This document shows positions 1 through 64,000 of a stretch of 64,000 nt of DNA, in pieces. The position numbers and the translations under genes are program-made. Location: assembly GCA_030691625.1 (NCBI GenBank), contig JAUYDX010000042.1, positions 463-64,462 on the forward strand, in the 5' to 3' direction. This DNA is from Candidatus Omnitrophota bacterium. Lineage in GTDB: Bacteria; Omnitrophota; Gorgyraeia; Gorgyraeales; Gorgyraeaceae. How positions within the stretch are numbered: position 1 is the first letter of the stretch; every line of letters begins with the position of its first letter. The notes below the pieces were generated by a model, which saw nothing but the letters and a program-made list of their open reading frames with translations, searched no databases and was not told the origin of the DNA.

Positions 1-3000
1 ATCGTAAATGGCGGGACAATGGACGCGTCAGAATACGGGAGCATAGATTCAGACGCCAATAAAAAGGACAGGTCTGCTTTAGCTGACGGCAGGATGTTTT
101 TACAGAGCTCGCTATTATCCCTGCCCAGAAATACTGACGGCAGCGCCCTTGACTGGACCAGGTCAGGCGCGCATGCCATGATAGCAAGGCAGACCCTGAC
201 TGTACCTGGCCAGGACCACACTCACACCAGGGTCTGGACAGCCATATTTGACACTGAAGGAAATCTTGTAGCTCTTATTTCTATTGACCTGGATGAGAAT
301 GAAAGGCCTATAAATCCAGGTCCTGTGATGAGCGATGGTTCAGGAAGGATAAGGCTCACAAGGATAACCCAGGGAAATACCACTTACACAGCCATCTGGA
401 GCGCAGACGGCAAGACGCTTCTTGCGGTTTACGCAGTGACAAGGTCTGGAAGCGGCTGGTCTAGCGCCACAGTTACAGATACGCCTCCTCCTGGGAGCCC
501 TTTAAGCGTGGGCCAATACAACCTGGAGAACACAATAACACCAGAGGCTGTTTCTCCAAATGCCTTATTATCCCTGCCAAGCGGGGTTCCGGCGTCTGCC
601 TGGGATCGAGTGAACGGCAATAGCCGCATAATAAGGGCTACGCAGCAGTTTGTAAAAGACGGCATCACGCTCACGCGTGAATGGACAGCTGTGCTTGATG
701 AATTTGGGAATGTAATAGCGCTCTTTTTTGCCGATTATACTGATTATAAAGATCCTGATCCGGCTAAGAAGAAGCTTGTTAACTCCGGCTCACAGTTCAA
801 TATAGGCGGGGCAATGGGCAAGACCCAGAGGGCTATAGTGACCAAGGATGGCAAGACCATATTTATTACAGGCATATTTGACAGTTCAAATAAGCTCATA
901 GCAGTGCTCTGCGTTACCATAGGGCAGAATGGCAGTATTAGTGGCGCAAAGCTTGAATCCGCTGCTACGCTTGGCATAAGAGATCTGCAGGATATGAAGA
1001 ATCTTAGCGATGAAGCTAAGGGTGAATTAGCCAGGTGGCTTGGCGTAGATTCTGCCAGCTTAAATAACCTTAGATGGACCAGCATGTCCAAGCCCACAGG
1101 GCCTGAAGGGTTTGATCTTACCGGAATGAGTGAGGAAAATAAAAGCAAAATACCTGAGTCAGGAGGCAATGCCTATAAAAATAAAATTGTAATAGTCAGC
1201 AATGACGGCATGACATGGTATGCCTTGTACGATGAAAATGGGAATCTCAAAAACCTGATTAAAGTTAATTCAGATAAGAGCGTTGAGGTCCAGAGCGGGC
1301 TCACAGGATTTGATTTTAGCGATATAGATATGGCTACATGGAATATACTACTTGATTGCCTTGAGAATCCAGGGGCGCATAAAAATGAGATATTATCTTT
1401 ATCGTTAGAAAATGGCAAGCGCCAGGACATGGGAGACAAGTGGAGGCAATGGACATTTGTATTTAATGACAAAGGCGAGCTTACAGCAGTGACTTATATA
1501 GATATTGATAAAACAAGCGGTAAGACTATTGGATACAATATCCAGCGCAGGACAGCCACAGAGTATAAAAACCATCCTGGTTATTACAATATAAGCATCA
1601 CTACAAGAGGCATGCAGATCTTCAGGGACGCGCATGACAATGTCATCCATATAATCAGGGAATACAGCGAGGCCTCAGAGACATGGACGCATATAGACAA
1701 AAATGATAACGGCATAGTGGATGAAGGCGATGAGATGAAGAAAAATGTGTCTTCCAGCAGGTATCAAAAAGACACATTCATGTTCTGGGATTATACCAGG
1801 GATTCTGATCCAAATAAAGAAGGCATGCAGGCTTCTCTTGGCAGATATACCACTATTGAGCAGAGCACGAGTTTTGATGACTGGTGGGACGGGGTGAATA
1901 TAAAGGATTTGAAAAATGCTGATGAAAGCCCTGTTAATTTTGGGCCTGAGGTGCGAGATGGGGAACGCACAGGTATACAAAAACTTTCAAGCGGAAATGT
2001 CCGAGTATGGACAGCTGTATATGAGAACGGGGTGCTCAAAAGCTTATCTTATAAAGAATATAAAAATTTTACAGATTTAGAACACAGAGGAGAACAGGTA
2101 GGGGATGAGGCCAAGGACCTGCACGAATGGGTGCATAAGAGAGAATCCAATTCATATTATAAGGAGAGGCATATTACGCTCGGCGCTGATGGCAAAGCCA
2201 CAGGTTATAATTCAGTAGTGGAAAGCAAGAGCTGGATAAAATGGGACGCGTATAGGAGCTCAAATACACAGGCAGGCAATGAGATACAGGGAAGTTCGAA
2301 CAGCAAAGACCAGACCCCGTGGTATAGAAGGGAATTAACTGTAACATTTAGCAACGGGGATCCTACAAGCACTGTATTGCACGAATTCGGGCTTAAGTAT
2401 GACAAAGAACATCCAAGCGGGTTTTATTACATAAGGCATGTGGAGGATGACAAGGCTAAGGTAAATACCGGATCTAAAAATTATTACATAGTAAGCCCTG
2501 TGGCTAATGAACATGACCATAAGGCAGGAAGCTGGTATTATTATAATCCTGAAGCCAAAGAGGGCGAAGATCCCTGGTTAGGGCTAATAACTTTTACAAA
2601 TGGCAAGGCAGATGGGACATCTATACCTGAACCAGGGATAACCAAAAGGCCCAGCTTGCCATCTGACGAAGATTATAGTTTAGATAATGATGATAAAGGT
2701 AATAAAGACTGGCGGAAGAAAAACATGTCAATGGGCGCCAATAACCGAATTCCCGGGCCCTCTGTGGAAGCCCTGAGAAATGCGCCTGATACAGCATTGC
2801 CGTCAGGTTTTTACGACAGGCCGCAGGATGGAGAAGCTGGTTCAGGAGAAGAATTTGACTATACAGACTGGAAATATGACAAGGAAACAGGCCAGCTCTG
2901 GATGCCTGTTACACGCCAGATTATTGAGTATAAGCTCAGCGGCTCAGGCGAGAATGCGAAACGCATAGGCGAAACCAGGAAGACCTATGAGTATATACCT

Positions 3001-6000
3001 GGATACGGCTGGTTCTATGTGTCAAAAGAGGTGACTACATACCTTACCTGGAAAACAGTCAATACGGGCAGGACATATTCAGACGGAACGCCTGTAACAA
3101 ACGAGATGGTGACAAGCTCTGTCACAGACTTCTACGATGTTGTGGGAGGGCTTGAGATACTCACATCCAGGACAAAGACAGAGGTCATATTTGAGGGAAC
3201 AGGGCCTGACAAAAAGATATCTTACACGCAGGTTACTTATTATACCTGGATAGGCGGATCTTTTATTGAATCAGGCATGACAAGGACATACCAGGAATAC
3301 GATGAGCTTGGAGAGTACCGCAAAAAAATAGATACATTTGAAATAATCCCTGGTTCTGACCCATTGCTTATAAATACCCAGTTTGTAAAGGTGGCTCTGG
3401 AAGACATAAATCAGGATGGGAGGCTCGAATCTGTAACTACTGCCAGGACATTTGAGTTTGGCATAGAAACAGGGACGCAAAAGACATGGAATGAGATAGC
3501 TGTAATAAACGGGGAGCTTAGAAGGCTTACCAATGCGCTTAATTATGAGATACCGGGAAGCGACCTAGCCTCTACATTGTCTCTTACCTACAGGACAGTA
3601 GACCCTGAAAAAGGCCCTGTAACAGTCACTAATATTTATGATGTCCTGGGCTCGACTATACCTATATTTAATCTGCCTTATTTAGGCATACCAAGCTCTG
3701 TCATACACAGCTATAAGGCGCCTAATACGCCTGCCAATATAGCAGCTGGCCAGGCTCCTGTGGTGACAATAGTAAATAATTACATACAAATAACCCGCGA
3801 TCTTATTTTATTAGAGAACATGCAGAGGATATACAACATGGCTGTGCAGATAGCAGGCGGAGGCACCAGGTTCGGCCAGGTAGTGGAAAATTACATAGAC
3901 ATAAATTCCAATAATATCCTGGATAGCGATGATTTCCTCGAATACAAGACCTTCACATATTGGGATAAAGTCAAGAACAGGAAAGGCGAGGATGTGCCCG
4001 GTCAGGTTATAGAAACTATAATAGATGTAGCTGGTAAGGAGTTTATAGAGTCAGTAAAACATGTGTATAAAGAGCCGGGCACAATAGGCGGCAAGCCTGT
4101 AATCTTTACAATCACTGATTATTTTGAATCAGGCGTAAAGCTTTCCACGCAGGTATCCTGGAAGATCATTGAAACAATTCAGGACCCCAGATATCCCAAT
4201 GACCCTGCCAGGACTATTCAGAGGCTTGTTACAATAACAGAATTTTATGAATTAGAAACCAAGATTGCCACACAGAGGTCATGGAAAGAGGAGCAGGAAG
4301 TAAAGGTAACCATTAATGGCAGAGAACTTGTCATTAAGACAATGGTGACGATTACAGAGACAGAGGAATTCGATATCCTGACAGCCATACAAAAGGCGTA
4401 TAAATACGCTGAAAACGGGAAGCTCATCCAGGTCATTGAAAATTACGACCCTGTATTCAGCGAAGATGACCCTGTTTCCATCCAGAAAATATTTTATGAC
4501 AAGCGTATAATTTCAGATGATACAGAAAAGTTTGTAAAGGTTATTGAGACATACGAATTCGGCATAAAATCCCTTACCCAGTATATCTACTATGACGAGA
4601 AAGACACTACGCACGGAAGGCTAAAGGTCCAGGTGATTGAGAATAGATTAGAGATTGGCAGTGAAAACATTGTCCAGTCAATACAGTATGTTTACAGGTT
4701 TGAGGAGACAGTTGTCACAGACCTTGCTACAGGCGGGGAAGGCAAAAAACTGGTAAGCGTCATAGAGACCTATGAAGGCGCAGGCAAGGAATATTTCCTG
4801 ACCCAGGTCCAGTATGATTACAGCGTTAAAGGCAGGGATTCTGAAGATACCAGGGATGTTGTTAAAAGGGTCAGTATATATCTTGACCCTGTTTTAAAAG
4901 AGGGCAATGAATACAGCCTTATACCCATATCCCTGCAGGCCACGTGGAAGGAAAGGAGCGCTAAGGATCCGACCAAGATACTCACGTTTACAGACTTCTA
5001 TGAGATGTTAGAAGGCGGGAAACTTTTTAGCTTAAGCCGCCAGATATCTTCCAAGGCCAAGGAAAAGATAAATGGCATAGATACGCTTGTGACAATAACT
5101 GACATCTATGAATCAGGGGTAAAGACAGCCACACAGAAGACATGGAAGGAAACAAGGGATATAACCATAAAACAGGACGGCAAAGATATTATCGTAAAGG
5201 CCCTCCAGACAGTGACTGAAACAAGGGAATTTGACATAGAGATGCTTACCTCTATCCAGAAGTCATTCAGGTATATAGAGGAAGGAAAGCTCATCCAGCT
5301 CATTGAAAACTTTGACCCTGTGTTCAGCTCTACTGAAGCGATTTCCATCCAGAAGATATATTATGAGGAGCGCGAGATAGCTGATAAGACAAATAGGATT
5401 GTAAAGGTCATTGAGACATACGAATTCGGCATAAAAGACCCCACAGCTGTCCAGTATATTTATTTTGAAGAAAAAGACACCACTCACGGACGGCGCAGGG
5501 TCCAGGTAGTTGAGAATAGATTCATGGGTATTGTGCAGTCAATCCAGCATATTTACAAGCTGGTAGAGAAGGACCTGATAGTTGACCTTGCGCTAAAGAC
5601 AAAAGGCGATAAGCTCGTGACTGTCATAGAGACCCTGGAAGGCGCAGGAAGCGAGTTCTTCCTGACTCAGGTCCAGTGGGATTACTCAATCAATGGCAAG
5701 GATTCCAATAATAAGGATGTCATTAAGAGGGTCAGCTTATACTTTGAGCCTGGGCTTGACGAATATATCTCCATGCAGGTTACATGGAGAGAACAGGGGA
5801 GAAGAGGAGACAGGGTAGCTGAAACTGATGTGGCTTTGACCATAACAGAGACTTACGAGTTTGACACTAAAGTCTCTACTCAAGTTTCCTGGAAGGAAAA
5901 ATCTGCGCGCGTAATAGGCAACCGCATTGTGCCTACGCTGTTTACTATCACAGAGTTTTATGAGCTGGGCATAGTTGATGAGGCGCACAAGATCACTGTC

Positions 6001-9000
6001 CAGGCATCCTGGAGGCAGAAAGAGACAATAAACGGCAAAGAAACAGTCGCCAGTTATATTGATACCAGGGAATTCGGCATATTCACTTCTGGCCAGAAAA
6101 CCTGGAAAGAGGTCATAAACCTGACAGATGCAAGCAAAAATCCTTATAAGAGGATACAGACTGTAATAGAGACGCGGGAATTTGACATACTTACTTCAAC
6201 GCAGAAGATATATTATGATAATATCGAGACAGCTTATGGCAATAGATTGGCGAAAGTTGTTGATACCTATGAGTTAGGCCTAAAGGACCCGACCTCGACC
6301 CAGTATATCTATTATATCAGGAATGAAAATGTCTCTGGCTCTCCAACTACATTGATCCAGGTGATTGAAAACAGGATACGTATCGGCAGCGACAGCTTTA
6401 CTCAGTCTATCCAGTATGTGTATCATAAAAAAGAAAACGTGCCCCTGGATTCTGCTAATCCTGGCAGTCTTACCTCAAGGCTGGTCACTGTAATAAAGAC
6501 ATACGAAGGCGATTTCAGCCAGGGCGTTGATGAAAAAGGCCTGCTTAAAGGAGCGATTTTAACCCTTACCCAGTTTGATTACACTATTAAAGGCAGGGAT
6601 TCCAGCAATACAAGAGACGTTCTTAAAAAGGTCAGCCTGTATTTTGAACCAGGTATCAGCGAATTTGTTTCCATGCAGGTTACATGGAGAGAAAAAGGCC
6701 AGAGAGGCGGGAACGATGTTGTCCTTACAATAGCCAAGAATTACGAATTAGGAATTAAAGACCCTATTTCCACGCAGATTACATGGAAAGAGCCTGGCAA
6801 AAAGAATAATGTACCCACTTTACTTACAATCACAGAAACCTTTGAGCCGGGGATTGACCAGTATGTATCAAAACAGATTTCCTGGAAAGAAAAAGGCGTT
6901 AAGAAATTGGGCAATGTAAATACCGAGGTCCTGATTACCACCACTGAATACTATGAGATAGGCTTTAGTGATGCAATTTCTACCCAGAAAACCTGGAGAT
7001 ACACTGACTCTAATCTGACAAACCCGATTACAAATACCAGGTTTGGGAAAAATCTTCTTGTAACAGTAATTGAGAATTACGAACTTGGCACTGTAGGCGC
7101 GATCTCAACACAGTATGTTGTTAAAGATGGTAAATATACCTATATAGTTACATACGAACTCGGCATGGGAGATCAATGGACATCAGTTCAGAGGATCTCC
7201 AAAGAATTTAAGGATAATAAATTTGTCACTACCACCGACTACTTTGAGCCGGGCATATCTGACCCAGTCGCAACCCAGAAGACCTGGAAGGAGGTAAGAA
7301 CAGATGTCATTAACCCACTTACAGGAAAAGCCTTTGGAACTAAAAAGATTGTAACAGTGACCGAGAACTATGAATTAGGCATTGATAAGGCAGTCTCCAC
7401 CCAGAGAGTCTTTAAGGATGGCTTATTTACTTATGTAGCTACCTATGAAACAATCGCGGGCCTGGCAGAAGGCCAGTGGTCAAGCGTGCAGAAGATCTTC
7501 AGGCAGTATGACAAGACAAAAGACAAGATAGTGACCACTACGGAATATTATGAATTCGGAATAGTAGGCGCAGCTGTCTCCACCCAGAAAACGTGGAAAG
7601 ACATAGCGACTAAGAATGTAAAACCGGATGGCGCTAGCATCCTGGGCGGCATGGACTTCACAGGCAAGCTCGTCACAATCACCGAGAACTATGAATTAGG
7701 CATTGATAAACCTCTTATAACCCAGTATGTGGTAAAAGCTCTTCAAGGCAATGTCTTTAATACCTATATAATTACATACGAACTTGGCATCAGCGACAAG
7801 CAGTGGACAGGCATCCAGAGGATCTCCAGGGCATTTGAAGACAGGCAAACTAAAGGAAAGGTCCTTGTCACCACAACCGATTACTTTGAGCCAGGCATAT
7901 CTGACCCAGTAGCCACTCAGAAGACATGGAAGATGGTTGCAGAAAAAAGCACCGCAGATAAACTTAACGGCATTGAATTAAAAGGCAAGCTCGCCACAGT
8001 CACTGAAAACTATGAATTAGGAATCACTGAACCTCTTACAACCCAGTACACAGTAAGAGCCATCCAGGGAGGCATCCTTAATACCTATATAGCCACGTAT
8101 GAAACAGGCCTGGGAGACCAGTGGAGTTCCATACAGAGAATAACAAGAGACTATGACACTAAACTTAACAGGCTCGTCACCAAAACAGAATATTTTGAAC
8201 CGGGCATATCTGATCCAGTAACAACACAGGAGACTTGGAAGAGCGTAGCTGTCAAAGGCACACTGCTTCCTATGGGCGGAGACCTAACAGGCAAGCTCGT
8301 TACAATCACTAAAAACTACGAGCTTGGAATACAAGAGGCTGTATCCACCCAGTACGTAGTCAAGGCGCTTCAGGGAGATGTATTTAATACCTATATAGCC
8401 ACATATGAATTAGGCCTTGGGGAACAGTGGTCTTCCATACAAAGGATATCAAGGGCATTCACAGGCGGCAAAATAGTCACCACCACAGATTACTTTGAGC
8501 CGGGCATATCTGACCCAGTCGCAACCCAGAAGACATGGAAGATGGTGGCAAGCGAAAGCACTTCAGAAAAGCTTAACGGCATTGAATTAAAAGGCAAGCT
8601 CGCCACAGTCACTGAGAACTATGAATTAGGAATTGCCGAACCTATTACAACCCAGTACACAGTAAAGGCATTCCAGGATAATCTCATAACCACCTATATA
8701 GCCACGTATGAAATAGGCCTTGGAGACCAGTGGACATCAATACAGAAGATAACCAGAGACTATGACACTAAGCTTAATAGAATTGTCACCACCACAAAAT
8801 ACTTTGAGCCAGGCATAGAAGGCTATATAACCAGACAAGAAGCCTGGAAGAGTGTAGCTGTACAAGGCACAGTTCTTCCAATGGCTGGAGACCTCTCCGG
8901 CAAACTTGTAACAGTCACAAGGAACTTTGAGCGCGGCATAGAAGAGGCTGTATCTACCCAGTATGCGGTAAAGGCATACCAGGGAGGAGTCCTTAATACC

Positions 9001-12000
9001 TATATATCAACATATGAATTAGGCCTTGGAGACCAGTGGTCAACCATCCAGAAGATCTCAAGGGAATTCAAGGACAATAAGATAGTTACTACCACTACCT
9101 ATATAGAGCTTGACACTGTAACAAGCATCCAGGAATCCTGGAAGGAAGTAAATAAAGGAAGGATAGAGACCATAACAGACACCTATGAATTCGGCATAGG
9201 CTTTGACACCCGTAATGACCCGGCCAAGAGAATCACCTACGCCCTCACTCACCAGGTATCCTACAGGGAGATCACGGACAACAGGATCAGTACCACCATA
9301 GATACCTATGAATTAGGGGCTGATTTTATAAGCTCTACCCAGAAAATCTCCAAGCGCGATACAGGCACAAGGATCGAGACCGTAACCAACACATATGACC
9401 TCGGCAAGATCGAAGACTACGCCTGCACCCAGCAGATTGCCTGGAAACAATTAGAATCCGGCAAGCTCGTCACAATAATCGAGAACTACGAACTCGGCAA
9501 TATCTTCACCTTTAGCCAGAAGATCACTAAAGAGTATGTGAACGGAAGAGCTGAAACCACCACCACCTATTATGACATGGCGCATTACGAGGCCGGCAAG
9601 ATGAACGAGGCAATCGCCATTAAGCAGGTCTCCTGGAGGGAAAAAGACGGCGACAAGATAAAGACCGTAATAAAGACCATAGAGCTTGACACTGTGACAA
9701 GTATCCAGGAATCCTGGAAGGAAGTAAATAAAGGAAGGATTGAGACCATAACAGATACCTGGGACATGGGCTTAAAAGGCGAAAAATCCGCCCTCACTCA
9801 CCAGGTCTCTTTTAGGGAAATCACCGGTAATAGGATCACTACAACAATAGATACCTATGAATTAGGCGCTAGCTTTATAAGCTATACCCAGAAGATCTCC
9901 AAGCGCGATACAGGTAAAGCAATCGAGACTGTTACCAATACCTATGAACTCGGCAAGATCGAAGACTACGCATGCACCCAGCAGGTTGCCTGGAAACAGC
10001 TTGAAGGCACAAAGCTCGTTACAATAATCGAGAACTACGAACTCGGCAATATATTCACATCAAGCCAGAAGATAACAAAGGAATACGTAAACGGAAGGGC
10101 AGAGACCACTACCACCTATTATGACATGGCTCATTACGAGGCCGGCAAGATGAACGAGGCAATCGCCATAAAACAGGTATCCTGGAGGGAAAAAGACGGC
10201 TCAAGGATAAAGACCACCACCAAGACCATAGAGCTTGACACTGTAACAAGCATCCAGGAATCCTGGAAGGAAGTAAATAAAGGAAGGGTTGAGACCATAA
10301 CAGATACCTGGGACATGGGCTTAAAAGGCGAAAAATCCGCCCTCACTCACCAGGCCTCTTTCAGGGAAATCACCGGTAATAGAATCACTACCACAATAGA
10401 TACCTATGAATTAGGCTCCAGCTTTATAAGCTATACCCAGAAGATCTCCAAGCGCGATACAGGTAAAGCAATCGAGACCGTAACCAACACCTATGAACTC
10501 GGCAAGATCGAAGACTACGCATGCACCCAGCAGGTTGCCTGGAAACAGCTTGAAGGCACAAAACTCGTTACTTTTGTTGATACGTATGAACTTGGCAAGC
10601 ACCTGACACAGACTCAGAAGATATGGAAAGAAGCAGTAATAGACGCAACTGGAAAAGTGACAAGGGTTGACACAATCACGCTGTATTATGAGTTGGGATA
10701 CGAAAACGCATTTAATGTTGTTGAGCAAAGGTCATGGAAAGAGGTCTCAGATAGCGGCAGAATAGTTACTGTCATAGAGACAAAGGAAGCAGGGATAGTT
10801 ACAGGGATCCAGAAGTCATGGAAAGAGGAAAGGGATAATAACGGCCAGAAGGTAATAGCCACCATAACTGATTATTATGAATTAGGGTCTGACATCGCTT
10901 ACACAAGGCAGATTGCGTGGAAGGAGATAAGGGAAAGCAAATCATTAAGTGAATATACAGATTTAGGAAAGAAGATAGTGAGCGTTACTGAAACCTATGA
11001 AGGCATGCCAGGCTCCAGGGTCCTGATATCTACGCAATATTCCTTCAGGCATGCGCAAGATAATAAGATATATACCTATACATTGACAGAGGAATTTTCC
11101 GCCAGAATCCTTACCTCTATCCAGATATCCTACAAATATGATGACGCTAAAAAAGGCCTTGTAACTGTTATTGAAAACTACGAGCCGGGTATAAAGGATG
11201 CCAATGGGCTTATAAAGATTTCCTGGCAGGAGATATATTATGGCGCGCGGAAGACAATAGAGGGAGATAAGAGGGTAAAGGTAGTTGAGAACTATGAATT
11301 CGGCATCCAGGGACCAGCGCTTACGCAATATATCTACTACAGGGATTATAAGGATGCCCCAGGCGACGGCATAAGGATCCAGGTGGTAGAGAATATCATA
11401 AAGGTAGGGACTGGTGATTTTATCCAGTCAGTCCAGTATATCTACCGCAAATATGAGGATGTGCCTGATCTATCTGGCGGATTAAAGAATAAGCTCGTCA
11501 GTATAATAGAGACGTATGAAGGCGATCTTAGCCAGGGTTTTGACGCATCCAAAGGCCAGTTCAATGCCGCATTTCTCACCCAGACCCAGAAGGACTACAC
11601 TGTATTCCACGATGATAAGCTGAAGAGGATAAGCCTTTATTTTGAGCCAGGGCTTGAGCAGTATATATCCATGCAGGCCTTCTGGAGGGAACTTGGCAAG
11701 GATACCGCGGGAAGGGATACTGTCCACACTGTGGCAGATTCTTATGAATCTGGTATCCAGGATCCTATCAGCACCCAAAGGAGCTGGAAGGAACTGCTGG
11801 ATACAGAGGCATTAAGCGACTCTTATGTAAAGTTAGGCCAGAAGATCGTGAACATAACCCAGACTTATGAAGGCGCGCGAGGGTCAATGTCTCTAGTATC
11901 AACCCAGTATTCATTTAAAGACGTAAAGGATGATGTAGTTTATACCTATATATTAAATAAGGAGTTTGATGCCCAAATCCTTACATCAATCCAGAGGACG

Positions 12001-15000
12001 AATAAATACATAGACAAAGAAGGCCATCTTGTAACTGTTATTGAAAACTACGAGCCGGGTATAAAGGATGCCAATGGGCTTATACGCATTTCCTGGCAGG
12101 AGATATATTACGACAGGGTAGAAACAGTGGACGGCCAGAAGACCGTAAAGGTAATAGAGAATAATGAATACGGGATAAAAGGTTATACCTTAAAGCAGTT
12201 CATCTATTACGCTGAAAAAGACACAACAGGCGGCAAGAGGATAGTCCAGGTAACAGAGAATTACGAATATGGCATGCCAGTAGACAAGCCTCTCTCCATA
12301 ACATACAGTTACCACGATGTAAGGACCATAGCTAACGGGTCTGAAAAGCTTGTCCAGGTAACTGAAAATAAGATACTGGCAGGCGACGCTTATTTAATTG
12401 AATCAATAAATTATTCTTACCGCAAATCAGAAGATATATCCTTTGACACCAAGGCAGGACAGAAGACGAGGATGGTGACCGTAATAGAGACATATGAAGG
12501 GTTGTTTACCAGTGACGTAAATATCGCGACCAGTGAGCGTATGGCAGGGGCTGTGCTTACAGGCGTCCAGTGGGAATATTCCATTGTGGATGAGGGAAAG
12601 CTCAAAAATGTCACAGCGTATTTTGACCCTGGATTATTAGACAAGCCTACTGCGGTCCAGTATAAATATAAGGCAATGGAAGGGGATATCTTAAAGACCA
12701 TAATAGACACATACGAGAGCGGTGTTTATATTTCCCAGCAGAAGATATGGAAGGTAAAAGAAGGGTTTAAGGATGTCCTTACAGGCGAAGATCTGTCAAT
12801 GCGGTTAGTTACCTATATTGAGAATTATGAGCTGGGTACCCTTGTAAATACCCAGGAGACATGGAAGCAGATAGAGACCATAGGCGGCCAGCTTACCAGT
12901 GTAACATACACTGTTACGTATGAATTAGGGGATAAGGCAATGCCGCCTCTAATTGACAGGTCTTATAAGGTTAAAGACGCTAAATTGGGCATAGTGACTC
13001 TTATTGAGGCATATGAATATGGGATTAAAGACACCCCTTCATCTATTAAAAGGACATACTATGTTTCTATGGACGCGACTAACCTTACTGTAGAAGACAA
13101 TAAAGCTAGGACCGTAAAGGTCATAGAGACATATGAATATGATTTAGCGAAAAACATTGACCCGTCCAAGGCCAATAAGCTTTCCTCATTGCAGTATATC
13201 TACTGGGATGAGAGAGCCACGCATGACAGCGGGAATACAAAGCGCAGGGTCAAGGTAGTGGAGAATTTTATAAATATAGGCGAGCCCAAACCTATCAGGG
13301 ACAATACCCAGTATATCTTTAATAAGACTGAAAAGGTTGCGGGCGGGGAAGACAGGGTAATCCAGGTCATAGAAAATTATGTCCACTATGGAGCTGGCAA
13401 TGCTGACAAGTTTTTAGAGGCAATCCAGTATGTGCATAAGGAAAATATAAACGGCGTATTGGTTACTGTGATCCGCAATATGTTCAGCGCAGGAAGCGGG
13501 GTTTATCTTGATAATATCCAGCATATTTACAATATAAAGGAAGGGAATAGGCTGGTCCAGGTCACTGAAACCTATTTCTCAACAGGCAAGGTGGATTTTG
13601 ACAGCGTTACAAAAGACCAGACATGGACACAAGGCGAAGAGGTCCTGGATTATACCCAGTATATGCATAAAGAACTTATGGAAAAGCCGGGGGTTAAGGA
13701 TCCTGTTGTAGTCACTGTCATAAGGAATGTATATAAGGCCGGCGATACATTATTTGTCGAGAGCATCCAGCATATATACAAGGCTGAAATTACATCCAAA
13801 CTTGACGGGAAGCCCCATCTTACTACAGTTTTGGAAAATTATGTGGTTACAGGCGAAGAGACCATGCTTGATACCATACAATATATCTATAAGAAACTGG
13901 ACGGTGACACAATAAAGCAGGTTATTGAAAACTATGTAAGGATAGCTGGAAAAGATTACTTAGAGAATTACCAGTTTAGCTATTATGACAAGGTCCAGGT
14001 CAATACAGGCGGTGAAAGAGTTGCAAAGGTAATTGAGACGCATTTAATAATAGGCGATAAGGACTGGCTTGATACAAAGCAGTTCATCTATAACGACGTA
14101 AGAGGGGGCAAAGGCGTACAGGTTGTTGAAAATTACACCTATTACGGGGATATAAATAAGCCGGCTGTATTTTTAGCATCTGTCCAGTATATGTCCAACA
14201 CTGTTGAGGAGATTAACGGCGCAAAGCGGGCAGTGAGGGTGATAGATAGCTATGATGTTATTGGCTCGCAGGAACCTGGCAAATCTACATATATCCAGAC
14301 TACAAGGGATAAGGTTTACGCTGAATATAAGGACGCCGACAATGACGGGCGTAAGGAATTAGTAAGGACAACCATTTCTTATGACAGGATAGGATTGAAC
14401 GGACAGGATGCGTTTATAGCGTCTACAATGCGCGATACCTGGAAATTGATTATTAATGGAGAGGTGATTGAAAGGAGCGTGAATTACCAGTATGTGGTAG
14501 CGTCTACAGCAGGATGGGTAACCGGGACATCAGGCGACATGTCTAATAACATTAATAATAGCGCTGTACAGTTCTGTTACTCAATGGATGACAGGAAAAA
14601 AGAGATCCGCAATATAGACGGTAAAGCTACTCTCGCGCTTATAACCAGGTCTTATGAATATCTCGGCGCCTGGTACGATACGGATAACGCAGGAGGCGCA
14701 AGCCAGCGCATACTTATGGGAGAGCAGGTGTCTTACAGGGCGTTATTTACAGACGTAGATGGCAAAACCAGGGTGGCAACAATCATACTTTCATATGAAT
14801 TCTACAGCGATAAGGATAATGTAGACCTTAAACTTTTAACAGGCAGGAAGATCACATACGCGGAGTGGGACGCGGCTGAAAACAAATTAAAACAGGTGGA
14901 GATAACAGATGAGTTTGTGGATTTTTCATACCTTGGCATGGACCTGACAGGGTTAGACCCAAAGACAGTAAGGGAAATCCTGGATCTTGCGGCTATAGAA

Positions 15001-18000
15001 GCAGGCATTATGAATGATATAAACATTTTATTAAAGAGTATGGGAGAAGAGGCCTTGAGTTTTGACAGCCACTATACAGGCTATCTGCCTCAATCCAGAA
15101 AAGAAATAATGTCCTTATATGAAAATGGCTATAAGACAGGGGTTGAGGTCCGCGACATAAACATAGCAGAGTTCAATAAAGGCAATTACTATTACACCAG
15201 CCAGAAGATCAGGGATTTAAGGAATGCAAACGGAGTAAAGATAGGGTATTCCACAGAATACTTTAATAAATGGGGCGTAGAAACAGGCGTTCCTGAGTAT
15301 ACATCCAATACCGTGTTCCAGAGGGATGAAAATGGATATTTAACTGGCGAGGCAGTGCTTACGCATAAAGGCGGGGAATTTAAATACGAACATTCTACAT
15401 ACACCAGGGATGAATATGGCAGGATAAACGGCATGGATAAGCTGACAGTGGCAGGGCCTTTGTCAGAGAAGGATACGCCCGCGAGCGGCTATGACCACAG
15501 GAAGGTCAGCGTCTTGTTCGAGAAGATACATTATGTAAGAGACTCTATTACGCATATGAGGATAGGTGCTATCAGTGAAAAATGGCTAGACGGGAACTGG
15601 TATAAGCACAATAAGGATTCAAATGATTATATTGAACCCGACAGGGTGGCGATTAATGTTATTACAGACATCCAGGAAAAGTTTATTGATGGGAATTGGG
15701 TGGTAGTGAAGAACGCTGTTAATTTTGAATTTTCAAGCAGGGCACCTCCAGCTGCGATTCCGCATACAAAGGCCTCGCCTGACAATGAAGAGCCGCCAGA
15801 GCCGGAACTTCCTGAACAGCCTGAAATCACGCCAGTTTCCCTTGATGAGCTTTACAGTAAAGCGTTTGAAACGCTCCAGCCATTCCTTAATAACCCTGAA
15901 GAATTGAATGTCGGGTTTAAGATAGGCCAGTACACTGTCCTGAACTGGAGTTCTACAAAGATAACCATAGATAAGTTGACCGGCAGGGTGTATTCGGAAG
16001 AGACGGATGTCTATACTAATGACCTTGGCAGGCAGTGGTCCAGAAAAGACTATACCTATGAATTGTCGCAAAAGCAGAAAGATAAGGGCCTGACGCCTGC
16101 AGATTTTAAAGGCGAGGCTACAGGCTGGATCCAGTCTGGAAAGCGCGATGGCCTTTGCGTGAGCTTTAAGTTGGACGAAAACGGTTATACAGGGCTAAGG
16201 GTAGATCTCTATTATGACCCCATTACAGGATCGGTAACCGAACAGGATAGCTATGGCGGATACGGCAATTCAAAAGAAGGGACATGGGTTACCTATAAGA
16301 CAGAGTATTCTGACGGCCGTTCCAGTGACGGTACCGATGATGTAGAGGAATTTTTAAGGAATTCCGGATATTTAATAGCAGGTTCGGAGATAGAGACCAC
16401 GACCCAGAGTTACGAGGACACAGAGGACCAGGGAGGATATGCCAGAAACCAGACGCGCATCGAGTACCAGGTAAAGGTCAAGCAGGGCGTAAGTATCGGA
16501 GACGCGCTGGACCAGAAGAACCTGACCTATGATATTCTTGGCAGGATTACGTCAGGCGTATTCGCGACCTGGAACGACAAGAAAAGTAGATATGATATCA
16601 CCACTAAGACCAATATGCGGTATGACGCTTATGGCCGTCCCTTAAGCTATACTGAATATTCCACAATTGACGGCATCACATCCACAACAAATATCAAAGA
16701 TATCACTTATGACGCCTTTGGCCAGGAAATAAGCCGCTATATATCCGGAGAGTCAATAGACAGTAAGAATAAAAAAACCACCTTTAAAGGCACTATCACC
16801 AGCACCAATACCTACGACCCAGTAGGGCTTCTCAAGCAGAAGACCACAAGCGAGAACATCAAGTATGAACAGAAAAAATCCGGGTGGGGGCTGTTTGCTT
16901 TCTTTGGAGCAATATTCGCAGCAATATTTGCGGTCTTACTTGCGCCTTTCACAGGCGGTATGAGTTTATTGCTGCTTAAGGTCCTTTCTATAATGCTAAC
17001 AGTATCATTCTATGGTATGGCTACTATTGCTATAGCTAAAATTTGTGGCTGGGGCGGTTATGCAGTAGGCAGTATTTCAGAAAAGATTACTCAGTATAGC
17101 TATATTTTCAGTAAACTCGGCCGCACAGATACAGAAAAAGTCCTTAAGGATGTTCAGAAGGCCATATGGAATTTCTGGAGGGTTGCTGAGACTGTAAATA
17201 TTATAGCAGTGGGCATAATTGCTTCGATTATAAGTTTTGGAGTTTTAGGCCCTGCTATTGCAGGAGCTATGACTGCTCAAACTGCTGCTACAGCCGCGGT
17301 AGCAACTACAACTGCAGCAATATCTGGAAGCGTAGCTGCTTTAACTGCTGGTACAGTTGCGGGAGGCGTTGCCGCAGCCATGGCCGCGGGTTTCTCTGCT
17401 ATTGCAGCTGCCGCAGTAGCGCATTTAGCAGTTGTCACTTTTATCGCAGGCATGATTGCCACTGGCATAGCCGCAGTTGTATCAGGCGTTATTACAGCAT
17501 TCTTTGAGTTTATGCAAAATGATTTTAAGTCTTGGGCATTCGGATTAAGGGATTTCCTCATGTCTTTTGCAAGCGGCGTATTCAGCGCGGTATTTGAAGG
17601 AATAAGCCAGGCGCTTCAGTCGAGCTGGAGCGCAGGCGGCAAGGTAGCAAAGGTAATACATCAGATGAGAGATGCGTTCAGAACAGTAAGTCATTTAATG
17701 CCAGGCGCGCTTACAGGATTTACAATAGCGCTTCTTTATACCACTGTGAAATGGATAGCTACAGGTAAATTCGAATTTGATAATTTAGCGTATGGGATTA
17801 TGGCAGCAGGACTTTTTACAGATATACTGAGATGGGCGTTTAATATAGGGATGGGCCCAACAAAGTATGGCCCATTCAAAGAAGGCCTTTCTGTAAAAAG
17901 CGATTTTATCTATGACAAGATCTGGAAAAACCTGTCAGGCGCATTGAATAAAGTCTGGGAAGGATTCAAAAAGATCCTCAGCATTAGCCAGGAATATACT

Positions 18001-21000
18001 ATAGGCAATACCTATGACCAGCAGTTTGGCTTTGAGCTTGGCTTGAGCAGTTTTAAGCCTACAAAGACCGGATTTTTTGCAGGAATTAAAGAAAGGATGG
18101 CTTATTTAGCAAATTCTCCGTTCGTAGCGCACGATGCATTTGTTTTTGTCAGAAAGATAGTGCGCGGCTTTATAGAAATATTTGCAGCCAGTAAGCTCTC
18201 TGAGGCGCAGAGGGCAAAGCAGTCTAAAGAGTCGTCCGGCTCAAGGAGCACTGCGCCATGGATAGCTCTCTTAGGGTTTATTTCAATTGATGTGACCAAG
18301 CTTGATGTTGCAAGGAATATAGATAAGAATGGAAAGCCTATAGCGGATATTAAAAAAACCATAGAGATGGCGCCAGGCTTAAAAGTGCCTATCCTTAACA
18401 GCCTTACATACAGAAGCATGGATTTATTCGGAAGCCTGGGAAGACTGGTTATCCAGGTAGTAATGGCAAATGTGGCGATCCATAACCAGGAGAAGACAGC
18501 AGACGGGAGAGAAACCGGCAAGGAGAAGATCTGGGTTACCCTGATGAGGAATATAGTGGTAAATTCCTTTAATGTCATTGCCAGGATCGTGAATGTGGAA
18601 AGGACTGTCAGGGACAGGCTTGCCCAGGAAAACGGCTGGGTAGAAGGGGTTGATGGCTGTGAAATGGATATGGATAAAGAAGGCAACTGGGTGGCTACAA
18701 AGGACGGCCAGATGATCAAGTTTAACCCCACAGGCATGCTTATTATAGGAAGAGATATGTTTGGAATAGACAAGGATGGAAATCAGGTCCACATAGTAGA
18801 GAAGTTTATAAAAGCCGCTGAAATGAAAGGAAGGGAAGATAATTTTGAAGGATGTTACGGCGTGATAGTAAGAACTAAAAATGGGGATATTACTTATACC
18901 CCGATTGTAAAATTAGAAAATAAATTCCAATATCTTTCTGAGATTACACAAGAAGAGTATGAGAATAACCTGGCGTCATTCCATGTCACAAGCTATGCAG
19001 CCATGAATTTTGACGGGCTTTTAGGTCCTGGCACAAAGGATAAGATTGAAATTGAAGAGGCATTTGAGCTTATGCCTTCCGCTGATTTCAGCAATGAACC
19101 GGTCTATGTGTTTATAGTCATTGATAAAGATGGGAAAATAACAAAGCGCATGGAAGTATTTGACATGAGACTCAGAAGGCTTATGGAATATGAGTTTAAA
19201 TTAGACGCATTGCCGATGCTTACTTTCTATGGCAACTGGATGCCTTATGTAGGTAAAAATCTTACTACAGGTAAATTCGAGATTTTATATGAACGCGACA
19301 GCTTTACGGTTTTTGGCAATAATTCCGCGATTAAAGCCCATAGAAATGCTGACGGGACTATAACAAAGATTCTTTATGCGCTGGAAGGCGGAAAATTTAT
19401 TCAAAACGGTAATCCAGAAACCTTAAGGCCTGATTATGCGATAACGCTTGAGCTGCCAAAGGTGTTCATAGGAACACCTTTCTTTCCAAAAAGCGAAACC
19501 GGGGAAGAAAAGGAAACTAAGCAGCCTGCCGGAAAATTGTTGCAGCTTCCAGGGAAGTTTTTTGGCGAGGAAGGCAGCGTGAAAGCTGTTATAACAGATG
19601 AATCCGCAGCTATGATTAAATTCAGATACGAGATTGGCGGAAAGATATATGAAGGTGTCATAACAGCTATAGAGGAAGGGAAGGGAGGGATTGAGCGTTC
19701 AAGGATAGAAGAAATAACCAGTATTGACATGGCAAAGATAGAGATCATAACAGATACAGGCAAAGCCATATTTTATAAAATCGGAGACCAGACTTTCAGT
19801 GAAAACGAATATAAGATATTTAAGGATTCCGCAGTTAAAATGAACCTGGATTTCAAGCTGTGCCTGGAGCTTGTAAAGCTATTTAACATTGATCCGAAGG
19901 ATTTATTTAAAGATCAAGGGGTAAACGCAGATAAAAAGATTATCGGAGCGCTAAAGGCGTTATTAGAAATTTCAGCAGGCAGGGCGCCGCCTCTAGCAGT
20001 AGAGAAGATCTCAGCTTTTATAGATAAAATAAATAAAGGAGAAATAAAAGTAAAATACCTTACAGATTCCCCTGAAAATTCAGGCGTCCTCGCCAGATTT
20101 AACCCGGAAACAAATGAACTCTCCATAGCAGGGCTAAATACCTCAGATAAAGACATGGCAGTCCTGTTCGGCCTTGTCATATTCCACGAACTCACAGGCC
20201 ATCTGGAATTTACAAAAGCCACAGGCTTAAAGGCTGTAGATACGCTAAGCGTGTTTATTAACGAAATCGCGGCCTGGATGAGTACACTTGACATATTCGG
20301 CATAGATAACCTTAGCGGTATATTAAAGGAAAAGATAAAGGACGCGAAAGGCATTGCGCTAGTCATAAAGGCGCAGTTTGAGGCATTGATAGACGCTGTA
20401 AAATCCGGGACATTGCCAAAGAAAATATTTGAGGCATATGGTTTTGACAAGGCGCTTGGAAAGTCCTTTGAGAATATCAAATTTGAAGTCCTGGCAAAGC
20501 TAAAAGAGATATCCCCTCTTACTAAGGGCACTATATTCGAATCAGCTGTTAGTAAGCTTATAGGTATGCTGTCGCTGTCTCTGGCGCCTGTTGTAATACC
20601 CAGGCAGTCTATTGATTCAAGAGGCAGGGTAGTTGAAACGACCTACATGATATCCGGCGGCGCGCCAGGCACCATAGAATCCATCTCTGTCAGGTATTCC
20701 TACCGCGGGGATACCAATGTGCTTGATTACATGGAAGGCAGGCTCCCCATCGCAGACGGCATGTTCGCAGACAGGTCTATAAAGGTATATTGTGACAGCC
20801 ATGGCATGCTTGACTGGAAAACCGCGATATTCACAGATACAAATGAAAAAGCGGAATTGATATTAGCGACAAACACAGAAGGGAAAAAGTTTATATTTGA
20901 CACAATTTCAGGCAATTTGTTCGGGTTAGATATTATAGATACCTTAAAAGGAGAAAACCGTTTATCCGCGAGTTTCTCTATTAAAGACATTGACACCAAA

Positions 21001-24000
21001 AATGGTAAAGATGCATTTTATAAGGCAATAATAGGACATTATGCAAATATAGCCGAAGAGCTCAGAAAAGACAGTTATTATAAAGGACCGGTTATAACAG
21101 AGGAAAATTGGGGTAGCCAGTTCAGAGCTGTAAATATCGCAGCTGCAATGAAATCCATAGCCGAACTTAGAGCCAAGGCTTACCATGAAACTGCCGACGC
21201 CTTACTCGTAAAAGCAGAGACCTTAGTACAAAAAGGCCAGTGGAGAGAAGCGCTCGGCGATATATTCACAGCCCAGGCAAATGTCGTTGCTGAAAACTGG
21301 GCAAAGACAACAACTAAAGATGGAAAGACCATATGGCTAGCAAATAACGGCAATATTGAAACTATCGGCAAGCTTTATATAACAACCCAGATAGCCGAGC
21401 TTAGAGCCAAGGCTTACCATGAAACTGCCGACGCCTTACTCGTAAAAGCAGAGGCCTTAGTAGCAAAAGGCCAGTGGAGAGAAGCGCTCGGAGATATATT
21501 CACAGCCCAGACAAATGTCGTTGCTGAAAACTGGGCAAAGAAAGAGGCGAAGTGGGATTCTTACAAAGGCTCTATACTCGACAAAGTAGAGCAGGCAGGC
21601 TTGGACTACGGAAAGTATCTGTTAGGCATAGCAAATAAAGAGATAACCGAAGCAAAAGGAAAAGGTATCACTATAGAAAGCTTTGATCCTTCAAAGATTA
21701 CACTCACAAAAGACAACTGGAGAGAAATGCTCAGCACTATCTCTACAGGCCTGACAAATATATCTGTAGAAATGTGGGCAAAGACTACAAATACCAAAGA
21801 TGGGAAGATGACAATATGGACAACTAATAACGGGAATACTGAAACTATCGGCGCTCTTTACGCAACCCATCTCATAGCTGATATCAGGAGCAAGCCTAAC
21901 CATGAGAGCGCAAATACCCTTCTTGCAAAGGCAGAAGGCCTGATAGCTAAAGGCCAGTGGAGAGAAGCGCTCGGCGATATATATGAGGCGCAAGCAAAGA
22001 TATTTAATGTCCGAGTTGTAAACGGCAGGGAGTTTGCATTTGTGAAAGAGAATGGAGTGGAGAATCTGGGAAATGGCAATATGAAAGTTACTCTTATGGA
22101 CGGAACAGAGTATTTTGTTGATAAGGGCGGAAATATCTACAGGAGAGTAACGCGTTCCAGAGAAGTTGATATAGAAAAGACAATAGCGGAACAGGGTGAA
22201 TTCAAAGATATAAAAGAAGGTAATTCAGTTAAGACAGTGTTTATCTCAGGAGCGCGCGTAACTATAACAAAAAGCGATCCAAGAAACCATGAGCTGGCAT
22301 TTCAGGTAAACCTTCTCAAGGTAGAAACAATCCACGATGGCTTACTAGTATCTATGACAGAAAATGGCATAGATGAAAAAGGCAAGAGTATAAATAAGAG
22401 AGTTAAATATGAAAACGAGGCTATGTATTTTGACGGCAAGTCTTATGTCCTCAGTATAGGCAAATCGAGCGAGGGTTATATAGATTCAATAGGTCAATAT
22501 GAAGCTTCCTCTTCGGGCGAATATAAGCTTATAAATTTTGCCCAGCTGCCAGAAGGAACACACGTTAAACAGGTTAATTACAACTTATTCAAAGAAACAA
22601 AGAGTATGCCAGACCACTTTGACCCTGCTACGCAAAAATGCATAGAGAAAGATGTGATTTTTGTAAGACTTACCTTAACTAATTCTTCCGGCACAGAAAT
22701 AAGCGGGGTTTCTTATGACAGTTACGCATACGCGGATAACGCCGAGTATCATCTAAGCACTTCTATACAGCGTATACGCATGCCCAGCGGAGATCCTACT
22801 ATACCTAATTATGTTACCACAGAAGAAGTTTTAAGCCGCTCGTCCTCATTATACGATGGCTCTGGCGCGCTTATTTATACAGGATCTATAGACAGAGATG
22901 GGAAAATAGAACAGGTTACTGATTTTACCAGCATAGATGGCAGATTGGTGCAGAAAGAGACAGTAAACATAGTGGATAGCAAGGTTCATAAAGGAACATT
23001 CACTTGGGAAAAAGATTGGGACGGTTATAAATCCACAATGGAAATGATAACCGAGGAAAATTTAGGGGATACAAAAAAGACTATTACGGTAAAGGAAATA
23101 ACTTATTATGATAGCACGTTTTCAAATATTCCAGGGACTGGTTCTACTGTATTTACAGATGGCAAAAAAGAATGGGCTGTAGAAGAATCAACTACTAAAT
23201 CCTGGGGCTGGTTTACACCATTTCTATCAGTGGGAACTAAAATAAGATCTGTATACTACAATTGGGTAGCTGGTCAGACAGAGATTGACGATGGCTTTGG
23301 TAATAAGATTCAGGCTTCAGAAACATACCTAGACTATTTAATGGATAATAAATTACAAAGCCTTGCTAATGCAAAACTGTCAGAGGGTTTTCTTAGATAT
23401 ACAAGAGAGGAGATTAATGAAACAAAACCCTGGGTCAGATTAGGGCTTGAGCTAGGTATGTCAGCTACGGTAGGTTTTTTAGATGGCATCACTCTGCCCA
23501 TATCCTTCATCTTAGATCCTATCGGCACAGGAAAAGGTTTTGTGGATATGGTTAAGACATTGAATATTCAGCTGCGCGATGATTTTATCTGGACAGTAGG
23601 GTCTTTTATAGGTTTTGGAAAAGGCATGAAGGCTTTACACATATTACCTGAGTTATTCAAAACAGGAGACGTAGCAAAGTCAGGTGCGCTTGAACTGTTG
23701 AAAAAATCAGGATCTTCAGATGTTGCAATATCAAAGCTTAATTTAGGATTTAGCGCTAAGTTATGGATGAAATATGGCAAATACATAGAATATGCGCCTG
23801 AAGCTGCAGGAAGGTTTATTATGAGCCAGGTTTCTACAGTGGTAGGGATGGGTTTTATGTTTGGCATTTCCTATCTACTGGGTACGGTTTTTGGCTCAAC
23901 AAGCGAATATCTTGGATTAGGGAGAGATTTTGGAGAAGGTTTGGGAGGATTAATAGGGTTCTTTGCGCCAGGCGCTATAATGAAAATAGCAGTGGAAACC

Positions 24001-27000
24001 ATTAAAGCCAGGGCAGAACAAAAACAGATAGTATCAGTGGAGTCTGTACAGACAAGTATTATCGCTAAAACTTATTTAGGCATTGAGTTAAGCCCAGGGG
24101 AAGAGATATTTTTAGAAAGGTATTCAAACGATAGCCAGGTTAGATCTAAGATAGACGCAACTACATGGGGAGATATTTTTAGAAAGGTAGCTACAGGAAA
24201 GGATAGGTTAAGCCTTCAGGAATTAGGAAGAGTAGAAAAGCTAGCGTCTGATTTTGTAGATTTAGTCTATTTAAATCCAGGAGAGATTGCGAAACTGTCA
24301 GAGGGAGATTTTAATAAATGGGCTTCGTACAGAGAGATAGATATTGCTAATCCAGCTAAAGCAGCTGATCTTGTAGGGGCATATCTAACCAGAGGAGATA
24401 TTAAATCTGCCATAGAAATCGCAGAAACTACAGCAGACAGCGCTTTGAAAAATAGTTTATATGATACTATAAGTAGTAATATCATGGAATCCATTAGAAA
24501 TAGTGACATTAATGGAGCCAGGGATCTTAAGATAAAGGTCCTGACCAGTATAACCTTTGAAGCTGAGAAAGGATGGGAACAGGATCCATTGGTAACAAGA
24601 TTACAAGGATTTGACATAGACCTTGGAGAAACCTTACGAGAGGGCATAAAGACACAGACTCTTTCTGTGACAACAGATGACTCTAGAATTTGTACGGTCT
24701 CTAATTCTAAATATGGCGCAATAACAGTTAACAAACCAGGGCAGCGTTCAACCGTAAATCCAGATATTATTGAAGCGGCTCAGCCTCCAGATGCAAAAAC
24801 GAAATATAGGTATAATTATGAAACGACTGTCACAACTATAGTAAGGAATATAGCTACGGGTGAAGTAAAAGATATAAAAGAGACAGTGCTGATTGGGTCT
24901 AATAGACGCCTTACTGATGTAGCAATAGAGCAAAAAGCGAGAAACGAAGCGCCTCAGGCATTAAAATTAAGAGAAGATAATGCGAGATTGCTTGAAGCCA
25001 AAAGGTCATGGATTCATTATGAAACGCTCGGGATAACAAGAGAGATATCAGCAATCGGAAGCGCCACAGAGCGCGAGGCTATAGCTACTATAGGGATAGA
25101 TAAACTCAAGGTATTGATAGCAGAAGAAAAGAATAAGCCTGATTCGGCTCAGAAAATCTTTAATCTTATTGCTCTGCACATGGAAGAGAATGCTATAGCT
25201 TATGAGTCAAAATATGGCAAGGCATGGAAGTATCAACCAGCGCAGTATATTGACGCGATCGAGAATTTATATGCGTTAGAAAAAGGTTTTAGATCAGAAG
25301 AAGGAAAAGTCAGGGAGGCTTTTGGGTTATCCTGCGCAGGAGGCAAGACAGCTGCCCAGGCAGCAGCTATAGCCACTTTTAGCGACTTATATCCTGATGC
25401 GAAGGTAATATTTGTCACCACGTCCAAGAATATTAAATCCATGAGGGAGAATATAAGCATCGGCGACAGAGTTAATTACATAGCTGACGAGAAGATATCT
25501 CAGGTAGAAAAAGGCATAAACATAGTTAATTACAGGACCCTGCAGGAATTAGGCATTAGCCAGAAACTGAAGGGCGCGCAGATAGTAGCTGATGAAATAC
25601 AGGCAGGACTGGCTGAGTCTGACCTGGTGCGCAGTATGGGCAAGGACCTTTATAAAAAACTTCCAGTATGGGAGAGGTCCAGGATTGACAGGGAGTTGAG
25701 GCTGTATCAGGAGGTATATAATGTTGTAAGCAGTTATTTAGATGCAGTGAAATCTAAAAATCCTTATTTTGATGGAATACTACGCGATGGGCCTGAGCGA
25801 TGGACTATGGAAAAGAATAATATATTCGAGAGGTTTAAAAATACGCCTGAATGGAAAAAGATGGTTGAGAGAATGGGAGAAACAGACTTTAATGATATGG
25901 TAAACAGCGCTGCAACAGCTTATATGATAGATACAGCTAATGGAAGCGGAGGTTATTACCTGACGCTTAGAGATGGCACTTATGCTTCCACAACTGAGGT
26001 AAACGGCTTGTATAAGATAAGGGCAGGGGATGAAACAAGCGGCTATAAAGATATGGGCTACAGGTTTGTGGAGAAAAAAGATATTACAGGATACTGCGTC
26101 GCTAATAGAGAAGCGGACCCGTTGCCTAATACCAAATTTGGCGGGAACATGGATGGCAGGCCGAGCAAATTAGGCGTGATGGTTGGGATAAAGCATAATC
26201 TTGATATGGATGTTTTAAGGGATTCTTACCTGGATATTATTACAGACCGTACAAATATTATTGGAGCAATAAAACAGGCGCATAGCACGATTGTAAATAC
26301 AGGCACGCTTCAAGGGTGCGAGCCAAGCCTCAGGGGACTCGGGTTTAAAATAACATATTTTGACCAGGAAAGGACTTTGGATTATTTAAAAGAGAGTGGA
26401 AATGTTGATATAAAGGTAGTGTCTGAAAAAGGCAACAGAAGTTTAATAGATATTATAAAAAGTAAATATGCAGAGCAGGAGAGGGCCTTATTGTTAGGAG
26501 TCACTGATAATAATGTTTCTAACCTTGTAAGGCTTATTGATGAATTAAAGCCTGTAAAAGAAAATGGCAAATATTATGTAACTTTTGACGGTAAAAAAAT
26601 AGAATTGATTTTTATATTAGACGACGCTAATTATAAACGACTGGAAGACGCTATACGGACTGAAGCAGAAAGCTCAGATGGCGTGAAAAACAGGATTATT
26701 ATAGGGACTTTTGCAGAAGGCGTAAATACGTGGGCTAGTGTTAAATTAAAAGGCTCTCAGGAACCGGCTTTCAGCGGCTTTGTGATAAAGTTGAATATGT
26801 CCAGCATTGATAATGTGGCTCAGACATTCCAGCGCGTTGCGCTTACAAAAGATATGATAGAGGGAGACCAGAGGGTAGCTGGTAAGGCGCTATGGTATCT
26901 CAATACGGAGAATTTAAAACTCTCATCAGAGGAGAGGGCGATATTGCTAGAAGCGTTTAACTCTCACGATCAGAAGAAAATAGAATCCGCAGTACAATAT

Positions 27001-30000
27001 ATCGCCGAGGAAAGGCTTAGCCAGGTAAAGAGCCATAATATATTAAGGGTTCTGGAGTCGGAGAAGGCGGGGCAGACGGAGATATCCAGGAAGGTCACTG
27101 ATTTCAGGTGGGCAGATAGTTTCTCAAGGGGTATCGCGACAGGCACTAAGCTGGCTGGGGCGCTGGCTCAGCAGGGCCTTGCGAGCAGGGTAGATAAATT
27201 CAGGGAATATTTCATTCAGAAGGGTTTCATTGATGAGCATGGGAACCTTACAGTTCACGGCATGCTTTTCATAGAAGAGGTGTCAGCGTACCTGAGCCTG
27301 TCGCTTGACTTGAAAAAAATCATCAGCAAATTTATAGGTATAGAGTTATTGTCCGGTCAAGCTAAGCTTGAAGCAGGAGAACGACATAGCGACGCAGATA
27401 TTGAAAATGCTTTTAGTGTAGTAGAGGCTATGTATTTAAAAGGCGGGACAGACTTAAGTCTTTTAGGCTCCAGGCATTTTGGCATATTAGGCATAGCCAG
27501 TCTTATAAAGTTAAATAACGACCTTGGGTTAAATCCTGTTACAAAGGCATATATAGCAGGGCTTCAGAATGATGATAAAGATAAGGAGCTGGAGGCGCTG
27601 GAAGGCGTCCTTGGTAGATTAAAGACATCAGGCAACGCAAGCGAATACGGACAGTATATATCTGCGCTTCAGCGCATAATTGACACAAGGAAAGGGATTA
27701 TAAAGAAATTTGAGTCCAAGGACTCAAGGCTGACAGATATGATGAAGAATAACTATAGAGCAGCCAGGGCAATGGAAAGGTTAGAGGAGTTTAATAAGAA
27801 GGTAGGGGAATTAGGACCGAAGTTCAAAGAGGTGGGCATAACAGGAAAGATCAAGCTAGCTGTAGAGACTATCGGTATCAGGGATTTATGGAATCTCGGG
27901 CTCAGCATGGCATCTGTTCCTCTTATCATAAGCTATCAGAGGGCATCAAAGAATCTTGAGAATAAAGGCATCACAGGAAAGGAACTTGGAGAGCTTTCTG
28001 AATTGCTGAACGGCATAAATTATTTCAAGGAGGTAAAGATTTTTGAAGGAAAACGTACCCCAAAAAGGGAACGCGACCGGCTTTTTGATTTATATTTTTA
28101 TAAAGATAAAGATGGAAAGTACAAGAACCGAGGCGGCATAAATCCTTCTGCCCTGGATCCTTATGTATTATTCTTCAAGGATATGAAGCCGGATAAATAT
28201 AAGAATTTAATGAATTCCTGGGATAATTATAAATCCTTAGGATTATCCAGGGACTTTATAGAGGTAGTCAAGATGGAAAGGAATAAATTCCTGGATTATA
28301 TTGTAGGCGAGCTTAGAGGAAAAGACAATAAGGCAGTAGCCCGCGCAATAAGAGATATGGAAAGATTAACCCCTGGGCGCAATAAAGACCTTATGGCAAT
28401 AGGATGGAAGCCAGGACAGGCAGTCAATAAGGAGTCGATTGGAAAACTTGTTAGTCAGATTGCGGGGAGATTTGAGATTAAGAAAAAGGAAGATGTAGAA
28501 AACTTAATAAACAGGGCATTAGTAATCTATGCAGGACTTAGAGCAAATATCGAAGATATAGGCAATAATTATAAAAACGGCTTAAAGATATTAGGAGGGC
28601 GCCAAGTTCTGTTGCAGGTTCCAGGCGCTGATGGCAAGAAAAAAGAATTGAAAATAACTTTAAACCTGGTTGATTCTTATAGCATTAAGGTATTAGCCAA
28701 TAATGAATTTATGGATAAAGTCTTTTACATTTATAAGATGGGGAGAGAGTTAGATAAAGATGAGGATTTTGCCAAGTATTTATGCGGGGTAGAGCCGGTA
28801 AGCATGCCTCCGGAAATAGCAAGGCAGTTTGGGATGGAAGAAGGCATGCCCATGAGGGTACTTGAACTTTCCAAGCTTATAGGGATGGCGGAATTCCCTG
28901 AGACTATGGGCACATTAAAGAGCTTTATTGAAAAATTAACGCCTGAGATGTTGCCTGATGCTGATTGGAATAAGAAGAAAGATATATACAGGCAGAGGGT
29001 AAGCGCCATAGAAAAATTCCTGGATGGAGAGGGCCTCAGACCACAGGAATTACAAGCGAGAATGGTAAAGGCAATAGAGCTTTATGACGGCCTTATAGAA
29101 AGAGGAGTAGATAAAATAATAGCAAGAGAATTTTGCCTGAATGCTGAGAAATTAGAGGCGTTAAAAGAAGAGTCTAAGGGAAAAATTTTAGAAAATGCGA
29201 AGCGCTTGATAGATTTAGTTGCGGCTAAACAGGATAAAACAAAAGAGCAGGAATTGATACCCTATCTTAGTGACCTGGAAAGGCTTTCAAGGCCTGATTT
29301 TGATGCCGAGGCCTTTATAACCAGGGCAATTGAGATTATAGACATTGTAAAGGCGCACGCCCAAGCAGTTATAGACAGCGCAAAGGATAAAATAAAAGAA
29401 TTCAAAGATTATAATATAGTTATCAGGATAGAGCTTAATACAGGAAGGGCAACCATGACCAATGCCTATTCCAATGGATCAAGCAGTGATGATAATAGAT
29501 ATGTAGGCTTTGATATCAGGTTTGTCAGAGAGCTTATGGGTATCGCAGAGACAGCAGGGGCTGATTCTGAAATAATAAAGGATGAGGTACAGAGAAAGAC
29601 CAGGCATGAGTTAGGGCATCTGAATAAGAATATAAATTCATGGGACATAGCTACTTACCTGGGAGATGAGAAATGGCAATTGATAAAGGATCAAAATGGT
29701 GGATATGGAAAGGTGCAGAACTTCCTGGAAAATATATACAATGAGGTATTTGGCGTGAGTGATATAAAGATTGCCATTACAGAAGAGAATGTCAATGGCA
29801 GTTATTACTATATCTTAAAGCAGGTAAAGGGAAACGCCGGGCCAAAGGAAATGAAGACCAAGCAGGGCCTGAGGTTAGGCGGGCTCAATCTCATAGAGTA
29901 TCTGGCTAATATACAACTATACAGGGGCAATGAAAACGATACAAACGCATTTATAGAAAATATCGCCTATGCCCTGTGGTTTGATTTAAGGTACAGGCTT

Positions 30001-33000
30001 CCAGCGAGAGGAGACCTTAGAAAGCGCGCAATAGACCAGGTAAAGCAGTTGCAGGAGATTTCCTTATTAAGGTATTTCCTGCCGGCTGGTATGCGCGCCA
30101 AGTTCAATGACCTGGTGGCTGATAAGATTATCGAAATAGACAATAAGCTTGAGAGTGAAAAGGCGGAAAGGATAAGAAAGCCTCTTATGGCTCAGGAACA
30201 GGCTGTTCCTATTCAAGAGCCGGTAAATGTGTATCAGGGAATGAGTTTCTATGAATTCTTAAAAGCCCAGATAAGGGATTTGCAGGATGAGGAATATAGA
30301 AATCTTCAGGACCTGTTTGAAGGGACGCTTAGCAAACCGATCAGGGATAGGTTAATTGCTGAAGGCAGACTGGTCCAGGGCCAGCATGCGACAGCTTATC
30401 AGCTCTTAGATGGTAGATGGTTAAAGATATTTGATAATAAGAGCCCTGAGATAAATAAAAGGTCGTATCTAAGATATGAAGAAGGCAAAAGATCTTTAAC
30501 TCCGGATCAGGTCGTTCCTTACACTATAGAGAAATTCACGCTGGCTAACGGCAATATTAAATATGTACATGTCCTGCAAGAGAACTCTATTACAGCGAGA
30601 AATGAGATACAGTCTCTTATTAAGTCCCATAATGTTGAGGCGGCTGACAGGAAGATGATTAGATTGGAAGATGCCTTATGGAAATTAGGCGAAACCTGCG
30701 TATTTGATATTGAAGAGGGGTCAATATCAGTCATACTTGATAATATTTCAGGGGACGGCAAGGTTATAGATATCGCAAGCCTGAGGTTCAACAATGAAAA
30801 ACCAATAACCGAATCAGATATTCAGAGAACAATAGACAGATTGGACGCAGAATATAAAGCATTAAAAGAACAGATAGCCCCTGAAACTAAAGCTTCACCC
30901 GCGGAAACTAAACCAGCTGAACAGCCAGCGCCAGATGAGAATCTACTTGAACAGCCATTAGCAGAAGTTGCTACGCCAGAACCTGAAGCTAAGCAAGTTC
31001 CAGTATTGGTCCAGAAAGAAGACGAAGTTCTTATGAGCTTAGAAAAAGTGGTGAGAGATTTTTATAAAAGCGATAGCGTCAAAATGAAATCAATTGATGA
31101 ATTAGATGAAGCTAAATGGAACAGTATTAGGCAGGCATTGAAAACAGTTTTTAACGAGATAAATGAGTTAAACAAGCTATTGCCAAAAGCAAAACAATTT
31201 GATGAAGCAAGAGATAATATCTATCAGTACATGGTTTCATTGGCGAGCGTAGAGAATGATAGGTTAGAAAAAATTGTTAATAAAGCCAATCAGATTACTG
31301 ATCTTAAAAAGTTGCAAGCAATATTAAGCCAGGCAAATAACTTAAAAGATTTTATTGATTCTATAATAGCAGGCGGAGAAATAGGAGAAGGAAAAAGCTA
31401 TCAGCGCAGGAGAGCGGAAGGTATTATAAAAAACTTAGAATATCCAATAGGCAAAGCAGAAGGGAAGATTCGCGATGCTCTAAAGGAAGCAGATGTGTTT
31501 GAATTCATAGAAATACTTGAGTTAGGAAACGGTGTAAGTTTTGAAGAGATAGGTATATTATACAATAGGTTTATAGATGCAAAAAGGGGACTCTCTTCTA
31601 ATGGGCTAAATATTGATTTTAATACAATGCTCCAGATTGCGCATATCCCACAACTAAGCGCAGAACTTGCAGATATGCTTAGAAATATGTATGCCCAGGA
31701 TGAGTCTGGAAAGATAGGTGAAACGCCTGCCTCGCAAGCAAAGAAACCGCTTAGTTCCAATGAGGAGATGGCTGTCCAGGAAGCGATTAGAGACGCTGTA
31801 AAAGAGATAAAGACGCTTTCAGGAATAAAGGAAGCCAGGGATAGATCTATAATAGCCATAGACGCAGCAATAGCGTTAAGAGAAAAAGATTCCGGAGCGA
31901 GCGAGAGGTTATATAACCAGGCAGTCAGGGATATTATGAAGGCATTTATTGACGCACGGGGCACAAGAGGGCCTCCGTTTAATGTCACTGAAGACGAGAT
32001 ACTCCTAAGCCCGCGCATAAGCTATATACTTAACAACATGCTGTCTCTCCTAGACAAGGAAATCAAACTTAATAAAAAATACACGCCAGAAGAAATACCC
32101 GGTTTTATAGATAATACGATTGAAAAAGCAATTGAGATAGACGCAAGCGACCCAGAATACCGTAAATTCGCAAAAGAGATTATCCATGACACAAACTGGC
32201 TGAGGCAGTGGATACTTCTCAGGCGTATGGGTATAAGCTATGTTAAATTTATCAGAGGAGATGATGAGTCTAGGGAGACCATGATAGTGGGAGCTGTGGA
32301 CGGAAGCAGGGTCAATGGCATGCATTGCGCAGTTCAGGGCGCAGCGGAATTAATGAATGACGAAACGAATCATAAGTTATTACGAGAAAACCTTGCCCAG
32401 CCGCAGCTGGATTTATTTAAATCAAAACTTAATAACCAGGGCAAGGTAGCCATTGATATTATCGCGGCAGAGATTGCTAAAAGGATTATCGATGTAATTA
32501 AAAATCCAAGGGCTGAGAGAAATAAGCACGTAAAAATAAACGAATTCTTATCTAACCTGGCAAAAGGCGATATATCTTTTCTGCCTATGCACCTTGTTCT
32601 TAATGACGCTTTTGGCGTGCCTACAGTAGCCGCAAATGTGTCTCCGGATAGATTAAGCGAAACCTCAGGACTTGTGATAATGAATGTGTTAGGAGAAAAA
32701 CCAGATGGGGAACTCGCTCCTCATCATTTACCAGGAAAGGCCGGCGGGTATATAAATACCGAGACCGGTAAACCTGTAATAGTCATAAAGGTAGGCAATA
32801 AGCTATACGGCATTGAACCAGAAGAATTATCAAGGCATTTTGAACCAGTCCAGGGACTGAATATTCTGGGCCTGCCGTGGGTCATAAATAATATAAGAGG
32901 AATAATGCCGTTAACTTTGGGAATGATGAATAAGGTTAATGGCAGCGCAGAGGTTACAGTGCCATGGAAAGGGCTTATACCTTTTGATCAGATTAAATAT

Positions 33001-36000
33001 GAGCCAATAGAAAAAACAGGGCGCCTTGGAGTTAGACCTGCCAGTCTAATATCGGTCTCGCCCCCGCGAGCCGTTCCAGGCGCCCCTGTTTCTAAAAATA
33101 TCTATGCATTTTTATTCCTTGGAAGTTTTGCTTTGATGTGGTGGATAACAGGACTATCCGAAGAGACTAGATTATTTTCTAATGACTTACTGAAGCTTAG
33201 ATTATTGATAGGTACCGGCATTGCGGTATTTTTTGGAATTTTGGCAGGCGCATTAAATAAATTATTTAAATCTTCTGAAAGTATCGTTAATAAGTATAAA
33301 GTTTCTTATACTATACCAAAACTAATTACCCGTATAGGAGTTGCAGCTGTTCTAGTGGAGATAGGGTTATTCAGGAGGCATTTTTATTTTGATGGATCTG
33401 TTGAAATGTTTGGGACAGTTAATCCTAAAGCCTATTTGAATTTCTCCAAAGGTAGTTTATTATACATAATAGATCATGGTTATTTTAATGATTTTATTAT
33501 CTTTTCTTGTTATACAGCCGGAATATTCTATATAATTTTATCTACTAGAGTGCTTTCAAATATTTTTGGAGCACTGCCTTCGATTAAAGATCTTATTTAT
33601 CGTAAGTCCTATGTGCCTCTTAAAAACATATTAGATATAGAAGAATATAAATTTTTTATAAATATTGCTGGCTTCTTAGGAGCATCTTTTATGGTATTTT
33701 TCATATGGTTTACTAACATAATAGATGAGTTTACTCAACGAGGGTCTTTTCTATTTGAGCATAGCATTCATCCAGAAGGGACTTATGATCCATTTGATCT
33801 GTTAGCCTATACTTCAGGCGCTGCGCTTAGTATGCTTTTGGCAAAATGGTTATTTGGTATCAAACGCAATAATCTACCTGCTTTGACCAGTACTTCTGAA
33901 AGCGGCGTTGTTGATGCGGATAAAAAGACACAGCCTGCAGAAGCCACTGTTTCTGAAATCAGCGTTGTAGGCATTCTTCTTTCCAAGCCAAAGCTAATAG
34001 CGAGACTACTGGGCCGGCGCGAACCCTGCGGGACAGGCGCTATAGTCGGGGAGAATGACAGTTCCTTCTTTGTACTGACAAATCATCATGTGGTTAGAGG
34101 GCTTAAAAAAATAGAAATATTTATTCCTAATAAGGAACGCGAGATAGTGATTCCAGCGAGCCTTGGGGCTTATACGAGATGGGGCGATCTGGCTTTACTT
34201 AAAGTTCTGAAAAAAGATATGCCTCAGGGTACTTCTTTTAAAGTAGGCGCTTTTGCCGATCCTCAAGGTTTAAAGGTATATAAACCCCTTATTTGTCAGA
34301 TCCTTGCTCCTGATTATTATACGGGCGCGGCGCTTATTGACACAAAACTGGATAGAATTGAGGCAAGGGCTTGGGGATCATCTAATACCCTTATTATTTC
34401 ACATAAGACATGGCCTGGGGCAAGCGGCGCGCCGGTTTTAGATGAAAATGGAAACATTATGGGAATAAATAGGATAACTATTGACAGGACTTCTGAAGCA
34501 ATTCCTTTAGATACAATAATGAAATTCCTCAATAGAAATTCTGTGCCGGGCGTAAAGATAGAATCGGCATCTCCGCGAGCCGTTCCAGGCGCTCTTGCAT
34601 CTGGAGGGACGGCACTTGACGCAAAGCGGTTTATAAAAGACCTGGAGAAAATGTTTAAAAGACAAGCTAAGAATATAGGGCAAGCTGTCGTATTAATAGC
34701 GCAAATGGTTTTTATGAGCTGGGTTGCCTGGAATAAGTTAGCGCCTATTATTCAGCGCATAGATATTGAGCATACTCTTTATTTAGGCGGGCTGGTATCG
34801 TTACTGATAGGTTTAAGTCTATTACTTATAAAAGAGGTGCGCTCTTTCCTGGGGTATACAAGAGAAGAAGAATACGCTGAAGAAGAAGAGATTCAAAAGC
34901 CAAGCATTGAACCGCCTAGCGGCCCGACAACTAAGATATCTTCAGGAGAGACTATAACAGTAACAGCAGCTGCTGGGTTAGGCATAGCTGTTGCTTTATT
35001 GACTCCCGCGCTATTACCTGCTTACGCAATCGGCATATCCGCTATCTTATTTATGAAATATTACATAAATCAGCAATTTAGTTTTGGCGGAGCAGGTGCT
35101 ATTGCGCTGCCAGGGCAGATGGGATGGAAGTTGCCTGGAATTACAAAAGAGAAGCCGCAGCCAGTGGCAGAGAAGCCAGGCGGGATTATTTCAGAAGAAT
35201 CTTCTGCCAGGTCTCCTCCGATTGTTTCTACGAGAAAGATTTCCGCTATTGCCATCTCATTGGGCATATGGTCTGTGTTAGCGTATTTAGGCACAGATCT
35301 TCTGACTGATTTTATCTCATCCTCTATCCCTGTCAAAGGCGAACTTACAGATATATATCAATATATATTGGCGTTTCAGGCGGCTGTGATGCATACCGTT
35401 AATGGCCTGGTGTGGTTTTTCGGAAGCGTGGCTGTATTATTGGCGAATATAACCGTCGCAGCCCGCATGGCATTCTATTTGAGGCCTACCAAAAAATTAG
35501 CTGAAGACTGGGCATCGAAGGTCAAGGGATTTGAACTTGGGCTTGAATCATTCAGGGCGCAAAATAAGGTATCAGGATTATTGGGCGGCATAGCGCACAT
35601 ATTCGTATTTGACCTGTCAAGGACAATGTACGGCTTTGCAGGCAGGAGCTTTGATAATCTTATCAAGATATATCTGGGTATAAAGCCAAAAGAAGAAATG
35701 ACGATGTCTGAAAGGATCTTTGCGGCAAGGGGCAAATCTTATGTTGCCCAGGCGTCATTATTACCGTTATTTGGGGCAGTGGGAATAGCATGGTCCAGGA
35801 TTAAGCTTAAGATATACAGCACTGTTACGCAGGTTATATTAATCAGCGCAGGAGGATTAGTAGCCACAGGCGTTGCATGGATGATAGGCGCTGAGCCAAA
35901 TGATTCCTTATCATGGCTTAGCGCGGCATTGAACTTTAATTTATTGACGCAATCTAAGCCAGCCCTGCTCGCGGGGCTTATCCTTACCCTGCCTTTAGCC

Positions 36001-39000
36001 AAGCGCAGCAAGGTATTTAAGTGGATATCAGCTCTTATGGCAGGCGCGCTTATGATACAGGGTTACATGGGCATTGACTGGGTGAGGGCAATGCTGGATC
36101 AAGGCGCTGGGATAAGGGGAGCAATAGTCCATATCTTTTCAGGTTTGGCCATGGCGAGTTCTTATACCCTGGCAGTGGCTTTGGCAACTGAAAGGCGCGC
36201 AAAAATACTTAGCGCTGAAGCTAGGCAGAAAGGCCAGAATTCCAATATTATCCTGACGTTTTTAATCGCGTTAAAAGAGCTGTTTATATTTAAGAAGTCA
36301 ATACCTATTAATGCCAAGGGGGATGTAAAGGCCACTATATGGCGGGCAGCTTTTGGGTCTGCCATAGGCATACATACTGTCAGCCTTGAGATAGAACTGT
36401 TTAAGGCATTTGGCGAGTTTAATAGCTACCTGAGGACTCTTATACTCAAGGTGGAAAGCCAGGAAGGAGTGCTTGGTATTGGAGATAAATTGATCAGCGC
36501 TCCGCTGGAGCCATTTGGCCTGGACATTAATCAGATTACAGCTCATTTGCCAGGGACATCCGGCATGACAACAGAGGAGATCGTAAACATAAAGAAACTT
36601 GAAGATATGGCTGACAGTAAGACAAGGCAGCTTAAGTGGATGCTTGAAGACGCGAAGAAACTTGAGGATAAAAAGCTTCTTAGCGGAGAAGATGTCAGCA
36701 GATGGAGAGAATCTGTTGAGGCAGAGATCGCGCGGTTAGAGCAGGAATTAAGGCATATTGAGGAGCGGTCAAGGGGCTTATTGGCGCTAGAAGAGAAAAA
36801 ATCGTTAGAGAACAGGATTAAGGAGCTTTCAACTAAGAGGGGCGCGCTTGAGACAATCAAACTCAGGATAATAAACAATAATTTAGCAGGATATAGAGAT
36901 TTTGCCAGGGTGACATTCCAGGAGATATTGCAGGCGCAGATGAGTTATGAACAGCTCGTAAATAAGAGCCGTATGGAAAGGGCTGTGAAGCAGGAGGAGG
37001 CTATTGCGGGAGAAAGACAGAAAGAGCCAGTCCCGGCAGAAAAGAAAGAAGAGCCTGCTGTAAAGAAAATTGAGCAGGCGCCTCTTGCGGCAACAGCCGC
37101 AGGAGCTGGTTCAGGCGGAGGCGAACCTGGAGGGGAAGGCGGGCCTAAGATTGATATAGGCCAGGCAACACCGCCTGTTATGCCTACTAGTACAGCAATC
37201 AGTAGTCAGGCAGAGCGCGATCAAGATACTGAAAGACGGGTGCATGGGCCTATGGCAGAGGAAGAGATGCCGATACTTGTAGAGCAGTCACAGGTCAGGG
37301 TTCAGCCAGAAGTTAAACAGCAGATAGGAGAGGGCAGAATACCTGATGTCTCTTTAAGTGATATGCAAAAGGATATCCTAGACCTATTGCCTTCAGAATT
37401 TGCGTCGCCTTTGACCTTGATCCCGGACCAGGCAGCGAGAAGGGCGTTTGATGAGCGCCTGAGCCAGGAAAACGGGCCTCGGCAGATGGTTATTGACGGG
37501 CCTGTGGACAGGGTAACTGAGCAGTATAAAGTTAAGGTGGATGGCCTGGAAACGGCAATGGAATTCTATATGATTGATGCGGAGGCGGTGAACAGGTTCT
37601 ATGAGAATAATGCCAAGGACTTTGTTTATTTCAAGATACTTAATGAAAACGGCGATGTTATAAGGACATATAATTATAGAGATCATAAATACGAGATACT
37701 CCAGCAGAATGACTGGTTTAAGCAGGGAAGATATAAAGCGATACAGGTCATTGACGGCAAAGAAAAAGAAATACAGACAGTTAAACAGCTTGAAAGGCAG
37801 GGCAGGATATTCTGTTACGATATAACAAAGCCGTATTATAAGCCAGGCGAATCAAGGATTGATTTCAGGAGGACAACAAAGGCAGAGCTTATGGCAAAGG
37901 AGCCTGAAGCGCTTAGGGTGTTCTTTGTGCCCGGAAACCAGAAGATAGACGAGTCTAAGGCGGCTACGCTGAATGACATTATAGCGCTTGGCGCAAAAGA
38001 GATTATAGGCGGCCAGAGCGCGTACATGGCTGAACTTAAGATAGCCATGTTTGACAGGGATACAGCTCAGAACAGGGTATATATTGAGAAGCTTCTGAAC
38101 GATGATAAGGGCAGTATATTTGGAGCTGTTCCTACTGACAGCCGCATAAGGGCATTGAAGACAGATCTGGGAATAAGCATAGCCAAAGACTTTGTGCTTT
38201 CTGTCAATATAGACAGACAATACAATCTTACATGGATCTGCTACAAAGTAGTCGAAAAAGCCGGAGAGGTGGTGTATAAGACAGCAAAATGGGAAAACGG
38301 GAAATGGAAGGATACGGGTGTCCAATATAGACTTACCGATGAAAAGAAAAGAGAGGGTTATGACAATGCCGCGGATGTAGCCATAGATGACATAGAAAAG
38401 AACATGAAGGTGCTTTCTGAGGATAATATCTGGTATGATTCTGAAAAATTCGGCGGGAGAAAGGCGCTAAAGATAGTAAATGGCAATACAGGGGATGAGG
38501 TCCGCTATCATTCACAAGAATTGACCAGGCAGAAAGAAAGGATTGAAAAGCAGAAGGTGTTAGTGAACCTTATTGTAGACAGCGCGCGTTCAGGCAAGGC
38601 GATCAATGAGGCAAAACTTACATTCCTTGGCCTGAACAGGTCTCAGTGGGCCACTATTATGGACGGTCAAAGGGCAGATAGATACGCTGAGATGATGGAA
38701 GGATGGGGCGGAAATCTGGGCACAGGAGAGGTATTTAACCAGGATAAAGATATGCCTATAGGAATGGCATTGCCTTTAGAAATAGCCTCAAGGACAGGGC
38801 CTTCGCAGTTCAGGATGTTCTTTGACAGGTTTAATAACCAGATTGTTTACGGCGCAAAGGCATTCAGCTACAGGATAGCTCTTATAGATAACCTTATAGA
38901 AAATTCTAAAAAGATAGCAGATGGCGCTGAAAATGGAATGGCGATATTTACAGTGAAGTATTCAGGTCTTGATGTGGTAAAGACAGGCCAGGACGAGTTA

Positions 39001-42000
39001 AAGGCCTGGGAATCAGAGATAGTCAGGATGGTTGAAAAGGCTGGTTCGCTAGAGGCATTAAAGTATGACGAGGCATCTGACAGCTTTGAATTTGCAAGGG
39101 TCATAAAAGAAGACAATAAAGATGTGGAAAGACAGCTTAAGCTTACCAGGGTCTATGGCCTTAAAGGAGCGGAAAAGAATGTAGAAAAGATAAATGATAA
39201 ACTGATCAAGGCCAGGATGTTCAGCGAGTCGCTTAAGCTGGAAGACGGAGGCGTGATAATACAGGATATTTCAAAGACTTCTTATGAGACAAGGAAAGGC
39301 ATAGATGAGGCATTAAAATACCAGATAAAGCTTACAAGGCTTCTCGGCCTTATAGCCAATGAAGCTGAGTCAGATCCTGCAAGGGCTGTCAGGATGTACA
39401 AGATGCTTTTCTGGGGCAGGGCTGACGTGGAGCTTCCAGCCATAATAAATACATACCTTAAAGATGGAAACGGAGCAGCCCTTAAGATCTTACTGAGCAA
39501 TATACCGGAGAATTTCTCATGGAGCTATTACACCACTATTGACACTAAAAAGGTAAAGATAGGCATAGTATTCCCGCAAAAAGGCCTGGCAAGGGAGAAT
39601 GAAAAAGGCGACAGGTTCTACGGGGATCTAAGGCCTAGCCTTGAAAAGGGTTATAAGGTTTTTGATGTCTATGACCTGCCAAAGGAACAGGCCAATAGAA
39701 AACTTTTATGGACAGAATATCAGGATTCGCTTGGCAGGCGCATAGCGAAACTTAATGGCACAGAGCTTACTATCATAAAGGAATTTGTAATAGGCACCAA
39801 TATCGCCAAAAAGACTGTTACCATAGACTTTGACAGGCGCGATCCGGAGCGCAATTACCTCGCTACAACAAGAGAGCTTGAATGTCAGGATGGGATACCC
39901 GTTATAAACCCAAGAACACCGGGCAGGCTGCATTACACCAGCCACATAAGCGGCGAAGACTTTGATGTGGAAGAATACCTTGATTATAAAGGCAGGCAGG
40001 CTGAGATAGTGAGGTTCGCGGATACCGCTTCCGAGAGGATCATCAGGAATACGCTTTTTGCCCCGTATGGCGAGGATTATATTAGCCTGCAGAGCGAGAC
40101 AGAATATAATGACGCAAGCATTGTCTATATGAGGTTTAAATCTATCCTGCCGGACAAAAGCGTGCTTTACGATGTGTCTGATAATCCTGATTTTGACGCA
40201 CAAAAAGGCCATGTATGGCAGGAAAACTATAGCTCCACAGGCAGGTCTTTAAAAAGCCAGGTGATAGAATTCGCTGCCAAAAATGACATTGCGCCCAAGT
40301 CAGCGGAATTTGAGGCTGTAAAGACGCGCTTAAAGGCCAGTATCCAGACTGAGCTTAATAGAGGCGCTATCGGCAAAGACCGCAACCTCGCCATTATAAT
40401 GAAACTTGCGCCGGCCCTTAACGCAAAGATCGTATCTGAAAACGCCGCGCTTAGTCCGGAAAAAGAAAAGCTTCATACTGTATTGAAAGAAGAGGATATA
40501 GGCGATATAGACGGCTTTGTGAATTATTTATTCGACCAGGATGCTGCAAAAATTAAGGAGAGCGAGGCGAGACGGCTGTTGCATTCCAGATACGCTACTG
40601 TTGTGGCAGATCTGTACTTCAAGGCAGCGATAAGGGCAATAACAGGCCAGAGCGGAGATTATGATTATGAATCTGCGTATGTATATTATAAGCTTTTAAT
40701 AAACGGCGCGTATAGAGGCAGAGCCGAACAAAGGATTGATAGGGGCATAAGAGAGACCATAGCAGAGCTAAGAAAACTGGAAGGACTTAATAAAGATACG
40801 CCAGGGCTGCTCCAGAATAAGGCAGTGCTTTTAAATCAGCTCAGGTCCAGAATGCTCATGACCTCTCCTGAAACCATCTACTGGACTTTCTACGATCTTA
40901 TAAATGACAGGAATATGCAGATACAGTACAGCCCTGAGGATATAATCCGTTACAGGCCAGAAGGCGAAAATATGTTCTTTGAGCTGGTAAAGCTGGAAAG
41001 TTCTCAGCTAAGCCAGGACGGAATGACCATCACCTTTAATAACACGGTTTATTACGCAAGGCTGAGCCTGGAGGAAATAAGAGGGATAGCTAACGGAAAA
41101 GAAATAGCGCCAAAGACCGGAATAAGGCATGAGGTAATGACATATGATAAGAGGTCTGAGAGGATGACCAGGCAGGAGGAGACTGAGAATATAAACGGGA
41201 ATAAGATACCTACAGTGCGGCTCACTGCCTCTACAGGGCTTAAGACAGACCCGCAGTATACATTGAGCCGGGAGGACTTCACTCTCTTAACCAGGCATTA
41301 TTATATCCCTGGAACTAATATAGAGAAATCATTCGAAAAGATAAGGATCGGGCCTGACAATAAGAGGGTTGTCACAGAGCAGGGAGCTGTTGACACAGCA
41401 GGGGATATCGTGAGCCTTAATAGATCCGCTGAAATGCCTATGACAGGCATTATGATATTTGAATTCATGAAGGTGGATAAGGCGAGGTTGAAGATTGATA
41501 ACGCGGTTAAGCTTATAGAGGTCCTGGACGCAAACAATATCCCTGACGGCGCAGAGATATTATTAGAGCGGCATGTGGAATACGGAAAAACAATGGACCC
41601 TGACGGCAGTAACGCGAGGGTAAAAGAAGCTGGTTTAAAATACAAAGATAAGGAATTAAAGCCAGGCATAGACATGAGGACGTTCTGGAAATGGGAGCAG
41701 AGTAATACCAAGATGCAGCCGCTTAAAGAAGGAGAGCCAAACCAGGTAAGGTATAAGGCAAATCAGGAAGTTGTCGAGAAGGATATTCGCGAGCGTGCTG
41801 TTACAAGCGTGCCTCATAAGGTAACAGGCGATAGAACAGAGGATAAGCTTACGCGCGAAGCAGCATTCAATCAGACAAGAGACGCTTATAAAAAGGCAAG
41901 CTTCCTGAATGCAGAAGGCAGGGATTATGCAGACTGGGTGTTTAAGTTTGATATGTCGTGGAGAAATATTATCAACGCGTATCTTGATAAAGACACCTCA

Positions 42001-45000
42001 GCTAAATTCATAGAATTTGTAAAAGAAAAATTCAGGGAGAACCCTGAGGAATTCCTAAGGATATCAGCTTTTAACACATCAGGAACAGCTGTTGAATGGA
42101 AGCAGGCAAACGGGCCGAACGCTTGGGTGGTTATTGCTATAGGTCATGACATAGAGAGAAATGGGGATGCGGATGGGTCAAAGCTTAAGCTCGCAAAGGA
42201 TATAACTGACAGGCTGATTACTACAGGAACAGGATATAAAAATACGCAGGCAGACGGCACCACTATCACAGATGCCATGATAATACCGTTTGAGCGCGGG
42301 TCTAACAGGGCAGCAGTGGAGCACAACATAGATATGTACGTGATATGCAGGTATCTTGGAGCGAAATTAGGAGAAAATGGAGATGGCAAGACGTACCGTG
42401 AGTATGCCAGGAAGATAGCGAATTATTTAAGAGCGCCTGCTGAAAAAGGCGGAGCCATTGTGACCAGGGTTATTGAGGAAAACGGCAGGAAGCGCGTTGA
42501 GACATTCCTGGGCAGGGGCGTGATAGATATATATAATTTTACGAAAAACGGGGATATCTCAGGCGGCAGATTTGATGAAGCAACCAAGAAATGGTTAGAA
42601 GGGACGTTTGACTATAATGTGGCTACAGACGCGCAGGCGTGGATGGCGTCCCTGGCCCAGATTTACAAGGATGATTTCCCGAATCTTGACCCGAGGGGTT
42701 TTGTGAATTTTATTGAGAGGAACTGCGCTGTAACAGTGGATTTTAGAGGCCAAAAAGCAGGCACAGTGGATTACTTTGATTTTGTAGGAAGGATGGAGCA
42801 GATAAGGCTCCTCAATCAGAAAATAAGCGAATGGGAAGGAAGAAAAAGGGATTACTGGTTTGGTACGAATTCCGGCGCCCTCAAAGGAAAAGAACTCCTG
42901 GATGCGGAAGAGAGGTACCTGAAGACGCAAGGCGGCGAATTAGCCCCGTGGGATGTCTTCCAGTTAGAAATAGATAATGCCAAACAGGAAAGAGCCAATC
43001 TCCTTAATGCTTTCAGGCAGAATCCAGCTGCAGCAGTGGAATTTATGACGTACATGATAACAGCGTATTATCATTCTGCTGAAAGGGCAGATGAAATGGC
43101 AGAGGAAGAAAAAGACACTGAGCATAAAGGCGCGGCATATTATAGGAAACAGGCGGAATTCTACGAGAACGAGCGCAATAAATTTATTATAACTGAAAAT
43201 GGAGAAACAGGGCTGGTTTATGCCAACCAGGAAGACCTGGATAAGGACGATAGCAAGGAAAAGACTCCGGCAGTAACCATATCTGCCTCATCCACAGCAG
43301 CCGCTGCAGCGGGTAAATATATAGAGCATATAGATCCGCAGACAAAGGTTAAGAAGGTGTTCGACCCATTCAGGATACAAGGCAATAAACTAAGACAGGA
43401 AACTCCTGCAAAACCTGCTGAACCAAAGGAAGAGTCAAAAGACAAAAAAATAAGAATATCAGGCGGAGCTCCTTTAATGATGGGGATGAATCTGGCTCTC
43501 CTGGAGGATGTAAAAGATGCGTGGGAATGGGCGCGCAACAATACATTTATCGGAAAGATATTTGGAAGGGCTGTAAAGAGCGAAGAGGTTATTGTACCTG
43601 CTGTAGAAATAGGCCAGGTGCTTCCTGTGGTAAGTTATTACGGCGAGACTCTGGCGTATACATTTGACGTATCAGGAAGGATCTTGAGAGATATCCTGTT
43701 GAACAAAGATAAAGAAGAATCGCAGAGACTCCTTGATTTTATGTTCTCAAGAGAAAAAACTGAGAAGGTATCAGGGTTATGGCCAAGCGCCTTTGATATT
43801 AAATACGGCAGGATGCAGGAAAATAATGATCCTGGTGGTCCTGCGAGCTGGATGATAAGGGCCAGGATGGCTGACATAGAGGCGAATGGGGATACCGCTG
43901 GCAATCAAAAACTTTCACAGATTGTAGATTACGCTGACAGGCTTCTGAATGGCATGATGGTGAAATATGAAGTAAATGGCAAAAGATTAGGGTTCTTAGT
44001 TACAGGCCCAGGCGCCATAGGGGTTTCTAACGAACATAATATAGACCATTTTACAGTATTTGAATATTTAGGGAGAAAGATAACAGGCGCTGACGGAGAC
44101 AGATTCAGGGACGCTGTCAGGAGGCTCGGTAATTACTTTGATACGCCTGTAAGCCAGGGCGGGGCATTGAGAGAAGACGGGGTATATAAAGGGATACCCA
44201 TAAGCAGTATCTCAGATATTAATATGTTTATCAGCGGGAAAGATAATAAAGGGAATAATATTGACAGGGAAAAGCTGGTAGGTAAGGAGATATATACTGA
44301 TGTCCTGGGCTGGGGCGCTTCCATAGCAGAGCAATATTCAACTTATTTTACCAACTTAGATCCGAGAAAGCTTGTAGATTTCGCGCTTGATGCGAGGAAC
44401 GGTATATTGGTGACTGTTTCAAGAGGCACCAGGATAAATGGCATTGAACTTACCAGCGATACACAGGGTTTTGATTTTACTGATACAAGAGGCAGGGAAG
44501 GTATCAGCAGTCAGTGGAAGGTCAAGAGGGCCCCGATGATAAGCAGTGAATGGACGGTATATATGCTTAGCGCCCTGGAGTATGCTGCCAGGGCCGCAGA
44601 CAGGGCAGGGGATAATGTCAATGCCCAGAGATACCGCGCTGAAGAAACGCGCTTAAGACAGCATCTGGAAAAACTCAGGATAAAGATAGGAGACAAGGAA
44701 GGCCTTGTATACGCTACAGCGAATGATGTCCAGAAGATAAATATAGGAGGGACTGAAAATAAGACCATCCAAAACTGCGTAAATTCCATTGCCATGGCGC
44801 CTACTTCAGCTTGGGAATTATATACAAATGGCAAGGATATATTGCAAAGGATAGAGATTACAAAAGGCGCTGTCTCAAGCCTTGTAAAGACGCTCAATAC
44901 ATCTTCAAGCCCTACCAGTCTTCAAGATTTTATACTGCTTTCACAGCATGGAGACGCTTCCAGGTACCTTGATTTTACAAAGGTTACGCCAAGGCCTAAT

Positions 45001-48000
45001 ACAGATGGCACCATAAGCTTTATGAGAGACGGCATGGAACTCGCTAAGCTTAAGACAAACGGCATATTAATAGTCAGGCAGTATGATGAGGCAAAAAGAG
45101 AGGAGATATATAAAGAGGCATGGACAGGATGCAGGATATTAAAAGACAGAAATGGCCGCGATTATATCGATATAGGAGTAAAGAGCAAGAAATACAGGCC
45201 AGCGGAACTAATGCTGGATGACTCCATAGCCAGCTACATAAGAGATAAAGGAACCAGATTTATTAGAGGCAATTCAACTGTTAAAGAAAACTGGCTTTTT
45301 GAAGATCAGGCTGATTATGAAAGTTTGAGGAATGCCTTGCAAAATAAGACTAGAGCTATTTATGTGGAAGAATCTGCGACTTCAGGCAAGCCTGGAAAGG
45401 TTAATTTATTCGTCAATAAAGATGCCATTATTCCTAGAGGCAGTTTTATAGGGAACAGTCTATCTCTCCTGAGGCCTATGGAAAGGAGCCAGGCATGGAT
45501 GTCAATGGGCCAGGGATTTGAGGAAAAGGTCAGGAGTAATATAAGGTCTAAAGGCGTTGAGGTATTTAACAGTCAGGAAAAGGCCCTGGGTTTCATAAAT
45601 AAGCTGGATAACGCGATAACCACCGCTACTCTTGAGTTTAATATGCTCCAGTCGTTTAGCGCGCCTCAAGCTTATATAGGCTTTACATATGCTGATAAGT
45701 CAGGCAGGGAATCCCAGCTTGGCAGGCTCCAGGCAGGGAATCTTGCCATTACAGCAGAGCTTGTCCAGCTGGATCTAAATAACAAGGTTATTTACGAGCA
45801 TCCAAGGTTAAAAGAAATCATAGGGTATTCCAATAGTCAGAGCGTATTAGATAGCCTTGTGGGGCAGGAAAAAGGCAAACCATTTAAACAAGATAGCGAT
45901 TTAGAGACATGGATGGCTAGATTAGATTCGCGTAAAAATGTAACAGCCTTTACCAATTTTATCTTATCCAACAATGGCGCAGGGGACATGCTCAGGCACA
46001 AGACATCAACAATGGTGTATCATGGCTATTCTGAGGCGCTTCGCTTTGATAAAAACGGCTTTAGCTTTACAGATACATCAAATACCACTCATACCTTTAA
46101 ATACAGGGATAGCGCTGTCAGGACATATATAGCCAAGTCATGGATTTCCCCTGATGGCATACCTACTATTATGAATGTTAATACCCATCGCATCTGGCAG
46201 GAGCTCAGGGATGAATATGACAGGCCAAAACTTATATTTAACGGCGAACTGAATCCTGACGGGACATTTGGCCAGGAGTCAGTGACCATAAACTGCTATA
46301 AGGCGAATGAGTCAGAAGACCCTGATAATATTTATACCCAGATCCAGCTTGACAGGGCTAGGATAGATATTGACAGGCCTGAGTTTACCGCGCAGGAGAT
46401 ACAATCGCTGATAAATAACAGGACTCTGATAGCCAGGTCTCTAAAGTTATCAGAAAACCTGGAAGACAGCACTGTACTGTATGAAAAGCACAACTATTCC
46501 TATGACAGGTACAATAGATTCGCAGACGCTGTTTCTAATGAGCTGGTGGAAAGCAGCGCGAGGAAAGACGGCAGGATGCTGGAGAAGGCTTTTCCGGATG
46601 GCGCGCGGGATGTGTCTATATACAGCGATCTTGTGCTTTCAGATATCGGCATCCCAAAGATGACAGTAAGGTTTGTGGATGTGCCTGCTGCTGAAAGGCC
46701 TGCGGAGAAAGGCATATCAGAAGTTTCAGTGGCAACAAATCTGGACACAACCACAGGCAGTCTCAGGATCACAAAATTGAAATTAATGCCGGATAAAGGC
46801 ATTGTTTTTGACAAGCAGGGATTTGAGCGGGACGGGTTTGTGAAGCCTGTATTTTCCAGCCATATCATGGGGCTTCAGGAGGAGATAAAGAACAATAAAG
46901 GCCAGGGCGTAATAACCCTGCTCGGCTATCCTTCAATGGAAGTGAATGAGGCCGGAGAGCCCTTGACCGCCCCAAGATTAGCGGCGTTTTCTGATTTTGA
47001 CGCCTTTAATACGCTTAAAAACAGCTATACATTTAAAGTGGAATTAGATAAAGATGGGAAGCCGATTACAAACCCCGGCATATATATGCGGGGTAACAGC
47101 CTTGAAAACGGCTCATGGCTCAGCAAGCTGAATGATCTGCAGTTAGATATTAAAGGTATTTTTACTTATTACTTTTACGATAATCAGACAGCCAATAGAT
47201 ATGTGTATCTTAGATATGACGGCGGTATCAGCAAAGAGTATTTTGAGCCTAATAAGATATATCAGGGATATTCTAAAACTAATACCTATGACGCGTTTTC
47301 TCTTCCGGAAAAAGCCTATTATTCGAAAGATATATTCCCTAACCGCATTTCAGATTTTACAAAGTTTGGCAAGGATGATTTGTTTGCCCCTCCGTCTAAA
47401 TCCGGCGCAGATTTTAATTATGATAATGTAATATTTACGCGTTATCCAGGATGGGTCTTATCAGTTGAGATGCCGACAAATGGCAGTATTTCTTTTTCTG
47501 AGGACAACCCGTTTGACAGCCTGGAAAAGGCAAAAAGACTGCCATATGACGCTACCTTGAGCTTTAATGGGTTTGTCATAGCCCAGGCCGCAAACCATAA
47601 GGTGAGGCACCTGAAAGACGTGAAGGATGTAAGCCAGGAGATGAATATTACAGACAAATGGTCAGAGGATGCCAGGTCCAATAATCTATTCACCAATTTA
47701 GGGATGTGGGGGGATCAGTTTATCGCTAAGATCACGATCCCTGTGATCGGGACGATTGTAGCTGCTGTCTTATTAGGGGTTTTCGGAAAAAGATTTTTTA
47801 GAAAAGCAGGCATTGTTATAGGCGCCCTGGTCTTAGTGAACCTGTTCGGCCATCCTCTGAATATTATTTTTATGGCGCTTGGCATTGGCACCGCTGTTCT
47901 TGGGATATCAATGGCGGTAGAAACTATTATAGGCAAACGCCTGGCCAGGGGCATTGAAATAGGCGTTGGCGTATTATCCGGCACAGGCCTTGTTTTTTCT

Positions 48001-51000
48001 ATCTTCACTTCTTCCTATGGTTTACTGGCGTTTTTTGCGGCTATAGGGGTGATGCTGTGCATCACGCCTATAATAAAATCTATATTTGTGAAAAACACGA
48101 ATGAAGGCGGATATGAGAATCTGGAAAAATGGGATAAGTTGAAACCCAGGCTTTCTGAATTGATAGGCCATGTTTTTGGGATATGGAAGTGGAAAATGGC
48201 AAAGGTTATTGCTATCTCGAGCCTGGCTATAATATCTGTAATATTGTGGCCGTCATGGATGACAGTTGTGGTGATGGCAGGCATAGCTCTGACTGTTAAG
48301 ATATTAAAAGGCATCTTAGATAGCAGTGACAGGAGATCCTCTTTATGGAAGCTTGGGATATTTGGGGTTATCATAGCGCTTGATGCCCTGATAGTGTATT
48401 TCGCACCTTCTTTAAGGGAAAGCCTGATTAATATAGCCACAGAGTTATTAAGGGATCCATTAAGCTTTATAGGCGCATTGACAGCAGGGATAACAGGATT
48501 ATTATTCAAAGTTAAACCCAAGGCCGGCAAGCAGGTAAATATAAATATAGCCGGAGTTGGAGAATTGGAAAATTTGCTTTCTATGGCAAAAGGGCTTGAC
48601 AGAAATCAGGCAAGAAAACTGGCTGAAAAGATCATAGTCCATCAAGTTATATGCGGCCCGCTCGCGCTTCAGGGTATTGATACAAGGCAGTATCTGTCTC
48701 TTATTTTTGGGGAGAACGACGCCAGGATCATATCAGGGCTTATTGAAAAAGGATTGATTGTTACGCAGATTGAGGAAGGCCATGATTTTTATGATGACAT
48801 GGAAGCGCCTCCGCTTGATAAACTCATAGATTATTTGAACAATACAGCGCAGACATCTCAGGGAACATCAGATTACCCTGTATTTATAGCTATAAAGGAT
48901 ATACTTGATAAGAATCCGGATATAAGAGGGGCACTCTTGGAATCGCTTAAGGAACTTCCGCACAGAGATAAGAAAGCTATGGCATGGAAAGAGGCATTTA
49001 CAGGCGCTGTAATATTAGCGGAACAAAAGGCATTAGATAGATTGAAAAACGCGAAAGATAGTGACGAGATAAAGGATATATTAGATTCCCTTCCAATGAC
49101 AAGCCAGTCTATTATGTTTAAACGAGTTATTAAATTGATCGAAGAAAGAAAAGGACTGTTTAAAGAAAACAAGCAGCCTTTGGATATGAAGATAATCAAA
49201 GGATTGGCTGAAACCAAGATTAATTTTACAATCTTTACAAGGGCATTGGTAAGAAGGCACCTTGAAGAAAAAATAGAGGCCATCCTGAAAGAGCTCCTTT
49301 GCTCTGATGATAAGCTGGAGGCAAAGGTAAAAGACGATATTTTAGATTATGTGATTAATGACATAGAATCTGATTTATACAGGAATCCTGATGCGCTAAG
49401 CGGAGATGAAAATATAAAACTCCGCTCGGCATCTAAAATACTTATGGCTGAAAACCTGAAGGAAAGGGTCATCATCCAGTTCCTGAGGCTTCCGCTGTCT
49501 CGTACAAAATGGCATTCTTTCGGACAGATGTCGCTTCTTGTAACAGCATTGCCTTATGTAGCCAGGAAAGCGGCTGATATCCTTAATGATAAAGATGCCA
49601 GCCTTTCTAATAATGATAAAAGCATTAAAACTTTAGGATTCATACGTAACTGCGTGAATTTCCTTATACCATTTATGCTTGGCCAGGATTCAGCGTTCAG
49701 ACAGACCACTACAAGGGCGCCTGACGCGGAAAGAAACAGATACCTGGATGAATTGTTCCTGGAAGGAGATGTCAATGACTTATTTGCCAGACTTACCCAG
49801 GAAGGCATAGACCTTAGAGATAAAGGTCAAGTAAAAGAATATTTTGAGAATACCCTTAAGATATTAAGAGAGATAGGGGATATGTATGATATCCCTGGTT
49901 TAAAGGAGAATCCGCAGGAGGATTTCATCGGCAAATTATGCCAGGCTGTTGAAGAGATATACAGGGATAGAGACGAGGATATTTTTATAGAGTTTGGCAA
50001 GGCGCTTAAAGAGGACACATTCAGGCTCACAGCTAAAAAATACCCCGGGCTTGAGAGGAAATTAGTCGGCAAGACAGGGGTAATCGAATTATTTAAAAGA
50101 ATAGCCGTGCCTTTTACCGCCGCAGGTTCTTTCTTTGGCATAGAAGGAGCGAGGCAATGGTCAAAGGTCGCTGGCCTGCACCTGCTCCTGGTATTTACAG
50201 GCACAGTTCTGGTGCCTTATGCCGTAACCAGCGTATTTGCCCCGTTATCCTTTGTTTTTATAATAAATTCCATAGTACTGCCGTTCCTGGTATTAGGAAA
50301 GGCGGATATCAAGGCAAAGATATTCTGGATATTTGTTTTTGAGACCTTCAGCGTCTTCTACTTTGGTTTTCTCTTTGACATGATTATAGCAAGCGCCCTG
50401 CCAAAGATCGGATACTGGTTCAGCCTTGGCACAGCCATAACGCTTTTTATCTTTTTAGGGATAGGTCTGCCCACATTCCTCACCAGCTATTACCTGGCGC
50501 TGCAGGGAAAGATGAAGCGCGCATATGGGTCAGACCTGTGGAGCAAGACAGCAAAGGATATAATAGGGAAACGCGCTTGGACAGAAAATTTCATGGGGAT
50601 TAACTGGGAAAAGACCTTCAAAGACTGGATTGAAGAGTTTTTCAAAGTGGAAGACGAGAGAGGCCCTATACTTCCTCAAGGGGAAAGCGTGAGCGAATAC
50701 CTGGAAAGGCTCCTGGAGAGGATGCGGTCTAAGTGGCTGATAAGCAAAGATGAATATGATGCCTGGAAAAAAGCAGTTACATCAGGCGGCAAGGAAGGGG
50801 CATTTAAAAAGCCAGCTGATGAAAGGGCCATGGAAATGCTTCATGAGACATTCATGACTATCAGCATGAAAAAGCCCAACGTGGACGCGCTTATGCGGCT
50901 TTCCGCCATTACAAATGATGTGCATCCAGCAGGAGAGGATTTCTGGCTGAGCTGGGAAAAGACAGCCAGACTTGGCACTTTTGACCCTATCAGCAAGTCG

Positions 51001-54000
51001 GAGACCGGGGCAAAGGATGCTGAAAAAGATAAAATGCAGGAAACATGCATGCTTGGCTATATTGCAAGGAATAACAGTCCATCATGGGAGAACAGCGTTG
51101 ATTATATAACTGATAAGATACAGGAAAGATTTAATGTCGTACCTGATGAAAAGAAAGATAAGATAAAAGAATACCTTAAAATTTTAAGGGGCATGACAGA
51201 GACTACGGATGTGTATAACTCTCTTTCCGGTATTGGCGACCCAAAAACCGAATTGATCATAATTAAGACAGTGGAGACATGGATAAATGAGATGATCCCA
51301 AGGGATTTCGGGGTTGTGGAGTCATTTTATAATGACACGATAGAGATGCACCTTTATATAGCCAGCCAGTTAGGGGATTGGGCATATTGGAAAGAGGTAA
51401 GACAGGCTGTGATGAAAGATGATTTTATTTCTTTGAGAGATTATTTTGAGAAAAAAGGCGATGAAAAATTAAAAAGGACTTTTTATGCTTATGATGAGAT
51501 AGCAGAGTCAAAAGTCCAGAATATATATCATGATGTCAGCATGTGGGCAGGGGATGGTGCGGAGATGCAAATTGACGAGGATAAGAAGGTGTTCAAAGAT
51601 TATAAGAGTGTGGATTATTTCATAGAGGTAATGCGCGGGTTGGCAGATAAGGACAAAAAACTGGCAGATGACATAGAGGCGGTTATAAATAAAGCTGATA
51701 AAGAAACAATGGGGAAGGATGAAAGAGATATATTGATGGGCTATAAGAAATTTGAGCCTATAGAATGGGCTGAGAAATTTATTGAACTGCGCGAAAGGTC
51801 TTTGCCAGACCTTATCGCGCTTAAGATAGATGATGAGGATTTCTGGAGCGCCTTTGATAAGCTTTACCAGAGGGCTAAGATGTTCGCAACCTGCAGTAAA
51901 TTTGATGTGGATGTGCCTTTGTTTAATAAGAGGGACAGCCTTATACCTCAGAAAAACCCCGCGATAGCAAGCTACAGATGGAAGATATTCGGAAAGACCA
52001 GCGGCCATGACTCATTTGTGAGGATATACCCGGGCCAGAATCCCTGGACATTGAACCTTCTTACCCTTCAGGGCAGAAACCTGGACATAGCCTGTGTCCT
52101 GCCGCCTATAAAGATAGCGTCTAAAGGCAGGTATTTCCCCACAACATATACATACGCTGTCGGCCAGGAGGCATTTACCTATGTGGTCCAGCCAGCGTGG
52201 AAAGGATATCTGACCTATTACGGGAAAGGCGTCGCAACGCCTGAGATCATAATGCTTTTCCAGACCCCAGGAGAAGACTCAGCCAGTTTCATGATGATTA
52301 AGAAATATTACCCTGAATTTATTTCAGAAAACCGCAGTTACAGAAAGCTTGAATGGGGCAGGCCTACCTTTGTGAGCACAGTGGCTTCAACAGAATTGAG
52401 ATACGCATATAATGTCGCCAGGTATTTTATGGATTATTCCACATACCAGATATTTTTTGACAAAAAAATAGGTTATGACACCAAGTTAGCGTTTTTAGTA
52501 TTCTTCATGCATTATCTTGTGGCGCCTTTTGTCATCCTGTCGTCTTTTTCCCTTATCTTACTGACCCTTGGCAGCGCCTACGCGTTTTTACCTGTGTTAT
52601 TGTTCGCGATTATAAATACCGCAAGCTCGCAGTTCATTAACCTCTCCAATTTCTCGCGCTATATGGTGCAGACAGGAAGCGCCGGCCAGGCAATTAAGAT
52701 GACATTCAAGGATATCTTGTCCGGATTCTCCATGTGGGTATTCATGTTCCCGCTTTTCTTCCAGGGCCTGTGGAACGCCTCAAATGAGGTGTATTCCTAT
52801 ATCAGGACAGAAAAGAAGGTGGCGCTATCTGAGTTCAGGGAGAACAGCGATGAGCAGATCTATGTAAAGGCGATGAAATGGGGCGCTATATATGGATGGC
52901 TGGGGATCATCGCGATAGCTATCCTGGTGGCTGAGGCAGGCCTTATCGGCTCTATATTCGCGCCTTTTATCATGGGCCTTTATATCCTTTCTGTAAACGC
53001 GTGGGTTTCAGGGATATTGAGTTACAGTAAGTATGAGGAAAAGGAGGAGGCAGGGAAGATATTGCAAGTCAGGTTAAAAGGATTTTCAGCAGGGAGTTTC
53101 TTTATAAAAGGTATTTCTTTTACCTTTATAAAAATCTCCAGGGATCTATGGGGCGCGTTCTTAGACTGGGCATTGTCCATGCTTAAAAGGAGCCTGCCAC
53201 CTAAATTGTCTTATACAGGCGACGCGAGAAATGAAAAGTTAGCTAATAAAGCGATAGAGGACGCTGAAAAAGAGGATAAGGTGCTGGATGCTGAAGAGGA
53301 ATCCATAGAGATAAATCTGCCGCAAGGAGAAAAGAAAGAAGTAGATATCAGGGTCAAGGATGTTATAGATACATCGTATCTCTGGAGAGGAAGAGGAGCG
53401 AACAGGACTCACTGGGAATATCTGGATGTCATTAACGGGATTATTTATATATCTGACAGCTCTTATGAATATGAAGGCCTAAGGGAGTTGATACTTGGTC
53501 AGGCCGCAGCTGAACTATACATGTGGAGGCAAAAGGCAATAGAGCTGGCAGGTTACCATGATAAAACGTGGGACAATCTGGCTGGTAGAGAGAAGAATAA
53601 GGCCATGAAGCGCCTCAGAGACTGGCAACTGCGCAATCCAGAAGCTGCGGCAAATTACGGCAGACACTGCAAGGAAGAGGCAGATAAGATCTATCAGCCG
53701 CTTATAAGGTCGCTTCTTGAAAAATATCATGAAGCTACCAGGCAGGATGAGGAGGAATTAATAAAAGGCCTTGTCATAATAAGCTTCGCAGGCAAGTATG
53801 TTAATATAAAACATTATGTGGACATGGCAGTTAGAGATATTATCCCTGAAAAGCAAGCATGGCCTGACCTTACTGATGATGAGAAGATATCTATCCTGGA
53901 ATATTATACTGATAAGGTGATAAGAATATCAAAAGGCATGAATCGCATATCATGGGATGAATGGAGCGATCTTCCAGGCGCAGAGAAATTAAAATGGGCT

Positions 54001-57000
54001 TCTTTGACAAAAGAGGAAAAAGAAAATATTCTAAGATTCTGCAGGGATAAGCATAATAAGATACCGGAAATAGAGTCTGCGGCCATTGAAGCTGAAAAGG
54101 CCAGCGATGATGTATGGGAAAAGTTGCGTTATAACAGGAGGCGTGACCAGAAAACACTTGAGGATATCATAGATGAGCTGAACCAGCTTACCATAGGAGG
54201 CGTTAAGCAGGGATATAAGGATGTTTCATCGCTGGATGATGCTGTTAAAAAGGCCGCTAAAGGGCTTGGCTGGGATATGGTATTTAAAGGATGGTCAGAA
54301 TTAAAATATGAGGATAGGAAGTTATTGCTTAACGCGCTATCAAGGTATAAAGACCTTAATTATGGAGAGATATCAGAGCTTGCGCGTCAAAGCTGGAAAT
54401 TCGGATTTAATGAAGATAGATTAAATCAACTGTTAGTAACAGGAAATACATTACATAGATTGATAGAAGAGGGGCAAGCTGATGAAAGAGACAGGATTCG
54501 AGACAGATTCTTCAGATTCAAGAGATGGTCTGAATTATCTGATAAAGAAAAAACAGATGTAAAGAATGAAATAGAGAGATTGTCAGGTGAGCCGCAAATC
54601 ACAGAAAAAGACAAAAATGCATACAGAAAGATATTAGAATTAATTAGAGAGTCAGGCAATAGGAATAATGAGATAGAGCCTGCAAACCTTAAAGATATAC
54701 TTAAAACGCCTGAAATTAAACCTGATGGGAGCGAAGGCGAAAAAGAAGACCTTAATAAATACAGCTGGGCAAATGAGTTAAGAGAACATGGTAGATATGA
54801 TGCGGTTAAGGGGATAACTCTGGATATGATTTTTAACGGCCATTATGGGGCGCATATGCTATTTGGCGGGTCAGCTACGCGGCTTGGGCTCGGCGCCATG
54901 TATTTCATAAGTATAGCAGAAACCTGCAGGAAACTGGTTGAGATAAAAGAAAAGATAGGTCAGGGTAAAACACCCACTGATAATGAAAAGGTAATCTGGT
55001 CCAGTTTTATAAAATCCATACCGCATCCTGCAAAGCAGGAACGCGTAATAGAAAAGATACGTAAGTTCTTAAAAGAAAAAGATGAGGTTTTATATAAAGA
55101 TTCTGGTTTTAGTGAAGAAGATATAGCCGCTTACAGGCATCGCTTAGAAGAGTTGATAAGCGATGCGAGAAGGAAGGACGCCAATCCAAAGGCAGTAATG
55201 GCTCATATAAAGGATTTCTTAAACTCAACAGAGGTTAAAGAAAAAGGCTTGCCAGGCACGGGGATTGATCAGATAGCTATTTACAGGCAGAGTTTGGGAG
55301 AATTGATAAATAAGGCGGAGAGAAAAGACGCTAAGCCTGAAGCAGTAATAGCTGATGTACGCGGATTATTAAAAAAGATCCAGGAAAGTATTTCAGGTGA
55401 AGACCCTGGGTTAGGGCCTAATCAGATTATCGCTTACAGGATGCGCATAGAGGAATTGGCAAAGGCAGCTGGAAAGGCCGCGGATGAGATAAAAGCGATT
55501 ATAAATAAACAGGTATTAGTCCTGCATGTGAACGCTTCGCTTTTGCGCAAGATAACAGAAGACCTTAGAAAGAATGATTTCTACGGGTTTAACCCGGATA
55601 ATGTGTATGTGATACCTTCGCCCATGATTCTTGGCCACAGGCTTGGCAAAAGGCGCGGGGAATTTATCCTTGACCTGGACAGCCCAAGGCTTGTTGTGGG
55701 CCATGGAGAGGCATTTGAGCAGTTATTCCGCAAGGACCAGGTTTATCAGGCAGGCGAAGACGGGAAACCCGTAAAGGTAATGGGAAGATCAGCAGAAGAG
55801 ATACTTGAGGAAAAAGGCGTAGATGTCTTTTGCGCCCAGAGGATAAATAATCTTAAGATGTGGACAGACGAGGTCTTGACCCTTGAGGCTGTTATGCATT
55901 TTGCGGATGACCCAAACCTTGATCTACAGGTAATGCTGGTGGCTAATCCTACGCGCCAGAAAGGCGGTTCGTGGTCATATATAAGGGGAAATAATACCTA
56001 TGGCCTGGTGGAGTCGCTCAGCTTAAAGGCAAACGGCATCAAAGAAATACAGAACACCCCTCCAGAATCTTACAATGAGTTTACTAATTGGTATAGATTG
56101 AAACAGATAAAGAGCAGGTTAAATGTAAAGAGCGGCATAGAGCTGGTGCAGAGATATATCAAATATAAACCAGATGACAGCGAATATTATAAACTCAGGG
56201 ATGGATATGGCCCGCAGGCGCATACTGACGCTGTAACAAGCGATTTAACTCTAAATGAGAGGTTGCGTTGTAAAGCGGCGCAGAGGACACCGCAGGATGC
56301 TATAAATGATTTCAAGGAGCTGAAAAATTTAGAAGCGGCTATGAAGGCTGTGCTGGGATTCCTTAAGAAGAAAAAGGAACACGAAGGCAATCGTCAGCCG
56401 CCATCAGGGTCTGACACAACGCATAATGAGGAAACATTGGGAGGGACACAGGAGTCTCTTGGGAGCAATATGAATCTCGTACCTGTCATTATGTCTGTTC
56501 TCATGTCGCTTGCTGTATTCCTTGATAAAAAAGTTTTATTCCCGCTATACTCTAAAGAGCCCATAAGAGAGGAATTAAGGCCCAGCTGGCAGAATCTGAG
56601 CACTGATATCATTCCTTATGTTATCCTGTTCGCGGGTTTAGTCAGTTTTGCGTCATTTTCAACCACAATAGCGGCAATTATAGGCCTGGCTGTAATAGAA
56701 TCCTTAGGCTTAAGCAAGTCTGTCCCAGACAGGCTATTCCATACACTGGAGTTTATGTCAGGCGTTGCGTTTTTCTCTTTATTGACAGTTATTACCTTGT
56801 TTGTGACAGCCTTAATAATACGTCCTTTTGAAAAACCTTCTACAGAGGTTTTAAAGCCTGTAAACCAGCATTTCTGGCAAAGAAAGCCTATATGGGGCTT
56901 AATAGGCAGGGTTACATTCCAGGAATTATTCTACACAGGCGGCCTGATAAGCATTCCTTCGATTTTAATGGAGTCATCAGGATTTAAATCTTATTATGTG

Positions 57001-60000
57001 TATATGTCGAGGGTAATTCTTGTAATGTTTGGGGCGTGGATATTCGGAAGGTCTCATCAGAAGCTTATTTACTGGTCTAGTGACAAACCAGGCCTGGAAG
57101 AAAAGGAAGATACGACCTCAAGGCATAAGTTATTTTTCTCCACGCTGGGAATAGTTTTCAGAGGCCTGTATCTTATACCCGGCATCAATGCTTTAGTAGG
57201 GCTTTTTGGGGCTGTTTCCATGCATCTATTCTATGGAGTAAAGATAGCCCCATTCTTTAACCTGCCACAGGCCATTGACTCATCGCATGAACAATCTATC
57301 AATGAACGGCTTAGCTATTTATGCGAGGGTAGCGAAGCTATGAAAACAGCTATCAAAGGCGCTATTGTCAATGATTACTGGTCTTATGGCGATCCGCCAT
57401 TTAAGGTTACGGTTAGAGTTGATAAGGACGGCAAGATGATAGAGGACACAAAAAAACTGCATATAAACAGAAGGTTATTCGAAGGCCTGTTAAGCCATCT
57501 GCATGATAAAACAACAGGCGATATGTGGCGTTATATTACTATAGCATTATTGAAGTATCTTGAGACATCCTTCTTGAATTTAGACACTTATGACTTAAAG
57601 GCTTTGGCCAATCTAAAGCAGATCTACATTGGAAGGCCGTATAGCAAAGAATACAGGCGAGATCGCTTGAATCCGTTGTATCAGGATACAGAAAAGTTAA
57701 ATTATACCAGCGCGCTTGCGGCGCTGTATGTATATTATGAATCTTTCAATAGCGCGGCGTATTATGACTATCTAAATAGCAAGGGGGTTATCAGCGCTGA
57801 CATAGAAGACCTTGCTAAGGCTGTAAAAACAGATGGCTTCCTCAGCCTTACTCTTGGACGGATGGCTGATTTTATGTATAAGTGCGAAAGAGAAAATATA
57901 ATAACTGCTACGTTAGATGCTTTTCTACATGGGCGCAGAGGTTATATTGCAGAAGCAATTCAAGATATTGTAAGCGGGTATAGAGAAGAGAAATTTATGA
58001 AATATATGTATATATTAGCCGAAAGCGCGCCTGAGGAAAGATGGCATGACCTTATAAGTTTTTTCTGGGAGATAAAGACAAACCCAAACGAGCAGGTAAA
58101 AGAAGGAGAACTGGAATTTGCCAGGCCTTTCCAGTTATATGAAACTTTTATGAAAGATGAAGAGAGAAAGCCCAGTCATAATCCTGGAACAGAAAGTATC
58201 GCCAGCGGCGCATCCCTTAAGGCCTCGCTCAGAGATTTATTCGCAGGCAATAAGGAAATGCAGGCAATGATAGCAGATAGCGTTATTCATGGCGATTGGG
58301 GATTTGGAAAGCCTGCCGCTGAAGTTACAGTAAAGATAGGAGAGACGCCTGTCCTGAATATCAACGGTCAGCTGTTAGATGCTTTATTAAAGAAGATAGA
58401 AAAAGACAATAATCCTGAACATAAGAAGATCTGCCTGGCTACTATTATGGGCGTATTGAAACAGGAGAAGGCTCATATTGATAATATTAATGCCAATGCT
58501 TATGACTTAAAGGCCCTGGCAGGCATAAAGGAGGGCTTTAAAGAAGCGATGGGAATAGACCCTGATGCAGAAAGAGAGGAGACAAGAAAAATATCAGAGG
58601 CCAGGGCTGGTTTGCAGGTTAAATATGAAGAGATAGGTTATAGGATATTAGACAAAGAATATCGGGACCGGCAGATTCATTCTACTGCCATATATAATCT
58701 GGGAGAGGCATATTATAGAGAGGGAGATGAGTTATTGGGCCGTACATTGATGCAGATATCAGAGTTTAAGAAAGGCTGCGAGACAGGGAATGGCAGCGTG
58801 TCATATCCTGCGGCGCTTGATTTGGAAAAAGGCGAAAAGAAAAAAGAAGACAACAAGCACTGGGATATACCAAGGTCTATTGAAATAGCATCGCAAGACC
58901 CTGGTTTTGTAGATCATTTAAAGAATGACTCAGATAGAATGACAGTAGAAGAGGTTAAGCAGAGATTTAATATCCCTGAGCAGGAAAAAGTTAAAATGCC
59001 GGCCGAGCTCATCTTCGGCTCGGGAAGTGTTTCCGAGTCTGCCGCGCTAAGCAGTAACCATTGGTTTACAGATTTTTATCCTATTATATGGTTAAAAGAA
59101 AGATGGTCTGCAATCTGGAACCGCAGATCAAGTTTTCTGCAGGTATTGCCGCATATTGAATCGCCTGCAGTTTCTACGTCAACCAATGATTTACAGGCCG
59201 GACAGAAAATCCAGGAATTGCCGATAAGAGAGAGGATTAGAAAAGAAATCATGGCGCGTTCTGATATTGTCAGTTTTAATCCTACTAATGTCAGGGAACT
59301 ACAAGATAAGTTTAAAAACAAGAGCTCTGGGCCTGAGAAAATAGAAAAAATTGTCAGACGTTTATTAAAAACAAATGAAATAATAGAAGTATATGGCGGA
59401 AGATTAGTTGCGATTAAGACTAACGGGGAAGATAAATTAGGCGAGTTAATAAGGATAGGGATGCTTGTGAAATACCGCAGTCCCGAAGGGATAAAATATA
59501 TAACTGGAAAAGATCTGGAAATATTAAAAGCAAACAATAAAATTATAGCGGTGTCAACGGATGAAGAAGGATCCCTGGAATATATACTGGAGAGCGATTT
59601 GAATAAGTTTGAAGACATAATAGCGCTTCATTCTGCTGAGACTACAGGCAAGCCAGCTGAGCGAACAGTCAGTCCAAAGATTTCTTATTACCAGGCTGAT
59701 TTATTTTTCAAAATGTTCGAAGGCAAGTTTATAAAAATCGATAATCCTGCTACAGGCAAACCCAAATACATAGCATCTCAGGGAGAACACAAAAAGCCCT
59801 ACTTAAAAGAAATTAGGGATTCAAATAGGCGTAAGCTCGAGAAGATAGTTGGGAAAAAGCTGATGGTTAAAGAAAGCGACGCGGATTTAGAAAAAGAAAT
59901 AAAGGATTATATCGGTATTATAAGGAAAACATATACGATCCTGGACACTGTTTTTGGAGACAGGCCGGACGCAAAAACAGGAGAATACTTAAGCGACGCA

Positions 60001-63000
60001 GCATTAGACAGGACATTTGACACAAGCGACTTAGCCATAGCTAATAATTTGTTTGATTTTAATGCGCGCGAAAGCAGAGAAAAATATATTCAGTTACTCT
60101 GCGCAGCATTAATTTTAGATATACCCGACGAATCTCTCGCAGCGCTTTCCAGTAAAGAAACTGAGCCCATAAGAAGGCTCGCGAATAAGGTCAGATTCAT
60201 GGTAGACGGCATGCCTTATAAAAAGAATACCAAGGATGATTTTCATGCAGGCAAGTTTGAAACTATGATAGAAGATATGATTGAAACGCCAGAGGAACTT
60301 TTGCTTTATTTAGGAGCCAAGATCGATAAATTAAAATCTCATGCAAAAGCTTCTGCGCAGGTAAAATCCGATTATTATGATGAAATGAGGTTTATAGTAG
60401 CAGCTGTTGCTCAGCGTTATGGTTTAGTGGAATTGGCAAATGAAATAAAAGACAGGGTTTTTAAGGGTCTGGACAAAGATAATTATGAAGCGACTGTGGA
60501 AGCCAGGGATAAGAAAACCGGGATGGAGGAAAAGACTGCGCAGAGGTACATAGAAAGATTGGTCGGTGAATTGAAACAAGCCCTGCTTGGAGCAGGATTA
60601 AAAGCAGACATAGAGATCTACGGCCGTTTAAAGACGCCTGGCAGTATAGAACAGAAAAAAGGATTGAGGGGCTATGACTTTGATGATATGAGAGATCTGA
60701 TAGGGGTTAGGATCATTACAGAAAATGATCAAGATTGTTACGCGGTAATAGCTTTAATCAGGCAAATCTCCCATACAGAAACAGGAGAAAGGTCTTTTCT
60801 TGGCAAAGAAATATTAAAGGGATATGACGACTATATCGCAAAGCCCACAAAAGACGGATATAAAATGTTGCAGTTATGCGTGAACCATCCGATTGGTTTA
60901 AATGTTTCAAAATGGGGAATTATTGAAAACTCTTCGCAGTCGCAAACCATGCTTCCTATAGAGATACAGATCAGAAGCGCAGAAATGGAGAAGAAGGCGA
61001 AATACAGCAGTGATATCAGTGATCCTGTGAGAAATGCTAAACTAGCAGGCTATAAGTACTTTAAGAGCACAGGCTATGTGCCGGATATAGGCGTTGACTT
61101 AACGAGAAACATAAAAAATGTTAAGGAAAGTTTAAAAGAAGGCGATAAAGAACTGAGAGGTAAGGCCATATACTTACGTTTGCTGGAGAATAATGAAATA
61201 ATAAGGCTTTTGGAGACTCATGAAGGCCCTACGCCTGTAGACGCAATCTGCCACCGCAGGTATACAATGGATGATGTAGAAAGAGTGAATGGGATCACTA
61301 TAGTTACACGGGACGAAGATACAGAAGTTCCTAAAGAAATCAGTATCAGTTTGCTGGGAAAGGGCACGCAAAAAGTAAAAAATCTTCAGTACTTGGGGAA
61401 AAAATTACGCAGTGGAGATTCTATTGTAATAGAATATGTAAGAAAAGGAAGCGCTCGTATGCCCCTATTAGATTATCAGCCAGAACTTATACAAGCTTCT
61501 AATAATCTCAGGACGCAGGTATTATGCAGAAACTTAAAAGGTGGTTTAGACAAAGCTAAAGCGGAAGGAATAAAACTATTGCGCGAAGCAGGTATTATTA
61601 AAAATAAAAGAGATAAGAAGGTTTCAAGAGGCATAGAATCCGAATTGACTCCTATCGCGAGAAAGATTTGGGGCTTTCCAAAAGAAACATGGGAAGATGA
61701 ATTCTATGCAGCCGTAGGCACTCTTGTTAAAACAGGAAGCAATGTCAAAAGCTATGTTATTAATGTTAAAGATCTAGAAAACCTTGGTATAGCTCCTGTA
61801 AGCCTTTCAGGCTCTTCAGCAGCTTTAGCAGTTTCTTTAATCACCAGCGCCATACCTTTATCAGTAGCCTACAGCGTTTCCCAAGATATCCCGGAAATAG
61901 CTACTATAGCCATAGCCTTAGTCTCCCTGCCAGGGCTTATAACCAGCGCATTTTATCTAATACAGACAGGTTTCATAGCGTTCGCGAGGATATTGAATTA
62001 TCTTGTTAAAAGAGGCGTAATTCACGGGCCTCCAGGTTTTGGCCTTATACCAGAGTTTGAAGCTGCTATAAACGATCCTTCCTCAAAAGACCCTGCTTAT
62101 GTATCTCAAGACACGAAGCTTTATGTAAATAAGGCCTTAATGAGACTGATGCCTCAATGGATGCAGGGGCAAATCCTGATACACGAACAAATCCACCAGA
62201 ATGATATAGCCGGACATAGAAACCCAAGCGAAATAAGGGCATATCTAATGCCTGTCATGGAAAGTATCTCATGGCCGAAAGAAAAGTTCGCAAACATCCA
62301 GGGGAAAGTAAGATTTGAATTTTTAGCCGTTGTTATGATGTTTGGGATAGCCCTGGGGACTGTATATTATTTAGGCCATAAAGGACCTGATGCCTCAAAG
62401 GCAGAGCAGCATTATATTCTTGACAGCCAGGCAAAGTTATACAGCGAGCTTAGCAGAATAAACGAAGCAGAGGAAATAGCCGGCCATTATTATATGGGCC
62501 AGGATGGGAAATATCATATAACTGTTGAGGAAAGAGGCAGCGCTCGCTCTGTGTCCCCGGCTTCTCCTGAATTAAACGCGCATAATTTCCATGCCCATCC
62601 ATCGGAAAGCGCGACAAGCCCTCTGCATAAAACTCCGAGCCTGGCAGATCTATATGTTGTTATCGGGGACGCAAGGCAGGAGGACATAACAGTAACAGAG
62701 CCAGGCAGGTTTATAAAACTGGTAAATAACTCCACTGAGAGTAATCAGCCGTTTAAACGCCTGTACGTAGAGATCTACGACCGCGTAAAACAGGAAGTCG
62801 CGAAAATGGACCTGGATGAATATAATTCCGCGCAGATGCGGCAAGTATTAGCAACATATTTATTGAAGAAGGCCTTGTTCGAAAGGATTGAGGCTTTATT
62901 TAAGACTATTGCGCCAGATAATCCTGGAGCATCTGTATTTGATTTAGGCGAAGAAGACCGCAGGCTGGAATTACATGTTAATTCGTTTCCTTTTATAGCA

Positions 63001-64000: not shown

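Follow-up and report, generated by a model that had tools for sequence, protein, structure and literature searches.

The window (the whole stretch of DNA analysed here, 64,000 nt) is a single uninterrupted ORF. Stop count and coding periodicity place it in frame +1 of the + strand (1..64000; 21,333 codons, cut off at either end). Scanning all 64,000 nt, we found 0 TAA, TAG or TGA codons in this frame, where about 1,415 stops are predicted from base composition (log10 P(no stop) = –636), and each of the remaining five frames carries 662–1,943 stops and is nowhere open for more than 729 nt. The original prediction, that the window is one ORF with only short ones in the other frames and with both start and stop out of view, is thus borne out. 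Start and stop codons lie outside the window, whose 3′ end falls inside a uridine-kinase-like domain (profile positions 11–122 of 210), and relatives of the protein reach at least 560–720 aa further upstream than the window start. The heavy use of AGA/AGG for Arg and ATA for Ile described earlier is also prominent in the ORF. In every 4-kb block the first codon position shows a purine excess of 0.64–0.73 and a G content (G1) of ∼0.33, so frame +1 appears to be coding over its entire length, with GC3 ranging from 0.37 to 0.51 along the ORF. Translation of the frame yields normal protein composition. No tRNA genes or Rfam families are embedded in the window, and antisense ORFs are of low complexity and do not exceed 223 aa.

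The first 5,629 aa are rich in β strand and free of transmembrane (TM) helices. The N-terminal part of this region (aa 1–1,094; 1..3282, + strand) matches no Pfam domain and contains short hairpin motifs of the form ‘W-T-A-x-x-D-x-x-G-N-L’ as well as an internal duplicate (aa 1–250 versus aa 187–311); aa 452–597 and 695–1,460 form collinear HSPs with the relatives L002, L003 and L006. It is followed by an array of ∼43 copies of a ∼93-aa β-hairpin repeat with the motif ‘KLVTxTENYELGIxxxxSTQxxWK’ (aa 1,095–4,817; 3283..14451, + strand). Repeats are limited to these ∼3,700 aa, most of the protein being non-repetitive. At the nucleotide level the copies have diverged (61–96% identity) and no TRF arrays were found in the window; the most similar ones, in nt 7,600–10,700, are 84–94% identical across 66–300 nt. 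For structure prediction, the repeat alignment was built from non-overlapping triples of the ∼93-aa unit, and AF2 folded 296 aa of repeat into an 18-strand antiparallel β-meander with pLDDT of 85. A fold search with this model returned large antiparallel sheets, curved sheets and barrels, with Rhs/teneurin shells matching more weakly. The array is thus predicted to consist of old, diverged copies of an up-and-down antiparallel β-meander.

The array runs into the segment that is best conserved across the family (aa 4,789–5,629; 14365..16887, + strand), which is β-rich, shares 46–47% identity with the relatives P0001 and P0002, and ends in an invariant ‘KKSGWGLFAF’ at the entry to the first membrane cluster. 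By secondary structure it consists for the most part of long hairpins. An AF2 model of the conserved region from a 3-sequence alignment was unreliable (pLDDT 38) and was not taken into the fold search. Just upstream of the first membrane cluster are the YD-like strings ‘YDAYGRPL’, ‘YDAFGQEI’ and ‘YDPVGLL’, which by eye suggested YD/Rhs membership. They would fit a Rhs/YD polymorphic toxin of giant scale, in which the hairpin repeats form a Rhs-like shell and the enzymes encoded downstream are delivered effectors (a toxSAS-like RelA/SpoT synthetase, a zeta-like P-loop kinase and a self-cleaving protease). Against this, neither HMMs (PF05593/TIGR01643) nor profiles support the membership: in Pfam and NCBIfam, aa 1–10,000 have no RHS_repeat/YD match at E ≤ 0.01, and aa 1–700 and 5,301–5,630 have none even at E ≤ 5; PDB contains no sequence that a profile of either the repeat or the conserved region matches at E ≤ 1. 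Compared with the known shells (T6SS Rhs core 8qjb, teneurin-like 9ifo, TcB-TcC of Tc toxin), the repeat unit is also much longer (∼93 versus ∼20 aa), the region extends over 3,700–5,600 aa versus ∼700–1,500 aa, and the repeats lead to TM helices, not to an autoproteolytic core with a C-terminal toxin.

Hydrophobic segments appear from aa 5,630 on. Between this point and aa 21,333 we count 24–41 TM-like helices in 8–9 clusters, with long helix-rich, unannotated stretches between them. The count comes from a crude hydropathy scan in which segments passing KD ≥ 1.9 and KD ≥ 1.6 were compared with shuffled sequence. At KD ≥ 1.9 there are 24 hydropathy windows (shuffle mean 5.7, maximum 12), and at KD ≥ 2.2 there are 11 versus 1.5 in shuffles; the lenient KD ≥ 1.6 gives 41 versus ∼19, a high chance background. 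Since the scan is crude and this background high, TM prediction does not fix the sidedness of the segments, and topology from TM counting was dropped as unreliable.

All clusters defined by hydropathy lie on the + strand. Cluster 1, the earliest hydrophobic segment of the window, has ∼5 helices (aa 5,630–5,827; 16888..17481) and is conserved in P0001 and P0002. Cluster 2 consists of 2 weaker helices (aa 7,947–7,998; 23839..23994). Cluster 3 is the largest, with 9–11 helices (aa 11,034–12,101; 33100..36303), and a loop of ∼320 aa within it houses a protease domain. It is followed by cluster 4 with 6–7 helices (aa 15,911–16,136; 47731..48408), cluster 5 with ∼4 (aa 16,723–16,827; 50167..50481), cluster 6 with 3–4 (aa 17,506–17,674; 52516..53022), cluster 7 with 4–6 (aa 18,824–19,074; 56470..57222) and cluster 8 with ∼3 (aa 20,608–20,792; 61822..62376).

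Three recognisable modules were found in the 21,333 aa, with 3 Pfam families scoring over cutoff. The first is a trypsin-like serine protease domain of the S1 type (aa 11,344–11,489; 34030..34467, + strand), matching PF13365 with E of 5.6e–13 (50 bits versus a cutoff of 27.6). Its triad is intact in sequence (TNHHV / GDLALLK / GASGAP), and it aligns with DegP PDB chains at E of 2e–4. The NCBIfam equivalog models of degP, HtrA and MarP match it, all far under their cutoffs. On this evidence the module is a predicted HtrA/MarP-like protease with a His-Asp-Ser triad. Like HtrA, DegP and MarP (Rv3671c), it has a Trypsin_2 domain with this triad, and TM helices flank it as they do in MarP; it differs in that no PDZ domain was detected with Pfam and in its place amid a cluster of 11 helices in a giant chain.

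The second module is RelA-like (aa 20,073–20,335; 60217..61005, + strand) and joins a degenerate HD half to a downstream (p)ppGpp-synthetase domain, as supported by PF04607 (E = 1e–17, 65 bits versus a cutoff of 27), TIGR00691 (E = 3.4e–24, positions 81–308 of 687, 85 bits versus a cutoff of 499) and RelA/Rel PDB chains, to which the HD-to-synthetase region aligns with E of ∼1e–14. The small-synthetase model YjbM gives 23 bits, versus 85 for TIGR00691. The synthetase motif patterns GRxKxxxSIxxK, DxxGVRII, DYIAKPxxxGY and EIQIRS read here as GRLKTPGSIEQK, DLIGVRII, DYIAKPTKDGY and EIQIRS. In the hydrolase half, HD_4 reaches only E = 0.017; a manual alignment puts ‘LD’ in place of ‘HD’, and ‘AKIDK’ stands opposite ‘DRLHN’. 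These degenerate motifs make the RSH module RelA-like with a pseudo-hydrolase, so that it is, as far as motifs can tell, an alarmone synthetase whose hydrolase half is dead. A TGS-like stretch suspected by eye downstream of the synthetase has no Pfam support, and neither TGS nor ACT was found there with Pfam at E ≤ 5. The module thus resembles the long RSH enzymes (RelA/Rel/SpoT) in its HD-to-synthetase alignment, in its retained synthetase motifs and in the hydrolase, degenerate as in RelA; it differs from them in its setting, a giant membrane protein where they are ribosome-associated factors of ∼740 aa, in having no C-terminal regulatory domain by Pfam and in its low score against the full-length model.

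The third module, cut by the window end, is a uridine-kinase/PRK-like P-loop domain with ‘SSGKTT’ (aa 21,198–21,311; 63592..63933, + strand). It matches PF00485 at E = 1.5e–5 (25.3 bits versus a cutoff of 22), udk models at E = 7e–9 under their cutoffs, and uridine kinase PDB chains at E = 3.5e–4. A motif scan for Walker A, DEAD, HExxH and GGDEF gave nothing convincing. Pfam searches of tiles found no SecA_DEAD (PF07517), C39, dockerin, glycosidase or adhesin domains in the window, so that nothing in it bears directly on adhesion or cell-wall digestion.

The modules also bear on the reading as a polymorphic toxin. PADLOC models match the RelA_SpoT and trypsin-like domains, at the domain level alone and with no defence-system membership, and a weak Zeta_toxin match is present in the relative L001. 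These points favour delivered effectors. The putative effectors, however, would come after the repeats at a distance of 6,000–15,000 aa, with dozens of TM helices in between, unlike in any Rhs toxin, and the RSH module resembles long RelA (pseudo-HD plus synthetase) and not stand-alone toxSAS. We therefore regard a giant Rhs/YD toxin as very improbable.

Homologues of this protein are few and fragmentary. With the conserved segment we found 9 relatives at E < 1e–30 among 1.84 billion representatives, and the public ones are all pieces of contigs no longer than 15.5 kb. The region of aa 452–6,955 is collinear, at 25–44% identity, with open contigs of six different assemblies. Three relatives have 1–2 in-frame stops each; part of the family may thus be split or in decay. 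A protein search with aa 11,001–14,000 found no homologue for that tile, and back-translated peptides scanned against contigs from genomes, metagenomes and viruses found no relatives. An exact 50-mer from nt 30,001 is absent from the genome and metagenome contig collections. The N-terminal part of the collinear Omnitrophota relative L003 contains Peptidase_C39 twice, one copy sitting where the window has only a ∼125-aa linker (aa 852–977); Pfam finds no Peptidase_C39 within the window. Labels among the 9 relatives are Omnitrophota/Omnitrophica (3), Desantisbacteria (3), Actinobacteria (1) and Patescibacteria (1), and an Omnitrophota origin is plausible from them; the mixture justifies the caution on taxonomy expressed earlier. 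The labelled relatives are all short MAG contigs, a kind prone to mis-binning. Titin or another eukaryotic cDNA was considered as well and dropped, as translation, bacterial domains and relatives all speak against it.

Unbroken frame, normal composition, domains with catalytic motifs, a confidently modelled repeat fold and collinear independent contigs all support the window being an inner piece of one giant gene with a product of >21,333 aa, as originally proposed for a gene of >21,000 aa. For the C-terminal 14,000 aa, contiguity is read from the unbroken frame only. If the contig were a chimera or wrongly assembled, or if consensus errors had erased the stops of several neighbouring genes, there would be no single polypeptide of >21,000 aa. 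Such an artefact could draw on the near-identical repeats of nt 7,600–10,700, where copy number could be misassembled, on the C-terminal two thirds having no independent homologous contig (judged from the aa 11,001–14,000 search) and on the GC3 shifts along the gene. We consider it extremely improbable: random joins or errors do not account for 21,333 codons free of stops (P ∼1e–636), and any chimeric join must preserve the strand as well as the frame. Neither intergenic-like gaps nor RNA genes interrupt the coding signature, which is continuous, and the relatives' contigs are open end to end too. The protein is mostly non-repetitive and its repeats are too diverged to collapse; similar ORFs, moreover, have been confirmed in complete long-read genomes elsewhere.

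Proteins of this kind have been catalogued. West-Roberts et al. 2023 (10.1101/2023.11.21.568195) call single ORFs of ≥10,000 aa ‘large’ and those of ≥30,000 aa ‘giant’, and report that full-length giants all have many TM regions and long antiparallel β-helix segments, and most of them a divergent SecA_DEAD/SecA preprotein-binding domain. Among 916 long proteins, 94% have a TM helix or signal peptide and 15% lack any Pfam/InterProScan match (10.64898/2026.06.07.730766). A Peptidase_C39 (or S8) near the N-terminus has been reported as a hallmark of giant genes. The Omnitrophota giants include a 39,678-aa protein of Velamenicoccus archaeovorus (Seymour et al. 2023, PMC10066038; 10.1101/2023.11.21.568195; 10.64898/2026.06.07.730766). 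The earlier view that giant genes are extremely rare no longer matches the literature, since one 2026 survey lists 3,650 proteins of ≥10 kaa, the longest of 147,155 aa.

With at least 21,333 aa in one ORF the window protein is ‘large’. Its TM helices are numerous by hydropathy scan only, its domains few (3 Pfam families) and its conservation poor (9 relatives in 1.84e9). As for the β segments, the 18-strand meander of the 296-aa model has curved-sheet and barrel matches, and the higher-order geometry over 3,700 aa lies outside the model. The protein is like the Omnitrophota giants in being a tens-of-kb single ORF with dozens of TM helices at about one per 500–900 aa, in its few database domains, poor conservation and long domain-free N-terminal part, in its long antiparallel β-repeat segments and scattered divergent enzyme modules, and in having relatives labelled Omnitrophota, one with N-terminal Peptidase_C39. 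It differs in what the window does not contain: besides SecA_DEAD, which may be encoded beyond the window, and C39, Pfam tiles reveal no Archaeovorin-type features (glycosyl transferases or hydrolases, methyltransferases, NUDIX) and no Dockerin-type ones (dockerin PF00404, TSP3 PF18884 repeats). In addition, a RelA-like RSH, an HtrA/MarP-like protease and an udk-like kinase are unmentioned in the main text of either preprint (10.1101/2023.11.21.568195; 10.64898/2026.06.07.730766), and the relatives are labelled Desantisbacteria just as often as Omnitrophota. The window is a rare example of an already catalogued giant-protein class and not a new kind.

We think it probable that the window is a piece of a real bacterial gene for a giant multi-pass membrane protein of the kind known from Omnitrophota and neighbouring uncultured groundwater phyla, anchored at the surface and carrying tethered enzymes. 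The exported β-repeat region would form a long fibre, sheet or tube at the cell surface that touches another cell or surface, and the TM clusters would thread the remaining chain repeatedly across the cytoplasmic membrane. The RSH and kinase modules, both of which use nucleotides, would face the cytoplasm, and the loop that holds the protease would be extracytoplasmic; from there the enzyme could process either the giant chain itself or substrates. The whole might be a membrane-anchored surface structure for attachment or for interaction with host or prey, as proposed for Velamenicoccus archaeovorus. We infer a role as envelope-spanning contact or adhesion protein.

Nearly the whole chain, β repeats included, might instead lie inside the cell, the protein being a cytoplasm-facing ‘multi-enzyme’ membrane scaffold that tethers metabolic or signalling enzymes. 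This reading agrees with the fact that no signal peptide is seen in the window and that two of the three modules, RSH and kinase, need cytoplasmic nucleotides; 46% of long proteins are TM-only and read as membrane-anchored cytoplasmic, and ‘multi-enzyme’ giants are known (10.64898/2026.06.07.730766). The true N-terminus, however, is beyond the window and may bear a signal peptide. Exported fibres typically have such a TM-free β-hairpin part, here of 5,600 aa, that passes directly into a TM helix, HtrA/MarP-like proteases in TM-flanked loops are normally extracytoplasmic, and the C39 domains of the Omnitrophota relative are export-associated. An internal scaffold thus appears unlikely to us.

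Returning to the surface-anchored protein, its parts might be coupled in an envelope-spanning device: the β-meander of 3,700 aa, possibly a hollow tube of the sort modelled for other Omnitrophota giants, would touch host or prey, and the RelA-like synthetase and the nucleoside kinase on the cytoplasmic side of the same chain could turn this contact directly into (p)ppGpp or nucleotide signals with the ribosome not involved. No direct coupling of surface contact to alarmone has been described for an RSH enzyme or a giant protein in the surveyed literature, and we rate such a device as quite unlikely. If true, it would mean that signalling is hard-wired to a surface structure by one polypeptide.

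The window gives by far the longest contiguous view of a rare, almost unannotated family. It leaves the picture of what giant genes are unchanged; the modules seen in giant proteins are extended by three predicted here, namely an alarmone synthetase, an S1 protease embedded in the membrane and a nucleoside kinase. In a genome of 0.86–3.2 Mb (PMC10066038) a gene of >64 kb could amount to several percent of the whole. For giant genes, which are the least understood large investment in small Omnitrophota-like genomes, we provide a domain map with a confidently modelled β array, TM clusters and three putative enzyme modules whose catalytic motifs are intact in sequence.

Frame +1 contains no stop among the 21,333 codons of the 64,000-nt window, where ∼1,415 are predicted by base composition (log10 P of none = –636), while the remaining five frames hold 662–1,943 stops and stay open for at most 729 nt. 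Every 4-kb block carries the same coding signature, with purines at 0.64–0.73 and G at ∼0.33 in codon position 1; the translation has the composition of an ordinary protein with just 0.26% Cys, and AGG/AGA and ATA are preferred codons. The original prediction of a stop-free frame +1, of no long ORFs in the other frames and of this codon usage is thereby confirmed. Antisense ORFs are short, low-complexity shadows, and neither tRNA nor Rfam families were found within the window. Both gene ends lie outside it, as had also been proposed: the terminal 114 residues match positions 11–122 of a 210-position uridine-kinase model, so the ORF must run beyond the window, and upstream the relatives reach at least 560–720 aa further. 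We have little doubt that the window is part of a real, single giant membrane-protein gene. Its GC3 forms a mosaic in 4-kb blocks (0.46–0.51 at nt 1–16,000, 0.37–0.39 at 20,001–36,000, 0.48 at 36,001–44,000 and 0.39 at the end), and GC skew is negative at nt 8,001–10,000; modules differing in age or origin might have been fused into one ORF.

An assembly artefact in place of a single gene is excluded for practical purposes. The stop statistics speak against it, and so do collinear relatives from independent assemblies, which cover aa 452–6,955 of the 21,333 aa. These contigs, 25–44% identical to the window, are L002 (GCA_018896695.1, 15.5 kb; aa 452–6,955), L003 (GCA_038042525.1; aa 695–5,510), L006 (GCA_018813925.1, 8.8 kb; aa 917–5,629), L005 (GCA_041643075.1, 11.6 kb; aa ∼1,889–6,197), L007 (GCA_002771475.1; aa 4,231–5,252) and L001 (GCA_038078975.1; aa 4,331–6,248). 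Each is one open frame, save for two in-frame stops in L005 (TAG at nt 3994, TAA at nt 9106) and one in L006 (TAA at nt 5341). Sequencing errors may explain these stops, or the giant gene may truly be split or decaying there. In both contigs the remaining two forward frames hold ∼255–337 stops each; the window has no in-frame stop. The seeming two genes of L001 (contig JBBTME010000116.1) are one ORF, broken where a 100-N scaffold gap lies between duplicated flanks, and its 2,478-aa fragment P0001 is named 'MFS transporter, partial' by NCBI, presumably because of its transmembrane (TM) cluster. Collapsed repeats had been named as a possible refutation, and the sequence argues against them: TRF detects no tandem array at the nucleotide level in the window, and repeat copies are 61–96% identical in nucleotides. 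Only aa 1,095–4,817 are repetitive, the other ∼16,500 aa being unique except for four small duplications, and repeat collapse or expansion could at most have affected copy number near nt 7,600–10,700.

Residues 1–5,629 are beta-rich and lack a hydrophobic helix. An HMM built from a single unit of a ∼93-aa repeat, 'KLVTxTENYELGIxxxxSTQxxWK', finds ∼43 copies in the window and 99 with relatives included. The model of three units (aa 2,554–2,849), computed from 14 aligned repeat triples that do not overlap, has 18 antiparallel strands of ∼10 residues each (pLDDT 85.1, pTM 0.73). Foldseek returned no significant match to it in the PDB; the predicted fold is compatible with the 'antiparallel beta helix' tubules of ∼1,500 aa modelled for Omnitrophota giants (10.1101/2023.11.21.568195). 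Repeat number differs strongly among relatives, from ∼43 units (3,700 aa; nt 3283–14451) in the window to ∼1,000 aa in L006 (nt ∼1800–4500), and sub-arrays with periods of 102, 183 and ∼290–300 aa suggest that blocks were duplicated several times. The window's most recent duplication lies at aa 7,049–7,334, outside the main array: two in-frame 151-nt copies are 96% identical and spaced by 234 nt (nt 21157–21307 and 21391–21541), and a third is 64% identical.

Conservation within the family is highest at aa 4,789–5,760, which show 46–47% identity to the relatives' partial proteins P0001 and P0002 and lead into an invariant 'KKSGWGLFAF' at the first TM helix. From aa 5,630 on, hydrophobic 19-mers clearly exceed the chance level, with 24 at a hydropathy threshold (KD) ≥1.9 versus 5.7 on average in shuffled sequences, and 11 versus 1.5 at KD ≥2.2. 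They group in 8–9 clusters separated by segments of 600–3,800 aa rich in helix-forming residues, for whose sidedness hydropathy alone is an unreliable guide. Past TM cluster 1, the frame of L001, from a Desantisbacteria relative, stays open for 1,135 aa (nt 5493–8899), in which no similarity to the window beyond aa 6,248 can be detected; conservation thus ends shortly after the membrane entry point, and C-terminal parts of the family may be lineage-specific. Inside TM cluster 8, beside a weak DUF4329 match (E 0.005), an HExxH motif, 'HEQIH' (nt ∼62182–62196, aa 20,728–20,732), could be the remnant of a membrane-embedded metalloprotease, with no HMM support.

The family is sparsely represented in databases. 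Word-indexed search of 5.8 billion proteins gave two partial proteins for aa 5,001–8,000 and no match for aa 11,001–14,000, and when 1.84 billion representatives were searched exhaustively with an HMMER profile of the conserved region, nine relatives emerged (E<1e–30), all fragments. Their labels include Candidatus Omnitrophota/Omnitrophica (three), Candidatus Desantisbacteria (three), 'Actinobacteria bacterium' and 'Patescibacteria group bacterium' (one each), phylum names given to short contigs that lie wholly within the giant gene and therefore bin poorly. The most probable phyla are Omnitrophota and Desantisbacteria. GC content is 40.5–44.4% in the relatives and 42.7% in the window. Peptidase_C39, a hallmark of giant genes (10.1101/2023.11.21.568195), occurs twice in the N-terminal part of the Omnitrophota relative L003 (nt ∼1045–1310 and ∼4204–4548), and domain searches found none in the window. 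The position of the second domain is taken there by a ∼125-aa Asp/Glu/Gly/Pro-rich linker (nt ∼2556–2931, aa 852–977), and it seems that ∼590 aa including C39 were either lost from this gene or never acquired.

Tiled domain searches, suggested in the original prediction and run with Pfam, NCBIfam and PDB sequences across tile junctions as well, recognized only three modules in the whole chain. A serine protease, Trypsin_2 or HtrA/MarP-like, with an intact His/Asp/Ser triad (aa 11,344–11,489) sits in a loop of the 11-helix TM cluster. The RelA/SpoT homologue (RSH) module (aa 20,073–20,335) can be aligned with RelA/Rel from HD to synthetase (TIGR00691, E 3.4e–24; PDB chains, E ∼1e–14); it retains the synthetase motifs and has 'LD' for 'HD' and 'AKIDK' for 'DRLHN', so it is probably a RelA-like pseudo-hydrolase. 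A uridine-kinase/PRK-like P-loop domain (aa 21,198–21,311) is cut off by the window end. At the sequence level all three carry intact putative catalytic motifs, in RSH those of the synthetase half.

The TM-free beta region would be exported as an extended surface structure, and the downstream chain would cross the membrane many times. RSH and kinase modules would lie on the cytoplasmic side since they require nucleotides, while the protease, by analogy with HtrA and MarP, would face outward. The whole protein may serve to attach to another cell or to interact with it, as has been suggested for the Velamenicoccus archaeovorus protein, whose peptides are three-fold up in attached cells (PMC10066038); we offer this surface-contact role tentatively, at somewhat less than even chances. 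A mainly cytoplasmic multi-enzyme scaffold (class 1 of Nielsen & Lui) appears unlikely. A Rhs-type polymorphic toxin fails, as HMM and profile tests are negative and the layout does not fit.

Giant genes had been called extremely rare, a view that no longer holds with thousands of giant proteins on record, up to 147,155 aa. The V. archaeovorus protein has 39,678 aa, 42 TM helices, few domains and poor conservation (PMC10066038), and full-length giants all have numerous TM regions (10.1101/2023.11.21.568195). Among 916 long proteins, 94% have a TM helix or signal peptide and 15% lack any Pfam or other InterProScan match, and 80% of sequence clusters contain just one member (10.64898/2026.06.07.730766). 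With its many TM helices, few domains and poor conservation the window belongs to this already known class. What sets it apart is that its family is rare, that its repeat could be modelled with confidence and that it carries RelA-like, S1-protease and kinase modules, which are absent from the main texts of the giant-gene preprints 10.1101/2023.11.21.568195 and 10.64898/2026.06.07.730766. The window is unsurprising to a specialist, and it is useful material.

Follow-up and report, generated by a model that had tools for sequence, protein, structure and literature searches.

What structure does a giant protein build when one short β-strand motif is reused over ~3,800 residues, and what would that structure be for? 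The window, by which we mean the whole 64-kb stretch of DNA analysed here, is one stop-free frame (+1) of 21,333 codons that is open at both ends. It contains 0 stops, and the remaining five frames contain 662–1943 each; the first-pass annotation did not mention that a single ORF spans the window. The repeat region occupies aa ~1145–4957 (nt ~3433–14871), or ~11 kb. We consider it reasonably probable that this region is a continuous antiparallel sheet of hairpins, representing an unannotated Omnitrophota-type family and serving as a rigid stalk or tube whose length varies.

The repeat unit, (K/R)LVTVIENYExG…STQKxWK, is 24 aa long and corresponds to one hairpin. Strand A, (K/R)-L-V-T-V-I-E-N-Y-E, leads into a two-residue x-G turn, and strand B ends in S-T-Q-K-x-W-K, followed by a short loop or a second tight turn (N/D/E-G) into the next unit. 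An iterated HMM together with a variant HMM detects no fewer than 92 units from aa 1145 to 4733, some 90–100 copies overall, with a spacing of 34–43 aa in the main arrays. Two half-motif regexes give 23 and 43 matches within aa 1234–4767, where shuffled sequences lead one to expect 0.18, and neither matches anywhere else in the 21,333 aa. The motif described in the first-pass annotation is therefore present and confined to the repeat region. That annotation was right that a short motif recurs, but its ~20-aa unit is actually a hairpin of ~24 aa, and the region it placed at 3700–14300 is real but slightly wider (nt ~3433 to ~14870). The repeats are strongly polar (E 8.0%, K 8.2%, D 6.0%, T 11.1%) and are not of low complexity; turn glycines and the aromatic and Gln positions are conserved in a position-specific manner. 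The units are arranged in the ORF as follows (nucleotide coordinates in the window).

1–63,999, + strand: single open reading frame, fragment of a giant gene of >64 kb
2863–3432, + strand: conserved "entry" segment (aa ~955–1144), just N-terminal of the first hairpins; alignment with relatives
3433–4101, + strand: first hairpin units, non-tandem (aa 1145–1367); HMM units at aa 1145, 1207, 1293 and 1335
4102–6924, + strand: three ~290-aa super-repeats (aa 1368–2308), ~8 hairpins apiece; lag analysis
6925–9075, + strand: seven tandem ~102-aa units (aa 2309–3025); lag analysis and alignment
9076–10,758, + strand: three tandem 183-aa units (aa 3026–3586), ~6 hairpins apiece; lag analysis
10,759–12,690, + strand: two more ~290-aa super-repeats (aa 3587–4230); lag analysis
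12,691–14,871, + strand: repeat-region tail (aa 4231–4957), variant units followed by degenerate hairpins; variant HMM
14,872–16,878, + strand: pre-anchor segment (aa 4958–5626) with a short helical insert; sequence
16,879–17,748, + strand: first multi-TM hydrophobic cluster (aa 5627–5916), putative membrane anchor; hydropathy

The multi-scale tandem organisation noticed at first reading is borne out in both protein and DNA, with blocks of ~102, 183 and ~290 aa. The first super-repeats show a lag of 283–292 aa at 41–56% identity (DNA period 867–873 nt). They are paralogous, at 40–44% identity, to the second set, which has a lag of 288–290 aa, ~52% identity and a DNA period of 870 nt. Each ~102-aa unit consists of three hairpin subtypes (mean column identity 64% in the alignment); here the lag is ~100–106 aa (97–111) with a double period of 203–208 aa, and the DNA periods are 303–321 nt (306) and 609 nt. 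The 183-aa units, 77–92% identical with a DNA period of 549 nt, form the youngest array. In the tail, the variant unit (R/K)VxQVIENYxxxGxxxxLxxIQYIYK occurs at aa 4415–4733. The DNA periods of all blocks are multiples of 3, and copies are 65–94% identical. Between paralogous copies dN/dS is 0.13–0.33 (0.13 for copies 1 and 2 of the 183-aa unit; 0.28 for the pair at aa 3587–4230), so the repeat is under purifying selection as a protein.

A comparison with relatives locates the change in length. The entry segment carries invariant positions common to the window, P0005, P0006, P0017 and L001, is collinear with P0006 at 35–43% identity, and gives the repeat region a constant N-terminal limit. The first units (aa 1145–1367) pair one to one with those of P0006 and L001. 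The tail is the best conserved part, pairing one to one with aa 2700–3346 of P0006 at 44–61% identity; it is also collinear with L002, and the pre-anchor segment is collinear with P0006. Across orthologues the repeat pattern is kept at 30–60% identity. Between these collinear flanks, the centre measures ~740 aa in P0006 versus ~2,900 aa in the window, and the antiparallel β region as a whole ~1,650 versus ~3,800 aa. In-frame tandem duplication has roughly doubled the repeat length in the window.

The absence of a named family, suspected in the first-pass annotation, holds: Pfam and NCBIfam return nothing meaningful for the unit even at E<=10, and it has no sequence match in the PDB. A first homologue search found 4 relatives and an exhaustive profile search found 20 carriers among 1.84 billion representative proteins. 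Each of the 20 is a fragment cut off by its contig, and most come from MAGs of Omnitrophota and Desantisbacteria, with two other MAG bins among the sources; two carry a C39 peptidase upstream of the repeats, and the L001/L002 orthologue has α-helical insertions within the repeat region. The repeat belongs to a rare, unannotated family, so far seen only in giant-ORF fragments of Omnitrophota-type MAGs.

Two AlphaFold models predict the fold. Model 1 (aa 1368–2300, 933 residues; pLDDT 78, pTM 0.75) contains 52 consecutive strands and no helix, and model 2 (aa 2309–2722, 414 residues; pLDDT 83.6, pTM 0.75) contains 24 strands. The five models of each job concur within ~5 pLDDT units. Strands, averaging about 9–13 residues in both models, account for 74% of modelled residues, in agreement with the β-strand repeats proposed at first reading. 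The motif residues form strand, two-residue turn and strand, and of the 54 connections, 29 span 3 residues or fewer. The underlying alignments are shallow, having 9 and 12 rows of which some are paralogues, so AlphaFold may only have carried forward a generic hairpin meander. This shallowness, the lack of a global PDB match (TM-scores <=0.34) and nearest structural neighbours that differ between the two models would fit a predicted fold that is an artefact, the region being a spacer of repetitive low-complexity sequence, partly disordered or fibril-forming, that lacks a defined tertiary structure. We regard this as unlikely, since the confidence scores extend over 933 and 414 residues with five concurring models, the sequence is not low-complexity, and the conserved turn glycines, aromatic and Gln positions, the low dN/dS and the pattern kept in orthologues all argue against it.

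The models bear directly on the architectures first considered. They sustain an extended repetitive β architecture, and both are continuous antiparallel meanders. Tandem β-sandwich domains, Ig-like or other, or a parallel β-solenoid would make a stalk of the kind common in giant surface proteins of bacteria such as the classical adhesins, and this is suggested by a repetitive, Thr/Val/Ile/Tyr-rich sequence with a ~100-aa period near the size of an Ig-like domain. However, no Pfam Big, cadherin, HYR, PKD, VCBS, SdrD_B or other adhesin repeat is found at E<=10, and no Ig-like structure occurs among the Foldseek matches of either model. The 52 strands of model 1 run unbroken, neither model shows domain boundaries or linkers, and hydrophobic residues do not alternate to form a core face. 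The hairpin connectivity with two-residue turns excludes a parallel solenoid. These proposals are largely refuted, and we give them the lowest probability of the readings weighed here.

The strand faces are no more hydrophobic than within-strand shuffles, and neither face is hydrophobic, in keeping with a sheet of one layer that is exposed to solvent on either side. This also speaks to a membrane-embedded or lipid-associated giant β-barrel or β-belt acting as pore, translocon or lipid-binding sheet. The repeat region does directly precede the membrane anchor, the highest-probability matches of model 2 are VDAC1 (prob 0.93, TM 0.25/0.34) and LptD (0.72), and model 1 has low-probability matches to an LptD model and to ApoB100. 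Yet on the Kyte-Doolittle scale the more hydrophobic face averages only +0.37 in one model and +0.03 in the other, with 17–26% charged residues, the overall composition is highly polar, TM-scores are <=0.34, and ~3,800 aa of variable length are unfit for a defined barrel, making this very improbable. As modelled, the continuous polar antiparallel meander rules out Ig-like beads, a parallel β-solenoid and a membrane barrel.

The position of the repeats in the ORF constrains what the sheet may do. By hydropathy, aa 1–5626, which include the hairpin repeats, are free of TM-like segments; 5,626 aa is a lower bound for this part, as the N-terminus of the ORF lies beyond the window. The multi-pass cluster at aa 5627 is predicted to be the first membrane anchor, C-terminal to the repeats, and is kept in P0006 together with a KKSGWGLFAF motif. 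A Pfam scan of the whole 21,333-aa translation yields only two domains that pass cut-offs, Trypsin_2 (aa ~11344–11489) and RelA_SpoT (aa ~20208–20335). Both lie downstream of the repeats beyond several multi-TM clusters, which does not support the initial suggestion that the repeat could project enzymatic or toxin domains; if anything is projected, it would be N-terminal modules. In the arrangement we favour, neighbouring hairpins would pair along their edges to give an unbroken antiparallel sheet, one layer thick and polar on both faces, forming a rigid stalk or tube that could determine how far the distal N-terminal modules stand from the membrane anchor. Evolution may have tuned its length by duplicating, in frame, blocks that hold 3, 6 or ~8 hairpins. 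With one strand for every ~17.5 aa, the ~215 strands would give a sheet contour of ~100 nm if flat, and less if coiled. The sheet may be tubular, lie outside the cytoplasm and act as a spacer or conduit.

The construction principle would be that of RHS/YD-repeat shells. In Tc toxins and T6SS Rhs effectors, the RHS shell encapsulates cargo for delivery, and model 1 has two high-probability PDB matches, both of them TcB-TcC RHS cocoons: TcdB2-TccC3 (4o9x; E 7.8e-8, prob 0.99) and PTC3 (6h6f_F; prob 0.98). The window repeat shares with such shells (TcB-TcC, T6SS Rhs effectors, teneurins) a hairpin unit with Gly-containing turns, strands that end in an aromatic and a charged residue, and, as modelled, a single unbroken antiparallel sheet whose faces are polar. 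A genuine RHS/YD cocoon of extreme divergence, closed around toxin or enzyme cargo, would account for this unit logic (G-(K/R)-L, strand, Gly turn, strand ending aromatic plus charged), for YD-looking motifs just downstream in the pre-anchor segment (MRYDAYGRPL, ITYDAFGQEI and NTYDPVGLL, aa ~5100–5620) and for the toxin-type domains that the ORF has in other places (RelA_SpoT and, weakly matched, DUF4329). Against it, the resemblance to the cocoons is local (TM-scores 0.12–0.18), and model 2 has no significant PDB match and no RHS match, its best hits including low-probability DDB1 propellers. Pfam RHS_repeat and NCBIfam YD are blank even at E<=10, hhalign against E. coli RhsA gives a probability <1%, and a YD-unit HMM from RhsA finds nothing across all 21,333 aa; the pre-anchor motifs are matched by none of Pfam, PDB, NCBIfam or this HMM. 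The RHS core and autoprotease are absent, and the sole YDPVGLL is not kept in P0006. A multi-TM anchor rather than a C-terminal toxin follows the region. The 24-aa units at 34–43-aa spacing contrast with the 21-aa YD period of RhsA, for which the modelled strands are too long, and the array is far longer and variable in length, where a closed cocoon should not tolerate a centre of ~740 versus ~2,900 aa. We thus judge a closed cocoon improbable, if somewhat less so than an artefactual fold.

The predicted hairpin sheet also invites comparison with MORN repeats, in which each unit, of 23 versus 24 aa, likewise contributes a single hairpin to an elongated antiparallel sheet of one layer. Several MORN proteins are among the weak Foldseek matches of model 2 in a viral library (prob 0.06–0.38, TM <=0.24). 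However, Pfam MORN has no match in the window, the consensus is entirely different, and MORN arrays comprise ~6–20 units against 90 or more here.

The closest parallel is found in Omnitrophota giant proteins, for which hollow antiparallel β-helix tubules of ~1,500 aa have been predicted and likened to RHS (West-Roberts et al. 2023, bioRxiv 10.1101/2023.11.21.568195, Fig. 5). The repeat probably belongs to the preprint's "antiparallel beta helix" class, likened by description; the preprint gives no motif or family. The window region, at ~3,800 aa, is about 2.5x longer than the tubules, and domain scans of the full window translation detect no SecA, HEAT or dockerin domain, the features by which the preprint defines its two types of gene. 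The tubules have external helices whereas our two models have none, although the L001/L002 orthologue carries its helical insertions. Both cases involve a giant, multi-TM, mostly unannotated ORF with relatives in Omnitrophota MAGs and a long, continuous, all-antiparallel β region, that of P0006 (~1,650 aa) being close to the ~1,500 aa described. The C39 peptidase reported near N-terminal signal peptides in the preprint has its counterpart upstream of the repeats in two window relatives, and the likeness to RHS was noted independently in both.

Frame 1 of the forward strand is open from nt 1 to 63999 of the window (21,333 codons, zero stops, both ends open), and each of the other five frames contains between 662 and 1943 stops. 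As the whole window is stop-free in one frame, the region of the hairpin repeat, a ~24-aa β-hairpin unit, is a segment of a giant gene of more than 64 kb. A non-standard genetic code was considered as the source of the long open reading frame and rejected on the stops in the other frames and on orthologous fragments that are also open contig-wide. Two Pfam domains only exceed their own cut-offs across the entire 21,333-aa translation, and nine clusters of TM-like hydrophobic segments alternate with soluble blocks along the giant protein; by hydropathy, aa 1–5626 hold no TM-like segments.

Landmarks of the giant protein downstream of the hairpin repeat (frame +1 translation)
aa 5627–5916, nt 16879–17748, plus strand: TM cluster 1, multi-TM, kept in the collinear orthologue P0006
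aa 7946–7998, plus strand: TM cluster 2 (hydropathy)
aa 11034–11241, plus strand: TM cluster 3 (hydropathy)
aa ~11344–11489, nt ~34030–34470, plus strand: Trypsin_2 serine-peptidase domain, Pfam E 1e-11, between two TM clusters
aa 11559–12101, plus strand: TM cluster 4 (hydropathy)
aa 15906–16139, plus strand: TM cluster 5 (hydropathy)
aa 16723–16834, plus strand: TM cluster 6 (hydropathy)
aa 17494–17670, plus strand: TM cluster 7 (hydropathy)
aa 18822–19076, plus strand: TM cluster 8 (hydropathy)
aa ~20208–20335, nt ~60620–61005, plus strand: RelA_SpoT nucleotidyltransferase domain, Pfam E 1.2e-16, near the 3′ end of the window
aa 20605–20793, plus strand: TM cluster 9 (hydropathy)

The hairpin repeat is positioned N-terminal to the first membrane anchor, and the Trypsin_2 and RelA_SpoT domains are both located past several TM clusters as seen from it. 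This order speaks against the proposal of the first-pass annotation that the repeat projects enzymatic or toxin domains away from the cell. TM cluster 1 contains a 105-residue charge-free stretch rich in Ala, Gly, Thr and Val, and a crude positive-inside charge count around it is ambiguous. At nt ~62460–62730, ~500 aa past RelA_SpoT, DUF4329 is matched below threshold (E 0.007); domains of the RelA_SpoT and DUF4329 kinds are found in toxins and in housekeeping proteins of other organisms. Further repeats occur elsewhere in the frame. A helical-looking tandem repeat at aa 7027–7335 (nt ~21079–22005) has a unit of 78–80 aa, a double period of 159–161 aa, copies of 48–94% identity and the sequence AELRAKAYHETADALLVKAE..KGQWREALGDIFTAQ.NVVAENWAK, and self-BLAST detects more internal repeats at aa ~14000–15000 (nt ~42000–45000), aa ~19000–19600 (nt ~57000–58800) and aa 1–242. 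Another short motif, W(T/Y)A(I/L)(F/Y)DxxGNLxAL, is found three times, at aa 79, 406 and 484, and in looser form around aa 228 and 676 (aa ~79–700, nt ~235–2100). P0006 has a single copy of it, REWTAIYDDEGNLIAIYY, and it matches no family.

Regular expressions for the two halves of the hairpin motif match 23 and 43 times, all in aa 1234–4767, compared with 0.18 in shuffles of that stretch and none in the remainder of the protein, which bears out the tandem motif described from the sequence. An iterated HMM resolves 88 units with the consensus (K/R)LVTVIENYExG…STQKxWK; the short reused motif of the first-pass annotation stands, and its length is corrected from ~20 to ~24 aa. Adding an HMM of a tail variant unit, (R/K)VxQVIENYxxxGxxxxLxxIQYIYK, raises the count to at least 92 units in aa 1145–4733, and degenerate hairpins are traceable to about aa 4957. 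The repeat region extends over nt ~3433–14871, so that the interval first assigned to it, 3700–14300, is correctly placed and slightly too narrow. The hierarchy of longer units is likewise real, at both the protein and the DNA level.

Blocks of the hairpin array
aa 1368–2308, plus strand: first ~290-aa block, 3 copies, 41–56% protein identity, DNA period 867–873 nt
aa 2309–3025, plus strand: ~102-aa block of three hairpin subtypes with a 203-aa double period, 7 copies, 46–60% identity (up to 76% at the double period), DNA periods ~306 and 609 nt
aa 3026–3586, plus strand: 183-aa block, 3 copies, 77–92% protein identity, DNA period 549 nt
aa 3587–4230, plus strand: second ~290-aa block, 2 copies, ~52% protein identity, DNA period 870 nt

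The first and second ~290-aa blocks share 40–44% identity. Every DNA period is divisible by three, the DNA copies are 65–94% identical, and dN/dS between block copies is 0.13–0.33; the copies are in-frame duplications that have diverged and are maintained as protein. An assembly artefact of collapsed or duplicated repeats is rejected, as the copies are non-identical, all keep the reading frame and have dN/dS values far below 1. Tandem Repeats Finder returned no arrays in the repeat region, the copies being too diverged or the periods longer than 500 nt, and a general DNA repeat search recovered the block arrays that it missed.

A word-indexed search of 5.8 billion clusters returned 4 homologues of 24–32% identity, and exhaustive profile searching of 1.84 billion representatives with HMMER returned 20 relatives (12 at E ≤ 1e-30), all of them contig-truncated fragments, the longest of 5,176 aa. 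The taxonomic range, which the first-pass annotation had proposed to map in metagenomic protein databases, is mostly one of Omnitrophota and Desantisbacteria MAGs, the latter as several pieces of one bin, with one further bin labelled “Planctomycetota” and one “Actinobacteria”. Among GTDB species representatives the hairpin repeat occurs in one Omnitrophica MAG only, and a scan of JGI metagenome contigs with A1, one of two repeat profiles, yielded no relatives. Word-indexed searches returned nothing for the entry segment (aa ~955–1144) or for the anchor region, the latter search probably being saturated by the Ala/Gly-rich TM segment.

P0006, the 5,176-aa relative, fills its entire contig and is collinear with the window: its aa 1175–2020 correspond to window aa 452–1376, and its aa 2700–5100 to window aa 4276–6955 at 30–61% identity. 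The central residues number ~740 in P0006 versus ~2,900 in the window, and the whole hairpin region ~1,650 aa versus ~3,800 aa. As judged from this alignment, the flanks are constant, and expansion through the 102-, 183- and 290-aa blocks has taken place in the central array. Each of the five sequences compared has the conserved entry segment ahead of its first hairpin. A second orthologue, from the Omnitrophica MAG among the GTDB representatives (Candidatus Omnitrophica bacterium CG22_combo_CG10-13_8_21_14_all_43_16), is represented by L001, a 9.3-kb contig (1–9331) with one unbroken ORF, and by its continuation L002; it contains two ~90-aa α-helical insertions within the hairpin region, which the window and P0006 lack. 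Upstream, this orthologue carries ~1,000 aa of a different β-rich repeat, GxDxFGxxYxT, that is also found in P0006 aa 1–1050 and is absent from the part of the gene inside the window. Two distant relatives, the fragments P0005 and P0017, have a Peptidase_C39 domain upstream of the repeats, in P0005 directly before the entry segment, and no C39 was found at the equivalent position in the window. An upstream helical W(D/E)(Y/F)L repeat region accompanies Peptidase_C39 in P0005 (aa 1–710) and P0017 (aa 435–568 and ~1000–1590), the latter apparently with two C39-like stretches.

AlphaFold2 models were calculated for two parts of the array from MSAs of the four homologues and non-overlapping paralogous segments of the window.

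AlphaFold models of the hairpin array
aa 1368–2300, plus strand: model 1, three 290-aa super-repeats, pLDDT 78, pTM 0.75, 52 consecutive strands of mean length 13 residues, no helix
aa 2309–2722, plus strand: model 2, four 102-aa units, pLDDT 83.6, pTM 0.75, 24 strands, one 4-residue helix

Both models predict with confidence a continuous all-β antiparallel meander with no domain boundaries, and 74% of the residues of model 1 are in strands, in agreement with the β-strand repeat suggested earlier. On model 1, strand A of the motif ends in …YE and is followed by a two-residue turn (xG or xD), …TQxxWK lies on strand B, and the connection to the following unit is either another tight turn (NG, DG or EG, then K/R-L) or a short loop; 29 of the 54 connections are of at most three residues. 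The predicted architecture is a continuous antiparallel single-layer hairpin sheet. We regard it as improbable that this sheet is an AlphaFold artefact. Structure prediction, proposed in the first-pass annotation as a check for a consistent fold, gave a hairpin meander in both models.

In the two models, the more hydrophobic strand face has a mean Kyte–Doolittle value of +0.37 and +0.03, no higher than within-strand shuffles, and 17–26% of the residues on this face are charged. The lack of a hydrophobic strand face argues against β-sandwich beads, a hydrophobic-core solenoid and a lipid-facing barrel, and the modelled polarity is consistent with a single layer of sheet exposed to solvent on either side. 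We accordingly consider a membrane barrel or belt very doubtful, an outer-membrane-type barrel calling for amphipathic strands whose hydrophobic face is turned to the lipid. Tandem Ig-like β-sandwiches and a parallel β-solenoid, from the sandwich and solenoid options of the first-pass annotation, are the least credible readings: sandwich beads, as autonomous domains of ~90–110 aa, find no Pfam match and no domain boundaries in the models, and a parallel solenoid is at odds with the predicted antiparallel hairpins and their tight turns.

The absence of a nameable family, reported from the sequence alone, withstood database searches. Pfam matched nothing in aa 1–5000 at E ≤ 0.01, and in sub-segments at E ≤ 10 only sub-threshold chance matches in the repeat (BTB_SANBR, DUF2963, Spo0A_C); NCBIfam at E ≤ 10 gave nothing meaningful and no YD-repeat model. 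PDB sequence and profile searches with A1, with A2 (the profile of the seven ~102-aa units) and with the YD-looking segment gave chance matches only (plexin, lipoate ligase, EMC8). The adhesin repeats listed in the first-pass annotation are all absent, with no Pfam match for Ig-like, cadherin, PKD, HYR, VCBS or SdrD-B repeats, and MORN has no Pfam match and weak structural matches only, in a viral library (probability ≤ 0.38).

The hairpin unit reads as an elongated YD repeat, with G-(K/R)-L, a strand, a Gly turn and a strand ending in an aromatic and a charged residue, and RHS membership was for this reason tested explicitly against E. coli RhsA. Alignment of A1 and A2 to RhsA by hhalign gave probabilities of 0.5% and 0.7%, an HMM of the 21 YD units of RhsA had 0 matches across the 21,333 aa, and the reverse search of RhsA with the window-unit HMM gave no meaningful match. 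RHS_repeat (Pfam PF05593) is absent from the whole translation at E ≤ 0.01 and from sub-segments at E ≤ 10, the A1 profile retrieved no Rhs, Tc or teneurin protein from all PDB sequences, and neither Pfam nor NCBIfam matched an RHS core model in aa 4801–5700. The RHS autoprotease motif PxxxxDPxGL is not detectable; the sole DPxGL-like string, YDPVGLL at aa ~5605, is unconserved in P0006, which reads YYSTGEL. As far as these comparisons reach, the hairpin repeat is not a member of the RHS/YD family at the sequence level. The segment just ahead of the first membrane anchor, aa 4958–5626 (nt 14872–16878), contains a short helical insert and, at aa ~5100–5620, YD-looking motifs (MRYDAYGRPLSYTEY, ITYDAFGQEISRY and NTYDPVGLL) that are recognised by neither Pfam, NCBIfam, PDB sequence search nor the RhsA-derived YD HMM.

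In a Foldseek search of model 1 against the PDB, two matches stand out, both TcB-TcC RHS cocoons: 4o9x (E 7.8e-8, probability 0.99) and 6h6f_F (probability 0.98). The remaining matches are DDB1/SF3b propellers (probability 0.2–0.7), and every TM-score is at most 0.18, with 4o9x and 6h6f at 0.12–0.18. Model 2 has no significant PDB match and no RHS match; its highest probabilities are for VDAC1 (0.93, TM 0.25/0.34) and LptD (0.72), and against the viral fold library it gives weak matches only (several MORN-repeat proteins; propellers). A true RHS cocoon enclosing cargo is in our judgement unlikely: the strongest arguments against a closed cocoon are the variable length of the array and the TM anchor that follows it, and what comes after the hairpin region is a multi-TM cluster with no toxin domain.

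The most far-reaching interpretation, which we regard as possible rather than probable, is that a new β-hairpin family builds a hollow single-chain antiparallel β-tubule, tens of nm long, of evolutionarily adjustable length and with no solved-structure counterpart. It would serve as a surface stalk or conduit bridging ultra-small predatory or episymbiotic Omnitrophota-type bacteria to host or prey, and RHS/YD shells would be a distant relative or a convergent solution. The sheet may coil up as a rigid tube or stalk. With ~17.5 aa to each strand, the array would hold about 215 strands, an estimated sheet contour of roughly 100 nm laid flat and less if coiled. The hairpin region may lie outside the cytoplasm, as suggested by the signal-peptide statement of West-Roberts et al. 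(bioRxiv 10.1101/2023.11.21.568195). Its function, which we infer, would be to set, as a spacer or conduit, the distance from the membrane anchor to the distal N-terminal modules. The central array, which is under purifying selection, has grown from ~740 to ~2,900 aa as blocks of 3, 6 and ~8 hairpins were duplicated in frame. This illustrates how a giant protein lengthens, and suggests that the length of the hairpin element is itself functional. If the tube geometry is true, the region would represent a new class of long single-chain β architecture, of interest both for the way in which ultra-small bacteria make cell–cell contact and as a scaffold for design.

In Omnitrophota-type bacteria, most of the content of giant genes lacks annotation, and according to published work structural analysis of that fraction is still to come; a 2026 survey explicitly leaves its structure prediction to future work. 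The West-Roberts preprint describes Omnitrophota giant proteins with predicted ~1,500-aa “tubule-like” hollow structures, each a single-chain antiparallel β helix with external paired helices or paired β elements, calls them novel yet reminiscent of RHS proteins, and reports full-length genes with C39 peptidase domains close to N-terminal signal peptides. It names no sequence motif or family for the tubules, and no description of the hairpin repeat was found in later papers. For a shape that the preprint only predicted, the region analysed here provides a sequence motif, a family that an HMM can define, and clear limits in the form of the entry segment, the hairpin array and the membrane anchor; such regions are now searchable in fragmented metagenomes. 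The setting is the same, a giant, multi-TM, mostly unannotated ORF, which here exceeds 21,333 codons and has 9 TM clusters. The ~1,500-aa β helix compares with continuous antiparallel β regions of ~1,650 aa in P0006 and ~3,800 aa in the window, the relatives P0005 and P0017 carry Peptidase_C39 upstream of the repeats, in agreement with the C39 domains of the preprint genes, and the external paired helices may be set beside the two helical insertions of the L001/L002 orthologue. On the upstream C39, the P0006 length and these insertions, the hairpin repeat is likely, though not proven, to be a sequence-level instance of the preprint's β-helix class, against which it is set by description only. 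In predicted architecture it is a sheet of hairpin repeats of the kind known from RHS proteins and from that β-helix class. The fold class was anticipated in the literature; the sequence family of the hairpin repeat is distinct, very rare and without annotation.

Follow-up and report, generated by a model that had tools for sequence, protein, structure and literature searches.

The window analysed here, 64,000 nucleotides of a contig from a Candidatus Omnitrophota bacterium, lies entirely inside one gene. Forward frame 1 has no stop over 21,333 codons, which is the whole window, and each of the other five frames has between 662 and 1,943 stops over the same length; GC and AT skew are both positive throughout. 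Because it has no ends inside the window, frame 1 is missing from the forward-strand list of open reading frames. An earlier note had singled out one stretch for YD/Rhs-like repeats followed immediately by a hydrophobic, Ala/Gly/Thr-rich membrane segment. This flagged stretch corresponds to residues 5127-5943 of the encoded protein (numbered from the start of the window), and since frame 1 is free of stops, the gene to which it belongs extends beyond both window ends, with the stretch in its interior. We are confident that it represents a junction inside a giant protein.

Table 1. Features of the giant open reading frame around the flagged stretch
Feature	Residues	Nucleotides	Strand	Evidence
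Open reading frame fragment of giant gene		1..64000	+	Uninterrupted frame 1, open at both ends
Tandem repeat array, ~3,600 aa	1144-4739	3430..14217	+	Self-BLAST, jackhmmer, alignment
Non-repetitive β-hairpin module, ~890 aa	4740-5625	14218..16875	+	Common to all homologues
YD-like stretch, four hairpins	5505-5612	16513..16836	+	Motif positions, shuffle test, homologue alignment
First predicted helical hairpin (TM1, TM2)	5629-5650, 5654-5681	16885..17043	+	KD, Hessa, AF2, conservation
K/R-rich TM2-TM3 loop, predicted β hairpin	5687-5722	17059..17166	+	AF2, conserved pattern
Second predicted helical hairpin (TM3, TM4)	5728-5752, 5807-5838	17182..17514	+	Hessa, homologue comparison
Conserved helical region past the anchor		17515..18750	+	Homologues align to window residue ~6250

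The only Pfam families above threshold in the whole window are Trypsin_2, RelA_SpoT, DUF3316 (26.4 bits, cut-off 24.4) and PRK-like (22.9 bits, cut-off 22), the RelA/SpoT-like synthetase domain lying downstream of the anchor. The KD and Hessa scales give about 28 segments of transmembrane (TM) grade in nine clusters across the 21,333 residues. After the flagged stretch the frame runs on for more than 15,000 residues, with eight further clusters. This spread of TM-grade segments along the chain is a feature of Omnitrophota-type giants, and the giant-ORF context explains the arrangement that the earlier note had found unusual. For the eight further clusters the scale proved too crude to tell even from odd numbers of TM segments. 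There is no separate downstream gene, as would be expected for immunity, within the 64-kb window, and PAAR and VgrG families have no match in residues 1-5600 at E<=0.01, the N-terminus of the gene lying beyond the window.

The upstream β-hairpin ribbon

In the tandem array an HMM detects 41 complete or partial copies of a unit of about 100 residues, each unit being three hairpin sub-repeats of about 32 residues with the consensus KLVTVTENYELGxxxxxSTQ. The module that follows it includes the motif YYDPITG (nt 16213-16233) and is collinear with the relatives P0001, P0003, P0004, P0005 and P0009; no internal paralogues of the module or of the flagged region were found. Two AF2 models predict both array and module to be all-β, with long antiparallel hairpins. 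The last 290 residues of the array are modelled as regular antiparallel hairpins (pLDDT about 75-90), and the module as about 60 long strands with few helices, residues 5310-5620 being at pLDDT 80-90; the 1,179-residue model has about 60 long antiparallel strands, with the hairpin-repeat array upstream. The models have a mean pLDDT of 65 and a pTM of 0.44-0.55, on an alignment only 10 sequences deep, and the TM part is below pLDDT 50.

Foldseek was used to compare both models with the PDB, and the top matches of both were the Rhs core 8qja, teneurin-2 and YenB/RHS2. The E values for 8qja were 3.6e-9 in the first model search and 2.8e-13 in the second, where it stood seven orders of magnitude ahead of the first generic all-β match; teneurin gave 1e-8. 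The TM-scores of the models to Rhs shells are 0.05-0.15, and so do not demonstrate a closed cocoon.

We also considered whether the YD stretch is a set of diverged TENYELG array copies, and rejected this. The array HMM scores at most 5 bits on residues 4740-5640, and hhalign of the two alignments gives a probability of 0.2%, so that the likeness is one of hairpin pattern only and homology is undetectable.

The YD-like stretch and Rhs membership

The four hairpins carry the motifs NLTYDILGR, MRYDAYGRP, ITYDAFGQE and NTYDPVGLL, at residues 5510, 5541, 5570 and 5605, a spacing of about 30 residues. All the peptides quoted in the earlier note are present in forward frame 1: LYYDPITGSV (residues 5403-5412, nt 16207-16236), RYDAYGRPLSY (16618-16650), ITYDAFGQEIS (16702-16734), TYDPVGLL (16810-16833) and, further on, GAIFAAIFAVLLAPF (16906-16950) and TAQTAATAAV... 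(17272-17391); LTYDILGRIT lies at 16522-16551 in the same frame. The cluster is not a product of composition: four [YF]DxxG motifs fall within 100 residues, and the maximum never exceeded three in 3,000 whole-protein and 3,000 local-module shuffles. Three of the four hairpin motifs, together with YYDPxxG, are kept in the homologues.

Profile searches come close to the Rhs families without reaching them. PF05593 (RHS_repeat) reaches 21.0-21.4 bits where 22 is required, in a single repeat (residues ~5536-5551) and with short queries only, and among seven homologues it gives one match of 12.9 bits and nothing more; TIGR01643 (YD_repeat_2x) scores 15.0 bits against 15.8. The Rhs-associated core profile TIGR03696, which the earlier note had proposed as a check, has no NCBIfam match at E<=10, whether the window sequence and four homologues were searched in long pieces or in short ones. 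That note had also pointed to the DPxGL autoproteolysis motif. DPVGL is indeed present, but it is not conserved, the homologues carrying YDEKTGL, YYSTGEL, YFDDGIL or DEKGLL at its place, and there is no PxxxxDPxGL, second Asp motif or paired motif. Both YYDPITG and DPVGL are Rhs-core-like and rarer than expected from composition. A library of solved structures searched with profiles of the module returned only noise, and the profile of the YD stretch found no Rhs protein among solved structures at E<=10. The suggested kinship with Rhs proteins thus holds for the predicted local fold (AF2 hairpins, Foldseek matches to Rhs and teneurin), but not for the curated profiles, which are narrowly missed, nor for the global TM-scores.

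As the earlier note had remarked, no typical toxin tip follows the repeats: the YD stretch gives way to a conserved hydrophobic cluster and the frame simply continues. Profile scores, non-conservation of the motif and gene context led us to reject an Rhs toxin cassette, and the flagged stretch is very probably not an Rhs toxin. This is a caution for annotation: the YD-like motifs of this gene are not the sign of a polymorphic toxin.

The probable membrane anchor

The hydrophobic part after the YD motifs comprises about 210 nearly charge-free residues; in residues 5728-5838, only 3 of 111 are charged or His. TM segments were called on the KD and Hessa scales, both of which are position-independent. 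TM1 and TM2 have KD 19-residue means of 2.56 and 1.94 and Hessa sums of -2.6 and +0.4 kcal/mol. A conserved KKSGW stands before them and a TGG turn between them, and AF2 models both as helices (model residues 529-550 and 556-581) at low pLDDT. The loop to TM3 (residues 5682-5727) has seven Lys/Arg and the conserved pattern KIT..Y.....GRT..EKVLKD.Q.A.W.FWR, and AF2 predicts two strands in it (model residues 587-604 and 607-622, pLDDT 74-87). TM3 and TM4 have Hessa sums of +0.55 and -0.9 kcal/mol; over this second hairpin AF2 gives two helices of 52-60 residues at pLDDT 32-51. All homologues have TM1-TM4 as hydrophobic segments with charge-free turns, and the hydrophobic part probably consists of four TM helices forming two hairpins. 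Upstream there are no TM-grade segments in residues 1-5628 of the window (the gene N-terminus being outside it), nor in 3,975 residues of the orthologue P0005 or in the collinear ORFs of the homologous locus L003. Past the anchor, the conserved module continues with amphipathic helices and a TGKFEFD motif, AF2 predicting helices at low pLDDT.

The Ala/Thr/Gly-rich piece is a different matter. It is an insertion of about 54-65 residues (residues ~5753-5822, nt ~17257-17466) at the TM3-TM4 turn, found only in the window sequence, the homologues having instead a tight turn of PLGPLG type. Hessa values over residues 5747-5790 are +3.4 to +7.6 kcal/mol, which is not TM-grade, and no nucleotide tandem repeat lies behind the Ala/Thr-rich stretch. 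The 65 residues lengthen the TM3-TM4 hairpin in a lineage-specific way, and are neither extra anchor helices nor a toxin. The membrane segment of the earlier note is thus retained in the four TM-grade helices and lost in the Ala/Thr/Gly-rich piece.

Relatives and conservation

Among 1.84 billion representative proteins there are 11 relatives, all of them fragments at the ends of MAG contigs, and nine of these keep the module and the anchor together at 27-48% identity. Labels among them are Omnitrophica/Omnitrophota (P0003, P0006, P0009), Desantisbacteria (P0002, P0004, P0007), Actinobacteria (P0005) and Patescibacteria (P0008). One fragment is annotated 'MFS transporter' as a consequence of its TM cluster. 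Neither the window itself nor close relatives were found in the genome and metagenome contig collections searched. Of the homologous loci, L001 has two in-frame stops, L005 has one, and L003 has frame changes. C39 peptidase domains lie upstream at L003; in the window they are absent from the collinear position, where there is neither a Cys nor a Pfam match.

Proposed arrangement and alternatives

The flagged stretch is where an Rhs-like β-hairpin ribbon meets the first membrane anchor within one gene that exceeds 64,000 bases. We consider it fairly probable that this is the junction of a membrane-anchored giant protein of the Omnitrophota type (at least 21,333 residues), with the ribbon stapled on the cytoplasmic face. 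At least 5,628 upstream residues are free of TM-grade segments, and about 4,500 of them would make one ribbon of antiparallel β hairpins out of the TENYELG array and the unique module, the final hairpins bearing YD-type turns. TM1-TM2 and TM3-TM4 would pin the end of the ribbon to the cytoplasmic membrane, flanking one conserved β hairpin, and after the anchor the chain would run on into more soluble segments and the eight further TM clusters. The YD-like hairpins would form a filament or scaffold, and not a cocoon enclosing a C-terminal toxin.

The analysis shows the single ORF, its repeats and conservation, the hairpin secondary structure, the hydrophobic segments and the failure of the Rhs tests, whereas we infer the four spans, the side of the membrane and the stapling role. 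With an even number of spans, entry into and exit from the membrane would be on the same side. Flanks and loops together have 13 Lys/Arg, all on the ribbon side and none opposite, and the homologue alignment shows the same pattern; by the positive-inside rule the ribbon would then be cytoplasmic, a placement that the sequence just favours. The nucleotide need of the RelA/SpoT-like synthetase domain was counted in favour of this placement. More tentatively, every hydrophobic cluster may be an even-numbered helical 'staple', the giant chain never being translocated and serving as an intracellular, membrane-tethered scaffold that carries enzymes. If so, the RelA/SpoT-like synthetase and a kinase would be among these enzymes, in contrast to the role as a surface adhesin or toxin device that is commonly ascribed to Omnitrophota giants and YD-repeat structures.

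The opposite topology, in which the ribbon is exported as a surface filament for attachment to prey or host and the hydrophobic cluster is a stop-transfer anchor, is possible, although we doubt it. It would agree with the Rhs, teneurin and Tc shells, which are extracellular or secreted structures, and a signal peptide may lie in the N-terminal part of the gene outside the window. The recognisable domains of Omnitrophota giants are mostly predicted to be extracellular, which was also counted against a cytoplasmic ribbon, adhesion and cell-wall attack having been proposed and T2SS-like genes lying nearby (West-Roberts 2023, bioRxiv 10.1101/2023.11.21.568195). Similarly, 39% of long Omnitrophota proteins have a signal peptide plus TM helices (Nielsen and Lui 2026, bioRxiv 10.64898/2026.06.07.730766), although the authors of both papers term their own topology calls unreliable or unvalidated (bioRxiv 10.1101/2023.11.21.568195; 10.64898/2026.06.07.730766). 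Export fits poorly with the charge asymmetry, the conserved KKSGW before TM1 and the even number of TM-grade helices. We also know of no documented export of more than 5,600 residues.

The other explanations carry far less weight. A genuine Rhs/YD cocoon that cleaves itself at DPVGL by aspartyl autoproteolysis, with the hydrophobic segment enclosed or released as a pore-forming toxin, would account for the nearest structural neighbours (Rhs, teneurin and TcB/TcC shells), the two core-like motifs and the near-threshold YD-repeat profiles. It is very improbable and already largely refuted by the failed core, motif and solved-structure searches, by TM-scores of at most 0.15, by the 15,000 residues that follow, and by a hydrophobic region conserved as well as the β part and thus not polymorphic. 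It is improbable, too, that the hydrophobic stretch stays outside the membrane, as a low-complexity or helical Ala-rich linker within a soluble giant: the positive insertion energy of the Ala/Thr/Gly part and the pLDDT below 50 would suit this, and the Kyte-Doolittle scale over-rates Ala, but beside the insertion there are four segments of TM grade by either scale, they and their charge-free turns are kept in all homologues, and eight more clusters follow. Misassembly of a repeat region, or a decaying pseudogene, is suggested by the stops and frame changes at L001, L005 and L003 and by relatives that are all contig-end fragments, and is scarcely credible given 21,333 stop-free codons, 27-48% protein identity across the module in independent MAGs, and a flagged region that is non-repetitive.

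The function of giant bacterial genes is mostly dark matter, and the window adds an unbroken 64 kb to a family otherwise public as 11 contig-end fragments. In the junction as modelled, two helical hairpins with a conserved β hairpin between them tie an Rhs-like β-hairpin filament to the membrane. On which side of the membrane the filament lies can be predicted from the charge distribution and tested, and the answer matters for the idea that Omnitrophota giants serve adhesion and predation.

Comparison with known systems

The architecture agrees with that of the published Omnitrophota giant proteins, and this kind of gene has already been described. Those giants have numerous TM regions and β-helix filaments 'similar to Rhs repeats' (West-Roberts 2023, bioRxiv 10.1101/2023.11.21.568195); 94% of long Omnitrophota proteins have TM helices or a signal peptide, and for the class with TM helices alone a mainly cytoplasmic location is predicted (Nielsen and Lui 2026, bioRxiv 10.64898/2026.06.07.730766). 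The present gene shares with them an ORF of tens of kilobases (exceeding 10,000 residues), little Pfam content, clusters of TM helices at roughly one per 400-800 residues, a predicted antiparallel β-hairpin filament region with a tandem-repeat scaffold, relatives from Omnitrophica-labelled MAGs, and the C39 peptidase upstream in the homologous locus. It differs in having no SecA_DEAD, C39, dockerin/TSP3 or glycosyltransferase set in these 21,333 residues of a gene fragment, so that neither the 'Archaeovorin' nor the 'Dockerin-type' class fits, and its TENYELG unit and module-plus-anchor make up a tiny family of their own.

With the shells of Rhs, TcB-TcC and teneurin (PDB 8qja, 4igl, 5kis, 9g42) it shares antiparallel hairpins with YDxxG(R) turns, one repeat being within 1 bit of both curated cut-offs and none above. 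The hairpin spacing is about 30 residues here against about 21 in the shells, and the length of the ribbon is several times that of any shell, with a global TM-score of at most 0.15. Unlike Rhs shells, it has no Rhs-associated core, conserved DPxGL, toxin tip or immunity gene, and its ribbon is followed by TM hairpins and 15,000 further residues. YD-type hairpins and hydrophobic helices do occur in one polypeptide in teneurins, which are type II TM proteins, and in class I prePAAR Rhs effectors. In both of these there are one or two TM helices, N-terminal to the shell, whereas here the TM-grade helices number four, follow the ribbon on its C-terminal side and enclose a conserved β hairpin.

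Organisation of the giant frame

A mechanical ORF list contains no + strand ORF of at least 150 aa anywhere in the window, because + frame 1 runs through all 21,333 codons with 0 stops; the other five frames contain 662-1,943 stops. GC skew and AT skew are both positive over the whole window. The window is therefore the inside of one gene of more than 64 kb, open at both ends. Local duplications are found at aa 7027-7334 (paired copies with 48-60% identity), aa 13980-14826 (about 31%) and aa 19099-19597 (about 25%).

Main features of the frame, numbered in amino acids of the + frame 1 translation
Feature	nt	aa	Strand	Details
Tandem repeat array	3430-14217	1144-4739	+	~100-aa unit, 41 HMM-detected copies or part-copies
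Beta module		4740-5625	+	Non-repetitive, as beta-rich as the array
YD stretch and hydrophobic segment	15380-17830	5127-5943		
Clustered [YF]DxxG motifs		5510, 5541, 5570, 5605		
TM1		5630-5648		Hessa -2.6 kcal/mol
TM2		5661-5679		Hessa +0.4 kcal/mol
TM3		5731-5749		Hessa +0.55 kcal/mol
TM4		5809-5827		Hessa -0.9 kcal/mol
Trypsin_2 peptidase domain	34030-34467	~11344-11489		E 1.9e-12
RelA/SpoT-type nucleotidyltransferase domain	60622-61005	~20208-20335		Pfam E 2.3e-17
PRK/uridine-kinase-like match	~63691-63927			Marginal; about 900 aa downstream of the RelA/SpoT-type domain

The first putative membrane anchor is preceded by a predicted ribbon of β-hairpins, consisting of the array and the beta module. 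Each array unit comprises three ~32-aa TENYELG-type hairpin sub-repeats (consensus KLVTVTENYELGxxxxxSTQ), the copies having 23-75% pairwise identity. The array is much shorter in an orthologous fragment, P0005, so copy number differs between lineages. The AF2 model of aa 4450-5628 (10 sequences; mean pLDDT 65, pTM 0.44) has about 60 long antiparallel strands in succession with a few short helical inserts, and in a model of aa 5101-6000 the region aa 5310-5620 is all hairpins, with pLDDT 80-90.

Relationship to Rhs proteins

An earlier note had described a YD/RHS-like repeat stretch here on the basis of several YD motifs; the peptides quoted in it are all found in place. In the window protein [YF]DxxG occurs 18 times against about 8 expected, YYDPxxG once against 0.005 and DPxGL twice against 0.24, and a cluster of four YD motifs within 100 aa was reached in 0/3,000 whole-protein and 0/3,000 local-composition shuffles. 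Pfam gave no match in this region on 1,000-aa tiles. On short pieces one repeat (MRYDAYGRPLSYTEYS) matched RHS_repeat with 21.0-21.4 bits, the cut-off being 22; among homologues the model gave 12.9 bits in one and nothing in the other six. TIGR01643 scored 15.0 on the YD stretch against a cut-off of 15.8. The Rhs-associated core HMM had no match at E<=10 in the YYDP region of the window and four homologues, and the putative DPxGL autoproteolysis motif, DPVGL, is not conserved, the homologous fragments having YDEKTGL, YYSTGEL, YFDDGIL or YDEKGLL at this place. A profile of the YD stretch found no Rhs, Tc or teneurin chain among solved structures at E<=10. Judged by these sequence tests, the stretch would fall outside the Rhs family, narrowly so for the repeat models. 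An exhaustive profile search also caught P0010 and P0011, two large proteins that have YD-like repeats but are otherwise unrelated; neither has a Pfam RHS match.

Structure prediction gives a local resemblance. For the aa 5101-6000 model, all seven PDB matches at E<=0.001 are YD-shell proteins, namely the Rhs core 8qja (3.6e-9), teneurin-2 and YenB/RHS2, while the aa 4450-5628 model matches 8qja (2.8e-13) and teneurin-2 (1.1e-8), with generic β-propellers and barrels at 1e-6 or weaker. TM-scores of both models against YD shells are only 0.05-0.15, with rmsd about 30 A, which points to a modelled likeness of local hairpin-repeat geometry rather than a demonstrated closed cocoon. The YD-shell likeness survives locally; the toxin interpretation is not confirmed, the architecture being instead that of a giant membrane-anchored protein.

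The putative membrane anchor and its predicted topology

The hydrophobic stretch reported after the YD motifs is present: of the 111 residues of aa 5728-5838, 35 are Ala and only 3 are charged or His, and aa 5627-5838 is hydrophobic over its full length on the Kyte-Doolittle scale. The Hessa biological scale, applied as a crude position-independent 19-aa sum, identifies four TM-grade segments here, but the Ala/Thr/Gly-rich aa 5747-5790 scores +3.4 to +7.6 kcal/mol, so that the proposed membrane segment would be limited to the four putative helices and leave out this part. Alignment with nine homologous fragments shows the Ala/Thr/Gly-rich part (about 65 aa) to be an insertion found in the window alone, with no nucleotide tandem repeat behind it; in most homologues TM3 and TM4 are joined by a tight turn of the PLGPLG type. 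AF2 builds the insertion into the helical hairpin of TM3 and TM4, lengthening both of its arms, with very low confidence. A second lineage-specific insertion is a Pro/Glu-rich linker within the beta module (APPAAIPHTKASPDNEEPPEPELPEQPEITP, nt 15700-15830, aa ~5250-5277), which homologues lack and which is modelled as disordered. Within the TM cluster, conservation is highest in the TM2-TM3 loop (KIT..Y.....GRT..EKVLKD.Q.A.W.FWR), modelled as a β-hairpin with pLDDT 74-87.

Four spans in two hairpins would return the chain to its side of entry, placing the ribbon on the same side as the conserved hairpin and the helices downstream. Lys and Arg number 4 in the N-flank, 0 in the TM1-TM2 turn, 7 in the TM2-TM3 loop, 0 in the TM3-TM4 insertion and 2 in the C-flank. 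By the well-established positive-inside rule, this distribution tilts the balance slightly towards a cytoplasmic location for the common side. The window has no TM-grade segment in the 5,628 aa ahead of the cluster, and none is found upstream in P0005 (3,975 aa) or in the collinear ORFs of a homologous MAG locus, L003. The opposite topology, with the ribbon exported as a surface filament, is the one favoured by West-Roberts et al. (bioRxiv 10.1101/2023.11.21.568195). With the gene's N-terminus lying outside the window, it keeps some probability; set beside the Lys/Arg distribution, it seems to us the less likely of the two.

Eight more TM clusters follow downstream of the first anchor, bringing the TM-grade segments of the window to about 28. 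Clear enzyme domains in the window are limited to the trypsin-like peptidase, between the TM clusters at aa 11034-11240 and aa 11559-11960, and the RelA/SpoT-type synthetase, which among solved structures comes nearest to the synthetase domains of long RelA proteins (E 3e-11). We argue that at least the RelA/SpoT-type and PRK/uridine-kinase-like parts face a cytoplasm, because these domains are nucleotide-dependent.

Relatives

Among 5.8 billion proteins a word-indexed search gave 3 relatives; the exhaustive profile search, run over 1.84 billion representatives, gave 11 (8 at E<1e-30). All are singleton, contig-truncated MAG fragments, collinear with the window and labelled Omnitrophica, Desantisbacteria, Actinobacteria or Patescibacteria. 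The fragment P0004 (MEK9148666.1) is named 'MFS transporter, partial' by NCBI; it has no MFS family match, and the TM cluster is the probable origin of the name. The C-terminus of P0003 (Omnitrophota label) overlaps the N-terminus of P0002 (Desantisbacteria label) by 17 identical residues (FSQTNLGDSLDQKNLTY). The two appear to be neighbouring pieces of a single gene that were assigned to different phyla in binning, which would make taxonomic labels for this family unreliable.

Two homologous MAG loci have in-frame stops (L001, TAG at nt 3994 and TAA at nt 9106; L005, TAA at nt 5341). These interrupt otherwise open, conserved frames, and the alignment to the window crosses them unbroken; sequencing errors, decay, real segmentation and read-through are all candidate explanations. 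In L003 (Omnitrophota MAG) the collinear region, nt 9-10013, is spread over three reading frames. Upstream of the array it encodes two domains of the Peptidase_C39 family (E 1e-9 and 3e-9); the collinear position in the window (aa ~790-910) has no Cys and no C39 match.

Comparison with other giant proteins

The arrangement that had been called unusual is the normal one in a class of giant membrane-anchored proteins that is known but poorly understood; the window sequence is a new, Pfam-dark member of this class. The object itself is striking, although proteins of its kind were already described in 2023 and 2026; added here are the anatomy of a single junction between ribbon and membrane and a topology prediction that can be tested. 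Antiparallel 'beta helix filaments' have been reported in giant Omnitrophota proteins, with the remark that 'Rhs repeats ... adopt similar structures' (West-Roberts et al., bioRxiv 10.1101/2023.11.21.568195), and local Rhs-like hairpin geometry is common to those filaments and the window model. In the data of Nielsen and Lui (bioRxiv 10.64898/2026.06.07.730766), TM helices or a signal peptide are found in 94% of long Omnitrophota proteins, and for a 'TM-only' class among them a mostly cytoplasmic location is predicted; the window gene is built to the same recipe.

Follow-up and report, generated by a model that had tools for sequence, protein, structure and literature searches.

The window, a stretch of 64,000 nucleotides, lies wholly inside a giant gene of more than 64 kb. 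Across nt 1-63999 (21,333 codons) frame +1 contains no stop codon, against 662-1,943 in each of the other five; the ORF listing holds no competing long ORF, the frame is open at both ends of the window, and the encoded protein is at least 21,333 amino acids long. The hydrophobic helix clusters that the first-pass annotation had assigned to one polypeptide do all lie on this uninterrupted reading frame, as nine distinct bundles of predicted transmembrane (TM) helices with large soluble stretches between them. Their positions agree with those given there, except that cluster 2 is narrower (23.83-23.99 kb) and that cluster 9, whose hairpin is where it had been placed, includes a third helix, which lies a little beyond nt 62,000. 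The features of the window, all on the + strand, are as follows.

1..63999, +, stop-free reading frame, open at both window ends
3298..14550 (aa ~1100-4850), +, degenerate tandem repeat array (self-BLAST, sequence)
16879..17748 (aa 5627-5916), +, predicted TM cluster 1, 5 strong helices and up to 3 weaker ones
23833..23994 (aa 7945-7998), +, predicted TM cluster 2, a two-helix hairpin, the weakest cluster
33097..33861 (aa 11033-11287), +, predicted TM cluster 3, 4 strong helices and 1-2 putative ones, directly upstream of the protease domain
34024..34494 (aa ~11342-11498), +, S1C (DegP/HtrA-like) serine protease domain, flanked by clusters 3 and 4
34672..36303 (aa 11558-12101), +, predicted TM cluster 4, the largest bundle, 9 strong helices and up to 4 putative ones
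47728..48516 (aa 15910-16172), +, predicted TM cluster 5, 7-8 tightly packed helices
50167..50508 (aa 16723-16836), +, predicted TM cluster 6, 4 helices with very short loops
52486..53139 (aa 17496-17713), +, predicted TM cluster 7, 5-6 helices
56455..57240 (aa 18819-19080), +, predicted TM cluster 8, 4 strong helices and 2 putative ones
57295..59022 (aa 19099-19674), +, internally duplicated soluble domain (self-BLAST), common to the relatives L001, P0019 and P0151
60094..61005 (aa ~20032-20335), +, RelA/SpoT-homologue module, a RelA_SpoT synthetase domain with a weak HD_4-like region before it
61.78-62.38 kb (aa 20594-20793), +, predicted TM cluster 9, consisting of the next three features
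61780..62004 (aa 20594-20668), +, conserved two-helix hairpin, 41-45% identity to P0151/P0005 and P0019
62005..62295, +, HExxH soluble domain of ~95 aa, aligned with relatives including L001
62314..62379 (aa 20772-20793), +, third hydrophobic helix, just beyond the end of the cluster as first annotated
63592..63933 (aa ~21198-21311), +, uridine-kinase / phosphoribulokinase-like P-loop domain (profile and PDB matches)

Soluble domains and the repeat array

The serine protease domain matches Pfam Trypsin_2 (E 1.1e-11, 46.1 bits vs. a cut-off of 27.6), and in a PDB alignment with DegP-like proteins its His (LTNHHV), Asp (GDLALL) and Ser (PGASGAP) fall on the catalytic triad of DegP, so that the triad is intact; the NCBIfam HtrA/DegP/MarP matches are weak, and no PDZ domain was detected with the protease. 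Membrane serine proteases of the MarP (Rv3671c) type resemble this unit in having TM helices directly upstream of an S1 protease domain (four at the N-terminus of MarP, before a protease of chymotrypsin fold, and four to six here), and the MarP family model gives a weak match over the protease part (19.7 bits vs. a cut-off of 250). However, the CvpA/Colicin_V TM domain was not detected here, and the unit is part of a giant chain in which a further bundle of about 10 TM helices comes after it.

The RelA/SpoT module is matched by Pfam RelA_SpoT (E 1e-16), TIGR00691 (E 1e-23) and RelA/Rel entries of the PDB (E 1e-12), and a motif scan found the synthetase motifs RxKxxxSxxxK (aa 20209), DxxGxR (aa 20232) and ExQxR[ST] (aa 20321) intact. 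The P-loop domain is matched by NF004018 (E 1.6e-8), Pfam PRK (24.3 bits vs. a cut-off of 22) and uridine kinase in the PDB (E 8e-4). The S1 protease and RelA/SpoT-like domains of the first-pass annotation are thus confirmed, as is, by self-BLAST, its duplicated domain; for the coiled coil that it also listed, a crude compositional scan of the protein gave nothing.

The hairpin of cluster 9 has invariant Gly, Ser and Pro residues and ranks with the best-conserved stretches that were found; AF2 models it as helices of 25 and ~39 residues. In the soluble domain behind it HExxH is invariant (HEQIH at aa 20728), with an E..AY motif downstream; the motif occurs 3 times in the protein, where by our own calculation from the measured H and E frequencies ~0.16 occurrences would be expected. 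The HExxH domain has no match in Pfam, the PDB or Foldseek, and the TM clusters match no Pfam family. Together, the hairpin and the HExxH domain form a putative membrane-tethered zinc peptidase-like module of no known family. P0019 and L001 also have a hydrophobic helix at the equivalent place after the domain; P0151 has none there.

The array at aa ~1100-4850, which contains no TM segment, is built on the recurring motif xTxTxxYELGxxxxxxTQKxWK; AF2, given the internal repeats as the alignment, predicts a continuous antiparallel beta-hairpin meander (pLDDT 69, 26 strands), which in Foldseek finds generic beta-sheet matches only.

The hydrophobic helices

Scanned for Kyte-Doolittle hydropathy over 19 residues (KD19) at a threshold of 1.6, the protein gives 41-43 segments, none of them in aa 1-5,629, and the only ones outside the nine clusters are two weak, charge-containing segments (aa 6142 and aa 6848). 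Measured against composition-preserving shuffles, the excess at this loose cut-off is only ~2-fold (43 observed vs. 18), and the argument therefore rests on the higher cut-offs: 19 segments vs. 3.9 +/- 1.9 at KD19 >= 2.0, and 12 vs. 1.3 at KD19 >= 2.2. Uncharged hydrophobic runs of 19 aa or more number 32 vs. 6.4 in the shuffles and reach from 19 to 105 aa, the longest being an Ala/Gly/Thr-rich stretch in cluster 1; peaks of Eisenberg mean hydrophobicity >= 0.68 over 21 residues number 45 vs. 3.9, and segments with a summed Hessa apparent free energy <= 1.5 kcal/mol 25 vs. 1.8. At the stringent cut-offs, then, the excess over shuffles is 5- to 14-fold.

The segments are also strongly clustered, with 32 of the 42 gaps between them shorter than 150 aa, where placement at random would give 11 (and gave at most 19 in 2,000 trials). 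Their hydrophobic moments (0.1-1.0 on the KD scale) are low relative to their mean hydropathy (1.5-2.65), and they are thus not amphipathic helices, the alternative which the first-pass annotation had raised against its own reading. By classical criteria at least two segments in every cluster qualify. As judged from hydropathy, each cluster would appear to be a true hairpin or bundle of helices that span the membrane. The predicted total is ~41-53 helices, with per-cluster counts uncertain by 1-3, or ~1 helix per 400-500 aa.

Relatives and published giant proteins

An exhaustive HMMER search with aa 19901-21100 against 1.84 billion representatives returned only 5 matches below 1e-30, and those with names are MAG proteins of 'Candidatus Omnitrophota bacterium'. 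The only relatives detectable are fragments of Omnitrophota giant ORFs, which share isolated modules at 25-54% identity and in a different order. They include L001, the single GTDB locus found, from Candidatus Omnitrophica bacterium CG1_02_40_15, with a stop-free ORF over its entire 10.2 kb, and P0151 (7,762 aa), which has five separate TM clusters of its own. The position of the duplicated domain relative to the HExxH module differs in L001, P0019 and P0151. Word-index homology searches gave no matches, and among the TM clusters the evidence of conservation is confined to cluster 9. The one giant bacterial gene to which the whole 64-kb window belongs comes most likely from the Omnitrophota, an assignment of phylum that draws on a few modules with 25-54% identity.

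The layout in several TM blocks had been called topologically extraordinary, and here the first-pass annotation, sound on the helix clusters and their single ORF, is not supported, since many TM helices along one chain are the published norm for giant ORFs of the Omnitrophota. The giant protein of 'Candidatus Velamenicoccus archaeovorus' LiM has 39,678 aa and 42 TM helices (Kizina et al. 2022, as summarised in PMC10066038); of 916 long proteins in a 2026 preprint, 94% have a signal peptide or TM helices, and a protein of 122,534 aa has the largest number of TM helices in one chain, 331 (bioRxiv 10.64898/2026.06.07.730766). The layout is striking, but it is a documented hallmark of Omnitrophota giants and hence no new kind of thing.

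The window and the V. archaeovorus giant are alike in their Omnitrophota affiliation (probable for the window), in being a single giant ORF whose TM helices, several tens of them, are distributed over its length, and in having few annotated domains, a likeness of architecture rather than of demonstrated sequence similarity. The window differs in its helix density, which is higher than the 1 per 945 aa of that protein and lies between the published extremes of 1 per 370 and 1 per 945, and in its S1C protease, RelA/SpoT, HExxH and uridine-kinase-like modules. The 'archaeovorin'-type and other Omnitrophota giants (bioRxiv 10.1101/2023.11.21.568195; 10.64898/2026.06.07.730766) share with it numerous TM regions in all full-length members, mostly unannotatable sequence, antiparallel beta-repeat regions, mutually inconsistent topology predictions and embedded peptidase domains that prompted a self-cleavage hypothesis. 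In the main text of these two preprints no mention was found of RelA/SpoT, ppGpp or alarmones, nor in that of the 2026 preprint of the Trypsin_2 accession. None of the domains by which the published subtypes are defined (SecA_DEAD, C39, S8, dockerin and TSP3) was detected in the window's 21,333 aa; the SecA-like domain of most published giants was not found within the window, and the gene continues past both ends.

Topology and fate of the chain

We consider it probable that the window encodes part of a mega-protein of Omnitrophota type that genuine TM bundles hold in the cytoplasmic membrane of the producer itself. These would insert one after another during synthesis, presumably through SRP, SecYEG and YidC like polytopic proteins in general, and each long inter-cluster stretch would end up on one side of the membrane or the other. 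The protein would be built as a mosaic, in which every self-contained module pairs a membrane anchor with the domain next to it, such as the 4-6 TM helices with the S1C protease or the two-helix hairpin with the HExxH domain, and the modules would have been shuffled between lineages.

On topology the picture meets with difficulties. K+R counts alternate according to the positive-inside rule in clusters 1, 4 and 8, though not significantly after correction for loop length, and the best local models of neighbouring clusters give a consistent single topology only with suboptimal helix counts. At the one junction where helix parity could be checked, the RelA/SpoT and uridine-kinase-like domains, both nucleotide-dependent, are separated by the three strong helices of cluster 9; the number being odd, by simple counting both cannot be cytoplasmic, helix counts being uncertain by 1-3.

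That conflict would be largely disarmed if the chain were cut during or after insertion; no mature protein would then have to hold nine TM blocks in one topology. An obligate polyprotein, in which the S1C protease and possibly the HExxH module cut the precursor into separate membrane-anchored subunits, is a minority possibility in our estimation. An intact-triad protease lies directly between two TM clusters and a conserved, putatively membrane-tethered HExxH module is present, which makes proteolytic processing plausible; the modules, moreover, are autonomous and shuffled between relatives. The arrangement recalls that in coronavirus pp1ab (nsp4-nsp5-nsp6) and the flavivirus polyproteins, where a chymotrypsin-like protease is flanked by TM blocks, and in viral replicase polyproteins co-translational insertion followed by cleavage resolves the topological complexity of a long chain with several TM clusters. 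The likeness is one of analogy, implying no homology: here the genes are bacterial and chromosomal, at least 3-10 times longer and without known cleavage sites. The 200 aa on either side of the clusters yielded no recurring short motif that might act as a site of cleavage, and no relative was found with the modules as separate genes; the protease could equally process other substrates, and HExxH is a motif only, without fold or family match. Self-cleavage of giant chains was raised as a question by West-Roberts et al. (bioRxiv 10.1101/2023.11.21.568195).

It is highly improbable that some of the blocks are translocation or pore-forming segments that enter the membrane of a prey or host cell, delivering the RelA/SpoT-like and uridine-kinase-like modules. 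Secreted RelA/SpoT-like toxins do exist, such as the type VI secretion effector Tas1, and the three helices between two ATP-dependent domains would by simple counting leave one of these outside the producer's cytoplasm. Omnitrophota have been proposed as predators or epibionts and their giant ORFs suggested to be pore-formers, in the account given in PMC10066038. However, clusters of 7-11 close helices with short loops typify resident polytopic proteins rather than toxin translocation hairpins, the K+R counts lean, if not significantly, to ordinary positive-inside insertion, and the RelA/SpoT module most resembles long RelA/Rel enzymes of the housekeeping kind, also over part of the HD region. 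Profile and PDB searches found no similarity to known pore-forming or translocation domains; the pore-forming segments suggested in the first-pass annotation gain no positive support. Equally improbable is a soluble or secreted protein whose segments are buried cores of helical domains or Ala/Gly-rich low complexity: shuffles already yield some segments at the loose cut-off, part of cluster 1 is of low complexity, cluster 2 is weak and TM programs disagree on the published giants, but the stringent excess, the charge-free runs, the clustering and the paired classical segments of every cluster stand against it, and the first 5,629 residues, free of any such segment, serve as an internal control within the same chain.

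The open frame and its hydrophobic clusters

Six-frame translation leaves frame +1 without a stop codon from nt 1 to nt 63,999 (21,333 codons) and open at both ends, vs. 662-1,943 stops in the remaining five frames. Since competing ORFs in the window also reach at most 223 aa, the window is an internal piece of one gene of more than 64 kb; with at least 63,999 nt and 21,333 codons, it exceeds the size set for giant ORFs (>20 kb, >10,000 aa, uninterrupted). Internal sites combining a Shine-Dalgarno sequence with a start codon are not enriched in frame (8, vs. 18 and 6 out of frame), and these counts give no sign of nested genes.

A first-pass annotation of this DNA had described at least eight separate clusters of transmembrane (TM) helices on one polypeptide. 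Scanning the Kyte-Doolittle mean over a 19-residue window (KD19) recovers nine clusters where that annotation had placed them, between aa 5627 and aa 20793; the limits match overall, except that cluster 2 is narrower than had been stated and the third helix of cluster 9 lies just beyond nt 62,000. At a KD19 threshold of 1.6 the chain has 41-43 segments, only two of which, both weak and charge-containing, fall outside the nine clusters, and none of which falls in aa 1-5,629, so that the N-terminal 5,629 aa provide an internal control within the same chain. Composition-preserving shuffles already yield ~18 segments at this loose threshold, and the argument is therefore borne by more stringent measures: KD19 of at least 2.0 (19 segments observed vs. 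3.9 shuffled) or at least 2.2 (12 vs. 1.3), charge-free hydrophobic runs of at least 19 aa (32 vs. 6.4), a summed Hessa free energy of 1.5 kcal/mol or less (25 vs. 1.8) and the Eisenberg criterion (45 peaks vs. 3.9). The segments are also grouped, 32 of the 42 gaps between them being shorter than 150 aa as compared with ~11 under random placement, and their hydrophobic moments are low, so that they are not amphipathic. Together with the excess over shuffles, these low moments answer the doubt, raised by the annotation itself, that most clusters might be amphipathic or otherwise unsupported by hydropathy.

By hydropathy criteria, the nine clusters hold ~41-53 hydrophobic helices in total, or one per 400-500 aa, the number in any one cluster being uncertain by one to three. 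A Pfam scan of each TM cluster separately, at E values up to 5, returned noise only and no family for any of the nine, leaving their identification as known transporter or channel domains unsupported. A crude composition scan of the chain gave no signal for the coiled coil that had been annotated, which may yet be present.

The clusters can also be seen in the nucleotide composition. The coding strand is purine-rich over the whole window, and its A-over-T skew falls to ~0.01-0.08 in precisely those 2-kb bins where TM clusters lie, vs. ~0.15-0.29 in most others. Codons for Phe, Leu, Ile and Val have T at their second position, which would be expected to have this effect; the drop is a nucleotide-level footprint of the hydrophobic codons.

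Soluble domains and the HExxH module

Pfam and NCBIfam recognise very little of the 21,333 aa, and only Trypsin_2, RelA_SpoT and PRK pass the Pfam cut-offs. The features, all in frame +1 of the forward strand, are as follows.

Features of the giant chain (aa numbers are frame +1 codons)
aa 7027-7173 and 7188-7334 (window 21079-22002): internal duplication, in frame, 48% identity
aa ~11342-11498: S1C protease (Trypsin_2, DegP-like) between clusters 3 and 4, 46.1 bits vs. a cut-off of 27.6
aa 14022-14261 and 14596-14826 (window 42064-44481): internal duplication, in frame, 31% identity
aa 19099-19299 and 19405-19597 (window 57295-59022): internal duplication, in frame, 25% identity
aa ~20032-20335: RelA/SpoT homologue (RSH) module, PF04607 at 60-62 bits vs. 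a cut-off of 27
aa 20594-20765 (window 61780-62295; 3-197 of the GTDB locus L001): two-TM hairpin and ~95-aa domain with an invariant HExxH
aa ~21198-21311: uridine-kinase/PRK-like P-loop domain, from profile matches

The protease, in which alignment places His, Asp and Ser at the positions of the DegP triad, has the trypsin fold and catalytic triad of the HtrA/DegP (S1C) proteases but differs in that no C-terminal PDZ domain was found by profile search; full-length HtrA/DegP models give 17-27 bits against cut-offs of 416-470. The MarP family is marked by an N-terminal CvpA-like 4-TM domain and by its own model cut-off, and the chain shows neither: model NF033740 reaches 19.7 bits (cut-off 250) over the protease part only, and cluster 3 has no Colicin_V/CvpA match. 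In the RSH module the synthetase motifs RxKxxxSxxxK, DxxGxR and ExQxR[ST] are all intact, and an HD-like region gives a weak HD_4 match (E 0.04). Long RSH proteins combine an HD hydrolase with C-terminal TGS and ACT domains, a full architecture that is not found here: TIGR00691 scores 83.5 bits (cut-off 499) and covers only model positions 81-308 of 687, and there are no TGS or ACT matches. Just past cluster 9 lies a weak, sub-threshold match to DUF4329 (window ~62458-62733, aa ~20820-20911; E 0.0016, 18.8 bits vs. a cut-off of 28.6).

The hairpin of cluster 9 (aa 20594-20793), aligned between the window and the relatives P0151 (7,762 aa) and P0019, keeps invariant Gly, Ser and Pro residues, and the whole hairpin plus HExxH module is carried by P0151/P0005 and P0019; L001, which starts only after the hairpin, has the HExxH domain alone in common. 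That this TM hairpin ranks with the best-conserved stretches argues that the cluster-9 helices are functional parts rather than accidental hydrophobic patches. In the ~95-aa domain the invariant motif is HEQIH (aa 20728), followed downstream by an E..AY motif. An AlphaFold2 model from the three-sequence alignment (pLDDT 67) predicts helices of 25 and ~39 residues and, after these two, a small alpha/beta domain bearing the HExxH helix. The module has no match in Pfam, PDB or Foldseek; to judge by its motif, it may be a metallopeptidase. The protein holds three HExxH motifs where ~0.16 would be expected from its measured H and E frequencies, the others being HEWVH at aa 708 (window 2122-2136) and HELGH at aa 9869 (window 29605-29619), in unannotated soluble regions.

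Relatives and the published Omnitrophota giants

An exact 40-mer taken from the window does not occur in the GTDB representative genomes or the JGI metagenome contigs, neither the DNA nor the protein of the window being present in any of the collections searched, and word-index protein searches (8,000 candidates each) with clusters 3-4 plus the protease, clusters 5-6, and cluster 8 plus the duplicated domain gave no significant match. When aa 19901-21100 were run exhaustively by HMMER against 1.84 billion representatives, only five matches fell below 1e-30; the named ones are proteins, mostly partial, of 'Candidatus Omnitrophota bacterium' metagenome-assembled genomes (MAGs), and further matches are metagenome proteins of 6,022 and 7,762 aa, the latter with five separate TM clusters. 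Homology is limited to single modules (RSH 28-31%, duplicated domain 25-30% and cluster-9 module 41-45% identity), and for two modules the closest relatives are Omnitrophota MAG proteins or an Omnitrophota contig (25-54% identity). The duplication at window 57295-59022 is common to the Omnitrophota relatives, where it lies to the other side of the HExxH module. Pattern searching based on the cluster-9 alignment turned up a single GTDB locus, L001 of Candidatus Omnitrophica bacterium CG1_02_40_15, and nothing in metagenome or viral contigs; all 10.2 kb of L001 are one stop-free frame, in which the window's modules recur but are ordered differently. The window itself has no marker genes, and these sequence comparisons make it most likely a member of the class of Omnitrophota giant ORFs, very divergent within it.

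In Omnitrophia, the majority of giant ORFs combine several TM helices with large domains between them, and that of V. archaeovorus is given as 39,678 aa with 42 predicted TM helices (PMC10066038); among 916 long Omnitrophota proteins, 94% have TM helices or a signal peptide, and a single chain can have as many as 331 helices (bioRxiv 10.64898/2026.06.07.730766). Published giants have ~1 TM helix per 370-945 aa, a range that includes the window's one per 400-500 aa, and they share with it few annotatable domains and poor sequence conservation. Thus the first-pass annotation was right in what it observed, but the layout that it called topologically extraordinary is a documented hallmark of Omnitrophota giants, rediscovered here and expected for the class. 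Its two alternatives, processing and insertion into a target membrane, restate published open questions. West-Roberts et al. 2023 report that TMHMM and DeepTMHMM disagree on giants and that embedded peptidases suggest self-cleavage (bioRxiv 10.1101/2023.11.21.568195).

Most published giants have a divergent SecA_DEAD or SecA preprotein-binding domain; none was detected in the window, but the gene continues beyond both ends and may encode one there. A neighbourhood of type II secretion or type IV pilus genes, another trait of the giants, would lie outside the window, which is ORF throughout. The dockerin, TSP3 and discoidin repeats of the Dockerin-type giants (a West-Roberts subtype) have no Pfam matches here. 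RelA/SpoT, ppGpp and alarmone go unmentioned in the main text of either giant-gene preprint, as does the Trypsin_2 accession in that of the 2026 preprint.

Topology and fate of the chain

How proteins of tens of thousands of residues that cross the membrane dozens of times are made, inserted and used has been a question since the Omnitrophota giant genes were described, one alternative being that the giant chain is made as a precursor and then cleaved. The window does not by itself answer it, but is a very divergent further example that offers some points of attack: its S1C protease, whose triad is intact, sits between two TM bundles; several Omnitrophota giants have the conserved two-TM plus HExxH module in common; and there is a junction of RelA/SpoT, three helices and uridine-kinase-like domain, the topology of which is experimentally accessible because both flanking domains need cytoplasmic nucleotides.

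Certain and putative helices were nominated in each cluster, the only use made of a TopPred-style re-implementation that finds ~23 'certain' segments, too many, in shuffles, and models were then enumerated under the positive-inside rule. In clusters 1, 4 and 8 the K+R counts show a clean alternation (in cluster 4, they run 7, 2, 4, 1, 5, 1, 9, 2, 4, 2, 5); per residue of loop the bias is not significant (binomial p 0.05-0.8), since the loops on the inside also have more residues. The local models that score best for neighbouring clusters chain into one topology only with suboptimal helix counts, and for these two reasons no topology is claimed. The parity test has little power, because almost all clusters include a helix of uncertain status and some globally consistent solution can then always be built.

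Between the RSH module and the uridine-kinase-like domain (window 60094-63933, aa 20032-21311) there are exactly three strong helices, and no other segment of this stretch rises above a KD19 of 1.11. Both domains need nucleotides, and a simple helix count does not allow the two of them to be cytoplasmic. The third cluster-9 helix, which P0151 does not conserve, may fail to cross the membrane; one of the enzymes may not be in the cytoplasm of the producer; or the chain may undergo cleavage.

The best-supported reading of the whole is a predicted mega-protein of mosaic build, anchored in the inner membrane of its producer by TM bundles that would insert one after another during translation, each anchoring the adjoining domain. 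It is plausible, by analogy, that the giant chain is instead a polyprotein cut into pieces: the S1C protease is wedged between two TM bundles, as chymotrypsin-like proteases are wedged between TM blocks in viral polyproteins. A search of the 200-aa flanks of all clusters found no recurrent short motif, as a candidate cleavage site, beyond trivial overlaps. A fuller version seems to us improbable: a bacterial 'polyprotein' that would cut itself, by the TM-flanked S1C protease and the membrane-tethered HExxH module, into membrane-anchored enzymes, with at least one nucleotide-dependent module (RelA/SpoT-like or uridine-kinase-like) on the outer face, an odd number of helices from the other, acting as a prey effector and not in the producer's cytoplasm. 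Insertion of the hydrophobic blocks into a target membrane lacks positive evidence.

Upstream of the clusters, the chain contains a huge degenerate tandem array (window 3298-14550, aa ~1100-4850) with the motif xTxTxxYELGxxxxxxTQKxWK. Its AlphaFold2 model, which in the PDB has generic beta-sheet matches only (LptD, VDAC, TcdB2-TccC3; TM-score ~0.3), was built with the internal repeats as the alignment and predicts a continuous antiparallel beta-hairpin meander of 26 strands in 396 aa.

What the first reader, a model, noticed from the sequence alone, without database searches (positions are those of the whole stretch)
33064..36300. Serine protease module between two polytopic membrane domains, bracketed by an exact 20-bp direct repeat encoding PRAVPGA: candidate self-processing unit
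A complete S1 catalytic triad (TNHHVV / GDLALL / GASGAP) sits between a ~7-TM domain upstream and a 10-or-more-TM domain downstream. The first membrane domain plus the protease are flanked by the identical 20-nt GC-rich sequence CCGCGAGCCGTTCCAGGCGC (33064-33083 and 34573-34592), set in otherwise AT-rich codon context and encoding (S)P(P)RAVPGA. Conservation at the nucleotide level of a short peptide on both sides of a protease module is what one might expect of duplicated cleavage or recognition sites in a polyprotein. A recombination or duplication scar is the alternative. A membrane-embedded protease that excises pieces of a >21,000-aa precursor would explain how a protein with 8 or more separate TM clusters could be handled.
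Basis: partly seen in the sequence, partly recalled or inferred. Interest (0 to 1): 0.75.

Follow-up and report, generated by a model that had tools for sequence, protein, structure and literature searches.

The report
Membrane-tethered protease cassette in giant gene
Inside a single gene of more than 21,000 codons sits a 503-codon module (six membrane helices plus an intact HtrA-type serine protease) whose two ends carry the same 20 DNA letters; the repeat is real, but it looks more like the DNA seam left when the module was spliced in than like a conserved pair of protease cutting sites.

Summary
The whole 64-kb window is one open frame. CCGCGAGCCGTTCCAGGCGC occurs exactly twice, in frame, 1,509 nt apart, encoding PRAVPGA. 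Between the copies lie a six-helix membrane domain and a PDZ-less HtrA-type S1 protease with an aligned His/Asp/Ser triad. About 12 hydrophobic segments follow.

The self-processing reading is neither shown nor excluded. Both copies sit in linkers at module boundaries, probably on the same (cytoplasmic) membrane face as the protease.

Several points argue against a conserved cleavage motif:
- The motif occurs nowhere else in 21,333 aa.
- It is absent from every detectable homologue. All of these are distant, and none is orthologous at the junctions.
- The two copies match at all synonymous positions, including a rare CGA Arg codon (2% of Arg codons). That points to recent DNA-level duplication, not peptide selection.
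- Sequence around the copies is unrelated beyond about 10 nt.
- The bracketed segment has the lowest GC3 in the window.
- Each module (TM1, protease, TM2) has free-standing relatives in ordinary-sized proteins.

My best reading (confidence about 0.45) is a recombination or insertion junction around an acquired anchor-plus-protease cassette. Autoprocessing at PRAVPGA is a live rival (about 0.2). Protease-driven cleavage of giant Omnitrophota-type proteins has already been proposed in the literature, for other peptidase families.

The parts
1..64000 (+). One uninterrupted reading frame (frame 1), 21,333 codons, open at both window ends: part of a giant gene
   Evidence: No stops in + frame 0, against 660-1,940 stops in the other five frames. 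There are 48 hydrophobic segments in about 10 clusters.
33064..33083 (+). Direct repeat copy 1, CCG CGA GCC GTT CCA GGC GC = PRAVPGA (aa 11022-11028), 8 residues before the first helix of TM1
33106..33843 (+). TM1: six-helix membrane domain (aa 11036-11281). It is an orphan family with one known relative (P0004, a free-standing 493-aa protein). It has the lowest GC3 in the window.
   Evidence: Hydropathy and positive-inside analysis. The AF2 model shows six long helices but pLDDT is 41, so the fold is unusable. P0004 matches at 32% identity, E 2e-11. No Pfam family matches. GC3 is 0.24, z = -5.9 against the expectation from amino-acid content.
33952..34572 (+). PDZ-less HtrA-type (S1, PA clan) serine protease domain, aa 11318-11524
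   Evidence: Pfam Trypsin_2, E 3e-12. Best PDB sequence hits are HtrA/DegP-like, E 3e-6. AF2 mean pLDDT is 76, with the core above 90. Foldseek top hits are HtrA, HTRA1, DegS and DegQ, E 5e-12.
34087..34089 (+). Catalytic His11363 (TNHHV)
   Evidence: His in 61/62 sequences at this column of alignment A3; aligns with the DegP His.
34186..34188 (+). Catalytic Asp11396 (GDLALL)
   Evidence: Asp in 61/62 sequences; aligns with the DegP Asp.
34423..34425 (+). Catalytic Ser11475 (GASGAP), codon AGC
   Evidence: Ser in 62/62 sequences; aligns with the GNSGG motif of HtrA.
34525..34560 (+). Subfamily-specific C-terminal tail FLNRNSVPGVKI, which ends the protease homology
   Evidence: Shared with P0002, P0003, P0005, P0010 and P0018; sequences diverge right after it.
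34573..34592 (+). Direct repeat copy 2 = PRAVPGA (aa 11525-11531), in a low-confidence linker 13-19 residues after the protease C-terminal helix
   Evidence: Corresponds to model residues 226-232, where pLDDT is about 50-68.
34675..36291 (+). TM2: about 12 hydrophobic segments (aa 11559-12097). The core from aa 11731 onward is homologous to P0001, P0020 and P0037.
   Evidence: P0001 aligns to aa 11731-12353, E 4e-70. P0001 is a gene fragment open at both ends of a 1.7-kb contig.

Best explanation
The 1,509-bp unit is an in-frame cassette of two modules: a six-helix membrane anchor and a PDZ-less HtrA-type serine protease. It was joined into the giant gene at an inter-domain linker. The identical 20-nt sequences at its two ends are a DNA-level junction duplication, that is, one short sequence present on both sides of the joined segment. 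A target-site-like duplication or a single crossover in a short shared sequence would produce this. They are not an evolutionarily maintained pair of cleavage motifs.

Because the cassette adds an even number of helices, it does not flip the topology of the downstream membrane domain. The protease keeps a complete triad and is probably active. It is held at the membrane, most likely on the cytoplasmic face, between the two membrane domains. Its substrates are unknown.

Shown: the repeat, the frame, the domain identities, the triad, the module boundaries, and the absence of the motif elsewhere. Inferred: insertion or recombination as the origin, the topology, and protease activity.
For: (1) The copies are identical at all synonymous positions, including the rare CGA codon. 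The probability of identical codons given the same peptide is 7e-4, and control 7-aa repeats do differ at synonymous sites. (2) Protein sequence around the two copies is unrelated (flank-only z = 0.3). True diverged domain repeats in the same gene give z = 12-18. (3) The bracketed DNA has the lowest GC3 of all 200-codon windows: 0.225-0.24 against a mean of 0.44 and sd of 0.066. Against the expectation from amino-acid content, z = -6.1, while both flanks are normal at -1.5 and -0.7. (4) Each module has free-standing relatives. P0004 (TM1) is a complete 493-aa gene. P0002 and P0003 (protease) are ordinary genes in ordinary neighbourhoods. TM2 relatives P0037 and P0020 have no protease upstream. 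No protein among 1.84 billion representatives combines TM1 with the protease. (5) Repeat copy 2 starts exactly where protease homology ends, and copy 1 sits just before the first TM1 helix. (6) The motif is absent from the rest of the 21,333 aa and from all 150 homologues.
Against: No orthologue or strain variant with an empty site could be found, so insertion is not demonstrated. The GC3 boundaries are fuzzy and do not map sharply onto the repeats. The cassette's overall codon likelihood under gene-wide usage is unremarkable, rank 254 of 834. No transposase, integrase or terminal inverted repeats are present, and 20 bp is long for a classical target-site duplication. The immediate flanks show weak extra similarity: 6/9 nt upstream with a one-codon gap and 6/10 nt downstream, empirical p about 0.004, post hoc. 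If that similarity reflects homology, the duplication would be older and the 20-nt core would be under constraint. That would fit a functional element better than a neutral scar.
Confidence: 0.45

Rival explanations
1. Self-processing unit. The tethered protease cuts the giant polypeptide at or next to PRAVPGA on both sides. This releases a 503-aa anchor-plus-protease protein and separates the upstream part from the TM2 part.
For: The triad is intact and the HtrA fold is predicted with confidence. Both copies lie in linkers at module boundaries. Copy 2 is in a flexible segment 13-19 residues past the C-terminal helix. Six helices and K/R-rich flanks place both copies and the protease on one face. 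The 7 identical residues are about the length of a protease recognition site, and the flanks share S-x-S-P ... A-x-x-S. Precedents exist. MarP has four N-terminal helices plus a chymotrypsin-fold protease with reported autocleavage (PMC4992679). HtrA2 loses its anchor-bearing first 133 residues on maturation, exposing AVPS (PMC8850690). Autoproteolysis of giant Omnitrophota proteins has been proposed for C39 and S8 domains (bioRxiv 10.1101/2023.11.21.568195).
Against: There are only two copies in 21,333 aa. The motif is absent from all homologues of the protease subfamily, which diverge right after the VPG[VL][KR]I tail. DNA-level identity shows recency, not selection on the peptide. From general knowledge, HtrA-type enzymes prefer small aliphatic P1 residues with loose specificity, and Pro would occupy P1' if the cut followed Val. 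No biochemical data exist.
Confidence: 0.2
2. The two 20-mers act at the DNA level. Recombination between them, either site-specific or by slippage between direct repeats, removes or restores the 1,509-bp cassette in frame, so that cells vary in whether the giant protein carries the protease.
For: The repeats are direct, exact and in frame, and the spacing is a multiple of three, so deletion would leave an intact ORF with one PRAVPGA. The core has 0/20 mismatches while the adjacent, possibly homologous flanks have about 7/19. If the flanks are homologous, this implies constraint on synonymous sites as well.
Against: No recombinase lies in or near the cassette within the 64 kb, and Pfam finds only Trypsin_2, RelA_SpoT and PRK. 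There are no inverted-repeat or att-like features. The 20-mer has no other copy in the window, and its 32 hits in other genomes are chance matches in genomes of 59-76% GC. No read-level or strain data are available.
Confidence: 0.07
3. Coincidence or artefact. Either two similar linkers happen to use the same codons, or an assembler wrongly inserted a foreign fragment at a shared 20-mer.
For: Repeated 7-aa peptides occur by chance at about this frequency in a protein this long; two other isolated examples exist. Twenty nucleotides equals the k-1 overlap of a k=21 de Bruijn graph (general knowledge).
Against: About 0.003 exact 20-nt pairs are expected, and the probability of identical codons is 7e-4, including a 2% codon. 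An artefactual insert would itself need the 20-mer at both ends, in frame, with 496 stop-free codons, and would have to begin and end exactly at domain boundaries.
Confidence: 0.04

Closest known systems
HtrA/DegP/DegS family (MEROPS S1C; Pfam Trypsin_2)
   Same: It has the chymotrypsin double-barrel fold, the His-Asp-Ser order and a TNxHV / DLAhh / GxSGG-like motif set. The best sequence and fold matches are HtrA, HTRA1, DegS and DegQ. Like DegS and HtrA2, it is membrane-tethered (PMC8850690).
   Different: There is no PDZ domain. Scores are far below the NCBIfam family cut-offs, 33 against 416 bits. The motif is GASGAP instead of GNSGG. A subfamily-specific C-terminal tail FLxxxxVPG[VL][KR]I is present. 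The anchor has six helices and more membrane domain follows. The predicted location is cytoplasmic rather than periplasmic (inference).
MarP (Rv3671c) of mycobacteria
   Same: A polytopic N-terminal anchor (four helices) is followed by a PDZ-less chymotrypsin-fold protease, and autocleavage of the protease domain is reported (PMC4992679). The MarP model gives a weak hit, E 5e-6.
   Different: The score is 25.8 bits against a cut-off of 250, so this is not a member. MarP is a 397-aa stand-alone periplasmic enzyme. Here the unit is internal to a protein of more than 21,000 aa, and its anchor is an unrelated orphan six-helix domain.
Viral polyprotein main proteases flanked by membrane domains (nidovirus nsp4-3CLpro-nsp6; general knowledge)
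   Same: A chymotrypsin-fold protease sits between two polytopic membrane domains inside a very long precursor. This is the arrangement the self-processing hypothesis would mirror.
   Different: In viruses the cleavage motif recurs at many junctions and is conserved among relatives. Here the motif occurs only twice, brackets anchor plus protease rather than the protease alone, and is not conserved. No cleavage has been shown.
Giant membrane-associated proteins of Omnitrophota with internal peptidase domains (West-Roberts et al. 2023, bioRxiv 10.1101/2023.11.21.568195; 2026 preprint 10.64898/2026.06.07.730766)
   Same: The ORF exceeds 20,000 codons, has many transmembrane clusters, is mostly unannotatable, and carries scattered enzyme domains. 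Autoproteolysis into several products has already been proposed.
   Different: Those proposals rest on C39 and S8 domains. An S1/HtrA-type domain is not mentioned in either main text. SecA_DEAD, C39 and dockerin domains are not in this window. The organism of origin could not be established.

Membership tests
Peptidase S1 / Pfam Trypsin_2 (PF13365) | Score above the Pfam gathering threshold | tested here: met
   47.8 bits against 27.6, covering profile positions 1-144 of 144; 46.2 bits in the 5,000-aa scan.
Peptidase S1 / Pfam Trypsin_2 (PF13365) | Catalytic His, Asp, Ser in that order at the family's columns | tested here: met
   His11363, Asp11396 and Ser11475. Conserved in 61/62, 61/62 and 62/62 sequences of alignment A3. 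They align with the DegP triad.
Peptidase S1 / Pfam Trypsin_2 (PF13365) | Two-beta-barrel chymotrypsin fold | tested here: met
   AF2 pTM is 0.75 with core pLDDT of 87-97. There are 823 PDB matches at E <= 0.001, led by HtrA-family protease domains.
HtrA/DegP 'Do' family (S1C) | One or two C-terminal PDZ domains | tested here: not met
   No PDZ hit in aa 10834-12500 at E <= 1. The protease is followed by a 27-residue linker and then transmembrane helices.
HtrA/DegP 'Do' family (S1C) | NCBIfam TIGR02037 / NF047968 score at or above the curated cut-off | tested here: not met
   33.3 against 416 bits, and 29.6 against 470 bits.
HtrA/DegP 'Do' family (S1C) | Periplasmic or extracytoplasmic location | tested here: inconclusive
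   Positive-inside counts (16 K/R against 8) and the K/R-rich segment before helix 11559 suggest the cytoplasmic face. No dedicated topology predictor was available.
MarP family | NCBIfam NF033740 score at or above cut-off; four-helix anchor plus C-terminal protease as a stand-alone protein | tested here: not met
   25.8 against 250 bits. The anchor has six helices and the unit is internal to a giant ORF.
Polyprotein autoprocessing protease (viral 3C-like type) | Protease bracketed by membrane domains within a long precursor | tested here: met
Polyprotein autoprocessing protease (viral 3C-like type) | Recognition motif recurring at several junctions and conserved among relatives | tested here: not met
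   Two copies only in 21,333 aa. Absent from 150 homologues.
Polyprotein autoprocessing protease (viral 3C-like type) | Demonstrated cleavage at the motif | not testable with these tools
   Needs expression with a Ser11475Ala control, or native proteomics.
Transposable or integrative element insertion | Direct repeats flanking the inserted DNA | tested here: met
   Exact 20 nt at both ends.
Transposable or integrative element insertion | Transposase or integrase gene, terminal inverted repeats or att-like structure | tested here: not met
   The insert is entirely TM1 plus protease ORF. There are no significant inverted repeats at its ends.
Transposable or integrative element insertion | Empty site with a single copy of the repeat in a relative | not testable with these tools
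   No orthologue of the junctions exists in any collection searched.
Omnitrophota-type giant membrane proteins | ORF of tens of thousands of codons with many transmembrane clusters | tested here: met
   More than 21,333 codons and 48 hydrophobic segments.
Omnitrophota-type giant membrane proteins | SecA_DEAD, C39 or dockerin domains; Omnitrophota origin | tested here: inconclusive
   None of these domains is in the window, but the gene extends beyond both ends. The source genome was not found.

The most novel reading that the evidence does not exclude
The giant protein is a bacterial polyprotein with a virus-like processing core. A chymotrypsin-fold protease held between two polytopic membrane domains cuts itself out at the two PRAVPGA linkers. 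This would give the first defined cleavage sites for a giant bacterial gene product. The exact DNA duplication would then record the recent creation of the second site.
Probability: 0.13. Interest if true: 0.8.

Novelty: new variant of a known kind. Interest (0 to 1): 0.4.

Why it matters
Whether bacterial proteins of tens of thousands of residues work as single chains or are cut into pieces is an open question. It has been raised explicitly for Omnitrophota giant genes, and no cleavage site is known. This locus offers one concrete, cheap test: two identical candidate sites, a defined catalytic serine, and a predicted 503-aa product. If the repeats are instead a recombination seam, they are a rare direct trace of how such genes grow, namely by in-frame addition of topology-neutral membrane-plus-enzyme cassettes at linkers. 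Either result would be useful. On present evidence, though, it is a divergent HtrA-like domain in an unusual fusion with a short repeat of unproven function.

Tried and rejected
1. I tested whether the region upstream of copy 1 is a degenerate second protease tail (IPFDQI vs IPLDTI, LPGKAGG vs WPGASGA). The local alignment is not better than shuffles, z = -1.0.

2. I tested whether TM1 is VanZ-like, a resemblance I recalled from memory (E..Q ... G..D..D...x..G). There is no Pfam hit even at E <= 10, and the AF2 model is too poor (pLDDT 41) for a fold search. The idea is not supported.

3. I looked for a shared RNA hairpin at the two copies. The folds differ, and z-scores are -1.9 and -0.6.

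4. I looked for terminal inverted repeats or mobile-element hallmarks and found none.

5. I asked whether the 20-mer is a dispersed genomic element. The 32 single hits in GTDB representative genomes all lie in genomes of 59-76% GC and in nonsense frames, so they are chance matches.

6. I searched for orthologues or strain variants with three word-indexed protein searches, one exhaustive phmmer run, two metagenome scans, one genome scan and one viral scan. Only distant single-module relatives turned up.

7. I looked for C-terminal sorting-signal (exosortase-type) or defence-system assignments. NCBIfam and PADLOC give only weak generic protease hits.

8. I tested foreign origin by overall codon likelihood. 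The cassette is not an outlier, rank 254 of 834; only the GC3 (T/A-ending) shift is extreme.

9. I compared the upstream flank and TM2 with PDB sequences and found nothing.

10. The resemblance of AVPG to the AVPS tetrapeptide of HtrA2 is a four-letter similarity only. I treat it as coincidence.

Full report
**Observation**

The whole 64,000-nt window is one open reading frame on the + strand. It has 21,333 codons and no stop, while the other five frames have 660-1,940 stops. The finding therefore lies deep inside a giant gene that runs off both ends of the window.

The 20-mer CCGCGAGCCGTTCCAGGCGC occurs at 33064-33083 and 34573-34592 and nowhere else, even with three mismatches allowed. No shuffle produced a match, and about 0.003 exact pairs of this length are expected. 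Both copies begin at codon position 1 and encode PRAVPGA, at aa 11022 and 11525, spaced 503 codons apart.

Apart from one other pair at 24103/24170, exact repeats of 20 nt or more in the window all lie inside diverged protein-repeat arrays.

**What lies between and around the copies**

- **Anchor (TM1).** Hydropathy gives six helices between aa 11036 and 11281. A low-confidence AF2 model also shows six long helices.
- **Protease.** After a linker of about 25 residues comes a Trypsin_2 domain. Its score is 47.8 bits against a cut-off of 27.6, over the full profile length.
  - The nearest solved relatives by sequence are HtrA/DegP-like enzymes, E 3e-6, with His, Asp and Ser aligned.
  - An AF2 model built on 62 homologues has pTM 0.75 and core pLDDT of 87-97.
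  - Its best PDB fold matches are HtrA, HTRA1, DegS and DegQ protease domains, E about 5e-12.
  - The triad is His11363, Asp11396 and Ser11475 (AGC, 34423-34425). These are conserved in 61/62, 61/62 and 62/62 aligned sequences.
  - There is no PDZ domain. NCBIfam scores for the Do, HtrA, MarP and DegS models are 10-30 times below their cut-offs.
  - I therefore describe it as a divergent, PDZ-less member of the S1/PA clan nearest to S1C. It is not a member of any named family.
- **Downstream domain (TM2).** After copy 2 and a K/R-rich 27-residue segment there are about 12 hydrophobic segments, aa 11559-12097.
- **Topology.** Positive-inside counts (16 K/R against 8) and the basic segment before helix 11559 place copy 1, the protease and copy 2 on the same, probably cytoplasmic, face. 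This is an inference.

**Relatives**

A word-indexed search of 5.8 billion proteins found nothing. An exhaustive phmmer search of 1.84 billion representatives found 285 hits at E <= 0.001. All are relatives of a single module.

- **TM2 and the sequence beyond.** P0001 aligns to aa 11731-12353 at 29% identity, E 4e-70. It is a gene fragment open at both ends of a 1.7-kb MAG contig, so a related large gene exists.
- **Protease.** P0002, P0003, P0005, P0010 and P0018 match the protease at about 29-32% identity by BLASTP. P0002 and P0003 are ordinary-sized genes in ordinary neighbourhoods.
- **TM1.** P0004 is a complete 493-aa stand-alone gene with no Pfam family. A profile search found no further TM1 relative.
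- **TM2 only.** P0037 and P0020 carry a TM2-like domain with no protease upstream.
- No protein combines TM1 with the protease.
- The protease subfamily shares the C-terminal tail FLxxxxVP[GN][VIL][KRQ][IV]. Immediately after it the sequences diverge, and none contains RAVPG.
- Protease homology ends at aa 11523-11526, exactly where copy 2 begins.

Two metagenome scans, one genome scan and one viral scan found no orthologue that covers either junction. The genome scan's 32 hits to the 20-mer are chance matches in genomes of 59-76% GC.

**What the repeat itself says**

At the peptide level a repeated 7-mer in a protein this long is near chance expectation. TKDGKTI is another isolated example whose flanks are unrelated, and YDLKALA is a third repeated 7-mer that lies inside a diverged domain repeat.

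What sets PRAVPGA apart is its DNA.

- All six complete codons are identical. They include CGA, used for only 19 of 1,044 arginines. The probability of identical codons given the same peptide is 7e-4. The control repeats differ at synonymous sites.
- Protein sequence around the two copies is unrelated. Flank-only alignment gives z = 0.3, against z = 12-18 for real diverged domain repeats in this gene.
- This pattern of exact DNA identity over a short stretch with unrelated surroundings is what a recent short DNA duplication leaves. It is not what long-term selection on a peptide leaves.
- A caveat applies. The 9-10 nt on each side are more alike than random in-frame pairs (6/9 nt with a one-codon gap, and 6/10 nt; empirical p about 0.004, scheme chosen post hoc). 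If this reflects homology, the duplication is older and the core is constrained even at synonymous sites.

**Composition**

The bracketed segment contains the lowest-GC3 200-codon windows of the whole 64 kb, at 0.225-0.24 against a mean of 0.44 and sd of 0.066.

| Segment | GC3 z against expectation from amino-acid content |
|---|---|
| TM1 | -5.9 |
| Protease | -2.7 |
| Whole cassette | -6.1 |
| Upstream flank | -1.5 |
| Downstream flank | -0.7 |

Other transmembrane clusters of the gene have GC3 of 0.32-0.64, so this is not a general membrane-domain effect.

Two caveats limit this line of evidence. The boundaries are not sharp. A general codon-likelihood measure does not single the cassette out, rank 254 of 834. 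The compositional evidence for separate origin is therefore suggestive only.

**Interpretation**

The best-supported reading is that anchor plus protease form a cassette joined in frame into the giant gene at a linker, and that the 20-nt repeat is the junction duplication. An even number of helices makes such an insertion topologically neutral for everything downstream.

I cannot name the mechanism. There is no recombinase and there are no inverted repeats, and 20 bp is long for a classical target-site duplication. I could not find an empty site.

The self-processing idea remains possible. The geometry is compatible with it. Tethered PDZ-less S1 proteases with autocleavage are known (MarP, PMC4992679). 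HtrA2 is matured by loss of its anchor-bearing N-terminus (PMC8850690). Autoproteolysis of giant Omnitrophota proteins has been suggested for C39 and S8 domains (bioRxiv 10.1101/2023.11.21.568195).

Nothing positive points to PRAVPGA as a substrate, however. The absence of further copies argues against a protease that dissects the precursor at this motif. A DNA-level role for the repeats, meaning in-frame excision of the cassette, is conceivable but has no direct support. No shared RNA structure exists at the two copies.

**Verdict**

The object is a new architectural variant of a known kind: an HtrA-like protease inside a giant membrane protein. Its short exact flanking repeat is most simply explained as a recombination seam.

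I could not verify the taxon. Assignment to Omnitrophota rests only on analogy with published giant genes.

Noticed in passing
window 60097-63927: The last ~1,300 codons of the window carry a RelA_SpoT (p)ppGpp-synthetase-like domain (PF04607, E 6e-17, about nt 60622-61005). It is preceded by a weak HD_4 match (about 60097-60426) and followed by a phosphoribulokinase/uridine-kinase-like match (E 1e-4, about 63691-63927). These are cytoplasmic nucleotide-signalling enzymes fused into the giant protein. Apart from Trypsin_2, they are the only above-threshold Pfam domains in 21,333 aa (sub-threshold hits such as Spo0A_C, DUF4329 and HD_4 aside).
   Followed up: partly
window 24103-24122 and 24170-24189: This is a second isolated exact 20-nt direct repeat, GAGATATTTTTAGAAAGGTA. 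Its spacing is 67 nt, not a multiple of three, so the same DNA is translated in two different frames (EIFLERY and GDIFRKV). About 0.003 chance pairs of this length are expected. It remains unexplained.
   Followed up: partly
window ~4000-14100 and ~21100-22000: These are long, diverged in-frame protein-repeat arrays. Recurrent spacings are 549, 609, 306, 870 and 1,884 nt in the first region and 234 nt in the second, with exact shared stretches up to 74 nt. Tandem Repeats Finder reports nothing at score >= 80.
   Followed up: partly
window 57589-58521 (aa 19197 and 19501): YDLKALA is repeated 304 aa apart inside a clearly homologous pair of domains (flank-only alignment z = 17.6). The copies differ at synonymous sites, as expected for an old duplication. 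This made a useful contrast to the PRAVPGA pair.
   Followed up: yes
window 33952-34560; proteins P0002, P0003, P0005, P0010, P0018: This is a small, apparently undescribed subfamily of PDZ-less Trypsin_2 proteases. It is marked by GASG/GSSG at the catalytic serine and a conserved C-terminal tail FLxxxxVP[GN][VIL][KRQ][IV]. The members are embedded in varied multidomain proteins of 358-1,404 aa.
   Followed up: partly
window 33106-33843; L034 31-1512 (P0004): The six-helix TM1 domain has conserved motifs IIDHxxFNDFIIF and DEFxQxGS...[YF]DPxD[LF]xAYTxG. It has exactly one detectable relative among 1.84 billion representative proteins, a stand-alone 493-aa gene, and no Pfam family.
   Followed up: partly
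L033 1-1702 (GCA_038078975.1, contig JBBTME010000354.1): This 1.7-kb contig is one open frame from end to end. It aligns to aa 11731-12353 of the window protein at 29% identity, E 4e-70. It is evidently a fragment of a related very large gene in a fragmented MAG.
   Followed up: partly
window 17759-17774 and 19265-19280: This is an isolated in-frame exact 16-mer (TGKFE). Its spacing of 1,506 nt is close to the 1,509 nt of the PRAVPGA pair, and its flanks are unrelated (z = 0.3). About 0.7 such pairs are expected by chance, so it is probably coincidence.
   Followed up: yes

Follow-up and report, generated by a model that had tools for sequence, protein, structure and literature searches.

A RelA-like long-RSH module embedded in a giant, predicted membrane protein of Candidatus Omnitrophota

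RelA/SpoT homologues (RSHs) are known as free-standing, ribosome-associated factors (Rel, RelA and SpoT) and as small single-domain synthetases, some of which are toxins. The long RSHs, including E. coli RelA (5iqr, 5kpv), B. subtilis Rel (6yxa) and S. equisimilis RelSeq (1vj7), are free-standing proteins of about 700-750 residues in which an HD or pseudo-HD domain, the synthetase (SYNTH) domain, a TGS domain and a helical domain follow one another, and their C-terminal ZFD and RRM/ACT domains serve in ribosome binding and autoinhibition. D264 and E323 (RelSeq numbering, used throughout) are named as the catalytic residues of the synthetase, and the same source assigns to the acceptor-site residues the parts in GDP binding that are given below (PMC9143738). 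The exported alarmone synthetases (EAS) are of the single-domain SAS type; in fused EAS an export or recognition domain precedes the synthetase at the N-terminus, signal peptides also occur, and in several EAS classes an immunity gene lies adjacent (PMC12691689). The giant proteins of Omnitrophota are described as rich in transmembrane (TM) helices, with diverged enzyme domains scattered along the chain (bioRxiv 10.1101/2023.11.21.568195; 10.64898/2026.06.07.730766). The main texts of these two papers and of PMC10066038, together with one supplementary file, contain no mention of an RSH or alarmone-synthetase domain, and a pairing of Omnitrophota with ppGpp was not found in the papers searched.

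The 64,000 nucleotides of Candidatus Omnitrophota DNA analysed here (the window) are occupied by a single open frame of 21,333 codons on the forward strand (1..63999; stop-to-stop scan of six frames) which overruns both window ends. It is predicted to encode one portion of a giant protein that crosses the membrane several times and whose length exceeds 21,333 residues (an ORF of more than 64 kb), and the earlier note, which spoke of a giant, membrane-associated protein, is borne out by this frame and by the 25 hydrophobic segments along it (19-residue Kyte-Doolittle mean >1.8). In exceeding 20 kb (more than 10,000 residues), in its many TM segments, in its few and diverged domains and in the housekeeping-type enzyme domains scattered along the chain, the ORF resembles the Omnitrophota giants of the two bioRxiv papers and PMC10066038, whereas SecA_DEAD, reported to be common in those proteins, is not seen in the window, which holds only part of the protein. 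Other Pfam matches across the 64-kb ORF are next to none in a whole-window scan. A trypsin-like protease domain is found elsewhere in the ORF (nt 34030-34467), and the window also contains a weak match to DUF4329.

Nucleotides 60481-61080 are open in frame 1 and read ...EIYGRLKTPGSIEQKK...MRDLIGVRIITENDQDCYAV...GYDDYIAKPTKDGYKMLQLCV...LPIEIQIRSAEME. They contain a RelA/SpoT synthetase domain (60613..61044, + strand) which is delimited by the Pfam RelA_SpoT profile (PF04607), by model strands and helices 374-517 and by Foldseek matches to the catalytic regions of Rel, RelA and SpoT. Over nt ~60622-61005 PF04607 scores 62.5-65.3 bits (E=5.6e-17 to 7.7e-18), well above its gathering score of 27, NCBIfam TIGR00691 (spoT_relA) matches over model positions 81-308 (E=5e-25), and the single sequence finds E. 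coli RelA 5iqr at E=6.8e-14. Judged by its sequence, the segment is a synthetase domain of the RSH superfamily that lies above the curated PF04607 threshold. The five RelA/SpoT motifs listed in the earlier note are all there and in canonical order, with the HMM match well past the cut-off; their spacing is canonical, as had been claimed, but the dot-patterns in which it was written down are each one residue short, the true spacings being GR.K...SI..K, KP...GY and EIQIR...M.

Homology to four large proteins (P0022-P0025) places the synthetase within a long-RSH-type module of ~800 residues (aa 19832-20629; 59494..61887, + strand), which is collinear with long RSHs in its order of pseudo-hydrolase, synthetase, divergent TGS and helical domain and which, in base composition and codon usage, falls inside the range of the remaining ORF. 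A putative helical pseudo-hydrolase and the linker helices to the synthetase (59794..60591, +) are indicated by HD_4, TIGR00691, the RelA profile and the model. The HD_4 match is weak, partial and below threshold (nt ~60094-60426; 17.2 bits, threshold 27.2; E=0.004), covering profile positions 40-155 of 156, the family profile match spans RelA residues 76-358 with the fold alignment extending over the NTD, and helices 100-366 of the AF2 model are confident. The HD domain has either lost its N-terminal part or had it rewritten, and L-D stands in place of the HD motif (aa 20039-20040, nt 60115-60120); with this metal-binding motif replaced, the domain can at most be a pseudo-hydrolase like that of RelA. 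On the other side of the synthetase lies a divergent TGS-like beta-grasp with an internal insertion (aa 20389-20479, ...GPTPVDAICH...LRSGDSIVIEY; 61165..61437, +), located by hhalign, profile and model. The family's post-SYNTH region aligns in hhalign to 101 long RSHs with Prob 95.6% and E=1.3e-8 over 165 columns, the family profile match to B. subtilis Rel reaches Rel residue 459 in the TGS, and model strands 558-648 form a confident beta-grasp (pLDDT mostly 72-95); a TGS domain is not detected in the module by the Pfam scan. The helical region that follows (61468..61737, +) corresponds to the long-RSH alpha-helical domain according to model helices 659-748 and Foldseek.

The ZFD (CCHC) is absent, its CC columns being gaps in the query alignment, and the RRM/ACT is absent after the helical region, where there is no Pfam match and hydrophobic segments start ~20 residues on. 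These segments, probably transmembrane, lie at the far edge of the module (61792..61995, +; aa 20598-20665; Kyte-Doolittle scan and direct reading), and the scan finds an additional one at 62308..62376 (+; aa 20770-20792). They are followed near the module by a uridine-kinase/PRK-like P-loop domain truncated by the window end (63583..63933, +), with Walker A GLTTSSGKTT at aa 21209-21218 and matches to NCBIfam udk/PRK05480 (E=3e-9) and Pfam PRK (23.4 bits; threshold 22); its database homologues are nucleoside/uridine kinases only (E about 5e-5). With these, at least 973 residues follow the synthetase domain. The missing ZFD and RRM/ACT, together with the fusion to a membrane protein, make it unlikely that the module serves as a classical ribosome-bound stringent factor. 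To that extent the proposal that the domain does not belong to the housekeeping stringent response holds, but the accompanying proposal of a YD/Rhs payload does not, as described below.

The AF2 model of the module (mcdd590905239) has a pLDDT of 79 and a pTM of 0.80, and both structure models were built on alignments dominated by long RSHs, so the fold ranking is biased toward these. With this leaning, Foldseek aligns ~600-655 columns to 6yxa, 7qpr and 5iqr, including ~650-column alignments to B. subtilis Rel 6yxa and full-length SpoT 7qpr, and the superposition proposed in the earlier note thus yields a match to Rel, RelA and SpoT. RelA, Rel and SpoT also rank first in the sequence and profile searches: against PDB sequences the family profile finds RelA at 3.5e-28 and B. 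subtilis Rel at 8e-26, as against 1e-9 to 1e-7, ~18-20 orders of magnitude worse, for SAS enzymes. The same search returns no Tas1, FaRel2 or CapRel chain at E<=10, and at E<=1 the single-sequence search likewise finds none from toxSAS, Tas1 or CapRel. The PDB copy searched presumably holds structures of all three of Tas1, FaRel2 and CapRel, and CapRel 9erv does come up from it, at rank 50 of the fold search (E=5e-5). The module is 18-24% identical to long RSHs over the whole module alignment and falls far short of the curated full-length cut-offs (TIGR00691, 87.9 against 499.2 bits; RelA equivalog, 66.7 against 728; SpoT equivalog, 37.1 against 947). It is a divergent, RelA-like module which, on the sequence comparisons, descends from a housekeeping long RSH and not from the known RelA/SpoT-type toxins. 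Kinship with the toxSAS and Tas1 toxins, to which the earlier note compared the domain, is not supported, given the long-RSH architecture of the module and the precedence of RelA, Rel and SpoT by sequence, profile and fold. PADLOC gives a sole match, to the candidate system PDC-S33 (E=7e-10).

Residue conservation was read from column counts in an alignment with 84 long RSHs. All ATP-donor, Mg-binding and catalytic residues that are invariant among these are present in the query, which agrees with 84/84 sequences at R241, K243, S247, K251, D264, R269, Y299, Y308, E323, Q325 and R327. The ATP-donor motif R-x-K-x3-S-x3-K (60625..60657, +) holds R20209, K20211, S20215 and K20219 (R241, K243, S247 and K251), DLIGVR (60694..60711, +) holds the Mg-binding Asp D20232 (D264) and R20237 (R269), and EIQIR (60961..60975, +) holds the catalytic Glu E20321 (E323) with Q325 and R327. 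The catalytic acidic residues, whose loss the earlier note had named as evidence against its assignment, are thus both retained, and D20232 and E20321 are invariant across the family of five formed with P0022-P0025, in whose alignment the invariant SYNTH columns include R241, D264, D298, Y308 and E323. The enzyme is accordingly predicted from its residues to be active as a pyrophosphokinase. ATP-Mg would be bound by the SYNTH domain through R20209, K20211, K20219, R20237, D20232 and E20321, and the beta,gamma-pyrophosphate would be passed to the 3'-OH of a purine nucleotide stacked on the G-loop Tyr Y20287 (Y308), which is kept in 84/84 long RSHs and invariant in the five-member family, to give a product of the (p)ppGpp or (p)ppApp type.

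The acceptor site and G-loop (GYDDYIAKPTKDGYKMLQL; 60820..60876, +; defined by alignment columns) are less well preserved. The query has an acidic xxDD ahead of the G-loop, which together with its dead HD motif recalls the monofunctional RelA, and Asp at the K297 position, as in RelA-type enzymes (78/84 of the set). K304 is replaced by Thr (aa 20283; K in 84/84 long RSHs), N306 by Asp (aa 20285; N in 75/84) and H312 by Gln (aa 20291, nt 60871-60873; H in 84/84), and SLHT reads MLQL through the further changes of S310, at a near-invariant position, to Met and of T313 to Leu (T in 83/84). The replacement of the His in SIHT/SLHT had been recognised in the earlier note, and its suggestion of altered specificity stands as a reasonable conjecture, given the His and two further acceptor-site changes. 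The canonical phosphate and base contacts K304, N306 and H312 are absent, T20283, D20285 and Q20291 standing in their place, and for this reason the acceptor is uncertain and activity on GDP/GTP is not assured. Two insertions of ~11 and ~18 residues, the latter ahead of EIQIR, also set the query apart from long RSHs, and the MHxxAExGxAAHWxYK segment after EIQIR is rewritten or lost.

In long RSHs the TGS domain binds the CCA end of tRNA, and one reading of these changes is that the enzyme has been re-targeted to an acceptor other than GDP/GTP, such as adenine nucleotides or a tRNA 3'-CCA end presented by its own TGS-like domain. Two of the four RelSeq residues that hold the acceptor 5'-phosphates (K304 and H312) are lost, K297 is Asp, and the guanine-contacting N306 is gone while the stacking Tyr is kept. 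The less basic acceptor site recalls the tRNA-targeting toxSAS, which have a smaller positive patch there (PMC11782079). The argument is purely inferential, however, and the Lys that the query has one position past the lost K304 could compensate for it; P0023 keeps both K304 and H312, P0024 and P0025 keep H312, and nothing in the module resembles the N-terminal region with which FaRel2 and CapRel bind tRNA. Re-targeting of this kind is considered highly improbable.

The module belongs to a small family, its only close relatives being those in the four large proteins P0022-P0025, of which three are annotated as coming from Candidatus Omnitrophota MAGs and one (P0022) comes from a sequencing-run assembly in Logan. 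BLASTP matches between these and the window protein are confined to aa 19832-20629 (E 1e-52 to 1e-58), the representative search gives E=3e-53 to 2e-39, and family-specific motifs match Omnitrophota only among 185,579 species genomes. In the three Omnitrophota relatives the module is combined with Sigma70_r2 or HD_5 (an HD-GYP-type HD) and in P0022 with Ribul_P_3_epim, while the more distant P0043 has an embedded RSH domain together with PGM_PMM, Response_reg and GerE. None of the five family members keeps the HD motif, its column reading LD, YG, FN, FG and LD. P0022-P0024 keep nearly all donor, Mg-binding and catalytic residues, and as these are retained at pairwise identities of 26-40% the pattern is as expected under selection for catalysis. 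The catalytic residues of P0025 are clearly degenerate, with R269, Q325 and R327 lost, which shows that the module can decay.

The decay seen in P0025 is one argument for regarding the query as an inactive pseudo-enzyme that makes no product, being either the remnant of a decayed enzyme or a sensor or scaffold that binds nucleotides. The family evolves fast, with 34% identity within it compared with 53% among housekeeping RSHs, and in the query the RelSeq acceptor contacts are substituted at invariant (K304T, H312Q) or near-invariant (N306D, S310M, T313L) positions, in addition to the lost segment after EIQIR and the two insertions. Against this, the query keeps its donor, Mg-binding and catalytic residues and both acceptor-site Tyr, as P0022-P0024 do nearly throughout, and the columns that stay invariant across the family include those for the donor Arg R241, the catalytic D264 and E323, D298 and the G-loop Y308. 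A complete loss of activity is decidedly unlikely.

The earlier note described the protein as YD-repeat-containing, which is weakly true in that the bare YD..G motif is enriched (12 observed against 4.3+-2.0 expected), with four copies in tandem at aa 5510-5605, but no RHS/YD model (PF05593 or TIGR01643) matches, whether in the Pfam scan of the window at E<=0.01 or in aa 5001-5700 with Pfam and NCBIfam at E<=10. About 14,300 residues, with ~20 of the hydrophobic segments, separate the tandem from the RSH module downstream of it. The full PxxxxDPxGL motif that ends the Rhs core is absent, a lone 'YDPVGLL' standing at aa 5605 ahead of a TM cluster, again ~14,300 residues from the module, and none of the Pfam families for PAAR/Rhs, LXG, MuF, DUF4157 or XopAD is found in the window. 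The picture of a YD/Rhs payload is not supported, as there is no HMM-detectable Rhs shell, the YD motifs are distant and the module is internal rather than C-terminal.

In another reading the Omnitrophota cell is a predator or parasite whose giant protein, at the surface, delivers or exposes the module to a target cell, where the module would act through (p)ppApp, (p)ppGpp or depletion of ATP, as a functional analogue of Tas1/Apk1 and the exported alarmone synthetases with an independent origin from a long RSH. It would share with these an RSH synthetase that lacks a hydrolase and is carried by machinery facing other cells, which makes antagonism conceivable, and with the toxSAS (FaRel, FaRel2, PhRel2, CapRel) the RSH fold and catalytic motifs. 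Published proposals give the giant proteins of Omnitrophota a part in attaching to prey and degrading it, and a module with a dead hydrolase and no ribosome-dependent regulatory domains could be unregulated and hence toxic. Exported synthetases that make only (p)ppGpp can be toxic, and fusions of RSH domains to Rhs/PAAR, LXG, MuF, DUF4157 and XopAD delivery domains are known (PMC12691689). The protease domain could in principle free fragments, and the YD-like motifs and the DUF4329 match, both weak, point in the same direction. In contrast to Tas1/Apk1 and EAS, however, the query is of the long-RSH type with pseudo-HD, TGS and helical partners, is internal with hydrophobic segments at its bounds, and has no Rhs core detectable by HMM; in contrast to the toxSAS it lacks an antitoxin or pZFD context, and neither sequence nor profile searches tie it to toxSAS, Tas1 or CapRel. 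No immunity-type neighbour was seen at the loci (L001-L005) of four related large proteins, in which the embedded RSH domain is accompanied by Sigma70_r2, HD_5, Ribul_P_3_epim, or PGM_PMM plus response-regulator domains, and the related proteins pair the RSH with cytoplasm-type domains (sigma-70 region 2, receiver, GerE, PGM and epimerase). A prey-directed effector is on this evidence unlikely. The narrower version, in which a captured long RSH with a re-engineered acceptor site (K304T, N306D, H312Q) would use adenine nucleotides or tRNA 3'-CCA as its substrate and serve an ultra-small predator as a contact-dependent weapon or an enzyme for manipulating its host, is very unlikely; it would, if true, mean that RSH toxins also arose outside the toxSAS and Tas1 lineages, which derive from SAS.

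On balance the module is probably a RelA-like derivative of a long RSH with a dead hydrolase and a complete donor and catalytic apparatus, fused in-frame into a giant membrane protein of the Omnitrophota class, where it may work as a membrane-tethered, ribosome-independent pyrophosphokinase. Independence of the ribosome is suggested by the missing ZFD and RRM/ACT, and the module would have no hydrolase activity of its own. Its acceptor, the side of the membrane that it faces and its biological role we infer; it would act while tethered, on whichever side ATP is present.

Next to the free-standing ribosome-associated factor and the small single-domain synthetase, the module represents a third arrangement of the RSH, in which a RelA-like multi-domain unit that has neither the ribosome-sensing C-terminus nor a hydrolase is built into a giant membrane protein. 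Its changed acceptor residues make it a natural test case for the determinants of acceptor specificity in long RSHs. Were it inactive, it would join the decaying domains of housekeeping type that have already been reported from Omnitrophota giants. The lineage is thought to consist of ultra-small predators or parasites, and if the enzyme is active it would offer an assayable handle on giant proteins whose function is almost wholly obscure, and would imply that alarmone-type nucleotides are made at the Omnitrophota cell envelope, or inside prey.

The synthetase domain of the RelA/SpoT homologue (RSH) module (nt 60613..61044 (+)) is an unambiguous member of its family, and one that any annotation pipeline would flag. 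Translation of nt 60481-61080 in frame 1 gives ...EIYGRLKTPGSIEQKK...MRDLIGVRIITENDQDCYAV...GYDDYIAKPTKDGYKMLQLCV...LPIEIQIRSAEME..., in which all the synthetase motifs listed in the earlier note are present in canonical order, with the dot-patterns of that list each one residue short. The domain matches Pfam RelA_SpoT (PF04607) at nt ~60622-61005 with 62.5-65.3 bits (gathering score 27; E=5.6e-17 to 7.7e-18), the NCBIfam model TIGR00691 spoT_relA at E=5e-25 (model positions 81-308) and, in a phmmer search of PDB sequences, E. coli RelA (5iqr) at E=6.8e-14. All three matches are far above chance and thus confirm the RelA/SpoT synthetase domain proposed for this site.

The phmmer alignment to RelA begins approximately 100 residues upstream of the PF04607 envelope, and a weak and partial match to HD_4 is located just upstream of the synthetase (E=0.004, profile positions 40-155 of 156). 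In BLAST, the four closest relatives (P0022-P0025) align with the window protein solely over aa 19832-20629 (nt 59494-61887), which defines a portable module of approximately 800 residues. Pfam TGS is negative on the module; despite this, a divergent TGS-like domain is recovered by profile-profile comparison and modelling. The post-synthetase region of the family aligns by hhalign with its counterpart in 101 long RSHs (95.6% probability, E=1.3e-8, 165 columns) across the TGS motifs, pairing GATPxDFAY with GPTPVDAICH and NGDxVEI with SGDSIVIEY. A profile of the five modules searched against PDB sequences matches E. coli RelA at E=3.5e-28 (RelA residues 76-358) and B. subtilis Rel at E=8e-26 (Rel residues 84-459, TGS included), while small alarmone synthetases (SAS) are matched over the synthetase domain only (E=1e-9 to 1e-7), and Tas1, FaRel2 and CapRel are unmatched at E<=10. 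The AlphaFold2 model of the 798-residue module, built from an 89-sequence alignment, has a pLDDT of 79 and a pTM of 0.80, with residues 101-747 mostly >85, and supersedes an earlier model from a 22-sequence alignment (pLDDT 59) that was poor beyond the synthetase. In Foldseek the 89-sequence model aligns over ~600-655 columns with B. subtilis Rel 6yxa (E=1e-16), full-length SpoT 7qpr and ribosome-bound RelA, with SAS enzymes at E ~1e-6 and CapRel no higher than rank 50. Long RSHs predominate in the alignments under both models, a caveat on this ranking, which nevertheless agrees with the sequence-only results (phmmer, TIGR00691, hhalign and the PDB profile). Together, the sequence, profile and fold matches show that, in domain order, the module corresponds to the first two-thirds of a long RSH, comprising a (pseudo-)HD domain, the synthetase, TGS and a helical domain. 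Alignment with long RSHs and the sequence beyond the helical region reveal neither a ZFD nor an RRM/ACT domain in the module, and hydrophobic segments start ~20 residues past the helical region. RelA truncated C-terminally (residues 1-455) is constitutively active. The same may therefore be true of a module whose last domain is the helical one, unless it is controlled by its neighbours.

The active site was compared in an alignment of the window module, its four relatives and 84 long RSHs, here in the numbering of S. equisimilis Rel. The window module keeps the ATP-donor motif (R241, K243, S247 and K251), the Mg ligand D264 and R269, Y299 and Y308, of which the latter stacks on the acceptor base, and E323, Q325 and R327 of EIQIR, each of which is identical in 84/84 long RSHs; in window numbering these include R20209 (nt 60625), K20211, D20232 (nt 60694), Y20287 (nt 60859) and E20321 (nt 60961). 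D264 and E323 are the catalytic residues, and GDP is stacked on Y308 and hydrogen-bonded to K304 and N306 while the pyrophosphate is held by K297, K304, Y299 and H312 (PMC9143738). The following departures from long RSHs all lie on the acceptor side: K304 (84/84 long RSHs) is Thr with Lys next to it, N306 (75/84) is Asp, S310 (81/84) is Met and T313 (83/84) is Leu, and the loss of the SLHT/SIHT histidine that the earlier note had pointed out is borne out by Gln in place of H312 (84/84). Position 297 is Asp, which is RelA-type. Downstream of EIQIR the MHxxAExGxAAHWxYK segment is rewritten, and there are two insertions of ~11 and ~18 residues. In place of the HD motif the window module has LD and the four relatives YG, FN, FG and LD, and in the alignment with long RSHs nothing in the window module corresponds to the N-terminal part of the HD domain; with the motif replaced and this part missing, hydrolase activity can be excluded with fair confidence.

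Invariant synthetase columns in the five-member family, in which pairwise identity is 26-40%, include R241, D264, D298, Y308 and E323, as would be expected under selection for catalysis. The exception is P0025, which carries R269Y, Q325H and R327M while retaining D264 and E323 and is probably an inactivated, degenerate copy. That the window module is likewise an inactive pseudo-enzyme or sensor is unlikely given its intact donor and catalytic residues, even with its acceptor side rewritten. A re-targeted acceptor, for instance an adenine nucleotide or the CCA end of tRNA, would draw on the same acceptor-side changes and appears improbable. The reading that we favour, with modest confidence, is a membrane-tethered, hydrolase-less and ribosome-independent pyrophosphokinase of RelA ancestry, which would use ATP-Mg as the pyrophosphate donor and the 3'-OH of a purine nucleotide as the acceptor, and would be one among many enzyme modules of an Omnitrophota giant protein; what is shown here covers the module's identity and ancestry, its conserved residues, the loss of the hydrolase and its context, and its activity, acceptor, membrane sidedness and role are what we infer.

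Only an exhaustive HMMER run over 1.84 billion representative proteins found the family, with four strong relatives: P0022 (6,022 aa, E=3e-53), P0023 (709 aa, partial, E=2e-49), P0024 (1,682 aa, E=9e-47) and P0025 (2,292 aa, E=2e-39). Below P0025 the E-values drop to ~1e-18 to 1e-15, where ordinary long RSHs make up most of the matches and a few further large multidomain proteins the rest. Scanning genome_contigs, metagenome_contigs and viral_contigs with the single sequence found no relatives, and a word-indexed search of 5.8 billion proteins found only housekeeping RSH fragments of 26-32% identity. When the word-indexed database was searched with the family profile, housekeeping RSHs swamped the result and the family was missing from it; the matches served as a reference set. 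The five modules group as one clade by neighbour joining; identity is 34% within the clade, 27% to long RSHs and 53% among long RSHs. The family motifs are MIKDMIDTPEELLLYL and Y-x-PDIGVDL, and family-specific peptide patterns match only three contigs among 185,579 species genomes, all of them Omnitrophota metagenome-assembled genomes (MAGs), with zero matches in JGI metagenome contigs. The annotations of P0023, P0024, P0025 and the weaker match P0026 name Candidatus Omnitrophota MAGs as the source.

The relatives carry the module in diverse settings. P0022 (locus L001 5001-23069, Logan SRR28370465) is apparently complete at 6,022 aa with a signal-peptide-like N-terminus, and combines the RSH module at residues ~3650-4255 with a ribulose-phosphate 3-epimerase domain; its SLHT histidine is replaced by Gln, as in the window copy. 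In P0025 (locus L004 363-7241, Ca. Omnitrophota MAG GCA_040755235.1) the embedded RSH is accompanied by a weak Sigma70_r2 match, in P0024 by HD_5 and in the more distant relative P0043 by GerE, phosphoglucomutase and receiver domains. No small immunity-like neighbour and no hydrolase neighbour was seen at the loci of P0022, P0024, P0025 and P0043. Two unrelated large proteins, P0035 and P0046, also have internal long-RSH-like synthetase domains, one being a 1,845-aa cyanobacterial TPR/'caspase, EACC1-associated' protein and the other (1,854 aa) bearing a name that describes a fusion of a (p)ppGpp synthase with a MalT-type regulator; RSH domains inside big multidomain proteins are thus not unique to Omnitrophota. 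Nothing on RSH domains in EACC1-type conflict systems was found in the literature searched.

The earlier note had framed the domain as a toxin payload with kinship to toxSAS and Tas1 inside a YD-repeat protein. An ancestry of this kind is rejected by the PDB sequence and profile searches, by the fold search, in which structure prediction and superposition instead favour Rel, SpoT and RelA, and by PADLOC, whose sole match is the candidate system PDC-S33 (E=7e-10). The payload framing is not supported by position either, the RSH domain being internal with at least 973 residues after it. The exported or toxic alarmone synthetases that are known are SAS-type enzymes on recognised export or trafficking domains, several classes of them with an immunity gene next door (PMC12691689; PMC11782079), whereas the window domain is internal and of long-RSH ancestry. 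A prey-directed effector that is Tas1-like in function and of independent origin would accommodate this ancestry and is possible, if rather doubtful in view of the internal position. The YD signal is real but weak: the window protein has 12 bare YD..G motifs where 4.3+-2.0 are expected, and four tandem copies at aa 5510-5610 (nt 16528-16830; YDILGR, YDAYGR, YDAFGQ and YDPVGL, spaced 29-35 residues) resemble Rhs/YD repeats without HMM support, the last ('YDPVGLL') directly preceding a three-segment hydrophobic cluster at aa 5627-5837. No RHS/YD model is matched in the whole-window Pfam scan (E<=0.01), or with Pfam and NCBIfam at E<=10 in the stretch holding the YD motifs, and a Rhs/YD shell in the form of a detectable Rhs protein is rejected by the Pfam, NCBIfam and motif scans. 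As the YD motifs lie ~14,300 residues upstream with ~20 hydrophobic segments in between, they cannot form a Rhs cage around the RSH domain.

A six-frame scan shows that window nt 1-63999 (+) in frame 1 is one stop-free ORF of 21,333 codons that is open at both ends, and the gene is therefore longer than 64 kb. The GC content of the window is 42.7% (GC1/2/3 47/37/44%); recent horizontal acquisition of the module is unsupported, its GC, GC3 and codon usage being within the spread of the remaining ORF. Along the window protein, 25 strongly hydrophobic segments form ~8 clusters, and hardly any further domains are recognisable. Mid-protein, at nt 34030-34467, there is a trypsin-like serine protease domain of Trypsin_2 / HtrA-MarP type (Pfam E=1.9e-12), which could cleave the giant protein or other substrates. 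DUF4329 is matched weakly and below threshold at nt 62458-62733, with 18.1 bits where the cut-off is 28.6. The end of the window truncates a uridine-kinase/phosphoribulokinase-like P-loop domain at nt 63583-63933 (Walker A motif GLTTSSGKTT), a second ATP-using, nucleotide-handling domain ~850 residues after the RSH synthetase, past a hydrophobic stretch compatible with 3 or 4 membrane passes. In the loop between hydrophobic segments downstream of the module, an HExxH motif (LIHEQIHQND; aa 20728-20732, nt 62182-62196) without family match may be a small metallopeptidase-like site or chance, HE..H occurring three times in the whole protein. An internal repeat region at window ~3300-14250 (aa ~1100-4750), without Pfam family match, consists of adjacent units several hundred residues long and up to 67% identical (e.g. 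aa 3002-3499 and 3193-3667), with many weaker pairs besides. Internal duplications are also seen between aa 14022-14261 and 14596-14826 (31% identity) and, in the unannotated soluble stretch directly upstream of the RSH module, between aa 19099-19299 and 19405-19597 (25% identity).

The window ORF fits the published picture of Omnitrophota giant proteins, in which ORFs >20 kb are common and encode dozens of TM helices and a small number of strongly diverged domains, housekeeping-type enzymes among them (PMC10066038; bioRxiv 10.1101/2023.11.21.568195; bioRxiv 10.64898/2026.06.07.730766). No paper combining 'Omnitrophota' and 'ppGpp' was found in the searchable literature, and an RSH domain goes unmentioned in the main texts of the giant-protein papers and one supplementary file. 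Scattered, diverged housekeeping-type enzyme domains are an already reported feature of these giants. What is new here is a divergent clade of long-RSH modules, five sequences so far, which reside inside very large proteins, have a dead HD domain and lack a ZFD or RRM domain, with three of the four relatives annotated as Omnitrophota; the window copy has in addition an altered G-loop and a membrane-protein host.
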